A stretch of 64,000 nucleotides of DNA from Adineta vaga (GCA_021613535.1 CP075492.1:1922001-1986000), one strand, 5' to 3'. Counted from the stretch's first letter, positions 1-64,000 are shown. Notes: generated by a model from the letters alone, not told the origin. Numbers and translations are program-made.

Positions 1-182
1 GATTAGAGCATATGTCCGAAGTCGATAGTGAGAGAAAAAGACATGCTTTTAAAATCATAAAAAATGAAAAGCAAAAAACAAGCATAATTATTTTCATTGT
101 CCAAAAGTAAACATCTATCGCTATCGTGAATCATTTTGGCATTGTATTATTTCGATTCTTGAAATTGAGTTTATTGATAGGC

Positions 183-270
183 GTAAATCAAAAGAAAACA
201 AATTAATCTATATGACTGAGATATGAATCAATTTGGTAAATCCAACTTTTGCTTTTCAGCAATCGATAAA
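183..270 (-). repeat. Dispersed ~90-bp repeat; other copies at ~6600-6680 and ~21301-21390 (3' end of the Penelope-like fragment)
   Basis: Shared core CAACTTTTGCTTTTCAGCAATCGAT with an aligned upstream AAACAAA.T.ATCTATAT block. The minus strand reads SIAEK(Q/E)KL; it is open in the 21.3-kb copy and has stops in the other two. Confidence 0.7.
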
Positions 271-1172
271 AGCCAAAAATAGCTTAAGAGAGGGTCCATG
301 AGAAAATAGACCTATTCACTGTAAAAAGTAACAGTATAGTACAAAACTCTTGTCTTGTCTTCAACATGCCAAAAGCTTTCGAGGGATTTTTAGACGACAC
401 GTACAGGGGGGAAACAGCCAACTCCAAATTTGTAACACAAGTTCTAAGGATCTTGAAGTGAGGGATTACAGTCGAAAGTATTCAGAGAAAGCTTAATGCG
501 TTGGAAGCCAATGTAGAGTATGCTCTGGAGTACGGGAGTATAGATAAAAAAGTGTTCAAATACTATCAGAAGGACTGACTACATGAGTCTATAAATGATA
601 ACCAACTTAAATTTTCAAAAGATTCTTTTAAATTATCAATAGTCTATCTCTTTTATTCGTGTAAACTGGTAATTGTTCGAGAAATCGTAATACTAGCAAA
701 GCTAATAATTATGTTCTATCGTTCAAAACATGACCCAATATAGGTTCAACAAGTACAAACATGTTCTTTTCCTGTTCTTTCATTGCCGTCCGAAATGTAC
801 AAATAATTGTCGCATAGAAAATACATTGTATATGATATTGGCACGTATTCATTTTGGCATTAACAACTGAGAAAATACTGACTACTTTAGAACATCGATA
901 AAGCTACTCAGCATGTGATCATCTATTCAAATTTTGTTCTTTTAATTTTTCTTTTTAATTGTTTGTATTTGAAAATAAATAAACTTATCCGATAAGCCTA
1001 ATTATAAAAAAAAGAACACTTAAGAAGATTAATGATAAGATAATTGAATCATAATCCGTGAATAATAGAAGCATATATGAGACAAATATTATATAAACGT
1101 ACTATAAGATTGTTTCGAAATATTTTCTCAAATCGAAACACATTCATTGTTGAAATTACATTCTTACAAAGT

Positions 1173-2600
1173 ATGGCATCTTCTATTTCATTACCTGCAA
1201 GAGTAAGTAAATGAACATTTGTTGAGAAGGAAATGGAATATTTTCATATAGATAACTACTACTTTATCTGTAACAACATCTTCAGAAACATTAGCATCAA
1301 CAACAGCTAGTGATAATATTAAATTAAAAAATGATTTCATTTCCAAAATCTCGGCATTGAGAAATGAATCATTGAATAATCCTATTTTTACGTCGGAACG
1401 ATATAATGAAACAGTTGAATTAATAAATAATGCAAAATTAAAAAGTAATTCTAAGAGAAATGATAAAGAAATATCATTATTAAAAACTTACGATGTAATT
1501 AATCTTGGTAATCAAGATAAATTAGTTAAGAAAATTCATGAAGGAGAAGATACTACAATTAAATATTATGTTCCGTTAAATGAGATTTATGATGTAATTA
1601 GAATGGCTCATTCAAATATAGGTCATCGTGGTATTAAATATACTTTAAAAGTAATTAAGAAACGATGTGCCAATGTCACTGAAAAACAAGTTAAATTATT
1701 TATCTCTAGTTGTGAAGAATGCAAAATGAAACGTTCCGAACCTAGAAATTCATCAAAATTAGTGATAAATCCGATTCTTTCAAACGATTTTAATTCTCCT
1801 GGTCAGGTTGACCTTATTAATATGCAATCGTCCCCCTGTGGACCGTTTAAGTTTATCTTGAATTATCAAGATCATTTTACGAAATTCTGTGTTTTACGAC
1901 CTCTTAAAACAAAAACAGCAGCAGAAGTCGCTTATCATCTATTATATATTTTTGCGATATTTGGCGCACCACTTATCTTACAGTCAGATAATGGAAGAGA
2001 ATTCACCGCTCGTGTCATTGAAGATCGTGCATGGCAAACCACGACATCCACAGTCGCAGGGATCTGTCGAGAGATGTAATCAAGACGCGAAACAGTTGTT
2101 AGGTATGCCAGAATGATATAGTTAATGCACAATATCTATTTTCCTATTTACGAATATGGATTCGTGAAAATGCTTGCACAAAATGGTCTGATGGATTGCG
2201 CTTTGTACAGTTTCAAAAAAATGCTTGTTTTCATCGTGTATTAAATAATAGTCCATACTCTGTTTTATTTGGGAACGAACCAAAATTAGGTTTATCCTCA
2301 ACGTCTTTACATCCATCTGTATTTAATAATATAACAACAGAAGAAGAATTAGCAGATAAATTAGGCGCATTAATAACTGATGAAATTAATAAAAATTCAT
2401 GCGCAAGTGATAATGAAGAAGAAGAATTAAATATTGTTTTTAATATGACACGTGATAGTGATTCTGAAGTTTCTGATGATTTACATGACGATGATCAATT
2501 AAATGTTACTACACAAAAAGGAAAAAATGATGAAACACTTACCAATCGATTTAACAGTGATGATCCATCGGTTATTCAGCTTCAGGATCGTCTTTCGATA
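1173..2600 (+). pseudogene. KRBA2/SCAND3-like (Ginger/GIN-type) DDE integrase/transposase, frameshifted
   Basis: ORF 1357-2079 has an H-x4-H...CEEC zinc module, QVDLINM and LQSDNGREF. The third catalytic motif HGKPRHPQSQGSVERCNQD lies in another frame after ~2020. The tail RFVQFQKN..SPYSVLFG is in ORF 2196. Confidence 0.85.
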
Positions 2601-2799
2601 AAAGTCCTGAATAGCAAACAAGCTGTTTTCACAGGCGTTCATGGCTTTCTTCACTATCTTCAAGAATTATTCAACTCATTCCTTATGGACAAGAAAAATA
2701 GGCGAACTAAATCGAATAATTCTACTAATGTAAGTAATCATCTTCATCAGGTGCCTTCGACATCGATGCTAAACACGTCTCTTTCAATTGATTCATCGA

Positions 2800-3208
2800 C
2801 AGAGATGGGCAACTCCAACTCTGGAGTTAGAGTTGTTTTTTTAAACAGCTGAGCTGAAGTTGGATTGAAGTTTTGAAAAATTGGATGGAGTTGGAGTCGA
2901 TAGTTTTTTTACAACTCCGATTCAACTTCGAAGAATCTCATGATTTTCAAGAGGAGAACAGCAAAAGATTATCTACAGATAGATGATCTTCACTAAATGC
3001 ACTGAGAGACAGAAAAGTAGAAGTATAGAAGGAGGAATTACGCGTTAACTGGTGATGAAACAGAATACTGATCATAAATTTACGATAAAAACGAGTTGCT
3101 TTTAGCCTTATTTAATTTCGACTCTATGGATCGAAGTTGTGATTTGGAGTTGGATTTTTAAAAATACATTCAGTTGGAGTGGTGTACTCTCGGAGTTGCC
3201 CATCTCTG
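2800..3208. mobile_element. hAT-like MITE
   Basis: 17-bp TIRs CAGAGATGGGCAACTCC / GGAGTTGCCCATCTCTG and internal GGAGTTGGA repeats. No TSD recognised. Confidence 0.75.
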
Positions 3209-3274
3209 TTTCAAAGTACGAATCAATGACAATAATAAATTTATTCACAAATCCACCGCATGTTGGGTTCTAAG

Positions 3275-3398
3275 TAGGGGTGGACCATTTAATTTAACGC
3301 CCGTTAATTAACGGTTTTCGTTAACGTTAATCGTTAATATTAACGTTAACGAAAACCGTTTACGTTTATTTTAAATAAACGTAAATGTCTCACCTCTA
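3275..3398. mobile_element. Small palindromic MITE (TAGGGGTGG termini); related end at 25010-25130
   Basis: TAGGGGTGGACCATTT ... AAATGTCTCACCTCTA, flanked by GTTCTAAG at 3267-3274 and 3400-3407. Internal CGTTAA repeats are shared with 25010-25130. Confidence 0.75.
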
Positions 3399-4427
3399 AG
3401 TTCTAAGAGAACAGAATCAAAAACTATCAACCGATCGAACACGACGAGTGACACAAGCAAAATGATGCTGTTGTTTTTGTTTAACATGAAATTAAAGTTT
3501 AATACTATGAATCTATCTTCTTATGACATAGTTATACTTCATTTTGGCGGGCAAATGCATGCAGATACGGATGATCTTTTTAGAGAGGAAGTAATACTTG
3601 TATATGAAGATTGTGTTTTAGAATATCATGCTATTTAATATTTCGATGCAGGCTATAAATGTGACATTCTGTTAGGAATACGGTGTAACTTGAAGAAGCG
3701 TTACGCGTACTTCAGAAGCTCATCACGATCCCAGTATGTAGAATAGATCATCTGTTTAAAGAAGCTACGACTCAGTACAATCTATATTACCTCGTTACTA
3801 AAGATTAGAGAATATTGTCTTCAATATTATCAATTTAACTTTCATTTCAACTCATTATCCTATGATAAAATATCATTCGTATGTAAACAAACTCTCGATG
3901 AGAAATCAATGGACTAAAATTCTAAGTTTCTGAGTTTTCTAGCAAATTGATACTGATGTAGTGTTTTGGAGTACTGGAGTATTTGGATCCTGGAGTGTCG
4001 TTTCCTCCTTACTACAATCGTAATTACAATCTACATACAGTTAGACACAGATTATTTGAGGAAAAATTTCAATCTAGAAAAGTAAGATAAATCATATATT
4101 TGATCTACAATGATATAAGTCAATTTTCATGATCATTGGATAGTTCTAAACCATTCAAAAAATATTTTTAAAGCATCGAAGATATATAACCGCTCAGATA
4201 AGTAAATGAATCATTAGAATATCTATTAAAACTTTTGTTTTTTTTGCTTTCTCTTATGTATTTGATGGATACTGGAGACACAGTCTTGTATCAAGAGGTT
4301 GGATTGGTATGAAAATTAAATATATCCCCTTTTATATGAAACGACACAAATAACACTCCTAAGGGATACTAATATCTCCAAAAACCTGAGAAAAAACGAT
4401 ATTTTTAGCTTATTTTAATATTTTTTA

Positions 4428-4470
4428 GGTAGGGGTCAAAAATGACCCCGCCCAGTACTGCAAGAGTTAA
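4428..4470 (-). mobile_element. Orphan piggyBac-type terminus
   Basis: GGGGTCAAAAATGACCCC palindrome followed by CAGTACTGCAAGAG-TTAA. Partner end not found. Confidence 0.4.
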
Positions 4471-4935
4471 GTTGTCTTTTTTATTTTAGACAATCTGTGT
4501 TCTAAAACTGCCTCCTTAAAAGTAAGTAATGTTAGGGCAGAGATCTATTTATTTTATTAATTGTGTTTCCTTCGAAGAAAAATCTAACTGTGAATACTTA
4601 TCTTTCTTTGTTCAGTATGATATTTTATATTGATTTAAATAATAAATACTTAGTTTGTCTTTCATATCTTGAATCTCTCTATATGCTGTTCATATATATT
4701 CTATAATCACAGTGAATAATAACTAACATCTGCTAATATAATGTGATAAAAAAATAGTTGAAAAAGGATGTAAAACTCTCTCGTTTCTTTATTGTCCAAT
4801 AGTTTTGTATTTGGTGCAAACATTTTATTATCGACATTAGATTACAATTGCATTTATTTCAAAAAATCTTGTTTTTTTTTCTCTTTTTGTTCTTTCTCTA
4901 TCGATTTTTGAATTTTCAAGATTCAACTGTTAATC

Positions 4936-6461
4936 ATGATAAATAATGATACAAATGTTCAAGATGTAATCTATTCAAACAAATCATCAACAATTTAACA
5001 ATTAATTCCCCTTTTCTTTCTCTTTATTTCTTTTAGTTTCAATCGAACAGTATTGATTCATCACAAACAAAAACAACAACAACAACAACAGCAGCGTTTG
5101 TTATATCGCAATTTATGCCGATAGAGAAAGAAGGAATATGATATTTTATTTTGTAGATATGTAGAAGTTCGAAAAAGAAAACGGAAATGTGTAATATTTA
5201 GTGTAATGGGAGTTATTGTAATCATTTTAGCAGTTGTCATAACTACTCAAATTGTTTTAACAAAGAAGAAAAGAAATTCACTAGCAACATCAACAATAGT
5301 AATGATGACAGATAAATCACCAACAACACAAATGACAACTATAACAACAACAAGTAAAGAAACACTCTCTACAAAAGTAATGACAACAGTAGAAGGTAGA
5401 ATTATTCTGATGAAATAACAGAGAACTGATCAGATCACGATACATACAAAATATTTGTTTTCATGTTAGACAATAGTTTTCATAATTCAAACTATTACTT
5501 TTCACATGAGCATTATTTATATCATTCGACAATATATTTGTTTTCCTTTATCTTAGTTATTAGTTATCCTACATGGAATAAAAATGGAGTTATTGTTGCT
5601 GGTAATCGTTGGCAAGGTAGTCAACTAAACCAACTTTTTGGTCCTGTAGGTTTTGATATTGACGATGATTTAACACTTTATATTGTTGACAGCGGAAATA
5701 GTCGTATTGTTCGGTGGAGAGTGAATGCAACACAAGGTGAAGTTATTGCAGGTGGAAATAGAGAAGGAGAAGAAATAAATCAATTAAATTCACCAATGGA
5801 CGTTGTCATCGATAAACAAAATCGTTCTCTCATTATTTGTGATCTTGGAAACCGTCGATTGTTGAAATTAGACCTTCATTATCTGGCACAAGAACCAACA
5901 ATTATTTTGAGAACTGCTTGTTCAAGTTTAATTATTGATAGTGATGGATATTTATACATATCAGACGCTTTTGAGTATGCAATAAAACGATGGAAAGAAG
6001 GTCAAACAAAGATGGAAGTGGTTGCAGGTGGGAATGGAGGGGGTACTGCTCTCAACCAATTCATTCGTCCTGATTATTTCTTTGTTGACAACAATGATGG
6101 TTCAATCTATGTATCAGATGGAAACAATTATCGTGTAACGAAATGGATGAAAAATGCAAAAGAAGGTGTCGTCGTTGCTGGCGGAAATGGTCAAGGAAAT
6201 GGTTTAAATCAAATAAAGTATGCTAGCGGCATAGCCGTTGATAATTCGAGTAATATTTATGTGGCTGACAAAGGCAATAAGCGGATCATGCGTTTTCTCA
6301 AAGGATCTCAATATGGCACTGTTATTTTGGATAAAAATGCAGAGGAACTCAGTGCATATCAGTTGCATAGTCCTGAAGATATTTTATTTGATCGGGAAGG
6401 TAATCTCTATGTTGTAGATAATGGAAGTCACCGTGTTAAGAAGTTTTTTGTAGATAAATGA
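4936..6461 (+). CDS. Membrane-anchored NHL-repeat (beta-propeller) protein, multi-exon
   Basis: TM segment and Thr-rich stalk (ORF 5206), then a last exon with repeated VAGGNG.G...QL..P..I..D....LYV.D..N.R units. Short GT-AG introns; start codon inferred. Confidence 0.85.
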
Positions 6462-6844
6462 CACTCAGATTTCATGAATGTTTGTTTCTTCTTTGTAAAA
6501 TTAGCTTTTGTTTTTTTGTCTCACTGTTGAATAAAATAATGAAAATGAGTACCATGAAAAATAAGAATGTCATTTTAAAAATTGATATACTATGCCAGTG
6601 ATAAAACAGATTAACTTGTATATCTATAAGACACAAATCAATCTGCTTATCTCAACTTTTGCTTTTCAGCAACCGATTCTATATAATATTGAAAATGATG
6701 TGCTTGACGGTGAGGAAGACTACCACAATACAAAGTATTTCAATATTGTTGAAATAGATTATAAAGTGGCAAGTATCTAAACATAGGATCACGAAGATCC
6801 AGTATAGAATACTAAAGATCCACTATAAAGTAGACCATCTGTCG

Positions 6845-7615
6845 GGGTGTGGGTGTCTCTTCTCTATTCACACCCACACCCACCCACACCCTCGCTGTTG
6901 CCACACACTAACCTCCCTTTTTACAGCGCCATCTTTTACACCCCCAATTTGAGTGGTCAATCGCCACAAAGATTGTTCAGAATAAAGTCGCCTTTGTCTG
7001 CTATGCCTATATAATGAGGAAGCAATCTCAGAGTTATTTCATTCCACTTCCAACCATTCAATTATCCAATTCTTCTATGATGCAACAACCATCAACAACA
7101 ACTACAACATCATCATCAAGCATCAGCATGAGTACTTGTACTCGGGCGACGCAAACAGACGGGTTGTCTTCAACAGCCGAATTATATCAATTGGCTGCCC
7201 ATCTACATCGCTTGACAGGCGAATTGGTACGTGCATGTCAGGCTCAAAATGAAGCACAACAGGTCACTGAAATGACCATGAATGTTGTTGTTGCACCAGC
7301 AGCACGTGAGTACTAAACTTTTGTGTGTAATAGCATAGATAATGTTCGTTTTTCTAGAAACAGCTGTTGTCGAAATAGCAACCGTTCACAGCCTCAGCCT
7401 TGACGACGTAAATGTGGACTGTATGGTCGTCGTATCTCAAATGTCGAAGAGGCTCGAACAAATGATAAACATGGATGAGTCCGTAACAACACCAACACCC
7501 ATCTCATCACCACGTCCCCTCTCAATCCGCCCATGCCAATTGCCTCACCAGTTTTGGTCATACCACAACGCGCAAATAATAGCACAATTGCCCAACGCCT
7601 TTCGTTGGAGCCGCG
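6845..7615 (+). repeat. Near-identical partial duplicate of 25510-26356
   Basis: ORFs 7014 and 25755 are identical. By eye there are 2 substitutions plus a 76-bp deletion (25551-25626). The copy ends mid-exon at GCCGCG. Confidence 0.95.
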
Positions 7616-7669
7616 GGTGAGGGTAGGTGGGTGTGGGTGTGGGCCTGTCTTCTTCACCCACACCCTCAG
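7615..7669. repeat. Telomere-derived fold-back patch
   Basis: GGGTGAGGGTAGGTGGGTGTGGGTGTGGG-CCTGTCTTCTT-CACCCACACCCTCAG. Confidence 0.85.
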
Positions 7670-9089
7670 CTGAAAGACATCACAATCTACAAAAATTACG
7701 GTACCATACAAACAGAATGATAAGGTGAGCTACAGTTGTTAACAAGCTCTCTGCAACAAAAGATAATCATCTCTGATATTTTGGTACGAAAGTATAGCCT
7801 GAAAACGACCAGCTATTCTGATTCTATGAGATTTGACTAAAATTAGTCGAGAAAAATGAGTTCAAAATCTGGAAGTGAAAAATCTATAGTCTTCAGCAGT
7901 ATTAATTTCTAACATCTCGTCAGTTTTCCTCAAGCATAGAAAATTCATCAGACACGCTCCGCAACTCTCATCCTAGGATAGGAAAGTGTTGGTGGATGTA
8001 CAGAACTCGAAGTTCGATAATGAGTGGGAATTTATCACCTGTAAACTTCCAGGATCATTTCCCTTGATGGTTGAGATTATGAAAACCGTTAGAAATGAGG
8101 AAAATAGACAAGTTTCAGTATTTTAATAAATTTTTTAAAGCTAAAAGAAGACCGGTAAAAAACTGGTGAAGAATGGCCGATCCGGTTCCAAGTCTGATCA
8201 CTAATATTGGTCGATAAATCATTTAATCGATATTGATTAGTTCGATTATATGTTTTTCACATTGATTGATCCTATTCTCTAATTCTTTCATTATAATTCC
8301 ATTTGATGAATAAGTAGGTAAATCAATAGTTAAGAAACATGTATGTAATCCTGAATTAAATCGCAGTTATACTAGTAATACAACTGTGATTGTACGTATG
8401 TGCTTAAGATATTATAATTATTCAACACGAACATAAGAGTGATTCACCATAATCTTGGGTGAGGTTGGGATGTAGATGAGGGTGAAACGTGACGAGATAC
8501 TTACACGTATAGCCTCGCACACCCAAGATAATGCCACAATATACGTATAATGCATAGTTTTTGTCTCTTTTTCGTATTCAATACCGATCGCTCTGCACAG
8601 TGCATTTATTAGTAATTCGACGTTATTAGATACGTCAAAAGGACCTGTTGAGACCAACTGTATAACTTATACTCATTGTGTCAGCATCGTAGGTCCAGGA
8701 TTTGTATGCCTAGGTGTTTTTAATGGGTAAACTTGTTTACCGATAACTTAGCTTTAATCAGCTGTTTTTTTCTTTTGACTGTTCCAAAATCATTCATCTA
8801 TCAATATAAAATTGATGTAAAAAATACTTTTGTTGATGCTATTATTTTATGTGTGATCAAAAGAAAAGCAAGTACAATATAATATGTAGACAGAACGAGA
8901 AAAAAACCAATAAAGAGGAAATATGACGATACTGCGAAGAATTTTATGAGAGAAAGAGACAGTAAGTCATCAATAAAATATAAATAGTTCAAAATATTTT
9001 GTACTGTAATGAAAAAAAACAAATTATAGAGATAGTACTTCGATCGACTGTTGTTAAGGATGAGCGTGCGAATATACGGATTCAATTTT

Positions 9090-10010
9090 TCATGAATGAT
9101 TATTTGTTCGTTTTGAAAATATTTGCATTTCTCTCTCTTTTACATTTATAATTTGTATACGTGTTACTTGTATTGTTTGACGTTGAAAATAAGTTTGAAT
9201 AGTTTGTCGTATTTCTCGATCTAATAACACATTACATAATGCTACAAGTGTAACTGAAAATGTTAAACAAACAAGATGTATAGAGTAAATTATATCATAG
9301 TAATGAATTGATAATATTATGTTTGGTATTGAAGCCATAAGACCAATACTAATTAAAATCATTGTATTTCGAAGAATTATTAAATCTCGTTTTTGATGTT
9401 GAATTGAATTACTCATTATTATTTGATTTCGTTTTATTTTATGAACTCGATTGAGAATATAGAAATAAACAAAAATAACCGTTAAAAATGGTAAAATAAA
9501 ATTAATTACAAAGAGATAAAGATCAATATTATTATATTCTGGTATTATCCAACAGAAACTTCTTGGATAAAAACGAGCTGTATCAAATATTAGAATAGGT
9601 AATGTTAGAAATAAAACAATTAACCATTGAGTTGAAATTAAAATATAATGTGTTTGAATTGTTGTTAACCATCGATATTTTGTTGATAAAATTACAAAAA
9701 AGAAACGTGATATAGCTTGAATCATAATTGAATGCATTAATTCTCCAATTGAAACATATGTAAAATAAGAACGAAATCGACACGTCAAATGACTTGTATC
9801 AGAAATAATAAAAATCATATAAATATAATCAATTAGAAACATAATTGAATAAAATATTGATATAAATGATGTATTAGAAATAAGTAAATGATTAACTGTA
9901 TGTAAACGGGGTTTTGTTCGATAAATTAATATCAAAATAAATAAATTAATCATTATACAAAGAATTGCAAATATTGATGAGATTAAAATTGTTGTTTCTA
10001 AATCATCCAT
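9090..10010 (-). CDS. Rhodopsin-like (class A) 7TM GPCR, intronless
   Basis: 306 aa with seven hydrophobic segments, C-R-F-R-x-Y before TM3, QAISRFF (DRY equivalent), an ECL2 Cys and D.EIR after TM7. Confidence 0.85.
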   Translation of the reverse strand: MDDLETTILISSIFAILCIMINLFILILIYRTKPRLHTVNHLLISNTSFISIFYSIMFLIDYIYMIFIISDTSHLTCRFRSYFTYVSIGELMHSIMIQAISRFFFVILSTKYRWLTTIQTHYILISTQWLIVLFLTLPILIFDTARFYPRSFCWIIPEYNNIDLYLFVINFILPFLTVIFVYFYILNRVHKIKRNQIIMSNSIQHQKRDLIILRNTMILISIGLMASIPNIILSIHYYDIIYSIHLVCLTFSVTLVALCNVLLDREIRQTIQTYFQRQTIQVTRIQIINVKEREMQIFSKRTNNHS

Positions 10011-10599
10011 GGTGATATAATGAAAAGAAAACAGAAAAATATCTATGTGAATCTACTAAAAAAAATGAAAGAACTCTCAGAGCGAAATGATTCTTTTTAG
10101 ATTAATTGAAGCACATAAATTATATATAAGAGAAAATCTTTTTAATAACACAGAAAATAAGTATGATGTGCTTCATTGAACTATGGAATCAATTCAGAAA
10201 CAAAATTTGGTTGATTTACTTTTTTTCTACATAAATGATCACATCATTATTTATGAGTAGAAAAAGCAAATTTTTGTTTAGAATCTTCGTGAAAGTTGAA
10301 AGATGTACGATGGAAATGAAAATGTTACAAATGATCAATTAAAACAGTGTCGAACATGTTTAGATAATTGAAGAGCAGAAAATATATGTAGAATCGCTTT
10401 TAAATATTGTAATATTCGTTATTTAGTTTGAATATGTTATTAAGGGTGTGGGTGTGGGTGAGTTTTACCACCCTTACACACCATCAAGATACTCACATGT
10501 GTAATAAATAAAATATATTTTCGACGAGTAATTAGTGAGATTATTTTATTTTATTTTCAAAAAGATTACAACAACTTACAAACATTTCAAAGCATACCA

Positions 10600-10825
10600 T
10601 AAGCCACAACGAGTGAGAAAAGGTATATTCAATGCATCCTTTGCAAAGAAAAGCACAAACACCAACAACATGAGTATCTACTATAGGAAAACATTCACAA
10701 GCACTATTGTTTGAACATCGATCATATGGGATTGTATTACAACTATTCAAGACAATTATATTTTAGATGAACATATAATATAAAATAGTAAACAAACCTA
10801 AAGTACTAAAATGAAATAAATTCAT
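10600..10825 (-). pseudogene. Signal peptide plus Cys-rich N-terminal gene fragment
   Basis: MNLFHFSTLGLFTILLYV..CNTIPYDRCSNNSACECF..GVCAFLC. No continuation found. Confidence 0.45.
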
Positions 10826-11668
10826 TTTTTAGTAAAATTCAAATAAGAATGAAATCTTCAATACGTCAAAAGAAGAAAAACGAAATAGTTCAGTGTTGAT
10901 TTTATTGTCATTGTAAATTGAATTGCAATGAGAAAATATATTGTTATAGAATTGCATCTATATGCTTCGTATATATATATATATATATATATCATTTATT
11001 GCAATGATATATCAAAATTGAAAAATGAATAGTATAATCCTTTGATATTTGATAAAATGATTTTGTTTCCTTGCATTTTAGTATATTTAATCGTTTTTTT
11101 AACAAAAAATATTCGACAGAAAGTTATTAAATCTCATGAGGGTATGAGTGAAGATGTAGATGTTTTTTTTGTGACACTTATACCGTTCACATTCATCTTT
11201 TCATAAAATATTTTAGATTCATAAAAACAGACAAAACGAATTTTATTTTAAAAAATCGAATAGAATTTGTCTATGTGCAAAAGAAAATTTTGTTGATTAA
11301 GTTCTTAACATTCCAAAAAATATAATTTATTGTACAATTTCATAATCTAGAAATCATTGGAGTATATACTTTTGTCTTCTGTCGTCAAAAGATAACTTCT
11401 ATGGTCACATATATAAAATTCGCACAATTCAGAACAAATGTTTCTACATGACTACGTCGATCCAAATTTCAAGTTTGATCAAAGTGATAACCTTATCTAT
11501 GTACTATATTAATAGTACGATATTCTTACAAGGTAAAAACTCTATTTATTCAATAGAACTGCTAGTTGACAAATGATTCTCTATTGGTTATCCTTTTCTG
11601 TAAGTAGTATTATCATCAATGAATTCAATTTGTTTGTATAATTTAAAAACATAATATTTTCATAAAAT

Positions 11669-11719
11669 AGGGTGTGGGTGCGGGTATATCTTCTTCACTC
11701 ACATCTACACCCACACCCT
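11669..11719. repeat. Telomere-derived fold-back patch
   Basis: AGGGTGTGGGTGCGGG-TATATCTTCTT-CACTCACATCTACACCCACACCCT. Confidence 0.8.
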
Positions 11720-12476
11720 AGGTACTGTGATCTTTCTCGTATGGTTTTCTTTTTCAAAATCAATTTAACTGTAACAGACGTTCTAGTAAATAATTGCAGT
11801 TGAATAAAATATAATTAAAAAACCTAGCTATATCTATTCAATTAGCTTTCAGGAAAACTATCGAATAGTCGCGATATATCACCAATTTCTGAGCGATTTT
11901 CATGACATGGGCTTGTATTGGCATCTGCTACTAGGGGAAATAGTATTATACTAGATCTTTTTTAAACCAGAAAACAGCACGTATTATCATTTATCTCTAA
12001 TCGATCATATTTTGATATAACTGAAATCATGCCTATTATATTTATTACTTGAAAATCTTGTTGACAACCTTTCTTTACAACAATACAATAAATCATCTTT
12101 AGAAATTTACTCAAAAGAATATTCTAGAAGATTCTGAATATTTTTCATAAAGAAAATTAATTTAAATTACTTCCATATGAATTTTTTGCAACATTAAACA
12201 AAATTGTTCACGATACAGAAATCAATTTCTATAAAATATACTTCAATTTTAAAATGACTTTGTTTCGAAAAACTTATTTTCTTGAAGATTTTTTATTATT
12301 ATAATTAATTAATAACAACAATATCAACATTTTGATTAATCGTAAGAGCAATGTCAGTATTCATGATATATAAATACAGCAAGAGCCTTATCAAGTGCAT
12401 ACAAATCTTTTTGAGCTTTCTCTCAAATAATATTTGTGAACTTTAACAGATCTCTGTTATTCTGATTATTATTTTA

Positions 12477-14508
12477 GTCAATCTATCCAGATCGGTATAC
12501 ATATTCAAAACTAACAATAATGAATCCTTGTATAAAAGTTGGTATTATATTCATAATACTTGCAATAGCGGTGATAATTATTACTATACCAACTGTTCTT
12601 TCTATTCGAAAGAAAAAAAATCAAAATAGATCAAAAGGTAAATTTGTTTATTTTTTGATAAATGAAGTTTTATTTCATCACCGCAGTAGATGAAACAACA
12701 ATAAGTAATAATTCACAAAATACATCTGTTGGATATACGACAAATGTACCTTATTCGAATTCATCAATTATTCTATCGACAACAATGAGTAAGGGTAGAA
12801 ATTTTATATACTCTCTTTAGAAAAAAATATATTCTGATCAGAATAAAATCAAGATTATAATATTTATTTGATCTATTTCTATCCTATAGATAATTCAACA
12901 AATACTCGTAGTATAATTAACATGACTGTAACAACTATGCAACCAATGATGAGCCATCAACCTAATGAATTAAACACAAGTAAAAATAAAATCTTTTTAT
13001 TTATTAAATAAATAAAAGTCCTTTTTCTTTCTTAATTAGCTATTTCGAGTCAAAAATCATCGTATCATTTATACAATTTGAATAAGAATAGTAATAGCTT
13101 CAGTTCTATGAGTCCTTGTAATACTTTTCTTACTTACTATGAAGCTTTGGAATTTAATGTTTCAACAACTGCACATTATAATTTTGTGTTTAAATCTGAT
13201 CAATATATGAATTTTTATTTCTATCATGACAGTTTCCATCCAGCGTTTGAATATACCAATTTAATGGTTAGGAGTAACAATGGTGGCTTTCAACCAGAAG
13301 TCTTGTCGATACAACTTCTGTTATATACTATGACAAAATACATTCTGCTAATGACAGTTTCAGATCATCAAACAGATTACATCGCATCAATTAATGTGAC
13401 TGGTCCAGATATTATTGATTTTATTTCGAAAAATATATCAAGTGAGATAAATCATTGTTTTATAGAGTGATCCAATAATTTAGATTGTAGTATTTACAAA
13501 AGAAATATAATAATTGTTTTTTTATTGTTTTCAGTAGGTGATTATTCCAATCAACGCGCATATGAACAATCAGCTTTAACTGAGCAAAGTCCCGTGATTT
13601 GTGATATAAGATCTTGTTCAAACTCGTTATCATATATATATTATGAAACGTTACAATTTAGTGTCTCAGTAACAGAGTATTATCACATTTCAGTGATAAG
13701 TACAGCTTTTTATTCTGTTCATTTATATAATGGAAGAGTTCGTCCTTTCTTCCTAGAAAAGAATATAGGAGTAATGAAAAGATTTCATGTTGATATTGTG
13801 CAAATAGATTATTTTATTTTTATTATTTTATTAGCATTCTATGTATGGCCGCAATTGCTTTATATTCGAAGCTTTGAAAATATATAATCTGTTAATAATG
13901 AAGAACCATGACCAAAGTTTCGGCAACTTCTCAATCACTATTACAGGTGCTGGAGATATCAGTTTATTTCCCATCAATATAATAGGTAATAATAAATTCA
14001 AAAACATTTCTCATCGATGTTATCCAATATATTGAATATTATACGATAAATTTTCTAAAGATTTATGACATTATTCTTTATTTTTTGTTTTTTAATAGAA
14101 AATTTAACTGATACAAGTTTACCACAAGCACAATATACATCAGTATTGACCAATGAGAGTAAATCAATTTGTCGAGAAGATCCATGTCCACAATCAGTTT
14201 ATTATTATGAAACTATTCGAATAAATGTCTCAACAACTGATTATTATGCTATTTACTGTAATAGCAGTATTGCCATTGTGATTTGCTTATACAATGATAC
14301 TTTTCATCCTGAATTACATCAAGAAAATCTGATAAAATGTGTATATCCGACGGTAACTAACGACTATTTATATGTGCTCAAAATTCTTTTACTATCAACA
14401 ACTGATTATATTTTGGTAATTGAAACTCGCCAAATAAAAATGATAGGATCATTTACAGTTTCTATCATTAGTGATCATCCTGCAACTTTGTCAAAAACTG
14501 TTTACTAG
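12477..14508 (+). CDS. Multi-exon membrane/secreted protein with three tandem ~110-aa beta-rich repeats; integrity uncertain
   Basis: Three ORF segments share YYE(A/T)(L/I)..(N/S)VS.T..Y...(FY/LY).(D/G).F.P ... I.(V/I)(T/I). A TM and Thr/Ser-rich exons lie upstream; start not resolved. Confidence 0.65.
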
Positions 14509-16954
14509 GCCTTTGGGCGTTAGATTCTTTTCTTGAAAAGTATCATATAAAATTTTTGCAATATAACGCTTCTTAATTCATGGATAATAAAAGACGTTAG
14601 AGAACTGTCGTTGTATTCAAGATGCAGTGTCTCAGTATTCTCATCGAAACTACGTATTTATAATTCATTAAAAAATAAATTTGATTGACTAATAAAGATT
14701 ACAAGCAAATAAAAAATCGGTAAAATGTCGTTGTGTATGTAATATCTGGAGTGTGTGTGGTGGGTGTGAGGCTAGCAGCTACAACCTAGATTTTACTTCA
14801 GCGAAGGAGATCATCAGATAGTTTAGTTGAATTGATAATGATCACGTATGATCAAAATCAAAATCCAAAACTACGTAGTTACATATTTTTATATAATTAA
14901 TTTAGTTTTAAAGAAAATCAAATAAATTAATATGTAATATTAATTACATGACCTAGTGGATAAGGGTGTGAGATGTGTTGAGCAGCCATCTTGAGGGTGT
15001 CGGTTAAGAGTATAGGGTGACCCACACCCACACCCTATTTATAATCAAGAATAATTTAATCTTAAGGTTGATTTGGTATCTTTCTTGATGAAATCTTTTT
15101 ATTATGTATTTATTGTTATTTATTTATTTACGTATTTACAATTAAACATTTTTGAGAATGTGGATGTGATGTGACTTAAGGGACGATAAACCCACACCCT
15201 CAAGAGTGGAATCAGAAAGAAAACAAAAAAGAACGAAGACACTACAGATGGATGATAGGATAGTTATATCAGCAGGCAGTGTACCTATGAGAGCAGTGGT
15301 GGCTGACATCGTATTAGGTGTAGATATTGCTATCAATGTAGTGCATAAAAATAAATGACACAGAGGAAAATATTTTAGATTAAAAATAAACCGATAATGG
15401 CAGCATTAGTAGAAACAAAGTCGATGAGAAAATGTATAAACCATGTGGAAAGAGAAGTGATGCTTATCCGTTTGTTTTTAGTTATTATAATGATGGTTTT
15501 TTTTCTCGGTTGGATTGTCACGTTTCATCATTTTTGGATTAAAAAATTGTTTGCTAAAGCGAGATTCTCTTAGTTTGTGTCCTCAACGATATGAAAAATC
15601 ATGTGAACAAAATAGTTTTTATTCTAATTTCCTATTTTATTTCATACGACTATTATTATTTTTGTCGAAGAAAGTGAAACAAGTGAATTATTATTTTATG
15701 CAAAAAAGTGTCTCCTGATTTATTTGTTACATTTGATTATACATAATACTGTATAAATCATTCGAAAAGATTATATCAAAAACTGAAAGACAAGAAACCA
15801 TCGTTAGGTAGTATCGTTTGTAACTATACAACATCGTTTATAACTAATGAATGTAAGTGTGTGTGATAAATAGATATAATATCCACAGTCATCCTCAAGA
15901 TGGTTATTTTACTTCATTTTTCTGTTAAAAGAAAATTTTCTTAAAAGTAATTCATTTCTGTTCTACTTATATGGTAAGGAATATCTGGGACCATTTGTTA
16001 TATTTTAACCTTATTTCTTACTGCCATTAATTATATATTTTTCTTTTTGGCTTTGTTTTTCTCTCACTAGCAATTATATATATATATATATATTATATCA
16101 TACGGTTATCTTTTTCAACGTATTTTTCTCGCTCCAAAAGAAATTGACAGGATACATAAAAAACATTAATGTTAGTGTTGAAATGAAAAGAGTCATTATC
16201 GAAATCTAATTTTTTGCACATTACATTGGAGAGATCAATCAGAAATTTTTATTCATAGTTCACTTAGAATGAGATAGTTATAATACAAACAGAAATGTTC
16301 TTAAACAAAAGCAGGACATGCAGCAGTTCTGGTTATTCATCTGAAATTTGTTTACAATTATTTAGAAGCATGTTAGTTTAATGATATGGGGTGTGGGTGG
16401 GTGTGGGTGAGGATGTGGTTGTAGGTGTTAGATGCGTATAGTACCCACACCCACACCCACATCCGCAAATCCAAACTGGCGAACTTCCGGAATCTCAATT
16501 TATCAGTTAATTCAGGGTTAAGTCAGAAAACTTAACTTAATTTTAAGTTAAGCCAAATGCCTCACCCTAACCTAAAGTATATTCAATTTTAATCGGTGTC
16601 ATGATTGAACAGAATGTAATTATGAAATGGTTTGCTGATATTGGTATAGCTGTTTTTGATCATCATTTTATTGAAATGCCATTTTATAGATGGACAAATA
16701 AAAAATTACCGAAATGTCAATGTAGATAAAAATCTTTTTTTCTTCTTCTCTAAATCAAGCATTTCATAATCTATAAACAAGAAATAATCATTTTTATCGA
16801 TTTTATGTTATTCTTTAAATAAAATATTCGTGAAATAATAGTACGTGGCTATTTTAGATTGAAGATATTTAATAAATCATAGAATTAGATTAAACATGAA
16901 AATGACTTGATGGAAACAATTTACATTTTGTCATAAGTGTATGTCACCTATACG

Positions 16955-17026
16955 ATCTTGAGGGTGTGTGTAGATGTAGGTGTGAATGTATTCTTCTTCA
17001 CTCACACCCACACCCACACCCTCAAG
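16955..17026. repeat. Telomere-derived fold-back patch (both leaders present)
   Basis: ATCTTGAGGGTGTGTG...AATGTATTCTTCTT-CACTCACACCCACACCCACACCCTCAAG. No TSD. Confidence 0.9.
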
Positions 17027-17157
17027 CTTCAAGAATTTAAAAATTTTTACTTCTTTAAAAACCTTTTTATTGATCTATATCTTATCTGGAAATGTTCAAA
17101 CTTTAACCAGATGTATAATCATCAAAGATTCCTTATGAGAACAAATAATAAATGATT

Positions 17158-17212
17158 ATCTTGAGGGTGGGTGTGGGTGTGGGTACTGTTTCAATTTAAC
17201 CCACACTCTCAA
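17158..17212. repeat. Telomere-derived fold-back patch
   Basis: ATCTTGAGGGTGGGTGTGGGTGTGGGT...ACCCACACTCTCAA. Confidence 0.85.
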
Positions 17213-17462
17213 CACATAAAAAATTTTAAAGCGTTATTACGCGTTTGTTTAGATCCTTATTTGCACAGGTATGCACACCTTTGTTGCACGATACAACTAT
17301 CATTACAGATAAGGCCTTTATTCGTTTCATATTCTATATGAAAAAATGTTTCCAACATATACAAAATCACATACGAGTACTCTTACTGTGAATGAGGATG
17401 AATGATGAACAAACTTAAATAAATTCATAATAACTCTCAAAATTTCTTTTTCCAAGTTTCTT

Positions 17463-17897
17463 TTGTACTGTCAAATACAAATTAAGTGCGGTGATAAATT
17501 GGCAGCAGGTAGTAGTGTTGGTAAGGAATCAATTGCGCTTATTATAGCAGAATTTCCTGAACTCGTAAAACAGTTAAACAACACTGTGAAAGTATTTGGT
17601 ATAGGATCAGCTGAGATTATCAGCAAAGTATTATCCGAACTTGTAAAACAATTGCCTTATACTGCTAAACTGTCTGGTAGCGATGCCATCGAGGTAATTC
17701 TTCGAGATCCATATATCAAATTATTTCTTGTTACGCTGACTATTTACCAAGCTTACAAAACACTTCTTATTATTCAACAATTAGATTACAATACTCTACG
17801 TCGTAATATGCAAAAATTTGTCTTTTATCCTGTGATTTCCGTGATTTGTTTATGTATTGTTTATCGAATTAAAAAGCGCTATCAAATTAGAGGATAA
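17463..17897 (+). CDS. Hypothetical small membrane protein (start uncertain)
   Basis: 144-codon open frame with an internal ELVKQL..T.K..G repeat and two hydrophobic segments. Confidence 0.45.
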   Translation: MYCQIQIKCGDKLAAGSSVGKESIALIIAEFPELVKQLNNTVKVFGIGSAEIISKVLSELVKQLPYTAKLSGSDAIEVILRDPYIKLFLVTLTIYQAYKTLLIIQQLDYNTLRRNMQKFVFYPVISVICLCIVYRIKKRYQIRG

Positions 17898-18450
17898 ACC
17901 AAACTCATTAAAAACAAAACCTGAGCATAAATGTTATTTTTTTAATGAATCTTTCTAATTATTAAACACTAATGTTAATGAATCATTGACAAAAATCGTA
18001 TTCTATAAAATGAAGGACTGGGGTTTGTCAAATTGAAACACGTCTTTTAAATTATAGTGAGATTGTAGAATAGATGTAGGTATAAATGAGTGTCAATAGA
18101 AAATATAACCTCACACACATCCTCAGTAACGTATATCTTTTATTCAACTTTGATCAATAAATCGATGAAAATCTTCTTGTGTTTGAGATCTGTCTGAAAA
18201 AAACATAATTGATTACATCTTTCTATGCGAAAAATTCAAATTCCTTAGAAGAAATCACGTTGAATCAATTTGGAAACAAATACTTTTGTCCTAAAAATAT
18301 GCATCAATAAAATATTCGTTTTTCTTGTCAGGTAGAGATATGTTGAGTGTTTAATTTAGTTTCTGTCAATGATTTTTTTCTATGTAGGTGTGGGTGTGGG
18401 TATGAGTGTGGACGATGGTGAGAGAGAAATTATAACACCCACACCCTCAA

Positions 18451-18828
18451 GATGCATCTGACCATTACAATCATACTGTTAAGACAGCACATAAAAAATA
18501 CAAAGCTGCTGCTCAGACAGCACTTCGAGAGTACAATATTGCTCTTACTGATTGTTTTACTCGTCTTACGACTAATACTACTACTGATGCTTCTGATTAT
18601 GCTCTTGATTATGGTTATGATGATAATGATTATAATATTGGTCCTGGTTGTATTCATCGTTATGACCGTTGTACTGCTAGCGATGCTGTGTGTTGTCAAT
18701 ATCCTGATTCTGATTATGGTAGTATCAATTTTGTTTGTAGTTATTTTCCTTTTGATGATTTTCCTCTTTGTGGTACTGGTCTCGATCCTTATCGTCTTTG
18801 TCGTTGGTATGGGAAAGTAAGAAGCTAG
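18451..18828 (+). pseudogene. 5'-truncated gene with a Cys-rich C-terminus (frame not in the ORF track)
   Basis: Open frame DASDHYNHTVKTAHKKYKAAAQTALREY...GCIHRYDRCTASDAVCCQYPD..FVCSY..LCGTGLDPYRLCRWYGKVRS* with strong NNT codon bias. It starts directly at the patch end CACCCTCAA|GAT. Confidence 0.7.
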
Positions 18829-19218
18829 GTATGTGCTGTTGAAAGACTCTTGCAGATAATTTTTTTATCAATCATACATTTTTTGAGATTATTATTTTGA
18901 ATGATTTTTTATTCTGAATAAATTTACTTTGAGGTAAAGCTTCAAGTGAAGTACATCCTGTCAAAAATCCAATGACCAGTGGCGTTCCAGTAAGAGGATC
19001 AGACCAATAATTAGTAATATGCAAGTTATAATTATAGAAATCATTGAAAAAAGTAACCACACTCGTTGAGTCGGTGAGGGTATGGGGGTGGTGCCGATGG
19101 GTGGATGAGGGTCTGGGTGTGATGCCTGTGGATTGATGAGGGTGGGGGTGCGAGTGTAGATGTCGCAAAAAGAGATGATTAGCGACATCTACATCTTCAT
19201 CCACCCGAATCGTTTTCA

Positions 19219-19800
19219 TCAAGATCTTGAAGTTGTTGTTTGACCTGTAGAAGAAAATTTCAGTAGATTTATATTATATATTTGTGTGATGAAACATGCA
19301 ATAGTGGGAAAATCGACTCGCAAACAGCGATGCCTCTTTTCATGAAGAAGTTCTAATTGTATGGTACCAAAAGCAAAAAATGGACTGACAAGACCGGATA
19401 GATAAACTGCAATATATAATGAGGAAGTGAATTCAATTTTCGTGCGATAGTCATGGAGCTTGGGTACCTTTGAGTCGTTATCGTCGACACATTCCATTCA
19501 GAAACAAACCATATGTGACCAAGTTTACGATCAAACGTAGAATACCAAAGACGGCAGAGTACATGGGGTACCACAATAGGGAAGAAATCATGTCCATTAC
19601 TGAGATGTATAGAACGACTAGTATAAATGTTCCAATAACCGAGAATACCATCTTTGCCAATAAATAGTACCGACCTTCTAAAGTATGAAATAAGAGCCTA
19701 GCACAATCGACCATATATCTCGTCAGAATGTCACAAAACAATCCTCCGCCGTCTTGCACTATAGCACACACCTATGCTACCTTCGTCTGAACTTGAACCG
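19219..19800 (-). pseudogene. Fragment of a multi-pass membrane protein gene, probable paralog of 20064-20945
   Basis: Two ORFs in different frames. YLSGLVSPFF..C resembles FLSSGYATPFF..C of the neighbour. Bracketed by degenerate patches at 19066-19207 and 19819-19913. Confidence 0.5.
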
Positions 19801-20063
19801 CATGTCTATCCTTCTATATTGAGAGTGTGGGGAAAGTGAACGAGAATGAGAGTAAGGAATGTGCAATGCTATAACTACTCATACTCGCTCACACCTACAC
19901 TCACATACTCAAAATGGTTCTTTCGTGCAATGTCTGCTATATTTGTGATTCAATGACAACAAAATGCTCGAACAGTTGTGCTTATAAATGTTGCTGCTTC
20001 AGGTATCTTTGAGACGAAAGCTCTTAATTACATCATAACTTCGAATTCGTCGTAATGATGCTA

Positions 20064-20945
20064 CTATGCAAATTTTTTCGGCGTACGTCTGTGAATCGGA
20101 TACGTATAGTGTTTCTCACTCCTCTTTGAATTATTTGAAGTAAAAGAACACCATTTGTTTTTACCTGGTTTGATGCACATATGAAATATGTCCGAAACGT
20201 TGAGCTGTCTGTCACATTTTAAGCTGAATCTTACTACACAAGCTTCTACGAGGCAAACAATCAGCATGTTCACACAATACACGATAAGACCACGATCACC
20301 CATAGCCAGAATAGGATATCTTTCACAAAGGCACTCAGATGGTCCTGAAAGAAACTTACTTATGTAGAAAAAGGGAGTCGCATATCCCGAAGACAGAAAA
20401 ATAATGTGTCCGATAGTCGACAAGATCGAGGCGATCTTTTGAAATGTGCTCTCTTGACTGGTTCCGAAACGTAATTCATTTGGTGGCTTGCAATGACGAA
20501 ACCTTTTGCATTCAAAATAAAAACTCACCGATGACACGATCAGCATTGTCATCTGACCAAGTAGAAAGAAAATATGTGTGATATAGTTCTTTAACCAGTA
20601 GTAGTTGTAGTTAGTTCTATCCGATCGAGCCGCGTAGTAATTATAGTCAACACAAAAGGATGTCTCATTTATATCAACAAAAATCGCATACACGTAGGTA
20701 ACTCCATTTGGCTGGGGATCGACGTATTCCACCAAAGCGCTACCCAGCAACAGTCGCCTTTTTTCAAAAGCAAAAACAAACAATGAAAGTAAGACCACAA
20801 AGCAAGCGACGATGTAGATGAACGTTTGTAACGCGAGCCAAAGACGATTTTTGCTTCTGGACCACGTTTGCCCAGTTTCTGGTACTTCTACTACGTTTGT
20901 CGAGCTAGCTGTGCTTGTTAACTCAATATTCATCATAGCTCGCAC
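20064..20945 (-). CDS. Hypothetical multi-pass membrane protein
   Basis: 293-codon ORF with about four TM segments; likely ATG at MMNIEL. Confidence 0.65.
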   Translation of the reverse strand: MRAMMNIELTSTASSTNVVEVPETGQTWSRSKNRLWLALQTFIYIVACFVVLLSLFVFAFEKRRLLLGSALVEYVDPQPNGVTYVYAIFVDINETSFCVDYNYYAARSDRTNYNYYWLKNYITHIFFLLGQMTMLIVSSVSFYFECKRFRHCKPPNELRFGTSQESTFQKIASILSTIGHIIFLSSGYATPFFYISKFLSGPSECLCERYPILAMGDRGLIVYCVNMLIVCLVEACVVRFSLKCDRQLNVSDIFHMCIKPGKNKWCSFTSNNSKRSEKHYTYPIHRRTPKKFA

Positions 20946-21241
20946 TACTTGTGACTAAGCTGATGTAAGTGTCTGTTGAAACAAAGTAATATCATCAAAC
21001 TAAACAGACAACATCTAACAAGGAAAAGATAAGTGTCTTTTCAATTTCGTATCATTTATCATACAAGAATAGTACTTTTTATAAATGACAGGAAAGTTGA
21101 GGGTGATAGTCTTTTTTTCTTACTTACACTACATATACCTGCCCCAACATTTCCGTAACGAAAGAAATTACCTATGGAAGTTTCGTGCAGAAGAACAAGT
21201 GTTTTGTTGTGGCGTTTATGTGAAATGAATAAAAAAAGAGG

Positions 21242-21300
21242 CATCTTGAGGGTGTGGGTGTGGGTGTGGGTGTGGGTGTGGGTGTGGGTGTGGGTGGGTG
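21242..21300 (+). repeat. Interstitial telomeric tract with CATCTTGAG leader
   Basis: CATCTTGAGGG(TGTGGG)7TGGGTG, directly abutting the 3' end of a minus-strand Penelope-like fragment. Confidence 0.95.
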
Positions 21301-22146
21301 TAAATCGATGTGAAACAAACTGATCTATATAACAAAGATATAAACCAATTTGCTAATTTCAACTTTTCCTTTTCAGCAATCGATCTAATGTCCAAAGTAA
21401 TGAATAAATTAATATGCTTATCATTAAAATAATTAAATAAATGCAGATGTGTGCTTTGCCGACGCGTTTCGTGTATTTATTTAAAAAAATAAAAAAACAC
21501 TCTTCAGGGCTCTGCATTTATATAAAATAACTGAGAAAAGAATAGAAAGTATAACAGAAAAAAATAGCTAAAGTAAGATAAATAGAAAATGAGAAAGAGG
21601 AGGTAATAATAATAGTAATAAAGAAATATATGTAGACGAAAAGATGAAATGATATATGAATGGCCAAGTTTCGAAGTATTGAAGATTTCATTGATCAACT
21701 TGTTTTTCAAAATGACGAATTGGCCAATTAATAGGAATAAATATATCATCAATATAACGAACATATAAGCCATAACTGTTTGTAGTCTGTCTAAGAATAT
21801 CTTTTTCAAAGAAAAACATGTAACAGTTGGCCATAGTTAAAGTTAATGGAGATCCCATTGCTTCACCACGAATTTGATGATAATATTGATTATTATATTT
21901 AAAATAATTGTTTTGCATAACAAATCTGGCTAAACGAATAATTACTTCTGTTTTTGAACCATTGATTTGTTTAAGATTTAAATGATCCAACATTTTCTTT
22001 AATGATAAAACACCTTCAACTTGTGTAATCATGATATAAAGATCAGTTACATCTATTGTACATAATAGAGTTTCATGTTTTAAATTATTGATAGACCATT
22101 GTTGAAGTTTCTTGAATAATTCAAAGCCAGATGTGACTGTAGTCTG
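21301..22146 (-). mobile_element. Penelope-like (Athena-type) retroelement fragment: RT core, internally deleted, plus 3' region with ribozyme
   Basis: Frame 22146->21688 reads QTTVTSGFEL..TIDVTDLYIMI..NYFKYNNQYYHQIRGEAMGSPL..ANCYM..RYIDDIF, i.e. PLE RT motifs. Confidence 0.9.
21438..21520 (-). ncRNA. Type I hammerhead ribozyme (PLE-type, palindromic stem III)
   Basis: Minus strand: UAAAUGCAGA-GCC CUGAAGA GUGU..ACAC GAAA CGCGUC GGC..UCUGCAUUUA. Intact core, G-C base of stem II, GUC cleavage triplet and extended stem I. Confidence 0.9.
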
Positions 22147-22148
22147 TA

Positions 22149-24588
22149 CACTCTAAAAAAAAGGTTTATACCAAACCTATAAAGGATCTGACCGCGAGTA
22201 CACGCTCCGAACTTCACTTGGTCTCGCGAGATGAAAGTTTCGTATGAAACTCTTACCCGAAAAAAAATAAAAGGTTTCGAATCGAAAGTTCAGTATCAAA
22301 CCTTTCTAGGAAAAATTTAACAAGGTTTCGTATTGAAGGTCCAGTACAAAAACTTCACAATTATGACGATGAAAAGGTTCGGTACAAATAGTTTCGTACA
22401 ATACTTCTTTTGACATTGTTGAAATAAAGGGTTCGTCGAGATGGTTTTGCAGAAAATCTCATTTTATTCTCTACTCACTAAAAACATGCTAAGAAATGAG
22501 AAATCATCTTCGAGTTGAGCTCCTGTATATAGCATAGATCTCGATAAGATAACACGAATCTGCTATCATGCCCTTGGTCAAGTCGTCTACTGGAAGTTGT
22601 TCTTATGTTACTATACTTTTACTTGAATGCTAACAAGAAATCGTATACGGCTGCGAACTTGACTTTGAGCATGACTGCTGCATACCCGATAGGTCTGAAT
22701 AAAGCATACAAAACTCAAAAGAGCGAGCACAGACAAAGTTTAATTCGAAAACTTAATGGAAATCTCCGTTATATATGATAGTAAATATGATAAAACTCAA
22801 CAGAAATTACTGATGTTTTCGAATTAAACTTTGTCTGTGCTCGCTCTTTTGAGTTTTGTATGCTTTATTCAGACCTATCGGGTATGCAGCAGTCATGCTC
22901 AAAGTCAAGTTCGCAGCCGTGTACGACTTCTTGTTAACATTCAAGTAAAAGTATAGTAACATAAGAACAACTTCCAGTAGACGACTTGACCAAGGGCATG
23001 ATAGCAGATTCGTGTTATCTTATCGAGATCTATGCTATACAGAGGAGCTCAACTCGAAGATGATTTCTCATTTCTTAGCACGTCCTTCGAAAGCATCTCA
23101 TCATAAAGACTACTTACACTAACTATCCGCATAGGGTTCAGTAGAAGAACTAAGTCCCTTCAATAATAAACTTATACTTACACAGCAACGTTAAGTTTTG
23201 ATCCGAACATAAGGACCACTAATATATTCAGGCAAATGTATTTAAATATTAATAAAGTTGTAGCACAATTCTAAAATACAAACATAAATATTTATATGAT
23301 CAAAGAAACTCACTAGAAAATCCAGAATAGCCATTGGCCTGCAAAAGAAACTGGAAAATTAATTTAAAAAACACAACTTGTAGATACATATTCACAGAAT
23401 CTCTGATGAAATAACGAGGTAGTCGTATGGTTATCTATTCCATTCATCGTTAGAGGATGGACTGCCAACTATTCTAAAACAGAAATAGAAAAGACGATAT
23501 GAAGAAAACAAGTTCATCCACTTAAAACCAACATTACATACCATCATCAAAACAGAGTACAACAAAAATATTCAATCACATTTTCGTCTCAATAATAGTC
23601 ATTGCTAATAAAGAAAAATTCCTAACAGACGGTCTACTTTGAAATGGACTAGTCAGCTAATGATAGTCATTGATAATAAAGATGATTTCCATCTCACCGT
23701 CAATACAAGTTCAGAGTAGCTGCGTTCTTCAGGGTTATGACTTATTTTTCAGTCACAATGATTTCTGATATGCTCTATAGATTTGGAATGCCTAGTACGA
23801 TCGCACAATTAGTTTCGTATTACCGAAAAGAGTTGTCTATGTAAAGCATGCTAACCTCACATCGTTTCGTGAGTGATCGAAAGGTTCGGTATACTCTGCA
23901 CGAAACCTGGGAAAGTTCTGTAAATGGTTGAGAGTTTTAGTATTCATTATATGAAACCTCAGAGGGTTATATAAGTGATCAGAGGGTTGGGTATACAATC
24001 ATCCAAACCTTGAAGAGTTTAGCACATCTGATGATGGTTCGACATGCTCTTCACGAAACCATCAACAATTCAGTAAATGATCCAAGAGTTTGGTATATGT
24101 TTCACGCAACCAGAAACAGTTCCGTACATCTCTTCATGGTTCAGCATGAATCTTACGAAACTTTTGAATGTTTGATTCGTCATTTGAAGGTTTGGTACGC
24201 TTCTTACCAAACCATACCAAGTTTCGTAAAGTATCGAAGGGTTCAGTATCTATATTGTGAAACCGGTTTGGTTTCGAAAATAATATAATAGTTCAGTATA
24301 GTTTCACAGAACCATTCATAGTTTCGTAGAAGATACGCGAAACTATTATAGAAACTACGAAACTGTGACTGGTTTTGTATCAAAGCTTCGGAACTAATGA
24401 AGTTCTGTACAAGATGTGCGGATCCTCGCGAAGGTTTCAGTTTTACTACCGAGCTTTCCTCAAATTTCGGAACTTAAAAAGGTTCCGTCGAAAAGTAATG
24501 AAACCATTTTTATTCTGCGGACCTTAAAATCGTTTCGTGGGTGAATACTAAATCTGTAAAGTTCGGTATAACACCTTTTTTTAGAGTG
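22149..24588. mobile_element. Non-autonomous CACT-ended (CMC/EnSpm-like) DNA transposon
   Basis: TIRs CACTCTAAAAAAAAGG / CCTTTTTTTAGAGTG with TA on both sides and many subterminal GAAAC/GTTTC repeats. No transposase ORF. Confidence 0.85.
22487..23080. repeat. Long inverted repeat: 266-bp arms, 62-bp spacer
   Basis: 22487-22752 is the reverse complement of 22815-23080, with 5 mismatches counted by eye. Confidence 0.95.
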
Positions 24589-25502
24589 TAGACGACCTAC
24601 GTTTGCTGAAGACTTCTCTTTGTTTGATTGTACTACCACAGTTTTAGAGCTTCGAAAAGCCATGGTAACGCACTCATTCAAAAGAACCCTTGTAACCAGG
24701 CTGATGCAAAGAAGTTTATACCGCTACGAAATTTTGGCATACGAAAGAAAATATTTTCACGTATATTTAGAGCTAAGATGATAGGGTGAGTGAGTACGAG
24801 GTCTGTTCTTTGAAATTTTTTATCTTCTAGAAGCTATCGCTAGATGATTGCGGTAACGCACTCAGTATGGTTTTTAAAACCATCAGGTATTGAAAATTTA
24901 CGAATAAATTCGTCTTTTAAACAACTTCTGTGCAATTCTGACGGCAGTTATAGGCGTACATAAGTATGTGGGAGTAAGTCTAGATAACGACCTGTGGATG
25001 GGTATGAGTTAGGGGTGGGACATTTACGTTTATTTAAAATAAACATAAACGGTTTTCGTTAACGTTAATATTAACGGTTAACGGAAATTACGAAAACCGT
25101 TAATCGTTAATTTACACTTAATTAATTGGTTAATGGGTAAAGAATGATCATACATTAATTTAAATATTAATTATATATCATTTAATATTAGACTTTTTCA
25201 TAAGAAAATCGACGTCCATGGAATAGCTATTTTATCACTGAATGTAAGAAACTTAGTACAAACGGGTGCATGAAATTATCATAAATGCATTAATGCACTT
25301 TCATATTGAATGATGCTGGTGAACTATTGTCTATTAGATACACTACAAAAGTCATGCATGAAGTAATAAGATAAAACGACTCTTTACGAAAAAACTTCAT
25401 TGCATGTTATGGTTGTGTGGCGAATAAACTTGAAATACTTTCGAACTTCTGTAAGTGACATGATTCTACATATAAAATAGTCTGTATGTTTGCTAGTTAT
25501 AA

Positions 25503-25554
25503 ATCTTGAGGGTGTGGGTGTCTCTTCTCTATTCACACCCACACCCACCCTCAA
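25503..25554. repeat. Telomere-derived fold-back patch (type example)
   Basis: ATCTTGAGGGTGTGGGTG-TCTCTTCTCTATT-CACACCCACACCCACCCTCAA. Confidence 0.95.
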
Positions 25555-25754
25555 AATGAAACAGTGCACATGGCACTGGTAACTTCTCCCTCGTCTATAT
25601 CCTCACCTGCACCCATACCTATGCCCACACCCTCGCTGTTGCCACACACTAACCTCCCTTTTTACAGCGCCATCTTTTACACCCCCAATTTGAGTGGTCA
25701 ATCGCCACAAAGGTTGTTCAGAATAAAGTCGCCTTTGTCTGCTATGCCTATATA

Positions 25755-26690
25755 ATGAGGAAGCAATCTCAGAGTTATTTCATTCCACTTCCAACCATTC
25801 AATTATCCAATTCTTCTATGATGCAACAACCATCAACAACAACTACAACATCATCATCAAGCATCAGCATGAGTACTTGTACTCGGGCGACGCAAACAGA
25901 CGGGTTGTCTTCAACAGCCGAATTATATCAATTGGCTGCCCATCTACATCGCTTGACAGGCGAATTGGTACGTGCATGTCAGGCTCAAAATGAAGCACAA
26001 CAGGTCACTGAAATGACCATGAATGTTGTTGTTGCACCAGCAGCACGTGAGTACTAAACTTTTGTGTGTAATAGCATAGATAATGTTCGTTTTTCTAGAA
26101 ACAGCTGTTGTCGAAATAGCAACCGTTCACAGCCTCAGCCTTGACGACGTAAATGTGGACTGTATGGTCGTCGTATCTCAAATGTCGAAGAGGCTCGAAC
26201 AAATGATAAACATGGATGAGTCCGTAACAACACCAACACCCATCTCATCACCACGTCCCCTCTCAATCCGCCCATGCCAATCGCCTCACCAGTTTTGGTC
26301 ATACCACAACGCGCAAATAATAGCACAATTGCCCAACGCCTTTCGTTGGAGCCGCGCCCACGCAAGACGCCTCAACAATTGGGCGTTGAAAAATAAAAAA
26401 ACAAGAAAAAGAAAACAGTTAAAACGGGAAGAAAAATAACAAAAAGAAAAACAAAATCAAATGAAAACAAAGTTAAATTACCAAGAGGTAACGTCAATAT
26501 TGACAAGCATGTCAGGGATTATCTTGACTCATTGATTGGTGGTCAGCCAGGTCCGGTGGAAGAAGATGTTTTGGATTTGACACCAAATCCAAATTTGGAT
26601 GTTGCATTTGATGGCTTATCGAATTCAAGTAGCGACGATTCATTCGCTACAGCCAACATGCTTGATGATTCCATCATCGAATGCTACTGA
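25755..26690 (+). pseudogene. Hypothetical Ser/Thr-rich, Lys-rich protein gene with one intron and a probable frameshift near 26430
   Basis: Intron 26047-26098 (GTGAGT..CTAG) joins ORFs 25755 and 26083. An acidic tail ..VRDYLDSLIGGQPGPVEEDVLDL..IECY* continues in another frame. Confidence 0.5.
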
Positions 26691-29684
26691 AGTTGGCTTT
26701 TTCTCGTTTGTAAATATTATTTGATATTCTTTTGTATTCTGTTGTTTATGTTCTTTTTTCTTTATTGTGTTACTCATTGTTAATCAAGCTAATTTTGTTT
26801 TGTTTTTTCTCTTTCAATAAAGTAGAAAGTGTGCTCTCGTACATTAGAGCCCTGTCGTGAAATTCGCTAATGATTATCAAGTTGGCATATGTTTAATGGA
26901 CGTTGAAGATCGTATTAATAATTGAATTCTTACTATAAATTATTTGATATGCTTCAGCACACATAATTATTCATCGTTTTAACTGATCCTTGAAGATGCG
27001 TAACATTTACTAACGTTTGGGCAAAGTAAAGAAGAGCATGATGTTGTAAAAACATAATCTTCTCTATAAATATAGACTAAATAAAAATTATATATGTGAA
27101 TCATTACTGCCAACCAAGTTTGAATTATACAATGTTAATTTGTCACAAAATAAGTTTAACAAGCTTATCCATATATAATAAAGGGTCATTATCCAATTAA
27201 TTGATGTGTGTAAGCCTTTGAGGATTGAAAAACTATATGTGAGTTCGTTTACACTTCTTCAAAAACAATATCGTACAGATCAGTCGAGTAGTGAAACGCG
27301 TTTAGTACATAATTTCTTTGATGGATTTTGTTACACTTTAGGTGCTGTAATCATTCAAAAGCAAATGATTCGATCTTCAAAGAGTTCAAAAGGTTTTATA
27401 TAACATTACAATTCGATTTGATCTATAGATGAAGTGTCCGATGTAACTTTAAAAGTCATCTGTTAAAATAAATTATCCTATTGTCTACAATTGTTATTGT
27501 GTTATTCTTTTAAACAACTTCAGTCAATCAGACAAATAGATTTCTTTTATTCTATTCAAAGTACAAAATGGTTCAACAATTCAAATTAATCTATTCTACT
27601 CACTAATTCATAAATAGATTTGACTTTTTAATATATGACTACATTTTAAATGAGCGAGAAAACACTTTGATAAATCATATCTCACAAACTCGCTCATATT
27701 AGTAGTTTTTATGGTTTAGTAAGTAATTTTTAAAGTGTTACAGACTTATTTTATCATAATGTGACACATTTGAAATGTCTTTGAAATGGTGCAAAATATC
27801 TCATGAAGAGTTAACTTCATTGATAAATGACAACAGAAATAGCTTGTTTTCCTGAACCTAAAGAAACAACTGTACATCTCATTGAAATCTTGATGTTTTA
27901 TAAAAATATTGAGTAATTCATATTGATTCTTATTTTTAATCTTTCATTATAACAGACATGATCGTTTTTTTAATTTTTAAAACAATCTTTGATCAATAAT
28001 GACTGATATTACGTTTTCATCCTGGTTCAACTATATTTATAAAGTTCCTGTTTTCTAGTAGCTAAAAACGAATCCAATGTATGTATTTAATTTTTATTCC
28101 ATTCTATATCTATTTCTCTTTCGTCGTTCTCTCCATAGTTTATATAATTCATAGAAATCGATGTATATATATATGTCACAGTTCACATGAGAATTCAGTT
28201 GAAATTGGAATGCGCGAAAAAAATAGACAAAAACAAGAGAAACGAAAATTAAATATAGACTGAGATTCAAAAATGAAGAATAGAATGAAAATTAAATAGA
28301 TTTATTCATCAATAAATCTATCTGAATCGAAAGGAATATTATAAATGGATTTTCATAAAGAAACATTTTCTCATTTATACCGTTTTCTTTTTATCAAAGA
28401 ATAGTTTCATTTTCGCTATATTTGTAAGATTATACATAGACTATATTTATAAGGATTCCATTTGATTGATAATAATAAATGAATAATTCATAAAAGAGTG
28501 TGTTTCAAAATATTGTTATGTAAGAAATCTAAGTGACACAATCACTTTATTTTATATTCTCTTAGTAGATGTTCGTTCCTACAAAACGAAGATTTAGCGA
28601 TAGCCCTATGATAATCTTTTTAAATTAAGTTATTAAATTCTTTGTTTCATGTTTAACTTGTCAAATTATGTAGAAATATTTACTTCATTAACCAATTGTA
28701 ATCCCTGCCTTTTTTACCTCCTACTCGAAATCATTTCGTCTAAACTATTCCAAATTTATTTTGATTTCAATGGGCACTAAAAAACGATATTCCTATTCCT
28801 CAAACTGAACTGCTTTATTTCTCGTTTTAATTTATGTTGCCATTTTCATCAGCTCTCTGCTCGTAATGTTTTCAAACTTCTCTAAATTTTTATCAATACC
28901 TAAAGTAGTGTACCACTCATTACATTCTATTTCTAGTTAGTCAATAAAAAATATTTAACAAAACCTCTATTTTCTAAAAAAATCTGAGAGATAATTCATT
29001 TTTCATCCATATAATTTATGCTTCGCAAATACTTATTCTATGCATACAAACATATTTTTTTATACATTGAAATATTCGGAAGCAGTTTCACCTATATTCT
29101 AAATAAGAAACTGCAGAAAACTAATTTTCAAAAAAGGGAAAGAGAAAGATTTATTTTGAATCAGTGTCAAATATACCGTAACAGGAAAATTAGGTAGGAG
29201 AAATATTTCTCTTAATACAAAACGAAAGAAAATTCTATGTGCCGTATTTCTCACCTAGAAAAGAAAACTATTTTTTCTACGAAAATCTCTATCTTTCAAT
29301 ATAAAATTTAATGTCCCGCATGTCCCACACATTAGAAAAATCTGTCTACTTTTACGAAAATCAGTCTCTACTTTTTATACAAAAATCAACATCCTCTTTA
29401 TAAAACAATTATTTAACGATTCATAACTTAATTAAATAAACTACAATTATTTTCGTTAATATACAATTATCAATTCTATTTCTCCTCTCTACTAATAAAA
29501 ATATATATTTAGATAGTATTTTTCTATATTCCAATCTCAACTAAATTCCCTAACCGACTGCCACATATATATAGAGGGACTGATCCATATTCCATCACCA
29601 TTTTGAATTGTTTTAGTAGAATTCCAATATCTCTGCTTTGCTGCATCCGTTTGAGCTGATTTTTGGACAGTGAAATAGAAGAAA

Positions 29685-29747
29685 CTTGAGGGTGTGGGTG
29701 TGAATAGAGAAGAGACATCCACACCCACACCCACACCCCTCAAGATG
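29685..29747. repeat. Telomere-derived fold-back patch (type example, opposite orientation)
   Basis: CTTGAGGGTGTGGGTGTG-AATAGAGAAGAGA-CATCCACACCCACACCCACACCCCTCAAGATG. Confidence 0.95.
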
Positions 29748-30246
29748 GTGTTCATCGTACTTGTATAATTGTTATCAGATGGTTTGGTCGTTAGTTGATT
29801 GCTACACTCAATCATCTTTGTGAACAATGAATTCTTCCTCTATAAATTTGTAACACTAATAAATGTTGTTTCAGTTTTCTAAGTCATGACTATAAAAAGT
29901 CTTTCAAACTTTAAGCTTAATTCATTGAGAGTTATTTTCACATTGATACGATGCAGATTTTATGTATTTCATATATCACAAACTCCACTAAATACTTTAC
30001 ATTATCTGGGTGTGGAATACAAAGAATGTCCACACCCACACTCATTCTATGGTGAAAAAGAATTTCTTGTTAAGAACGATTTGATTTCACTGAGATCAAT
30101 CTGTAAAACAATGTATGAATAAGACAGTATATTAATGAGTATGTCATGTTTCAATGGTATCTCCACGTCATGACTGTTGGCGTCCTCTTAGCAGTGAATC
30201 ACTCAAACAAAATCCTCCAATCCGTCTCTATTGATAAACACTGGAT

Positions 30247-30720
30247 GTGGATAGACTTGCACAGATATTGACTAACATTCCTTTGACGTCTATTTTACTT
30301 ACGATGATAACATATATGGCTCGATTTTTGTCAGTTTTATATGGATATGCAACTGGAATGGCTTTATACCGTCGTGACAATTGTGAACGTAACTATTGGC
30401 ACATGGTCAAGGTCAATGTCACAGCTTTGATGGATGAATTTGTAGAAGTATTAGAGGAAATTTGGTATTTTCGATGGGGAGCTTTCTTCTTGGAGATGTG
30501 TGATGTTTGGCATACTCTTGTTGTTTTGTTCATTCGAACATTGTTGCCAAAATTTCTTCAGCAGTCGAAGTGGATCTGGCTGATGGCATTCTTCATAGCT
30601 GGTGGAATTACACCTTGGAAACACGGTGCCCGTTATGTTGATCAGGGATGCATTCGTAATGCGAGACACTGTCAACAGGGAGATCATAAGTGTTCCAATA
30701 GTAAATATCTAACAAAATGA
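30247..30720 (+). CDS. Hypothetical membrane protein or fragment
   Basis: 157-codon open frame with hydrophobic segments. No family recognised. Confidence 0.35.
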   Translation: MDRLAQILTNIPLTSILLTMITYMARFLSVLYGYATGMALYRRDNCERNYWHMVKVNVTALMDEFVEVLEEIWYFRWGAFFLEMCDVWHTLVVLFIRTLLPKFLQQSKWIWLMAFFIAGGITPWKHGARYVDQGCIRNARHCQQGDHKCSNSKYLTK

Positions 30721-31250
30721 AATATTCACCGGATGTGGGAGTGGGTGAGGGTATAAGGCGAAAAGGATAATATCGCCCACATCCACACCCATACTCTCAA
30801 GGTTGAAAATGATCGTTTAAGATAGAAAAATACCAATAAAACTTCGTTTAACCAATTCAAACTACAGATTATATTTGATTAGAAATAGTATTGAAACTCT
30901 CGAGATCAATTTAATTATTCATATCTTATTATCTAGTTTTTTTTAAATACGACATATGCATATCTCATCTAAAAGTATTTTCTTTGTTATTAATCGCGAT
31001 GTGAAAAGAAAAGAGAAAGAAATATTTGTCAATACTCGCACATATCAACATCACTAAAGAGGTGTGGATGTGGATATGGATAAAGAAGAGATCAGTACCC
31101 ACACCCACACCCAACCTCAACTATGACGTGTGTGAACATACAGAGCAGAACTCCACGCCCACACACTTAAGATGGGATTTTTTATGCATATAAAGTAGGT
31201 GAAAAATACTCTCGGTAATCGGATGCTTTAGCGAATTTGATTCATCGTTT

Positions 31251-31332
31251 CGCATGCTTAGCGGGAGGTCGTGGGTTCGATCCCCACCGGCAGTGCTCTT
31301 ATCTGCCGTAGCTCAATTGGTAGAGCACCTAC
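31251..31332 (+). other. tRNA-derived sequence with halves in permuted order (3' half before 5' half)
   Basis: GAGGTCGTGGGTTCGATCCCCACCGGCAG (T arm and acceptor 3' strand) precedes CTGCCGTAGCTCAATTGGTAGAGCA (acceptor 5' strand and D arm). Confidence 0.75.
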
Positions 31333-32139
31333 AACTAGAATTCGAATCGCGCGCCCATCTATTTTTTTTCGTTTTGTTCCAGCCTATGTACTAGAATGTG
31401 AAGATTATCTTAGAAACTTTTTTCAAGGGTAGCGGTAGTTCCTCAATTTGCAGATTGTATTTGCTGCACAACAAATCTGTGCGAGTAGTCTGAGATGCAA
31501 TAGTATATATTTATCATATTTTCCTTTTCTTTCGCGTTTCATGGCCACCTAACAGCAAGAAACCACGCCTCCCTAGGTGAAACAACGTAATTGCACAAGA
31601 AGAAATTTGTTGTTTTGGAGAAGAATCGGCAAAGTGAATCACACTTTCTTCTGTAGTACTGACGAAGCATGCATTGACGAGAGTTTATTAGGGTAGCATG
31701 AATTTCGCAGTACTGACTTCCGCAGTTGACTTTCGCCAATAGGCTATAGTCCAGTTTTGATACGACCAAAGTCCCAAAAAAATCAGACTTTAAGCAATAT
31801 AAGATTGCTTCATCAAAGGATGTATCTGATGCCTTATTAGTGACCAGCTACTATAAGTTGAATATTTTTTAACCGATGGAACTTAGTTGCTGTATGAGTA
31901 ACTTCAAGCTAATTGTAGAAGCTATTCAAATATTACGCTATTTAAGATCACATGGAAGCACTTATGCCAGGTAGCTATAAATAAATAGTCCAACATCACA
32001 CACTTATGATTTCCTAGATATAATAGAAATAGAATTTGTGATCAGAAGCAATACTACGACGGCTCATATTCAGTCGATTTCTTATTAGATAGTTTAAAAA
32101 AAATAATACCACTGTGTTTTCCAGCGCTCAGTGGCTAAT

Positions 32140-32203
32140 CATCTTGAGGGTGTGGGTGTGAGCAATGGATGAGAAGAATACCCCACACTCACACCCACAT
32201 CCT
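32140..32203. repeat. Telomere-derived fold-back patch capping the 5'-truncated Athena-like element
   Basis: CATCTTGAGGGTGTGGGTGTG..GATGAGAAGAATA-CCCCACACTCACACCCACATCCT. Confidence 0.9.
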
Positions 32204-33192
32204 AGTGTAAATATGCGACATATTCGTGAATATGCTCGTCTATTAGATAAGATGTTGTATTTACAATTACAACAAGCATTATGGAAAGAATATTATACTA
32301 TTGGTAGTTTACCAGATGGTGTATGGGCATCTGAAGTACAAGATAAAATCAAGCGTCAAGAGACAGCAAATCATTCTATTTCGATAGATCCATTGTCGTT
32401 TGTTACTCGATATCAGACACAAATCGAAGAACAATTACATACGACAGAAAATGAATTGAATAGACATTTGAATCGTATTACATATGTTATTGGACAGCCG
32501 TCACAAGTTCAACCGATTGATCTATCAGTAATGTTAAAAGCATTTATTCGACGAGGTCAACATAAATTAAATGCTGAATTTGAATGTAAAAAACGATTAC
32601 TTCATTTTGACTATCAAGATCATCGATTGACGAAAGCATTTTTTGATTTAAAACCTACAAGAAAACAAGTATGTGAACAGTTCGAAAGAATTCTTTATTT
32701 GTCTTTGTCTTTGTACAGATTCAATCGGCTAAGAAGATTTGGTCTGCTACAATGAAACAACAAATAGCTGAAGAGCAAATAACAATACTTAAACATCGTA
32801 TATTTGCTAAAATATTACCAAAGACATTCGATTCAATAGATCGATCATTATCTTATGTTAACAGAAGTCTGCAAAATGATAACATCGATAAAGATATACG
32901 AGTAACATTAGCAAATCGTCATGATAAAGTTCTTGGACAGTTTAAATTAGATATCATGTCAATTGATATTTCAATAGCAGAAGCTACAGCACGTGGTCGA
33001 ACACATATAGTGGAACAAGAAAAAGAAAAGTTAATATCAAGTCGACATGCTGAGAATGAAGATGAGACGACAATGCATAATATTATTAATGCTATACAAG
33101 CTCGTCGAGAAAGTATTATTAAACGAGCACAATATATTACCGGATGTAAAGTGTCTTTTTTCGACGAAGCTCCGGCGATGCTTACAAATTAA
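32204..33192 (+). CDS. Athena ORF1-like coiled-coil protein (5' end missing)
   Basis: ORFs 32165 and 32752 join in frame through intron 32669-32718 (GTATGT..TACAG): FFDLKPTRKQ|IQSAKKIWSATMKQ. Confidence 0.8.
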
Positions 33193-33218
33193 AACAATAT
33201 CAAAAGCATCGTCGGAGT
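33156..33218 (+). promoter_or_regulatory. Programmed -1 ribosomal frameshift signal
   Basis: In-frame T TTT TTC, 6-nt spacer, then a 15-bp stem GCTCCGGCGATGCTT/AAGCATCGTCGGAGT (2 G:U). The -1 frame is open into the RT ORF at 33237. Confidence 0.85.
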
Positions 33219-35048
33219 AAAACAACAAACTTAATTATGCCTACAACGAATAGTTTACTTCCGTCTTCGGCTATTGTAGAAGTTGCTTCGCCATTTTATC
33301 CAGTACATTTCTTAGTTTTGGCACGAGGACCAAAGTATGTACCGAAGTGTCAAAGTTACTTTGCATTTCGTAATATTGAAGATGTCATTATTCGTGAATA
33401 TGACAGAATGTCAACAATTATCAAGAGGTGTTTAACAGATAATTGTGTATCAGCATCAGATGAACGAGCAAAACTATTTTTTATTTCCTTGAAAAATCTT
33501 CTTGCGGACTTGTACAAAGCCAAATTATCTTCGAAATTATTTCGTCACTGTCGGCAAGAATATAGATTGACAAAAGCTATTCAGCAGAAATTATATTTAA
33601 CACGGCAACAAATTGTTTTACGACGGACGGATAAGAGTAAAGTATTTCATTTGGGCTCATATAATGATTATGAACAGAAAGCATCTATTATGAACAAAAC
33701 TTGTGCTTACGAAGAACTCACCGATGGAAAATGTCAATTAGCTGATAATTTATCATCAGTATTTGCATTACTTGATAGATTATTGAAACGCAAAGCAATT
33801 AATGCTAAGCAATGGTCAACAATGATACCTAATATAAATAAAGTCGAATTAGGACATCTTTATTTCTTCGATGAATGGACCAACGAATAACCTATCGCAT
33901 TTCCTAGATCATCTTATAGGACCGTTATTTGATCATGTAGCAAAAGAAACGACATTTATTAATGGTATTGATCTTGTACGAAAATTAGAACAATATCAAG
34001 AAAATGGTCGTTTATTACCGTCGACTCAGTTTATTACATTTGATGTCGCTGATCTCTATACAATGATACCAAGAAATGGTGCATTAGAGGTATTGGGACG
34101 ATTTCTGGTTAAAATATCGATTGATGCAGTCCTCAAATTGGCTCGTCTTGTATTAGACACAAATTATTTTGTCTATAATAATAAGTATTATCGACAAATC
34201 AAAGGTGGAGCTATGGGTTCAGCATTTACGATGTATTAGCCAATGTCTACATGTTAGAATGGGAACAACCATTGATTGAATTACAATCACAGCAAAGAGA
34301 AATCTATGGAAGGTAAGATATGTATGAATAAACATATAGAAAAGATTTTATCCTCTTTTGTAGATACATCGATGATGTATTCATGACATCGAACATGTCG
34401 ACTGATGTCATAAATGCTAGACTTGATTGGATGAATCAAAAGGATAACAAACATATACAAATTACATATTCAGTTGGTCTTAAAGTTGAATTTCTCGATG
34501 TTCACATTGAGAATCATCATGGTTTATTAAAAACATCAGTCTATCGGAAGCCAGCTGCTGAACCATATATATTACCATATTCATCTGATCATCCTCGGCA
34601 TATACATATGAATATACCTTATGAAGCATTATTAAATGCTGCTCGACTATGTTCAGACGTATATGCATTCGATAAAGAACGATTGGATATTGAAATTAAA
34701 CTTTTATTAAATGGGTATCCTCCACGATTTCTTAAGTATCATTTCAATCGATTGTTTCGACTGAATCAAGTAATGGAAGTCATCACTAAACTAGATGCAC
34801 AACAATATCAAATGTTGCATCAAAACTTATTATATTTACCGACACGACGTGAAAAGAATTATCAACGTCAAACAACAGACAAGAATGATAAATCAATAGA
34901 TAAACTATGGACCAAATATTATGTCTACGAAGGATCGGTTGTTAAAGATGCGCGTGTAATAATAACAGCACTGAGCAATCCATCATTGAATGATTTATTT
35001 GTTCGGAAGAAACCTTCAGCAGCATTATTAACTAAAATGGAATCATAG
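33163..35048 (+). pseudogene. Penelope/Athena reverse transcriptase, frameshifted at ~33880 and ~34235
   Basis: LARGPKYVP, RRTDKS, FDVADLYTMIP, QIKGGAMGS, R|YIDD split by intron 34313-34363, FLDV and VYRKP..EPYILPYSSDHP. Ends VRKKPS..LL with no endonuclease domain. Confidence 0.92.
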
Positions 35049-36294
35049 TCGTCGTCATCCAGGATCGTATCAGAAGAAGAAACTAAATATGAACTATAGA
35101 ACTAAATAAGACTCTTCTCGTTTTAATCGTCTTGTTTTTTTAATATGAGTCTTTCTAGTATAGTTGTTAAACTGATGTAGAATAAAATCATTTGTATGCA
35201 TGGACATGCTCAACTCTTCATATGTTTACTACATGTTCTAGATTTCAAAAATAAATATCTAACCATCAAAGATGCCTTGTCATAAGAAAGGTTCTGAAAA
35301 GGAATCATACCAAGGAGAAGAAATGCAACTGATACAGTGGTCACTGTATTAGATCATAATAAACAACCTGATTCAGCTGAGGAAGTGGCCAGTCGATCAT
35401 CTTCTGCCTTGAAACGACATGAAGAAACGCCACAACATCAAGGCACATCACCTGAGCCAACTCTATCAGGTCAAGCCTCACCGTCGAGATATGCGTCAGC
35501 AAAACAAGGTCAAAACGTAAGATCATTTTCTATTCTATATAAATTCGAATATTAAAGTCGCGTATATATTTTTCTGTATGCAGGATACTCCATTAGTCAC
35601 AGCCAATAGTGAATTCTTTTATACGCCAATATATCGACGATACTTTGGTTTGACTCCGCCAAATCCACGGCTAAATAATCATCGATTATTAGAGGACTAT
35701 ATTGACTGGTATATTAATGTATACATGGAAGAAGAACTGCCGTGGCAATGGGTATGGGAAAAGAGAACTAATAGAAAGAAAATCGTGAGAATAAATGCAT
35801 TTTCTTCTTGTCTAGATCAATGTTGGCAATGCCAAAGAAAGAGTTGAACAAGGCGAAAAAGAAGCAGAAGAAGAAGCAGAAAAATTCGCTTCGCCTTCAA
35901 GAACTACAAAAGAGAAAAAATAAGACACTTAGTCGAAGTAAACAATCAAATGGACAATCTTCAAAGAGACTTTGGTTTTTTCTGTCGTGATAGTCTCTAT
36001 TTGATTTCTTCCGCTTAATAAAAATGAGATGACAAGATGCAGAGACTTTCATATGCATAGCACACTACATAAAAACGAAGCAAATCGAGGTGAAGGCAAT
36101 ACTGTCCTTGGCAATGTAAAGCCGACCGGTTCCTTAGTCTATACTCCTACACTATCAGCTGTTGCCTACTGATCCTTGATCTACTCATACAGTTGAAGAC
36201 CTCAATACATAATATTTCGACAATGCATCAGTTCACTTAGCAATAAAACATATATATTAGTAAACAAAAAACAGTCTTCATGAGTCCTAAAAAC

Positions 36295-36427
36295 AACCGG
36301 TCATGGTAGCTCGAATTCTCGCGGTCAATCAGTATATATTCATCATGCAAACTGAATGACCTCATCACCAGAGAAATTGAAAGCCATCTGATGATACCTA
36401 TGAGCAAGGTCGAAACCGGTTTTGCAT
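36295..36427 (+). ncRNA. Degenerate hammerhead-ribozyme-like cluster
   Basis: AACCGGUC-AUGGU ... GCCAU CUGAUGA UACC..GGUC GAAA CCGGUU. Stems I and III can pair, but the base of stem II is a U-C mismatch. Confidence 0.55.
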
Positions 36428-36862
36428 AGTACATGCAAACAGATCGATGTTTAAAAAAGCCCCACATGTAATAAAAGAGACATCCAAAGAAAAAAGAACT
36501 CTCATACATAATTTCTTGTGAGACATTCACGCGATACCTTACATAAACAATACTCGTTCCTCCACTCGCTACGCCTCAAGCGAGAGTAACAGTGACCTAA
36601 ATCATAACTTATTTGAATATAACGTCATACGAGAAATCAACAGCAGAATCAGCATACGTCAACTAGACCGAATATCGGAAGATGTAGGTTCGAGTCCTGC
36701 TCTGTTTCTATGATCCTTTTTCAATAGGTTTCTCGTACTTATTGACGCCTATCTGTGGATACATTCTAATCAAACATTAAAAGAGTTTCGTCGTGGACAA
36801 GTCTTAAAGATCAATAATTAGAAGTCTTTCTACTTTTATTTCAAACACACCCACACCCTCAA

Positions 36863-37123
36863 TGACGATGATTGTTCATTCTCGTTCAATGTAGAATCCA
36901 TTGGTACATCACAACTATTCAACAAATCATGATGATATCGATTCAGGTGACTACGATAACTCTCAAAACTGGTGTAGGCTGAATCACAACCAGGATTTAA
37001 TCGACAACGAATATTAAAAAGTACATCATTTCGATGATTTGAACGAATATGCTTATATAGATTTACAAATGCAATAAAAGGTTGATTATTTGGACAAAGG
37101 GGACAAAAATAAGAACCAGACAT
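36863..37123 (-). pseudogene. Double C2H2 zinc-finger N-terminus, 3'-truncated
   Basis: CPLC..LYKHIRSNH and CRLNPGC..YRSHLNRYH, then the frame runs into TTGAGGGTGTGGGTGTG. Confidence 0.75.
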
Positions 37124-37931
37124 TTTTAGTTACCTTTAAATTGTTTGATTATATCCGAGCTTGACATAAATGATGATAACCATTTTAATACATCTTCACA
37201 TTTTATATCACATAGATTCATAGTTTTTTTGTAATTATTTAACAATCAATGGATGAATTAGAAGTAAATTTTTGTTTATCTGAAAAAAATAAAATAAAAT
37301 GAGAATAGATGAAGACATTATAAACGAAAGTCTTGTAATTTACAGTAAGACAAAGAACAAATGTAAAATCGGTCATTTAAAACTTTGATCACTGTCATAG
37401 GTATCAGCATCAAAAGGCGACATCATATTTGATCTTGAATACAACATAAAGAAAAAAAACAAAAAAAAACAGCGGTGGACAAGCACACGAACATTGGATA
37501 AATGAATAACCCAATAAGAGAATGCTTTAGATATCACTGATAGTGAACAACATAAACGAGTTTGAATAATCTACCCGTGAGTCATCCTTATAGAACATTC
37601 TATTCGACAAACCATATTATGTTAGATTATACTCTGTTTTATCTGCAAAATTATATTTTATCAGTCATAATTTAGTATATAAAGAAACGGTATGATACAG
37701 AACCTTTTTTCAACATCCTGAACCATGTGTTATACATAAAGGTTCCTTAGAAAAATCGTTGGTGTGGCATAGAACCTCTTTCAACATCCCGAACCATTTT
37801 GAAATCCATCACAGTTCTTTAAATCATGCAGAACCTTTTTATAGTTTTTTGATAACAGAGTAAAACCTTAAAAGGTTTTCGACGTTCGCTAAAACTATTA
37901 ATAGTTTACTATGACCCGTTTTTTTACAGAG
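36863..37931 (-). mobile_element. One end of a CMC/EnSpm-like DNA transposon, cut off inside its first ORF
   Basis: Terminus CTCTGTAAAAAAACGGG on the minus strand with GAACC subterminal repeats at 37690-37900. The C2H2 ORF behind it breaks at a telomeric patch. Confidence 0.55.
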
Positions 37932-38181
37932 AACAGAACGCTAGGGGGGGGGGGGGGAAGCGCTACTTGAATGCTCCAATACTTCGCTCATACTCCATTG
38001 TACTCCATCTCTACTATAGAAAGAGAAAACAGTCGATATTGCAGTTTTACAAAATATGTTGGAGTACGAGTGGAGTAGGATGGAGTAAAGCTGGAGTATT
38101 AGTGGAGTATTGGAGTATTGCTTTTTTCCCCATTGACAGAACGTCAATATAGTTGAGTAACTTGATTGACAGGTATATCTA

Positions 38182-39724
38182 TATGAAAAACTTCACAAGT
38201 CATGCTCATGAAGCTCACTCATTGACAGTTGCCATGTCTTTATCTTCATCTTGCACGGGAATCGACGACAAACTCCATCGAAGTTGTTCATATGCCGAGC
38301 AAGTTCCTCAACGATCCCGCCGTAAGCTCTATTTTTGCTGTAAATTAATCTCTTCCATCTTAATCCCATTAATGATTGGTGTCTTTACCCTCATCACAAC
38401 CATGCGAGAACTCGACTCCAGTCGACAAGCACGTGAAAATGATCTGACCATTGCTGTCTACCACAATGAACAGGACAAATCTCTCGCTGAAGAATTACGA
38501 CAAGAAAATGTCTTCGATCAATATCTTCGTGACATCGCCGAACTTGTCCAAACCAAAGCCATTCGAAATCTCACCGAAAATGATTTCATCTTAGCTCGTG
38601 CAAAAACTCTAACCACATTTCGACAAATCAATATCCGTCGCAAAGAATATCTCATCGAATTTCTCTATGAGAATCAGTTAATCAAAACGAATTCTTTACG
38701 TGAAGGATTGATGTTAGATTTAAATGGTCTTAACTTGAACAATTTGACCTTTCATTCATCAGCAAGTCATTCAAAATTCAAGAAATCGTTGAATTTCCGT
38801 TTTCTTTGTTTGAAAAATGTCTTATTAATCAATGCCTCTTTTACAAATATCGATTTGTCGGATGCACGTTTCGAAAGCTCCATCTTGTCTCACAGTAACT
38901 TCAGTCATACTAAACTCAAACGTGCCAATTTTGCCAACTGTGTCTTGGATCATGCTGATTTTACGGATACATTGCTTGTTTCGGTGAATTTTACGGGTGC
39001 AAATGTAAATCAGTCCAATATCTCTCTGTCAGGTTCAGGAAACATTCTGACCAATATGATTTTTCCCAATGGGACACATCAGGCAACATTAATCAGACAA
39101 AATTTACTTCGAAATGGAAACAAAGAAACTTGTTCGGCGACAAATTCATCATCGACAACCACCCGACGACCTGTACCGAATCCGGCGTTTCCACCATTGG
39201 CACGTCCTCAGACAGGATCTGGCTTGAATCACTGGTATGAATATTTGCCGAAAAAGACTTATCTCACGATGATCAATGGTCGATGTATGTTTGCGAGTCA
39301 AGCACAACTAGCTAAACTGAAAAGAGAACTTGACGTGACTCATTATGCATTTTTAATTGATGCTCATCGAGCTCAGTACGATGTATCGGCATTTCTTGGG
39401 AGTACAAATGGAAATCAATCAAATGCTTACAGCAATTTGAAAATATACTTTTACAAATCGAACGATATTTTATCGCAAGTCAGTCTAGGTAAAGAATGTT
39501 CTCTCCAAGGGAAAAGTTTTGCTCATTCGATTTTCATAGGTTTTTCTAAAGATGGGCATCATCCAAATTCAACTGCTTATCAACAGTGGTCGTCGACTGG
39601 TCTTATTCCAAGAGAAACACGTTTGATCCAATTTGTTCTTACGTTCCATCAATCAAGTATCGAACAGACAAATCTACCTATTGCAAATGATATACAGTTT
39701 GATATCGAAACCAAAATAGATTAA
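38182..39724 (+). CDS. Membrane-anchored pentapeptide-repeat protein
   Basis: TM (ILIPLMIGVFT), helical region and A(D/N)(F/L)xx repeats (ASFTN IDLSD ARFES..ANFAN..ADFTD). Probable in-frame intron near 39489-39539; start could also be 38234. Confidence 0.85.
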
Positions 39725-40312
39725 AACACTTGTTCGTTTCGAATAAATACGATTGGTATGAACAGATTCATTATCGTGAATGACAATGAAACTGTTATCA
39801 ATCTCTATATGCAACAGACAAACGAGATTAACACTTTCATAAGTTTACATTGCTATTATTATTACTATAAACAGTTGATCTTCTCATTGAACCAATAATT
39901 CATTCATGTTCGTGAAGAAATGTGTGGGTGAGGGTAGTAATCTCTTTTCTATGCACACCCACACCCACACCCACCCCACCGTTTCTTCGTTACACGAGGA
40001 AACAAAACCTTAGAACTTAGAAACGCAGATTCAAAATTGTCATAGGATTTTTAAAGTTCTTTCATAGTTAGTGTCATAATAGAAGCAGAGATAAGAACTC
40101 GCAAAGAAAAGCACCGACGTAATATCGTTTACCTGTGTATGCTGTGGCATACAATTCTCAAGAAGAGAGAGTGCTCGCGAGAAATAAGTTAACGTTATCT
40201 ACCTATGACATCTAAGAACTGCTTATCACAACTCGAAGAGGAAAATAGTTTCGTCATTCATTCCTCTAACAACTGACTTATAGGTACCATCCGTTGCGGC
40301 GCATTTTCATTG

Positions 40313-41230
40313 ATGTATTCTCTGATCCTTACTCTCCTAATCTTCACACTTCTACCGCTTCTAACTCACTCTATCCAATGTTATTCATGCCACGACGTAC
40401 TGTACGTCACAGGGACAATTTCAACATTCACTGCCGAGAAATTGGAATCCTTATTAACAGCAAGCAACTGTAAAACAACATTGACTTCAAATGTTTCTCG
40501 TCATTTTTGTGCTACCTACTTAACCATTTCGAATACCTCCTCCGTGCCGATATCTACTACTGGCTTATTCTATAGCGCAGACTCCATTGAAACGACGTCT
40601 ACAGATCGAACTGATACAGAGATACGTTTGAAATTTGAAGCAAATTACACAAGCACCGATGCAATGAGCTTTTATCGAATGGATTATGAATACTATTGTT
40701 ACACTGACAAATGTAACAGTGTAGAAAATATGAAACGAGTTCTGCTAGGCGCACCATTTAGCTTCCATTTCGAACAATTTATGCAAGAGTTGCACAATCC
40801 AGCAGCTGGTCCCTTGCGACAGGTTTCAAGCTATGTCACTGGACCACCGACATATTGCGGCACTTCGACTTCGTGTACATTTCCGCCGCCCTCAAATGAA
40901 TCGAATTGTATTCAAGCTAGAGCAATAACCTGTCAACACCAAATGTGTGGCGGATGTAGCAGCCTAGTGAATCAGACAAGTAATACTTTAGGTTATTTTC
41001 ATCACGTTGAATTCCTTACAGTGGAAAATAGAAGTTTGACATCTTTATTTTATACTTATCTGTGCGATATAGACAACTGTAATAGTGAAGAGAAACAGAA
41101 GCTGATTCGATCGATGTCATTTAGTTTTGATTTTAACAAATTTGAAGATAATGGGAATGGCAGTGCTGGCCTAGTTCGTGCAAGTTATGTTGGATTGGTT
41201 AGTCTCCTATTGTGTTTGATCTTTCATTAG
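40313..41230 (+). CDS. Ly6/uPAR-like Cys-rich, probably GPI-anchored protein
   Basis: Signal peptide, IQCYSC, two domains ending CYTDKCN and CDIDNCN, and a small-residue site before a hydrophobic C-terminus. Confidence 0.8.
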   Translation: MYSLILTLLIFTLLPLLTHSIQCYSCHDVLYVTGTISTFTAEKLESLLTASNCKTTLTSNVSRHFCATYLTISNTSSVPISTTGLFYSADSIETTSTDRTDTEIRLKFEANYTSTDAMSFYRMDYEYYCYTDKCNSVENMKRVLLGAPFSFHFEQFMQELHNPAAGPLRQVSSYVTGPPTYCGTSTSCTFPPPSNESNCIQARAITCQHQMCGGCSSLVNQTSNTLGYFHHVEFLTVENRSLTSLFYTYLCDIDNCNSEEKQKLIRSMSFSFDFNKFEDNGNGSAGLVRASYVGLVSLLLCLIFH

Positions 41231-42553
41231 TATACGTGAACACGAATTCATTTCAGATGCTTTTCTCGTTGCAGTGAAATGCGTCTGACTTTATAATTCT
41301 AAAACAATAAATTCGAGTTTCTCTCACGACTCTTGGTCAATTAGATTCACTTTTTTCGCTGTGCCGGTGGATGTGGGTGACTGAAGAGAAAAAGGACACC
41401 CCCACACCCTTCGAATTATACGATAGGCTTGGTAGTGTGAACATAAAGCTAAAACCTGTTCGGGACTGTGTCGACGAGAAATACTGAAAAAAGCTTCGAA
41501 TCACGATGTATATCTAGAACAATCATTTAAACGATTTGCTTGTACGTTAATCTTCGATATTAATACGAGCATCGCTGACACCTCAATCCCAATAAAAAAA
41601 TATCAGTACAAAATGTTTCAGACGAAATTTCTCGCTTCCTTTCTGTACTGTATTATTGACCTACTGCGAATCGACATTTAGCATTCAGACTGGTTCAGTG
41701 ATAGTAGTAAGAATCGAGTCGTCAATCACAAGTGTTTGCATCGTGTTTCTCCTAATATTACCAGTACATATCATAAATTCGATTGTACAGCTTTGTTTCT
41801 TTGTCTAAATGAACTTTGAGACTGTATGTATCTCTCCTACACTGATTCGGCTTCCATTCGATTTATTTTAGACACTGATGAGCTCGACTTGTTTCGTTGA
41901 GTAAATTTCTTTTTCTTACCCTCATTAATAGACACAAATAAACTATGTTTCGTATTGTACTCTCGCAGAGACGATCCTGACAGACTCTTCTTGCTTAGTT
42001 TGAAGAAAGAATCGACGACGGCGTTTCTCTGGTAGTACGGATCATAGCGACGCAAAAACTCGAAGATTTTTTTTCTCAGGACCATCTGTTTTTATATCAA
42101 TATTCATTGAATTCCCTAAACAACGACAAAACAGGAATTCGGTTTTTCTTCTCCCGTTGAGATTTCTCTCCTCATCATGGCATGTTAATGTGAAATTAAA
42201 TATTGTTCTCCTTGTTTGAACAGCAGAATTTTTCTCAAAAAAACTCATTTATTAAGCAGATGTTTCTAAGGGTGAAATGCTTGTTGCCTGATCTCTTTTC
42301 TGATTTTGGTTGGATCTCAGATTGACAAAGTGTTCAATTTCAGATCAAAGTCTAATATGAAGCAGAACACAATAGAATTGTTTTAAGTAGTGTATCACAA
42401 AGAAGAAATTAAATCATCATCTGGCTTTTTTCCGAACTCTTTCAGACAAAAGTTACCCATTCGAACACAGTACAACGATCCAACACTCAATCAAGAACCT
42501 TGTACGGGTTTTGTGAATAGCAAATACATGAGAAAATACTTTCTTCGATTGTA

Positions 42554-42747
42554 GATGTGAACATTTTCGAAGCAAAAACATGTCAAAATGATCTGTTTGA
42601 CTATTGTTGCTTGTTTGCTTGTATTAGTAATAATTATTGCGACAACTATCATTGTCAAGCAAAAGACAACTTCAGAAGAAATTACGTCGAATATAACATC
42701 AATGGCGACGATACCACCAGTAACAACCACAATACCTGAAAGAACAA
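42554..42747 (+). pseudogene. TM plus Thr-rich exon interrupted by a transposon end
   Basis: KHVKMICLTIVACLLVLVIIIATTIIVKQKTTSEEITS..TTTIPERTT. Architecture resembles the 5157-5395 exon. Confidence 0.45.
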
Positions 42748-43098
42748 CACTGTAAAAAAAAAGAATTTCACAAAACCATAAATGAATCTTTCCACCGATA
42801 CAAGGGAAGATCCTTTTTTGGTTTAGTAGAGAAAAGGTTCCACATAGAATCTTACTGGAAAATTTCAGAACAGAGGTTCCATACCATAGGTATCGTACAA
42901 AACCTTCTGAATCTATCTTAAAAAAGGTTTCGTACTAACCCACAGCTACGAAAACTCCTCTCCATTGATATTCCTTTTGGTTCAGTAAAACACTCTCTTT
43001 TGATCATCATCTTACAGGCTCCATATTTAGTTATTTCAGAACATATCCTTCGAAGATTTGTTTCGAAGGTCCGCTCACACTCTCACAAATACCGTTAA

Positions 43099-45223
43099 CC
43101 CTTTTGGGACCGGTGACGTTTTAAAACGTCATTGAAGTTTCACGTGGTCTGACGTATGAAGCTTCGAATTTTTTTCGTGTTTCTTTGAAGTAAACGTTGC
43201 GGCTGCTTTGTTTACACTTTCGAGTTATGACCATCGTCTTCTATTCTCTTGTTATCATTCGTGCGTCAGGGATTTTTCCATTCTGTCATATACATATATG
43301 TGATGGAATTTTTCTTTCTTTCTTTCTCCTCTTTCTTCCAACTAGTTTTACGGATTTTTTTCTTTTTGTTACCGCCATACATATATACCCCTTATATTGT
43401 TACAAAGAAGCACATTGATACAAAAATAAACCCAGTTGATTAAAATCGCACAGTTCTTACTAAATCAGTTTCATTTTACATATGGCAACTTCAAGAAAAA
43501 AGATGGTCAATCAAATGGAAATCGATGAAACTTTTAACGACTCTGAATCCGGATTAGAAACGGATTTTGAAGATTTAAATCTGTCCTCAACTGATGAAGA
43601 CAATGAAGAAAACGATATTTCAGCTCCAAGTGCTCGGAAAAGACACGATCCTAGAAAATGGCGTCCATCCGGCTTCGACCCGAAAGACCTGGAATTTTTC
43701 GATGGAGCATCCGGAATTAGCGAAGAGTTTAAAGTCAAAGGACACAAGCCAGCTGACTATTTCAGAGCATTTTTCGACAACGAACTAATGCACAAAATTG
43801 TTGAAGAAACTAACAATTATCAACAACAAAATGCAGCTCCGAATGTCGAAAAAACTGCGGGTTGGTACGACACGAATGTGGAAGAAATCTATATTTTTTT
43901 CGCCACCACAATTCTGATGGGATTGAATCAAAAGAATCGCATCAAAGATTATTGGTCAATGGATAAGCTGGTGATAACACCAATTTTCGGAGAACTTTTC
44001 ACAAGGAACAGATATCTTTCTATTCTGCGATACCTTCATTTTGCTGACAATAACACCGAAAAAGAAGGCAGGCTACGAAAGATCCAGCCAATCATCGAAA
44101 ATTTGAGAAAGAAATTCGAAAAAGCAATAATTCCATGGGAAAATTGGTGCACTGACGAGAGCTTGATGCTATGGAAAGGCCGCCTTAGTTTCAAACAATA
44201 CATTCCGTCGAAAAGACACCGTTTTGGTGTGAAGCTCTTCCTACAATGCGGCTGTGAGACGAAATTCGTCCTGAACTTTATTGTTTACACCGGAGCAGAA
44301 ACAGAAATCGACAGTCATCCTGAGATTGGAATATCGGGTTCAGTAGTACTAACACTGATGAAAAATTATCTGAAAAACAACTATACTCTTTTTATTGATA
44401 ATTGGTATTCCAGTCCTACATTATTCGAAAGATTACTGGAAGAAAAAACAAAAGCGTGTGGGACTGTGAGAAAAAACAGAGTTGGAATGCCACCATTTGA
44501 GAAACTTGCAAAGGGTCACCAAGGTCATCAAACTACTGATGAACTTTTAGCCCTCAAATGGATGGACAGAAGAGAGGTGCACATGCTTACCACATTGCAT
44601 GAACCTGTCATGGTAGAAACTGGGAAGAATGACAGAGAAACCGGCCTAAAAATCATGAAACCAATCTGCATTGCACAATATAACAAAAATATGGGAGCAG
44701 TGGATCAAGTAGATATACAAAGCAGTTTCTCGGTGTGTCTACGGAAAACAATAAAATGGTACAAGAAGTTATTTTTCCACTTATTTGATATCACTGTGCA
44801 GAACTCTTTTGCCATGTACAAGATGAAAAACGAGAAAAATACCGAACTTTCAGAATTTCGTTTGCAACTTGCTCGAGAGCTCATTGAAGAATACGGATCA
44901 AAGCGGCCGCAGATGAAAGGAAGACCATCAATAGATTGTCCACTACGCCTCACTGCTCGTCATTTCTTCGCTTTTATTCCTGGGGATAATGTCCAAAGAG
45001 GCTGTTTCGTCTGCAGTCATACAGTCAAGCGAGAAAAAAACGGCGTGATACAAGGTTTCATTGCCCTGATTGTGATGTTTCACTGTGCAATCCCGATTGT
45101 TTCAAAGAATATAATACTTTGAAAGCTTTCTGACTTTCACATTTGATTAATCTGGAAAAATAAATCATTTTTGAAATTGAAAAACTTGTAATTTTTGCTC
45201 AAAATAAGCCGATCCTGAAAGGG
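43099..45223 (+). mobile_element. piggyBac DNA transposon, full length
   Basis: TTAA at 43095-43098 and 45224-45227. TIRs CCCTTTTGGGACCGG / CCGATCCTGAAAGGG. Internal transposase. Confidence 0.95.
43482..45133 (+). CDS. piggyBac (PGBD4-like) transposase; the end of the Cys-rich domain is in the -1 frame
   Basis: DESL, QYIPSKRHRFGVK, DNWYSS, GTVRKNR and YNKNMGAVD motifs. CFVC is in frame; CPDC..LC..CF lies in the -1 frame after the A7 run at 45034-45040. Confidence 0.92.
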
Positions 45224-46203
45224 TTAAAACGCAATGAAAGTGAAAGAAAATCATGAATGACAATAGTGAGTGTACTTGGATAATGAATCAGTCGCGTGTG
45301 ACTATTACACTTGTATTTTAATTTTAATTATTAAACAAACAATAAATAAAGCTGCTTGTTTGTGCGCTTGAAATGTACGATACTGATATGTTTTGCTAAA
45401 AATTTTTAATATGTGACGATGGGGATCAAGCAAGTGGAAAAAATCAAAGGAACTTCTAGAAAACTATTAGGAGACCACGCTGACATTCTGTATAGAAATA
45501 GAAAAACTCTAAAAGGCTCTCTTTCATAACGCCAAACCAGCAAAAGTGTTATATGATGGTGAGAAAACTCTGTGAAGTTGTTTCGAGTAATGTTGAAACA
45601 AAGGCTCCTTTCTGATGAAACTGAACCAGAAAAAGTTTGTAGTTTTGATTAGTGTTGTGCTATAGAAAGTTCTATTAAATAGTGATCAATTCGCAAAGAT
45701 TCTTTGTTCAATATTGCCAATGTAAATAAATTTCTTCCACTTTTACAACATTTCTCTCGAGTTTGTAGTGTGAATTCACTTGCATATCATAAGACATATA
45801 TCATATGAATTAGAAATCGAATGTGTTTCTTACATCATGAGCAAATCTAAAATATAATCTGTATAGCGCATTGTACCATGTGTGTGATTTCGTTTTACCA
45901 TTGCGTTATATACTAATTTGTAGAATTCCACAGGTTAGAATTATAGAAAACTTAATTACCAACTTTCAAGCATTAGCCTATCGATCACTTATTTATTATC
46001 AGTTAAAATATACTGTATACTAGCTAAATCTATTATGAGCATTTATCTACTTCCTACCAATACGATTTTTTTACACTATGGTTTTAATTCAATTGTAACG
46101 CTTCATACAAGAACTTAAACGTTGAGAAAAAAGCGTTTCATGATTCTGACAAAGAAAGTTAGTGTTTCTCACAAAGACATAGGTGAGCAACACCCTCAAG
46201 ATG

Positions 46204-46622
46204 ATCACGAAGATCAGCAAGATAATCATCATCATCACGACGATCACGAGCATCACTAAGATAAGCAAGATAAGCACGACGATCATCATCGTCATCATCA
46301 CGAGCATCCTCAGCAAGATAAACAGCACGAAGATCATCAAGATAAGCAAGATAACGATCATCAGGATCAGCAGCAGCAACAGCATCAGCAAGAGGATCAG
46401 CAGCAGTACAAGTTGCATCATCACGTTTCATCAAAAGCTTCCAGTCATCATCACACCAACGCTTCTTATCATCCCGGTTCCAATTTTTCCAATTGCAGAC
46501 CCAATTCCATTGATCTTGATTACCCACAAAGTGCCAATCACGGCACTTGTTGCACTTGGCACAAGGACTACCCTCACAATCAAGTTCCTTGCATGTACCA
46601 GATGCAGCAAATTCTTGAGATT
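46204..46622 (-). pseudogene. Exon with a Cys/Trp-rich module and Asp/Arg/Ala/Tyr-rich repeats, 3'-truncated
   Basis: SQEFAASGTCKELDCEGSPCAKCNKCRDWHF..WNWVCNWKNW..RYLAYLDD.. after an AG acceptor. Runs into CATCTTGAGGGTG. Confidence 0.65.
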
Positions 46623-48055
46623 CTAAATAAAAATGTTAGGTTGTCACAAAAACATGCAAGGCAAAGGTGATTATTTTATTAAAAGTCTATCTAGAGGATC
46701 GGGGTAAACTCGAAATTAGCTCAGTAGTAGACCACAGGGTCGGTTGATGGGAAAATTATTCTCGTTTACAGATTGCAAATAATTGAAGTCACTTAAAAGC
46801 CGATAATAAAGAAATTTTCTTATCGTCTTATAGAACACGTTATAGATTTGAAAACTTGTTGAATTTAGAATCTTCGAGATATCCAAACTTTCTAAAATTG
46901 AATATAGAGTTCTTACTGTGCAACAATACAAATTTCAGTTTAAATAGGCTCCGATATTTTTAGCATTAAGGAATTTTAAGTATCTAGAAATTTGAGAATC
47001 ATCGACATCTTCTAATTATGAGAATTTTAAAATGCTAGAGAATAGTGAAATAGTAGTCTTATTTTAGATATGGATGAAAGCACGACAATGACAATGTTTT
47101 GTTTTTATCTGAATGGTTTGTGGCAGTCTCAGCTACTCTACTTTCGTCTCTGGCATATTTGAAAGAAAGCAAACAATGTTAATGACATCTGAAAGAGTTC
47201 ATAATGACAATAAAAGGTAGTCTAAATGTCCAGTGTTGATCTGAATAGTGATCCATGTGGTCTGAACCGAATCGAAAACCGGCGACTTTCGATCCGGTTC
47301 GAATGACATGGAAAATTTTTCTATAGTCAAACACTTATATTTTAATTTGTCTTTTTGACAGACCGCACTAACTCATAGTAAGAAAGCTATAAGCTTAGAA
47401 CAGTTGATCAGAAAAAATGAAAAATTGACGGACGTGATAGAATAAATAAATTCTCAGTATTCTGTTGATATCTTGGGCAATTGTCATTGTTAAGACTTAA
47501 TCTTTTTCCCAGAAGATTCGCTATAAGATCCTGTATAAAATGATATAGTCTATTGAATCAATACGCTTTTGTTCGTTGCTGAAGCATAACTTCTCCGAAC
47601 AATGATATTATATAAAACTTAGTGATAGTGTAGGTTAATGTGTGGTTCTGGATGGTATGGTATGTCATTCCCTTTCTAACAACCATACCCATCTAAACTC
47701 AAACGAATGTTCCATTCACTCTCAAAGTTAAATTTGTTTTCTCGTTTCAAATATAGATCAATTTGCTAAATTCATCAAATACCCTACATTCACATCCTCA
47801 ATAAATCTAATTTGATCATGTAGTCATTTGTTCAGTAAGGATGTTGGCGTGAATGTGTATGTGTGACAGAAAAGCAACACTCAATCCCACACTCTCATGT
47901 TGACATCCTGTACTCCTGAGTTTTTACTCGTAGTTAATCATTAAAATAACTCTTTCGCTTCGTTAACCTTGATTTAGTCGTTTAATAGAAATCTAGTCAA
48001 TTTTCAATATTGACAAAGATGAATAAATAAACACTGGCGTATCCACAAAGTATCA

Positions 48056-48364
48056 TTATTCTTGAAGTCCTTTAGGTATGATAGTTTTTGATTTTAACCC
48101 TACAAAAGTACTACTGGCAAAATTTTTCGACCTACCTGGAGTTGGTCCATCAACAATTTTAGTAAATACAATTGGTGTCTCATCAGTTGTATCCTGTGGA
48201 ACTTTTGCTGATGGTCTCAATACTTGGCCTTTGTATGTTGCCTGGTATTTTCCTTCGTCAGCTTTATCAAAAATCTTTTGTTTTAAGTCATCAATATTTG
48301 AATAAGGACCTATTTTGATTTTTTCTGAAGTGTTTTTGTCGCATTGAATCCATACTTTAACCAT
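48056..48364 (-). CDS. Small protein or first exon with a ubiquitin-like N-terminal domain
   Basis: MVKVWIQ..KIKI...IDDLKQKIF..YKGQVLRP pattern, typical of beta-grasp domains. Confidence 0.5.
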   Translation of the reverse strand: MVKVWIQCDKNTSEKIKIGPYSNIDDLKQKIFDKADEGKYQATYKGQVLRPSAKVPQDTTDETPIVFTKIVDGPTPGRSKNFASSTFVGLKSKTIIPKGLQE

Positions 48365-49697
48365 GTTGACTGTAAATATTCTGTTAGCAAGAACGTAGGA
48401 GATTGTTTACAATCATTTAATTCCTAGAAAAAGATAGTTTATACATTCGAAGTATTTTATAAAATATTCTTTCAAAGAACTTTATATTTTTCTGGGGAAT
48501 TCATACGTGAGCAACATATATCTCTCTTTAATAAGAATGGTTTTTTTTCGAAACTCATGTTTCATCTTTAACATGTCTCAAGAAAATGAGCAGATATCCT
48601 GAGATGTTACAGCTTGGTAAGTAAATGCTTTAGGATGAGAATGAGGGTCAGTGTCGGTGAGGATGTCAGTGTGTAAGTAAGGGTGTATAAGTATGGTGTG
48701 GATGCAGTTGCGAGTATGAATGTCGCTGTAGGTGTAGTATATTTATCTTACCACGCGCTCACACCCACACCCTAAATTTCACTCGATTTTTGCATTGCGT
48801 GCACCTTAATATAATGCTTTAGAAACGAAATTTTTTTCTTACCTTTCAGCAGCAATCATAATACGTGAATGAAGCTGCACGCTGTATTTTTACCTGTTCT
48901 TCAGAAAAATAAACAATCAGCGTATGATATAAAAAACAACTGTCACTGACGCAATGAATCATAACTATTACTCATCGTACAAATAATCGTCTCAATATTG
49001 ATTATGTTATTTATACATCCAATGTAGAACTAACTATCAAACTTGATACATTAACTGAAACTGCAGCGATTGTTGGATTAAAATTTTCTTCTAATACAAA
49101 TAATTCATCAATACAACCTATTCTTATTTCACAAGATTCAATATTACATGCTAAATGGGACGATCTATGTATTACAATTCCTTTGAAACCAAATAATGTA
49201 TCAATATTACGTAAACTTCCAAAATTTGTTTGTTGAAAATTTTCTTTTTGAGACAAATAATGATTTGAAATAAAACTTTTGATCATTGGTAAAGCGAAAT
49301 GAATAGCTGCGAGGATTTCTTTTTGGATGTGATTATAACAGTAATGGAAATATTCATCAGTATTTTTATGCGTTTTCTTTCCTTTTCTTAATAAAACTTT
49401 GATGACAATTTCTGAGAAAGTAGAAAATAATATTTTAAAAAGGATGAGAAATGATTCACAGAAAATCTATGTAATTTTTTCTTAGTAATGAATATCTAAT
49501 AAAGTCATCTGTCTGATTTAGTTAACAACGCAATTGTTTGCTACATAAACCTGTTCTTTATATTATTGTTCATGATGCACTTTTTTCTATATAAACATAT
49601 TCTTGAAATTAAAAGAGACGTAAAAGGCTTCTTTTCATTCTTCAAAAAAACATTCTCCTGACATATACTTTCTTTTACAGGGTAATATCGAGTTAAA

Positions 49698-51547
49698 ATG
49701 TTATTTCAATGTATTCTTATTTTATTGGGAACTAATTTGTCTATTTCAACAAGATCAATTATAATATATAAAGATACTCAATTTATTTCCAATACAGATT
49801 CTTATTTGATTGATATGTTCATTGTTCAATCTCGAGATCAATGTATTTGTCATTGTTATACTAATGAAAACTGTGTAACACTTACCTTTATTGGTATAAA
49901 TCAAACTTGTTTATTGTATTCTTCACAATTTCAAATTGAAAATTTACAATTAGTTACCTATGATATGAATTCTCTTGTTATAATCTTATCAGATCGAATG
50001 ATTTCAAGTAAATACATTTAAATATCGAATTTCCTTTTTATTCTCAAATAATCTTTAGCAACCATTCAGACATCATCAACAACCTCAACTCCAAGCTCAA
50101 GTTCAACATCAACAACAATCTCAAGCACCAGCTCAACATCAAGCTCAACATCAACATCAACTTCAACAACAACAGTAACAACAACAAGAGCATCTTGTGG
50201 AATTACATGTATTGATACAATAATCTCTCAATTAAATCGTGTTGCATTCTATTCCTTTGATAAAAATCTCTCAGATAGTATTGGTAATTATTCAATGAAT
50301 GCAAATTTTACACCAAATTATGTAAAAGGATGGATTGGTTCAGCTATTAGTTTTACATATAATAATCATTCATTTATTCAAACATCACATATTCCATTAG
50401 ATTCACGTTCATTTACAATTGATTTTTGGTTTTATGTAATTGATTTAACAAGTTTTCGAGATCTTGGTTTTGGTGGTGAATGTGAATCATCAACAAACAA
50501 TAAATGTTTATTTCTTAATATTCGTAATAAACATCTTCGTATAGTATTTTTTGGTGCTGATACACCGAGCACAACAAATTTATTAATAAATCAATGGTAT
50601 CATACAACATTTGTATATGATTCAACAATAAATAAACAATCTATCTATTTAAATGGTATATTAGATGGAAATGCAACAGTATCAAATGATTTTTTAGGAA
50701 CAACAGGATTATTTACAATTGGTGGTGCACAAATTGGTGGTGATTCCGATTCATTTGTTTTTTATTCAGGTTATATTGATCATTTTGGAATAAGTTATCG
50801 AATTAAAAGTCCATGTGAAATTTATTTAAATGCAATACTTTATTGTTATTTTTCATTTGATTCTACTTCATTTTTAAATGATTCAGGACCAAATTATTTA
50901 AATTCAATTAATACAAATGGAATACCAACAATTGGACGAGTAAATCAAGGAATACAATTTTCATCTTCATTATCTTATATAACTATTAACGAAGTTAATA
51001 TTTTAAGTACTTCAAATAATCCATTTACAATATCAATGTGGATTAAACCATTTAATCTTACTGGTGGTGGAACACTTCTTCATACATCGACACAAGTCAA
51101 TGGTAGAATATTTAATAATTTTTTTGTTTCCTTTAGTTATTCATTTTATTTTATTTTTAAGGCCAAGGAAATTGTTATGCATTATGGGGTTTTACTTCGA
51201 ATGGTTCATTTATAATGAATTTTATTAATTCATCAAATAATATCAATCCAGTAATAATTTCATCATCATTATTCTCAATAAATCAATGGACACATATTGT
51301 TCAAATATTTGATTCATTAAATAGAACTTATTTGTATTTGAATGGAAATCTTCTTTCAACAATTTCTTTATCATCAACAAGTCAATCAATTGGATCATAT
51401 GTTTATCTTGGATCATCACCAATCAACTTGAATCCTTGTAGATCAGGATTGATTTCTATGGGACAATTTTATGGAATTATTGATGAATTTTATATTTTTG
51501 GAAAAGCAGTAACAGCAAATGATATTTGTCGTTTAGCAAATCCTTAA
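49698..51547 (+). CDS. Secreted protein: PAN/apple-like domain, Ser/Thr linker and two LamG/ConA-like domains (3 exons)
   Basis: Signal peptide; C.C.C...C..C module; SFTIDFW..NQWYH..IYLNG..GYID and FTISMW..NQWTHI..LYLNG..GIIDEF. Confidence 0.85.
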
Positions 51548-51805
51548 AGTTTTCTTTCAATTTATTTATCATAATTTATAATAAATCCTAACGGGTGTGA
51601 GCAAGGATGTTGTACTCGCGTGAATAAAAATAAATTCTGTTTTCATCTTTGTTTTATAGAGTTGTATCAGTTGAATTTGTTGACTATCTTCTATGTTTAA
51701 TATCCATTTGAAAGGATATATTTGACCAATCTTAATCTTTTGTAAATCCATTCGATAACTTCTAGATGGTAAAACAAAAAGAATAAAACCAAGTGATTGA
51801 GGAGT

Positions 51806-51895
51806 ATCTTGATTGTGTGTGTGTGGTGTGGGGTCTCTCTATTCACCCACACCCACACCCACACCCACACCCACACCCACACCCACACCCACCCT
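51806..51895. repeat. Telomere-derived fold-back patch with a long (TGTGGG)n arm
   Basis: Minus strand: AGGGTGGG(TGTGGG)7TG-AATAGAGAGA-CCCCACACC..ATCAAGAT. Confidence 0.95.
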
Positions 51896-52612
51896 TTGTA
51901 ATGTCGTTAGATTCAATCGTTCTGCTTGATTTTTAGCAATGTTTATACCTTCAATCGATGTATCAAATCCTACTACATCATAACCTTTTTGTGCAAGCCA
52001 GATAGAATTTCGTCCTTGACCCATAGCAATATCTAATACTTTAAAATTATTTAATGATGGATTGTATTCTTCGATAAATTGTTTCAGAAACTTATTTACG
52101 TTTGAATTAAAATTTACTAAAGACTTTGATTTCTTAAAATAAGTGTTCCATGTTGCCAGTGATGAATAATATTCTTGTTCATTCAGACTTCTCAATAGCC
52201 AAACAGTTTCATTCATATTATCTATTCCAAATATTCTAAGTTTGTTATATATATATAACTGACCTTTATCTTCTACTAGTGGTGTATAATGAATATATCT
52301 ATCAAATGTTAAATAAGAAAAATTGTAATACATTGATGTATGAACAATATATATTTCCCATGTATTTTTAATTGCTCCTGGTGGATGATCTATCATATTA
52401 TTAATGATTTTATATTTAATTCCAGTAAAGAAATGTTCTAATTCTATAATACAATTTTTTGCATCATTATAATTCATTCGATATTTGATTTGTAAATGAC
52501 TGATAATATATTGAATATCATTCATTGGAATTTGAACTTCGTCATAAGATTTCGATAAAATTCCGTATATGAAAAATATACAATTCAGAAGTAGATTAAC
52601 TATTATCTTCAT
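51896..52612 (-). pseudogene. Signal peptide, GRDP/DUF1399-like region and class I SAM methyltransferase, truncated by telomeric repeats
   Basis: VLDIAMGQGRNSIWLAQKGYDVVGFDTS (motif I and post-I). The frame becomes VGVGVG before the rest of the fold. Intronless. Confidence 0.8.
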
Positions 52613-53125
52613 GACAACTCTCTCTTTTTTTTTATGAAAACTTGTATGTCTTATTAGTTACAGATAATGTTTTACAGGACCATAATGTATCTGTAGAATG
52701 ATATAAATAAATTAGAAGAAACTCGAGAAAAACAATATTGAGTATGTGTAAGTAATATATCAATAAATCGATACTCTCATCTATTTTTAACGTAATTCAG
52801 TTTTATTCGCATTTTCATCTCCTTACAAATTCAAAGGAAGTAAAAGAAAAACCCTTTTTCTGAAGTATATTCAAGTGTGTATCAATAAATAAATCTTAAT
52901 ATTTGAGGGTGAGGGTGTGGGTGAAGAAGAAATACATTGACGCCAAGGGAGAAGAGGCGAGACTTCAAATACTTCCGGAAGTATTTCAATCGTGAAGTCT
53001 CGCTTTTTCCCCTTCCTTGACTCACATCTCACACCCTCACTCTCTATTCTATTCTGTAAAACTTTATGTACAAAGGAAAGTGTTTATTTTGTTTTAAAAT
53101 CTTCAACTATAATTTCATTTATAGT

Positions 53126-54297
53126 TCATAGTTTACTTTTTTCTTGTAATACTGGTGTTGCCATAATACTATTCACGATATCTTCAGTCAACAACATACC
53201 ACTATTCCATGTACGCTATAAAATAAAGATTTATTTAGAAAAAGAAAATTCTGCACGATAACATACCACAAAAGTAAAATTATCATCGACAGTATGATCA
53301 CGTGCATAATTCAAATTGATTTTTGAACCTTGTACAGCTATAGAACTCTTTTGACCAATAACATTTCCTAAAGATATTGCTGCATCAAGTAAAGCTTCAC
53401 GACTATCAAATACACGACTAGAAATATTAAAACAAGATGAAGTTATAGAAGACAATTTTCATCAATATTCTTTACCTAATAAGTCCAATTTGTTGTGCTT
53501 CGTTAGTATCGAATTTTCGTGATGTATAAACAAGTTCACGAAAGAGATTATGATCAGTAATTAATTTCGGTAAAATTTGAAGAGTACCAACATCAGCTGC
53601 TAAACCCATATCGACTTCCTAAAGATATATATATATATATATATATTTAATATTCGATAATCAATGTATAAGAATACTTTGATAGAAAATGTTGTATCAC
53701 GTGTACTATAACGAATATCACAACAAGCTGATAGATCAATACCAGCACCGAGACAAAAACCATGAATAGCAGCTATGATTGGTTTTTCACACTTGAAAAT
53801 CAAAACTTTATTGAAAAAAGGGAAAGTTATCGTTTTAGTTTAATATTTACTTTATCTACTGCTCTTAAACATTCTTGGATTCGTTGTATCATATTTCGAT
53901 TATGTAATACTTTTTGTGCTATATCATCAATTTCAATAGATTCAGCAGCAGCATTTGATAAATATGTTATATCAATACCTGAACAAAATATCCTCAAAGA
54001 AAAATACGTTATTTACAAAGAAAGAAAAATTTTACCAGTACTAAATGCTCTACCATTACCAGTTAATACTATAACTCGACATTCCTTTTCTTTATTTAAT
54101 TGTTCAAAACATGTTTTCAAGTCACTTGTTAGTCAAAGATATCATTTGGATAAATATATACTAGCAGAAGAAATGTCTTACTCGAATAATTGTTGATTCA
54201 TAGCATTGAGTTTGGTTGGTCGATTTAATTCAACCAGAAACACATGAGGCTTTGGTTGACTTACTTTCAAGGTTTCATATGCGAGTAATAATGACAT
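53126..54297 (-). CDS. ECH1: Delta(3,5)-Delta(2,4)-dienoyl-CoA isomerase (crotonase family), multi-exon
   Basis: VELNRPTKLNAMN, KPIIAAIHGFCLGAGIDL..CDIRY, AADVGTLQ, AVQGSKINLNYARDHTV and C-terminal SKL (PTS1). Confidence 0.9.
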
Positions 54298-57200
54298 AGT
54301 TCGAACTGTGTGATAATCTAAAGTAAAAACAAAAAGAACATTTTATTTAAGATACGAGTCATCTGTGTGTGAGAGCTACTACGAGGACAATATTGTCTGA
54401 TTGGTGGTAGTTTTGGCTAATGAAAAATTTCAAAAAAAGAAGGCAGCGCTTGTTTATTTTTCGCTATTAATATTAAAATTTCATGCTTTCATAGAATAGA
54501 TCATTTTGTCAGTGGGTATTTTAATATAATGCGGATGAAAGAAAAAAAAACAATCTCATTGTTGCTCCCGTTACAAAGATGAATATTAACTCTATTGTTT
54601 TATCTTGTCTGTTCTGTTGAATTTTGTTTCAAAGAGAACAAAATCATTTGAATTCAACGAAAAGAATATAAGAAAGACGAGAACGTGGACTTTAAAATGG
54701 ATCACAGATGTTAGACCAAATGAAACATATTCGAAAGGAAGCGTTTTTATGCCAGCAGATACACACGGATTTTAAGTGATCGATCTTCTCAATAAAAGTC
54801 CAAATAGTGAACATCGAGATAAATGGTGAGAATCACACTATGTTACCATGTTTAATACTAAGAGAAATAGATAAAGTGTATCTTGATATATTCTACGGTC
54901 ATTGTTTCTGTAGGAGTTGTTCATCAAAATGAATATGGAAAAGATTCAATAATCCAAAATTGACCAATATCATATCATGAAACTCGAAAACAGAATATTG
55001 ATTCAATTCTTAGACATCGTCGAATTATGTTTCTTGGTGACCGACTAAATGATGATATCGTTCTACCTGTACGACTCGATGAATGTCATGCTCATGTTTC
55101 ATCTACGATTCTTTATTCTCAACACGATGTTTATACACCTCCTGAACATTTTCAGTATAATTCATCCTTTCGTTCAACAAATCATAGAATCAAGTCACTC
55201 TTACACTGTCAAGTAAAACCTCAATCTTTCAGAAAATGTCCAGAAACGCTGCTAATAACAACGCAGTCGAATGGGTGGTATCCGATAAGACAGTAGTTAT
55301 TCCATATGGTCTTTTCATTGGTATTTTTTGTTGAGTAGGGCGAGCGTGTCACTAGAGAAATGAAAGTCACACCCTCGCACACACCCTAAATTACAGTAAA
55401 GATCTTTGATATACAATCAAATATCAAGAAAAATATAAAGAACGTGATGAAAGCAAATTATTTAATAAAACTAATAAAGATTTCTTTTTTCATTGACGTT
55501 AATACTTTATTGACGAGAATATTTAATACGTGTTAAATTATTGATAAAGAGTGACAAATTAATATTTAACGACACTAGAATAGAAATATATTTTATCAAA
55601 ATTGTAAGAAAAAAGATTTGTTCGAAATGTTTTTTTCGAATATTTTGATCATCTTTCTTTTACATAAAAACAACGAAATATCAGGTAAAACTTTATTATT
55701 GTAGAACTAAGATCTTCTAAAATACATTGATTTAGGTTTTTCTTTTCATCGACCAAAATTTTGTTCGACTATAACTTGGAATCCAAATGCAATTACATTT
55801 GCTACTCGAGCAACTCTTGGTTTAAATCCTTATAGTATATTTATAAATACAAATAATACATTGTTTGTTCTTAGTCGAGATGAGAATCAAATGTTAGCAT
55901 TGTTTGATAATAATACTAATCCAACTGAACTCTTTTCTGGTATTTTATCAAGACCTTTGTCTCTTTTCGTTGCAAATAATGGTGATATTTATGTTGATTC
56001 AAATGAACAAGTTTATAAATTGATATGGAATATAAGAACTGTTCATACTGTTATGTATGTTAAAAATTCATGTTCAGGTCTTTTTCTCGATATTAACGAT
56101 ACACTCTTTTGTTCAATGGCTACTCAAAATCAAGTTGTAAAACAATGGTTAGGTGATCCTATCATCAATTCGACTGCGGTGGCTGCGGGTACAGGTTTTT
56201 CAGGTAATGCATCGAATATGCTTGATATTCCTCAAGGAATATTCGTTGATGAAAATTTCCATTTATATGTTGCGGATTGTGGAAATCATCGAATTCAACG
56301 ATTTCCAGAAGGGCAACTTAATGGAATTACAATATCAACAGGAAATATTTCACTTCGTTGTCCAACTGGAATTACATTAGATTCTGATGGATATTTGTTT
56401 ATTGTCGATCAAAGTAATAATCGTATTATTGGATCTGGATCATATGGATTTCGATGTCTAGTTGGATGTAATGGAGAAGGATCAGCATCTGATCAATTAG
56501 ATTATCCACGTAGTCTTAGTTTTGATACATATGGTAATATGTTTGTGACTGATTATGCTAATAATCGAATTCAAAAATTTCTATTATTAAAAAATTCTTG
56601 TGGTAAGTTAAAGAATTTATATAATAAGATAAATATTTGAGTAAAGAATATCAATTTATTTTGGGTGTGGGTGTGGGCGTCCGCGATTGGCTAGTGTTCA
56701 CTCCACATACACACACCCACACTCTCAAACAGTATGTTAGAATTTTTTGAAAGATTATTTAAAAAGAATGAGACTAAATGAAGTTTATTGTTTGTTCATT
56801 TTAAATTCCATACTTTAATTTAGATGAAACAACTCATACAACTATTAATTCAGCAACAACCAAGGACTTCGCAACGACAATCGATTCAGCCACAACTATG
56901 GATTCCGCAACATCTGTCAATTTTGGAACAACAATCAAATCAACTACAAAAAAGATACATTCAAGAACAACACAGATTCAACAAGGTAGATTAATGTGAT
57001 ATTCGTTTCTATTGATATAAATAAGATTATATTTTCTAATAGATAGAACAACTATTAAATTGTCAACAGCAAATATTTATAAAGGTTTACTTTTATATTT
57101 TTTAAAAATGATAAATAAATTGAAAATATTTTCTTGATTTAGATCAAGCAATAACTGAAAGACATTCAATAGAAAGTCAAGAAGGTTTGTTTGAAAAGAT

Positions 57201-58408
57201 AAATATAAGAAATATATTTTTATAATTACTATTAAATTACTCTAATGAATCTTCTCGTTTTAATTTAAATAAAAGTACAACTACTCTAGAATCAATTGAA
57301 CTTTAACAAGGTTTATTTCTATTTGAAGCCATTTCAATAAAAAAAATGATTTTTTTTCTTTTAGCAGAAACAACAAGAACATTATCTTTTATAGATTGTC
57401 ATTCATTAAATTTAACAATAATTCCTAAAACATCATTTCCATTACGTTTTCGACGAAATGAAGCTTTTTATTTAAGTTCATATATTGAATTTAATTGTAA
57501 TAAATCATTTACAACTAAATACAAATGGATAATTTCTATAAATTCATCTACAATCGAATTCAATGAAACAACATCATCAGATATTTATATTCCATCTCAA
57601 ACACTACCTTATGGTTTTTATCAATTTGAATTGAAAATAACAATTTATATTTTATCAGATATTATTATTATTGAATCAAAATCTATATTTATAGAAATAA
57701 TTTCATCAGGAATAATTGTGAATTTAATTCCATATCAAACATCAATGATAACATTAGGATATAAACAATATCTTGAATTAAATCCTGGAAAATATTCAAT
57801 TAATCTTGATGGATATTCATTTGAAATAAATGTAAAATTATTTTTAAATAACAAATTTCTTGTTTTATATTTGTTTTTGAATAATTTTAGGATTGGTTAT
57901 ATAAATATTCATGTCAAATTTATAATTCAAATCATTCTTTTATATTTAATGATTATTTTAATTCATCATTGATATTTTCACTTAATTTATTAGAATTAAA
58001 TCAAACATATCAATTTATCGTTGAAATAACTCATCGTATTAATTCATTATGGAAATTTAATGGATATTTAATTGTTAAAATTCAAGAAAATTCTTCTCCA
58101 TTTATTTTGATTTCGTTAGTAACAAGAATTTTATTTAAAAAAAAGAAGAATTTCTATTTTATTTTTTTAAGATGTGTTATTTCACGATTATGTTATTCAA
58201 ATTCTGACTATAAAATACTTAATCCAACAACGCAAATATCTTTATTTTCACAATGTTTAGACAATTGTTCAATTAATCCAATAATTCAATGGAAGATTTA
58301 TCATGGAAAAATGAATATATCTAATAATATTCCTGTTTGGACATTAATTCATATTGATGAAGATCATGAATGTTATGGTATTTGAAAGATTTTCTTTATT
58401 TTTCTCTA

Positions 58409-58700
58409 TTAGTGTACTCAAAAAGTGAATACACTACTATAATCGGTCCGTCCATTTACACGATAATTCTTCACAACTATATTTGATTGAGCTGAAACTT
58501 TGTGAACATAATTGTCTCATCAATATCTCAGTCGCGTTCGTAGATGAGAATGATCTCTCGAGCAATGAATGAGTTATCGAAAAAATTTTCATTGTAGTTT
58601 TGTTCCGTAGACATTCTAAAATGGTTCATCTCTCTCATACACTTTTTCCAGTACACATAATTCTCGAATAGAATCCAAAGTTTCCGCATTAATTGATATT
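58409..58700 (+). mobile_element. Helentron-associated (HINE/DINE-1-like) intronic element
   Basis: TAGTGTACTC..GAATACACTA hairpin, then GTCCGTCC, ACACGATAA, GCTGAAACTTTG and ATCTCAGTCGCGTTCG blocks resembling this class. Confidence 0.5.
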
Positions 58701-59533
58701 TTCTAAGGATGAATATTCATCAATTAACATGTATAAAAGAATTATTTATTAACTATTTACAAATAAAATATTGGAGATTTGAAGTTATTTATTCATGGAA
58801 TGAAATAATTAGTTCAAGTTCAATAAATTTTCTTCGTAATACATGTCCATCAAATGGTATTTGTACAATTAATCCATCTAATGGAACTATTTATACTTTA
58901 TTTACAATTTCTTGTTCAAATTGGTATGATAAAGATAAAATTAAAGATTATTCAATCTATTGTATGTTTAAATTTTAAAATAAAGAATATCATTCGATTA
59001 AAATTATATTTTAGTTTGGACAACAGATTATTCAAAGAAAACAATTATTGGATTTAGTTTTGTTTCACAATTTCATATTCGATTACCATCATTTCATATT
59101 GATTTGTCATTAATTCATTTAATTATCGAAATACGTGATCGATTTGATTGTATTACTCAACAAAATTTATCTTCAATTAATATACTTCATTCAAATAATA
59201 ATTTAATAACAAATTCACTTTTTCATTTACTTTCATTTGGAAATCAAAATCACATTGGACAAATTATAACAATATTTTCTCAACAATTAAATTTATTTTC
59301 TTCAAGTAAATTAAAAATTTCTTCAATATCTTCTTTTTCTCTTTTTAAATTAGATTTAACTAATTTATCATTAAAACAAATTAATACATTTGCATATTTA
59401 CGAGAAGAATTAATAAATAAAATAAATTTTCCATTTTATTCCGAATTAAATTCAATTAAATTACAATTATCAATTCTTGTTCAATTAACTCAAATAACAA
59501 ATCAATTAACACGAACAACATCAGTAAGATATT

Positions 59534-59874
59534 CAGGGTCGAAGCAGCCCAGGTCGACCAATCCGATGATCTGACAATATCCTATCGAATCAAACATAGA
59601 ATCCTATAGTTTCCAAAAAACAGATTTCGACGGATCGGACAGGTGGCCATAGGATCGTAATAAAATATAGCTAAAAAGAACGTTCATAAAATTTGCAGCT
59701 TCCGACGGAAATTTTACTGACGAAATCCAATATCGGATTTGTCGACCTGGGAGGGGGTACGACTTTTTTTTACAAAGGCTAAAATTCTTTTTTATTTACT
59801 CTGAACACTAAAAAAACGGGGTTTTCAAAAGCAAGGGGACGGGTGTGACGCCTCTCCCCCTATTTATGCTACTG
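59534..59874. mobile_element. hAT-like MITE in an intron
   Basis: CAG...CTG ends with a perfect 8-bp TSD AAGATATT (59526-59533 and 59875-59882). Confidence 0.8.
59548..59751. mobile_element. Nested CCC-ended MITE
   Basis: 20-bp TIRs CCCAGGTCGACCAATCCGAT / ATCGGATTTGTCGACCTGGG with AG on both sides. Confidence 0.85.
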
Positions 59875-62303
59875 AAGATATTTGAATAAAAAGATTTTGT
59901 TTTCTTTCTTATTTATATTAAAGACAATTGCTTTAAAGAAATGTGATGATTTAACACATGTCTTATATTCAATATCAAAAGATATTCTTTATGAAGATCT
60001 TCAACAAGGAATAATATCAATTGCACAATGTACTTCAAATGTGTTTAATGTAAAAAAAGATAAATTCTTTCTTTCTTTTTTTTCTCTTGAAAAATCTGAT
60101 TTTAAGGGTGTTAATGGAATATTACAACAACAAACAAAACCACTTGATTTAGATAAAAATCGTGCAAATAATTTTGATGATGAGAATCTTATTGAACAAA
60201 AGAAAATAGTTCATGAAATTTATAATAGAATTCTTAAAATTCGATCATTATTAACTTCTACATTAGATTTTCATTTAAATTTGAATCAAAAATTTTTAAT
60301 TAATACATCAGAAATTTTCATGTCATTTGAAAAACGAACTATTCAATCAATTATCAATCAAACATTGGAAAATGTTCTCATTAAAATACCAATGATTTTT
60401 TCAAATTCTTTTCATCTAAATGAAACAATATTTATTCGAGTCTGATTTTCTTTTTTCATTTTTAATAATTCTTTTGCTTTGTTTTTTTTTTAGTTAATTA
60501 TTGATTCAATAGCATTTTTTGGTAATTCTCATTTCAATACAAATTATTCTAAATCAATTTCATTATCTTTATTTAATAAAAATCAAAATGAAATATTTAT
60601 AAATAGAAATGAAAATGATTCATTTGAAATATTTATTCCTCGTCATGAAAATTTTCAATTACCATCTATGATTTTACAACATGTTACTTTTAATCAGGAA
60701 AATCTATTAATAAAATCAATTAATATTAAACAAAATGAAAATATATCTTATTCAATTCATTTTGAAATTAAACCTTTAAATAAAAATCTTATTTATTTAT
60801 TTATAAATTTAATAGATATTCTCAATATAATAAATGGAATTTATTTTGTTCATCAAATAATTTAAATAATGAAGATCTTTATACTTATTATATTGATAAT
60901 TATCAAACATTTAATAAACATTTAATTATATTTGGTTTAAAAGAATTAACTTTAAATGAAACAGAAGATTATTGTTCAAATAAAACAATTGATAAACTAT
61001 CGTCTCTCTTGATAAATCAAAGAATTCATTATTATACATCGAATTATTTTTTAAGAATTTATTCATCTGCTTGTTATTATCTTGATAAATATAATCAATG
61101 GCAATCTGATGGATTATTAGTATGTTGATTTATATTGAAAAATAGAAAGAAGTTTTTTTTGTTTTCTTATTTGAGGTTGGACCAAAAACGAATCACTATC
61201 AAGTACAATGTTTATCAAATCATTTAAAATGATTATATTTATTGTAGTTTAGAAAAATATGATTGATTATTATTAGAACCTTACAAACATTTTCACTAAC
61301 TTTCTCAAAAAATAATTGTTTTGTTTTATTAAGTCATAAGAGGATGAGAGCAGATTTAGGAATTATGGGAAAAGAATCTAACTCATCCATTCATACTTAA
61401 ATTTATTCTTTTGGATAAAGATTAAAAAATAAAATTAGATAAAAATCTTTTTATTCCACTGTTTTGTTGAGAGGATCACGAACATTAGAAAGGGAGTGTC
61501 TTTTTTTGGTTTTGTATTCTCAATAACAGATAAACTAATGATCGGTTTATGTTTTCCATCTTGAGAATTGTGATGTATGTGGCAGAGCACGAAACGAGGC
61601 AATATTTCATTCATTCGCCTCGCCTCGTGGTCAGCTTTTAAAGATCTTGTTGTGTGGTTGGTTCTTACTGTATCTTCATCCACACCCTCTGCACAAAATC
61701 ATTATGCTATCATTGCTGAGCAGTCTCTAGAATTTTATGTTAAAAATTATATTCAAAGAAAATTGAGGAACATGCACATGACTGATCTTGGATTCTCACT
61801 GATCTATAACGACATCTTCATTTGGGATGAATATCACCAAAGAAAAAATAATGCATCTATTTTTCTTTTTCCTTTTCTCTTCTTCGCGATATTCATGGGT
61901 ATTCGGTTTTATTTACCTCCTCAATCTTCGTATGAACGTGTACTTGCACTTGTCATAATTATATTGCTACCAATTATCGAACGCTTTACATAGATGATGT
62001 CGATTCTAGCTTGATTACCTTTAATTGATTTTCTAATATCATCGCCTAAGCCCCTTTGAGTGTAACGACATCGAGCATAAAAAAGTCTTTATTATATGAA
62101 TAAAAATATACGATGTTTTAGTCGTTCTACGCACCCACATCCGTCCTGTAAAAACGAGTCTGTTCTCTTATTTTCTTTGTCATTTGCTCGTTCTTCTCGT
62201 AACATTAATATATAAAAAAAAAAGCACGCCACAACACAAGAAACGAACGCAGTTGTCAATAACATACTCTATCGTCGTGTATTTACGACTTCTTGGTATA
62301 AAC

Positions 62304-63389
62304 ATGGCGTCTCGCTTCAAAATACTTCTGGTTGAGCCAGAATCACAATCAGTTCTATTTCTCTTGGCAAATCTTTTGGTATTCATTTATGTTTTCTTCT
62401 TTTTTATCGCGTGGCCTTACACATTGTTTTACTTGATTGCTCATCTTGCCGTCTTCTTTGTTATTAATAGACGCTTGTCAGGTGGCCGTTTATATATACC
62501 AAGGAAAAATTTGAAAAAACAAACTGTCGTAGTTACAGGTGCAGCTACAGGAATAGGGCGAGTCACTGCTCTTGAGTTGGCTAAACTTCAAGCACATGTT
62601 ATTGTCGGTATACGTGGTCAAGAAAGAGCTGAACGTGTGGCTCAGGAGCTAAGCAAAGAATCTCATGGAAATGTTATTGGTTATCATCTAGACTTAAGTG
62701 ATTTATCAAGTGTTAAAGCATTTGCTGAAAAGATTGACGAAGTTGATATTTTGATCAACAATGCTGGAGTTGTAAAACAAAATAAAGAACTGACCAAAGA
62801 TGGTTTAGAAAGTACTTTTGGAACAAATCATAGTAAGTCATATTTCTATAATTATTTATTATTTATCTGTCATCTTTTCTTAGTCGGTCACTTCTATCTA
62901 ACTCAACTTCTTCTTCCTTTACTGATTCAGTCAAATGGACGAATCGTTAATGTGAGCAGTATCATGCACATTTTCGCTAGTGAAAACTTTGATTGGTCAA
63001 AAACTAATACTTACAACCACCATGTAGCATACGGGGATTCAAAATTAGCTAATATTCTGCATGTTGTCGAATTGCAACGACGCTATGGTGATCGAGGTAT
63101 CAAGGCCTACTCACTTCATCCTGGTGTCATTATTTCGACTAATCTAGGTGGCGAGAAAACACTTCTACTATCAGTTTTAGCAGCCTCAGTCGGTTTTTTC
63201 TCGAGAACGATCGCCCAAGGTGCAATGACAACCCTGTATTGTGCTTTGTCGGATGAAGCGCAACCTGGAAAGTACCACTCTAACTGTCGAGTAGCTCAAC
63301 CTAGTTCAATTGCCTACAACTGGGAAAAGGCTCAAGAACTGTGGGACTTCAGTGAACAAATCTTAAATGAAAAAGCAAAATATCTGTAG
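62304..63389 (+). CDS. Retinol dehydrogenase 11/12-like short-chain dehydrogenase/reductase with an N-terminal TM region
   Basis: TGAATGIG, LDLSDL, LINNAG, YGDSK and HPG motifs. In-frame 51-nt intron 62833-62883. Confidence 0.92.
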   Translation: MASRFKILLVEPESQSVLFLLANLLVFIYVFFFFIAWPYTLFYLIAHLAVFFVINRRLSGGRLYIPRKNLKKQTVVVTGAATGIGRVTALELAKLQAHVIVGIRGQERAERVAQELSKESHGNVIGYHLDLSDLSSVKAFAEKIDEVDILINNAGVVKQNKELTKDGLESTFGTNHSKSYFYNYLLFICHLFLVGHFYLTQLLLPLLIQSNGRIVNVSSIMHIFASENFDWSKTNTYNHHVAYGDSKLANILHVVELQRRYGDRGIKAYSLHPGVIISTNLGGEKTLLLSVLAASVGFFSRTIAQGAMTTLYCALSDEAQPGKYHSNCRVAQPSSIAYNWEKAQELWDFSEQILNEKAKYL

Positions 63390-63721
63390 TTTTTTTTTCA
63401 ATATCATAATCACTCACAACCTCAGACAGACAGGTGACAATCTTTTCATAAAGATAAAAATAGAGAAATGCCTACTGTATCTTCGCCTACACCCACACTC
63501 ACCATCTTTTTTTTTATTCATGACGTTTGAAGCATTAGTAATATCGTCGTTCTTATTTTCTTCCTATAGGTAAAGAAAAAAAACCGGAATCAAACGATCA
63601 CTCATATTACTAAAGTGAATCGTGTTTAATGATGTGCATTATACGAATATAGAGAAGAAAACAGAAAATAACTATTTGCATTTTTTATTTACATCAAATA
63701 AAGTAATCCTCTCAAATATAC

Positions 63722-64000
63722 ATGGCTACTGAATGCAATAATGTATTCGAGACGATCACTAGAAAATCTATTCGACGATTTCAAAATATTACAAATGATT
63801 CTGGAATTTATACAGTGATCTGGCTTAGGAAGAATTTCAATACAGATAGTGAACGTTTTGAAATACAGAAGAAATTGAAACGAGCTATCAATCATTTCAA
63901 AATTTTTGATGATTTAGATGAATGTGTTGATTATTTAACTGATTTAGAGAATCAAATAGTAATGTTAATAATCTCCGATGCATCTGGACCTATTATTATT
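63722..64000 (+). CDS. N-terminus of a gene running off the window; receiver-like N-terminal domain of the kind preceding ART/TPR modules in rotifers
   Basis: Open frame MATECNNVF..VIWL..LKRAINHFKIFDDLDECVDYLTDLENQIVMLIISD to the window end. Confidence 0.6.
   Translation, partial: MATECNNVFETITRKSIRRFQNITNDSGIYTVIWLRKNFNTDSERFEIQKKLKRAINHFKIFDDLDECVDYLTDLENQIVMLIISDASGPIII

Follow-up and report, generated by a model that had tools for sequence, protein, structure and literature searches.

Opposed telomere-type arms at seams of unrelated DNA on chromosome 3 of Adineta vaga

Chromosome 3 of the bdelloid rotifer Adineta vaga contains, at 1.92-1.99 Mb of the chromosome assembly, a stretch of 64,000 nucleotides (the window) interspersed with short patches in which a G-rich telomere-type arm, a short loop and a C-rich arm follow one another. 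A preliminary description of the sequence had proposed that each patch is the scar of a break, left when two ends were extended by RNA-templated telomeric repeats and then joined. The locus raises the question of how such patches arise, and whether they reflect the repair of broken DNA.

Census and architecture of the patches

A search of the window for GGGTGTGGGTG with at most one mismatch yielded 71 matches compared to 0.09 expected from shuffled sequences, about 800 times chance. A rule-based scan of the window returned 18 two-armed patches with a G arm, loop and C arm as well as one-armed tracts, and the total comes to about 20 two-armed patches and about 10 one-armed or decayed ones (Table 1; patches are named after the positions first given for them). 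The previously described family of about 30 patches is real, with telomere-type hexamers present at all 23 of the 23 positions listed as clear copies. The list nevertheless requires some correction, as 21242 has only a G tract and 36846 only a C tract, one arm is decayed in each of the copies 10442 and 15191, and 46182 may owe its hexamers to chance. The nine copies listed as decayed are plausible, yet weak.

Genome-wide, the G-then-C order occurs 830 times as opposed to 5 times for the reversed control, and among neighbouring arms in 296 kb of the A. vaga genome 32 pairs are ordered G-then-C, three G-G and none C-G or C-C. Arm lengths vary independently, as had been stated, with G and C arms nearly uncorrelated in length (r = 0.21, n = 18 patches), and in the complete copies L003 and L004 the variant repeats of one arm have no mirror image in the other. 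The patches fold into stable hairpins (z-scores -2 to -6). Two features go beyond what had been noted before, namely recurrent families of spacers and a defined outer end, ATCTTGAGGG.

Because their arms are repeated, many patches interrupt short-read contigs, as might be expected if the patches were artefacts of contig joins. However, patches 14987, 15191 and 18384 lie within independent contigs from 2013 and 2022 that show 0-2 differences, which refutes an artefact for the patches so spanned, and the same architecture is present in the assemblies of other species and in metagenome contigs; an assembly origin is scarcely credible. The reads examined contained no new or polymorphic patch.

Table 1. 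Patches and associated features of the window, with positions counted from its first nucleotide.
Feature	Position	Strand	Remarks
Patch 6844	6837..6893	.	CT-rich (F3) loop; copy of patch 25503 and its right flank
Patch 7615	7613..7669	.	Seam of segment B (6871-7615) and segment C (7626-10238)
Patch 8452	8452..8560	.	Decayed; inside segment C
Patch 10442	10444..10500	.	Decayed C arm
Patch 11669	11668..11720	.	F3 loop; 157-bp repeat (89% identical copies elsewhere) begins exactly at C-arm end, 11719
Composite 14987	14940..15037	.	Minus-strand reading: G arm, F1-type loop, tail ending CCCTCAAG
Patch 15191	15150..15206	.	Decayed G arm, clear C arm ending CCCTCAAGAG
Patch 16388	16387..16461	.	31-nt loop
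Patch 16955	16955..17028	.	Complete, both termini ATCTTGAGGG...CCCTCAAGCT, F3 loop; gene fragment 16570-16922 stops 33 nt short of it
Patch 17158	17158..17215	.	ATCT leader, C arm partly decayed
Patch 18384	18385..18453	.	C arm ending CCCTCAAGAT; spanned by independent 2022 contig
Composite 19066	19066..19206	.	Decayed G-rich region, internal hairpin; inside transcribed sequence
Patch 19819	19820..19960	.	Decayed; in 487-nt minus-strand intron 19678-20164, spliced out in RNA contigs
Tract 21242	21242..21298	+	ATCTTGAGGG(TGTGGG)7, no C-arm partner
Penelope-like/Terminon-type element, 3' end	21299..21510	-	Hammerhead-like core and C-rich tail
Patch 25503	25503..25557	.	Complete, F3 loop
C-rich arm	25580..25634	+	Decayed; native start of segment B, also in chr4 copy
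Patch 29685	29683..29746	.	Complete, F3 loop reversed
Patch 30005	30005..30044	.	Short, partly decayed
Patch 30731	30731..30800	.	Decayed C arm ending CTCTCAAGGT
Patch 31059	31059..31119	.	Decayed G arm, F3-type loop
Patch 32140	32140..32204	.	Abuts 5' end of repeat unit 32210-36861; left arm with ATCT leader, right arm without TCAAGAT end
Multi-copy repeat unit	32210..36861	+	Co-oriented ORFs; C-rich tail CACACCCACACCCTCA at 36846-36861
Patch 39921	39921..39980	.	F3-type loop; directly after pentapeptide-repeat ORF
Patch 41366	41366..41409	.	Short, F3 loop reversed
46182	46182..46200	+	Lone CCCTCAAGAT in coding-like repeat; doubtful, possibly chance
Patch 47838	47838..47897	.	Decayed
Patch 48632	48632..48775	.	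Long, decayed
Patch 51806	51806..51894	.	ATCT-led decayed G arm, loop TCTCTCTATTCA, tract (CCCACA)7CCCACCC
Methyltransferase gene	51896..52612	-	Broken off after codon 239 of 349
Patch 52903	52903..53045	.	106-nt loop
Patch 55331	55331..55386	.	Decayed
Patch 56661	56661..56728	.	Directly after NHL-repeat ORF

Junctions, truncated sequences and copied flanks

Segments A, B and C of the window match paralogues on chr5, chr4/chr3 and chr6 at 94-99% identity, and this homology ends in or at patches. Of 49 homology-block ends 9 lie no more than 15 nt from a patch (2.8 expected, p ~0.002), and no clear patch is spanned by a high-identity paralogue block. Several ends are truncations of sequences that continue in the paralogues, with the G arm following directly. 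The interrupted methyltransferase gene encodes a product 100% identical to residues 1-239 of the A. vaga protein G3KGV5; the telomeric repeats (TGTGGG)n start directly after codon 239, so placed that the C tract of patch 51806 abuts the gene. Elsewhere, the copies of window sequence on chr6, L030 and L007 stop earlier than the window does and then pass directly into TGAGGG. In agreement with the preliminary description, none of the eight complete copies carries a target-site duplication (TSD) and the flanks are unrelated to each other, while the clean empty sites it had named as evidence to the contrary are absent from the paralogues found. These data support the conclusion that the patches are seams of unrelated DNA and not clean insertions.

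The claim that each patch was made at its own break holds in part: truncated ends followed by a G arm argue for it, yet for at least two patches of the window the patch and one of its flanks were copied as a whole, namely 7615 along with segment C and 6844 along with segment B. Patch 7615 has its inner G arm, loop and C arm in common with the chr6 paralogue, but not its outer G arm and left flank. At patch 25503, the left flank is paralogous up to 25504 to a sequence on chr3 at 18.6 Mb, while paralogues of the right flank lie on chr4, and compared to patch 25503 the copy at 6844 has lost about 80 nt between two direct C-rich repeats. Patch 8452 lies within a 98% identical block common to the chr6 paralogue and is therefore an old scar, passed on by passive duplication. 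The 205 nt that precede patch 10442 are missing from segment C on chr6, where a fresher patch with a similar loop is present.

The outer terminus and the loops

Reading upstream from TGAGGG, the bases that complete the fixed outer end of the arms are T (82%), C (67%), T (68%) and A (62%), with background beyond; many patches lack one or both termini and begin directly at the truncation point. Because the ATCTTGAGGG start is constant, an RNA template is implied for the arms. Tract 21242 joins non-telomeric DNA to the 3' end of a retroelement, in which a hammerhead-like core (CTGAAGAG..CACGAAACGCGTC) is located about 170 nt before the C-rich tail ending CCCTCAAGAT. The GAAACGCGTC motif of this element recurs in genome-wide matches to the hammerhead pattern (14 matches at about 10 loci, most of them near chromosome ends), and the patch terminus is found on four hammerhead-adjacent tails genome-wide. 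The arms had been taken for plain mini-telomeres, a view contradicted by a terminus that equals the end of C-rich tails beside Athena/Terminon-type hammerhead ribozymes. The hammerhead-adjacent tails that end in CCCTCAAG also admit another reading, in which Athena joined a neotelomere made by telomerase, and therefore do not settle the source RNA of the leader. No reverse transcriptase (RT) gene was found in the window. The multi-copy repeat unit has copies elsewhere that are 72-94% identical and share its 3' end; no RT domain was found in it, and one of its ORFs resembles the rotifer-rich family DUF8422.

The loops form at least five unrelated, recurrent families rather than random filler, and their boundaries are sharp on both sides. 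Family F1, with a 17-nt loop, counts 101 copies (53 forward, 48 reverse; control 0) with a conserved first C-arm repeat, CCTACA, and has unrelated flanks on both sides in 12 of 12 copies inspected; neither a hammerhead-bearing nor a longer master copy of F1 was found in either orientation. Resemblance to any of the 11 hammerhead-to-tail spacers found is limited to 1-2 of 56 loops, and in patch L007 6243 both ends of the loop resemble those of the hammerhead 3' product predicted for the neighbouring element. F3-like loops together with the leader also occur in Rotaria sordida, Rotaria sp. Silwood2 and moss-metagenome contigs, a distribution that fits a transposon tail no better than a conserved host RNA, for example telomerase RNA. 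The loop of patch 52903, F3-like beside the C-rich tail (left arm, minus-strand reading) and with a strong internal helix further in, represents a longer version of the F3 template. Composite 14987 consists of two tandem spacer-plus-tail units, since in minus-strand reading CCCTCAAG is directly followed by ATGGCTGCTCAACACA and a second decayed C tail; these units and a G-x-ATCT-G case seen besides them would be the product expected of end-to-end template jumping. The spacer is not arbitrary. Its families are conserved, one with at least 100 copies and some common to other bdelloids, and the simple joining of two tails is therefore an incomplete account.

Related systems and possible origins

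The internal order of a G-strand array followed by a C-strand array is also found where telomeres fused head to head, as at the ancestral fusion site of human chromosome 2. A fusion site, however, is a single long, degenerate array that has neither a conserved loop nor a constant non-telomeric outer end. Athena/Terminon elements, which are 5'-truncated and capped, carry reverse-complement repeats next to a hammerhead and use these to attach to G overhangs (PMC6431247, PMC8557442). The likeness comprises a C-rich reverse-complement telomeric 3' tail beside a hammerhead ribozyme, free 3' ends at telomeres or breaks as primers, extreme 5' truncation, subtelomeric location and host genes between units (PMC6431247, PMC8557442, PMC5072296), and tails of this kind in the A. 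vaga genome end in the complement of the patch terminus CTTGAGGG. In contrast, known Athena/Terminon products are arranged head-to-tail with telomeric tracts in one orientation, whereas the tracts of patches face each other (32 G-then-C versus 3 G-G), and the patches are only 50-80 bp long, have no coding part and no hammerhead, and their main loop families are unlike the hammerhead-to-tail spacers found. Penelope-like elements typically leave inverted 5'-truncated copies (PMC8557442, PMC3846280): the inverted copy adjoins a direct one such that both outer ends are 3' ends of the element, and tandem partial copies occur as well. The window has both the inverted form (patches) and the tandem form (14940-15037). 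Such copies are known, however, for kilobase-scale endonuclease-bearing elements with TSDs, whereas patches correspond to the last 30-50 nt only, without a TSD and between unrelated DNA. TERC-ITS, in which telomeric repeats and a retrotranscribed piece of telomerase RNA lie at vertebrate double-strand breaks (PMC8537989, PMC2246262), share with the patches short interstitial telomeric repeats plus a templated non-telomeric piece, a single step at a break, the lack of a TSD and a reading as RNA-templated repair. They are rare (41 loci in 30 genomes), single-armed and proven by orthologous empty sites, while patches occupy hundreds of loci, have two arms that face each other and fall into several loop families. 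New deletion breakpoints in irradiated or bottlenecked A. vaga lines carry telomeric repeats and Athena fragments (PMC13564844), which is the proposed first step of patch formation seen in real time, albeit as capped chromosome fragments and not as rejoined seams with two opposed arms and a loop.

With moderate confidence, we favour a reading of the patches as junction scars, produced by RNA-templated tailing of free ends (from Athena/Terminon RNA or telomerase RNA), head-to-head joining and re-copying. In a first step, which the seams document in outline, free ends would result from breaks in genes, eroded chromosome ends or 5'-truncated copies, and a G-rich tail would be copied onto them from an RNA with the 3' part (CCCACA)nCCCUCAAGAU, a template that would explain the constant start ATCTTGAGGG together with the variable, stuttering repeat number. 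As the same terminus is found on C-rich tails beside hammerhead ribozymes, the arms most likely derive from the RNA and reverse transcriptase of Athena/Terminon elements, which are endonuclease-deficient Penelope-like elements, telomerase RNA being the main alternative. The second step is one that we infer: one end would be extended a short fixed distance past the tail, giving rise to the loop, and would be joined head to head to a second G-tailed end, for example by template jumping, and the resulting G arm, loop and C arm would equal the inverted 5'-truncated pair of Penelope-like elements, shrunk to 50-80 bp. In the third step, for which two patches provide examples, existing patches would serve as homology for later G-tailed ends, with loop, far arm and adjoining segment co-copied via break-induced replication or reverse transcription of read-through RNA; loop families would thereby spread and the mosaic would be built. 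Against this reading stands the rarity of the direct order G, loop, G, the canonical Athena product, and the known Athena attachment mechanism alone therefore does not yield patches. Further points against it are the few loops that resemble hammerhead-to-tail spacers, the lack of a hammerhead-bearing F1 master copy, the negative search for an RT gene in the window, the F3-like loops and leader of Rotaria and moss metagenomes, and the lack of new or polymorphic patches in the reads examined.

Telomerase alone could produce ATCTTGAGGG as the first-round product of a long telomerase-RNA template and F3-type loops as read-through 5' of the template, with two neotelomeres fusing tip to tip. The start register, constant at otherwise unrelated ends, agrees with this, as do the long pure (TGTGGG)7-8 tracts at 21242 and 51846, the conservation of leader and F3-like loops beyond Adineta that is expected of a host RNA, the long F3 copy 52903, which has no hammerhead but forms a strong helix at about 35 nt from its tail, and the vertebrate precedent of TERC-ITS (PMC8537989, PMC2246262). 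Yet a few telomerase RNA genes would not account for at least five unrelated loop families, tails adjoining hammerhead ribozymes bear the same terminus, and 34 low-GC metagenome hits included no conserved non-patch locus with CCCACACCCTCAAGAT; we consider telomerase alone rather unlikely. A further candidate is a tiny non-autonomous fold-back retroelement, which would be transcribed as a unit, cut back to its hairpin and then, by an Athena-type RT, copied into any free end, in which case F1-F5 would be parasite lineages mimicking repair scars. The abundance of F1 in both orientations with conserved loop and CCTACA, unrelated flanks and no longer master, the sharp loop boundaries, defined termini and stable folding, and the presence of arm sequences in RNA contigs from other loci would suit such an element. 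It is an unlikely explanation nonetheless: arm length and variant repeats differ within one family and between the arms of one copy, which means that each patch gains its arms afresh instead of inheriting them within a copied unit, many patches start at a truncation point without one or both termini, and no known mechanism sets such RNA ends.

That few patches were made anew, most seams stemming from ectopic recombination, single-strand annealing or break-induced replication between existing patches that act as dispersed homology and fragile sites, is suggested by paralogue homology beginning inside the G arm, both for segment C and for the 6844/25503 pair, by the 80-nt deletion between direct C-rich repeats, and by an earlier proposal of break-induced replication from another telomere for Athena-bearing regions (PMC2861651). 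It is improbable as a general origin, leaving unexplained both the genes and segments cut at arbitrary points with a new G arm directly after and the unrelated flanks on both sides of all 12 F1 copies inspected (of about 100). A MITE, that is, a miniature inverted-repeat DNA transposon with telomere-like terminal inverted repeats, would be in keeping with the inverted, defined termini ATCTTGAGGG...CCCTCAAGAT, the short length and high copy number, and a genome whose TE content is dominated by TIR transposons (PMC8494291). The lack of TSDs and empty sites, flanks from unrelated sequences, highly variable arm length, the many copies with one terminus only and the closure of a hammerhead-bearing retroelement by the same terminus make it very improbable.

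Of the original proposal of RNA-templated break-repair scars, the junctions, the truncations followed by tailing and the RNA-templated start have withstood analysis, while plain telomere arms have not and the simple joining of two tails is incomplete. A dedicated repair system is unproven, and the data are accounted for no less well if retroelements and telomerase act on free ends and leave the patches as a by-product. Athena at breaks, neotelomeres and inverted 5'-truncated copies of Penelope-like elements, the general ingredients of such a process, have been described before. The window is a subtelomeric patchwork of unrelated DNA, and the patches at many of its seams are probably the footprint of the healing and rejoining of broken or uncapped ends.

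Architecture and setting of the patches

The genome comprises 100.8 Mb in six contigs, with the window on contig 3; the chromosome-level assembly of A. vaga has been reported to carry the TGTGGG repeat and to have subtelomeres in which transposons and foreign genes abound (PMC8494291). Within the window the patches are situated between ordinary genes, which encode NHL-repeat proteins, a GPCR, a pentapeptide-repeat protein, a lectin-fold protein, a short-chain dehydrogenase and a piggyBac-type transposase. The motif GGGTGTGGGTG with at most one mismatch occurs 71 times in the window against 0.09 expected, and telomere-type hexamers are present at all 23 sites that the preliminary description had named as clear copies; the one at 46182 is probably due to chance, and the sites named as decayed copies are plausible but weak. 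A rule-based scan of the window returned 18 two-armed patches in addition to one-armed tracts. Every patch contains a (CCCACA)n arm, that is, the C-rich reverse-complement telomeric tail that is a 3'-end feature of Athena/Terminon elements, and the loop separating it from the G-rich arm mostly measures 13-25 nt. Genome-wide, GGGTGTGGGT-N(0-50)-ACCCACACCC matches 830 times per strand, mostly near chromosome ends, as compared to 5 matches for the reversed control.

An assembly artefact was rejected, as the patches at 14987, 15191 and 18384 are spanned by contigs assembled from independent sequencing runs of 2013 and 2022; no 50-nt presence/absence variant is listed at patches in these read contigs. 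Rfam assigned no family at gathering score, the only matches on patches being sub-threshold and miRNA-like hairpins, and its hammerhead models gave no match. We also considered an intron or introner origin. No splice joint lies at a patch border, which is weak evidence because the RNA cover of the patches is low; the only two splice joints in the RNA runs (19406>19468 and 19677>20165) belong to ordinary minus-strand introns. The longer of these contains a decayed patch, and old seams are apparently tolerated inside introns.

Features of the window and loop families of the patches
Feature	Window position (strand)	Observations
Segment A	4557-6661	Matches chr5 (94%)
Segment B	6871-7615	Matches window 25607-26356 (99%) and chr4 (96%)
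Segment C	7626-10238	Matches chr6 (98%)
Tandem units	14940-15037	Spacer of the hammerhead-to-tail type, ATGGCTGCTCAACACA, plus tail, in tandem with an F1 unit
Long intron	19678-20164 (-)	Unusually long (487 nt); spliced in RNA contigs of two runs
Retroelement fragment	21242-21510	On the minus strand, hammerhead-like core (CTGAAGAG...CACGAAACGCGTC), ~170 nt, then (CCCACA)7CCCTCAAGAT
Repeat	22148-23678	Copies on chr4, chr5 and chr3
Inverted repeat within this repeat	22484-23083	Near-perfect; arms of 269 nt (98% complementary) around a 62-nt spacer; resembles a fold-back transposon, not related to the patches
Y RNA-like YrlA match	31247-31351 (+)	Rfam, sub-threshold (35.9 bits, E = 4e-4, gathering score 69)
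Repeat unit with several ORFs	32210-36861 (+)	C-rich 3' tail; 8 or more diverged copies, located on chr1, chr3 and chr6; one ORF similar to the rotifer-rich family DUF8422; neither an RT nor any other Pfam domain found
piggyBac-type transposase ORF	43482-45122 (+)	Intact-looking, 546 aa; DDE_Tnp_1_7, E = 5e-83; copies of 84% identity at the very ends of chr3 and chr6
Truncated methyltransferase gene	51896-52612 (-)	Pfam domains half-length
Short repeats	58409-58694, 59548-59744	Dozens of copies, 84-90% identical, on all chromosomes including central regions; probably MITEs
Loop family F1		TTAAGAGTATAGCCTGA
Loop family F2		TCTCGATTCTTTATATCAA
Loop family F3		CT-rich; TGTCTCTTCTCTATTCA, TATCTTCTTCA; dominant family in the window
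Loop family F4		AGTATTACATCTATCTAAC

Patches at the borders of duplicated segments

We searched the stretch from 5 to 60 kb of the window for paralogues in its own genome. This stretch is a mosaic of blocks with paralogues elsewhere in the genome, none of which spans a clear patch, and 9 of 49 block ends fall within 15 nt of a patch where 2.8 would be expected (p ~0.002). At 7615, for example, the window copy of segment B ends and a patch follows, while its source copies continue as ordinary sequence. Segment C is joined to a patch of which the inner G arm, the loop and the C arm are common to the window and chr6, together with 2.6 kb, whereas the outer G arm and everything to the left of it differ. 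The chr6 copy of segment C is itself cut short relative to the window, with TGAGGG... directly following; the same holds for the copy of segment A at L007 and for that of 48972-49727 at L030, both loci outside the window. A comparable truncation affects the methyltransferase gene, which is probably of foreign origin and ends after codon 239 of 349 directly into (TGTGGG)n. The truncated product is 100% identical to the A. vaga protein G3KGV5 (G3KGV5_ADIVA), and the full-length protein is encoded at another site or on the other haplotype.

Free ends that lie at arbitrary points gain a G-rich tail whose start is constant, seams combine two tails facing each other with a loop specific to its family, and some patches have been copied along with one flank, the homology breaking within the G arm. 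The absence of a target site duplication, as had been claimed, held for 8 of 8 complete copies, and among all paralogous blocks of the 5-60 kb stretch we found no empty site with co-linear flanks, the blocks ending at the patches. A MITE or other TIR-type DNA transposon, which would leave a fixed-length duplication and empty sites in paralogues, was rejected on both counts.

Outer terminus and loop families

In order to characterize the outer end of the patches, we tallied the bases upstream of the outermost TGAGGG (n = 60). They are T in 82%, C in 67%, T in 68% and A in 62% of cases, followed by background, and therefore define the terminus as ATCTTGAGGG, a leader that often has a C before it. 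The same terminus ends the retroelement fragment at 21242-21510. At L007, TGAGGGTGTGGGTGTG and an antisense core, CTGATGAGGATCC...GGATCGAAACGCGTC, come after the truncated segment A, and genome-wide about 10 loci, most of them near chromosome ends, carry GAAACGCGTC followed after ~13-24 nt by a C-rich tail. Four hammerhead-adjacent tails in the genome end in CCCTCAAG, and the terminus CCCTCAAG(AT) is common to such tails and the patches. The published 3' end of Athena/Terminon elements consists of a hammerhead and reverse-complement telomeric repeats, which the hammerhead-adjacent tails match (PMC6431247, PMC8557442). The hammerhead motif is present in the long copies (21299-21510 and L007 4139-4260); directly upstream of the tail in short patches none was found, and no RT domain, of the Athena type or any other, was found in the window ORFs tested. 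That the leader belongs to a retroelement RNA does not follow from the shared terminus, because the same junction arises if an element attaches to a telomerase-made neotelomere.

The loops fall into recurrent families, occurring in both orientations. With at most 2 mismatches, the F1 loop is found in 101 copies (53 forward, 48 reverse) against 0 in the control; it has sharp boundaries and a conserved first C-arm repeat (CCTACA), and among the 12 copies inspected none has flanks related to those of another. As judged from the sequences, both the outer end and the loop of the patches are templated. Arms belonging to one loop family vary from copy to copy and are not mirrored within a copy, which indicates that the arms were remade while the loop was copied. 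We rejected the idea that one arm was copied from the other by snap-back, since the arms do not mirror each other's variant repeats and their lengths, in agreement with the preliminary description, vary independently (near-zero correlation, r = 0.21).

To relate the loops to the elements, we compared 56 loops with 11 spacers running from the hammerhead cleavage site to the tail. Spacer lengths (~13-24 nt) agree with those of most loops, but only 1-2 of the 56 loops match any spacer. At L007 6243, a 38-nt loop resembles at its start and end the 3' product predicted for the adjacent element. An F1 master copy with a hammerhead end within 30 nt was sought in both orientations and none was found. 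F4 loops (L007 5040-5062, L013 2165-2187 and the metagenome locus L066) contain AGTATTAC, a sequence similar, possibly by coincidence, to the nonanucleotide at which circular Rep-encoding ssDNA viruses are nicked. Terminons, too, reportedly code for Rep proteins (PMC6431247); the likeness is kept as a lead only, because homology breaks in arms and not in loops.

Patches of the same kind occur in other bdelloids. At loci of Rotaria sordida and Rotaria sp. Silwood2, G-loop-C patches bear the leader ATCTTGAGAG and enclose F3-like loops, and similar patches exist at the loci of the methyltransferase homologues of A. ricciae and Rotaria, which are not syntenic with the window. Scanning metagenomes for CCCACACCCTCAAGAT yielded 34 low-GC matches, many from one set of samples; a contig labelled human-gut metagenome (L092) was excluded. 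These metagenome patches have the same build, F3-, F4- and F5-like loops and unrelated flanks. Two metagenome loci (L070 and L073) carry long (CCCTCA)n arrays ending in CCCACACCCTCAAGAT, the terminus often being followed by AG rather than G, and TGAGGG may be the main repeat of some environmental bdelloid-like genomes that keep the same outer terminus.

Possible routes of formation and implications

We favour the reading of the patches as junction scars left by RNA-templated tailing of free ends and subsequent head-to-head joining. One end would be extended beyond its tail by a short fixed distance and joined to another tailed end, template jumping being one possible means. End-to-end jumping would be expected to yield products such as the tandem units at 14940-15037 and a case of the form G-x-ATCT-G. 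Subsequent G-tailed ends could anneal to the C-rich strand of patches already in place and continue copying from there. Penelope-like elements show an inverted, 5'-truncated arrangement that the patches resemble in miniature (PMC8557442, PMC3846280), and the telomeric repeats and Athena fragments reported at new breakpoints fit the proposed mechanism (PMC13564844). In Athena/Terminon elements all telomeric tracts run head-to-tail in one direction, whereas neighbouring tracts in the 296 kb sampled are ordered G-then-C in 32 cases, G-G in 3, and C-G or C-C in none.

This orientation, a G-strand followed by a C-strand array, is shared with telomere-telomere fusions, in which, however, nothing templated lies between the arrays, while the patches have recurrent loop families and a constant outer leader. 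A related rival, suggested by the vertebrate TERC-ITS analogy (PMC8537989), would have telomerase RNA read through before tip-to-tip fusion. Conservation of leader and loop across bdelloids is compatible both with an old retroelement lineage and with a host RNA, telomerase RNA for example; among the 34 low-GC contigs no conserved gene-like non-patch locus that could be a telomerase RNA candidate was found. The patches might also be a self-propagating hairpin retroelement, and complete copies do fold as DNA hairpins (z-scores -2 to -6), or they might have spread mainly through recombination between patches. A more far-reaching possibility, which we regard as improbable, is a conserved bdelloid route of RNA-templated end joining, in which short C-tailed RNAs (F1-F5) would serve as adaptors copied onto G-tailed ends by a telomerase-like RT, after which two healed ends would pair and be sealed. 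Some of these adaptors would be conserved across genera without a retroelement master copy, and the route would build subtelomeres, with the foreign genes captured in them, piece by piece, one patch corresponding to one joining event. Of the earlier proposal of a telomere-derived break-repair system, the patches themselves proved real and the core idea is partly supported; they are best filed as a variation on Athena/Terminon and neotelomere biology and not as a new system, and opposed tracts have possibly been described before.

The patches may bear on how bdelloids rebuild shattered chromosomes and on how foreign and duplicated genes gather in their subtelomeres. If the patches are seams of RNA-templated healing and rejoining, they provide a sequence-level marker of joining, apparently present in hundreds per genome and with the same architecture in other bdelloids. 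Past joining events could then be counted, dated and mapped, horizontally acquired genes could be examined for seams at their borders, and the signature could be searched for at newly formed junctions in irradiation and desiccation data sets already available. If they are instead a self-propagating hairpin parasite, they would represent an unusually small type of retroelement. The ATCTTGAGGG leader and the F3 loop are a concrete lead to the bdelloid telomerase RNA. For Athena/Terminon biology, the seams would mean an extension from end-capping to possible end-joining.
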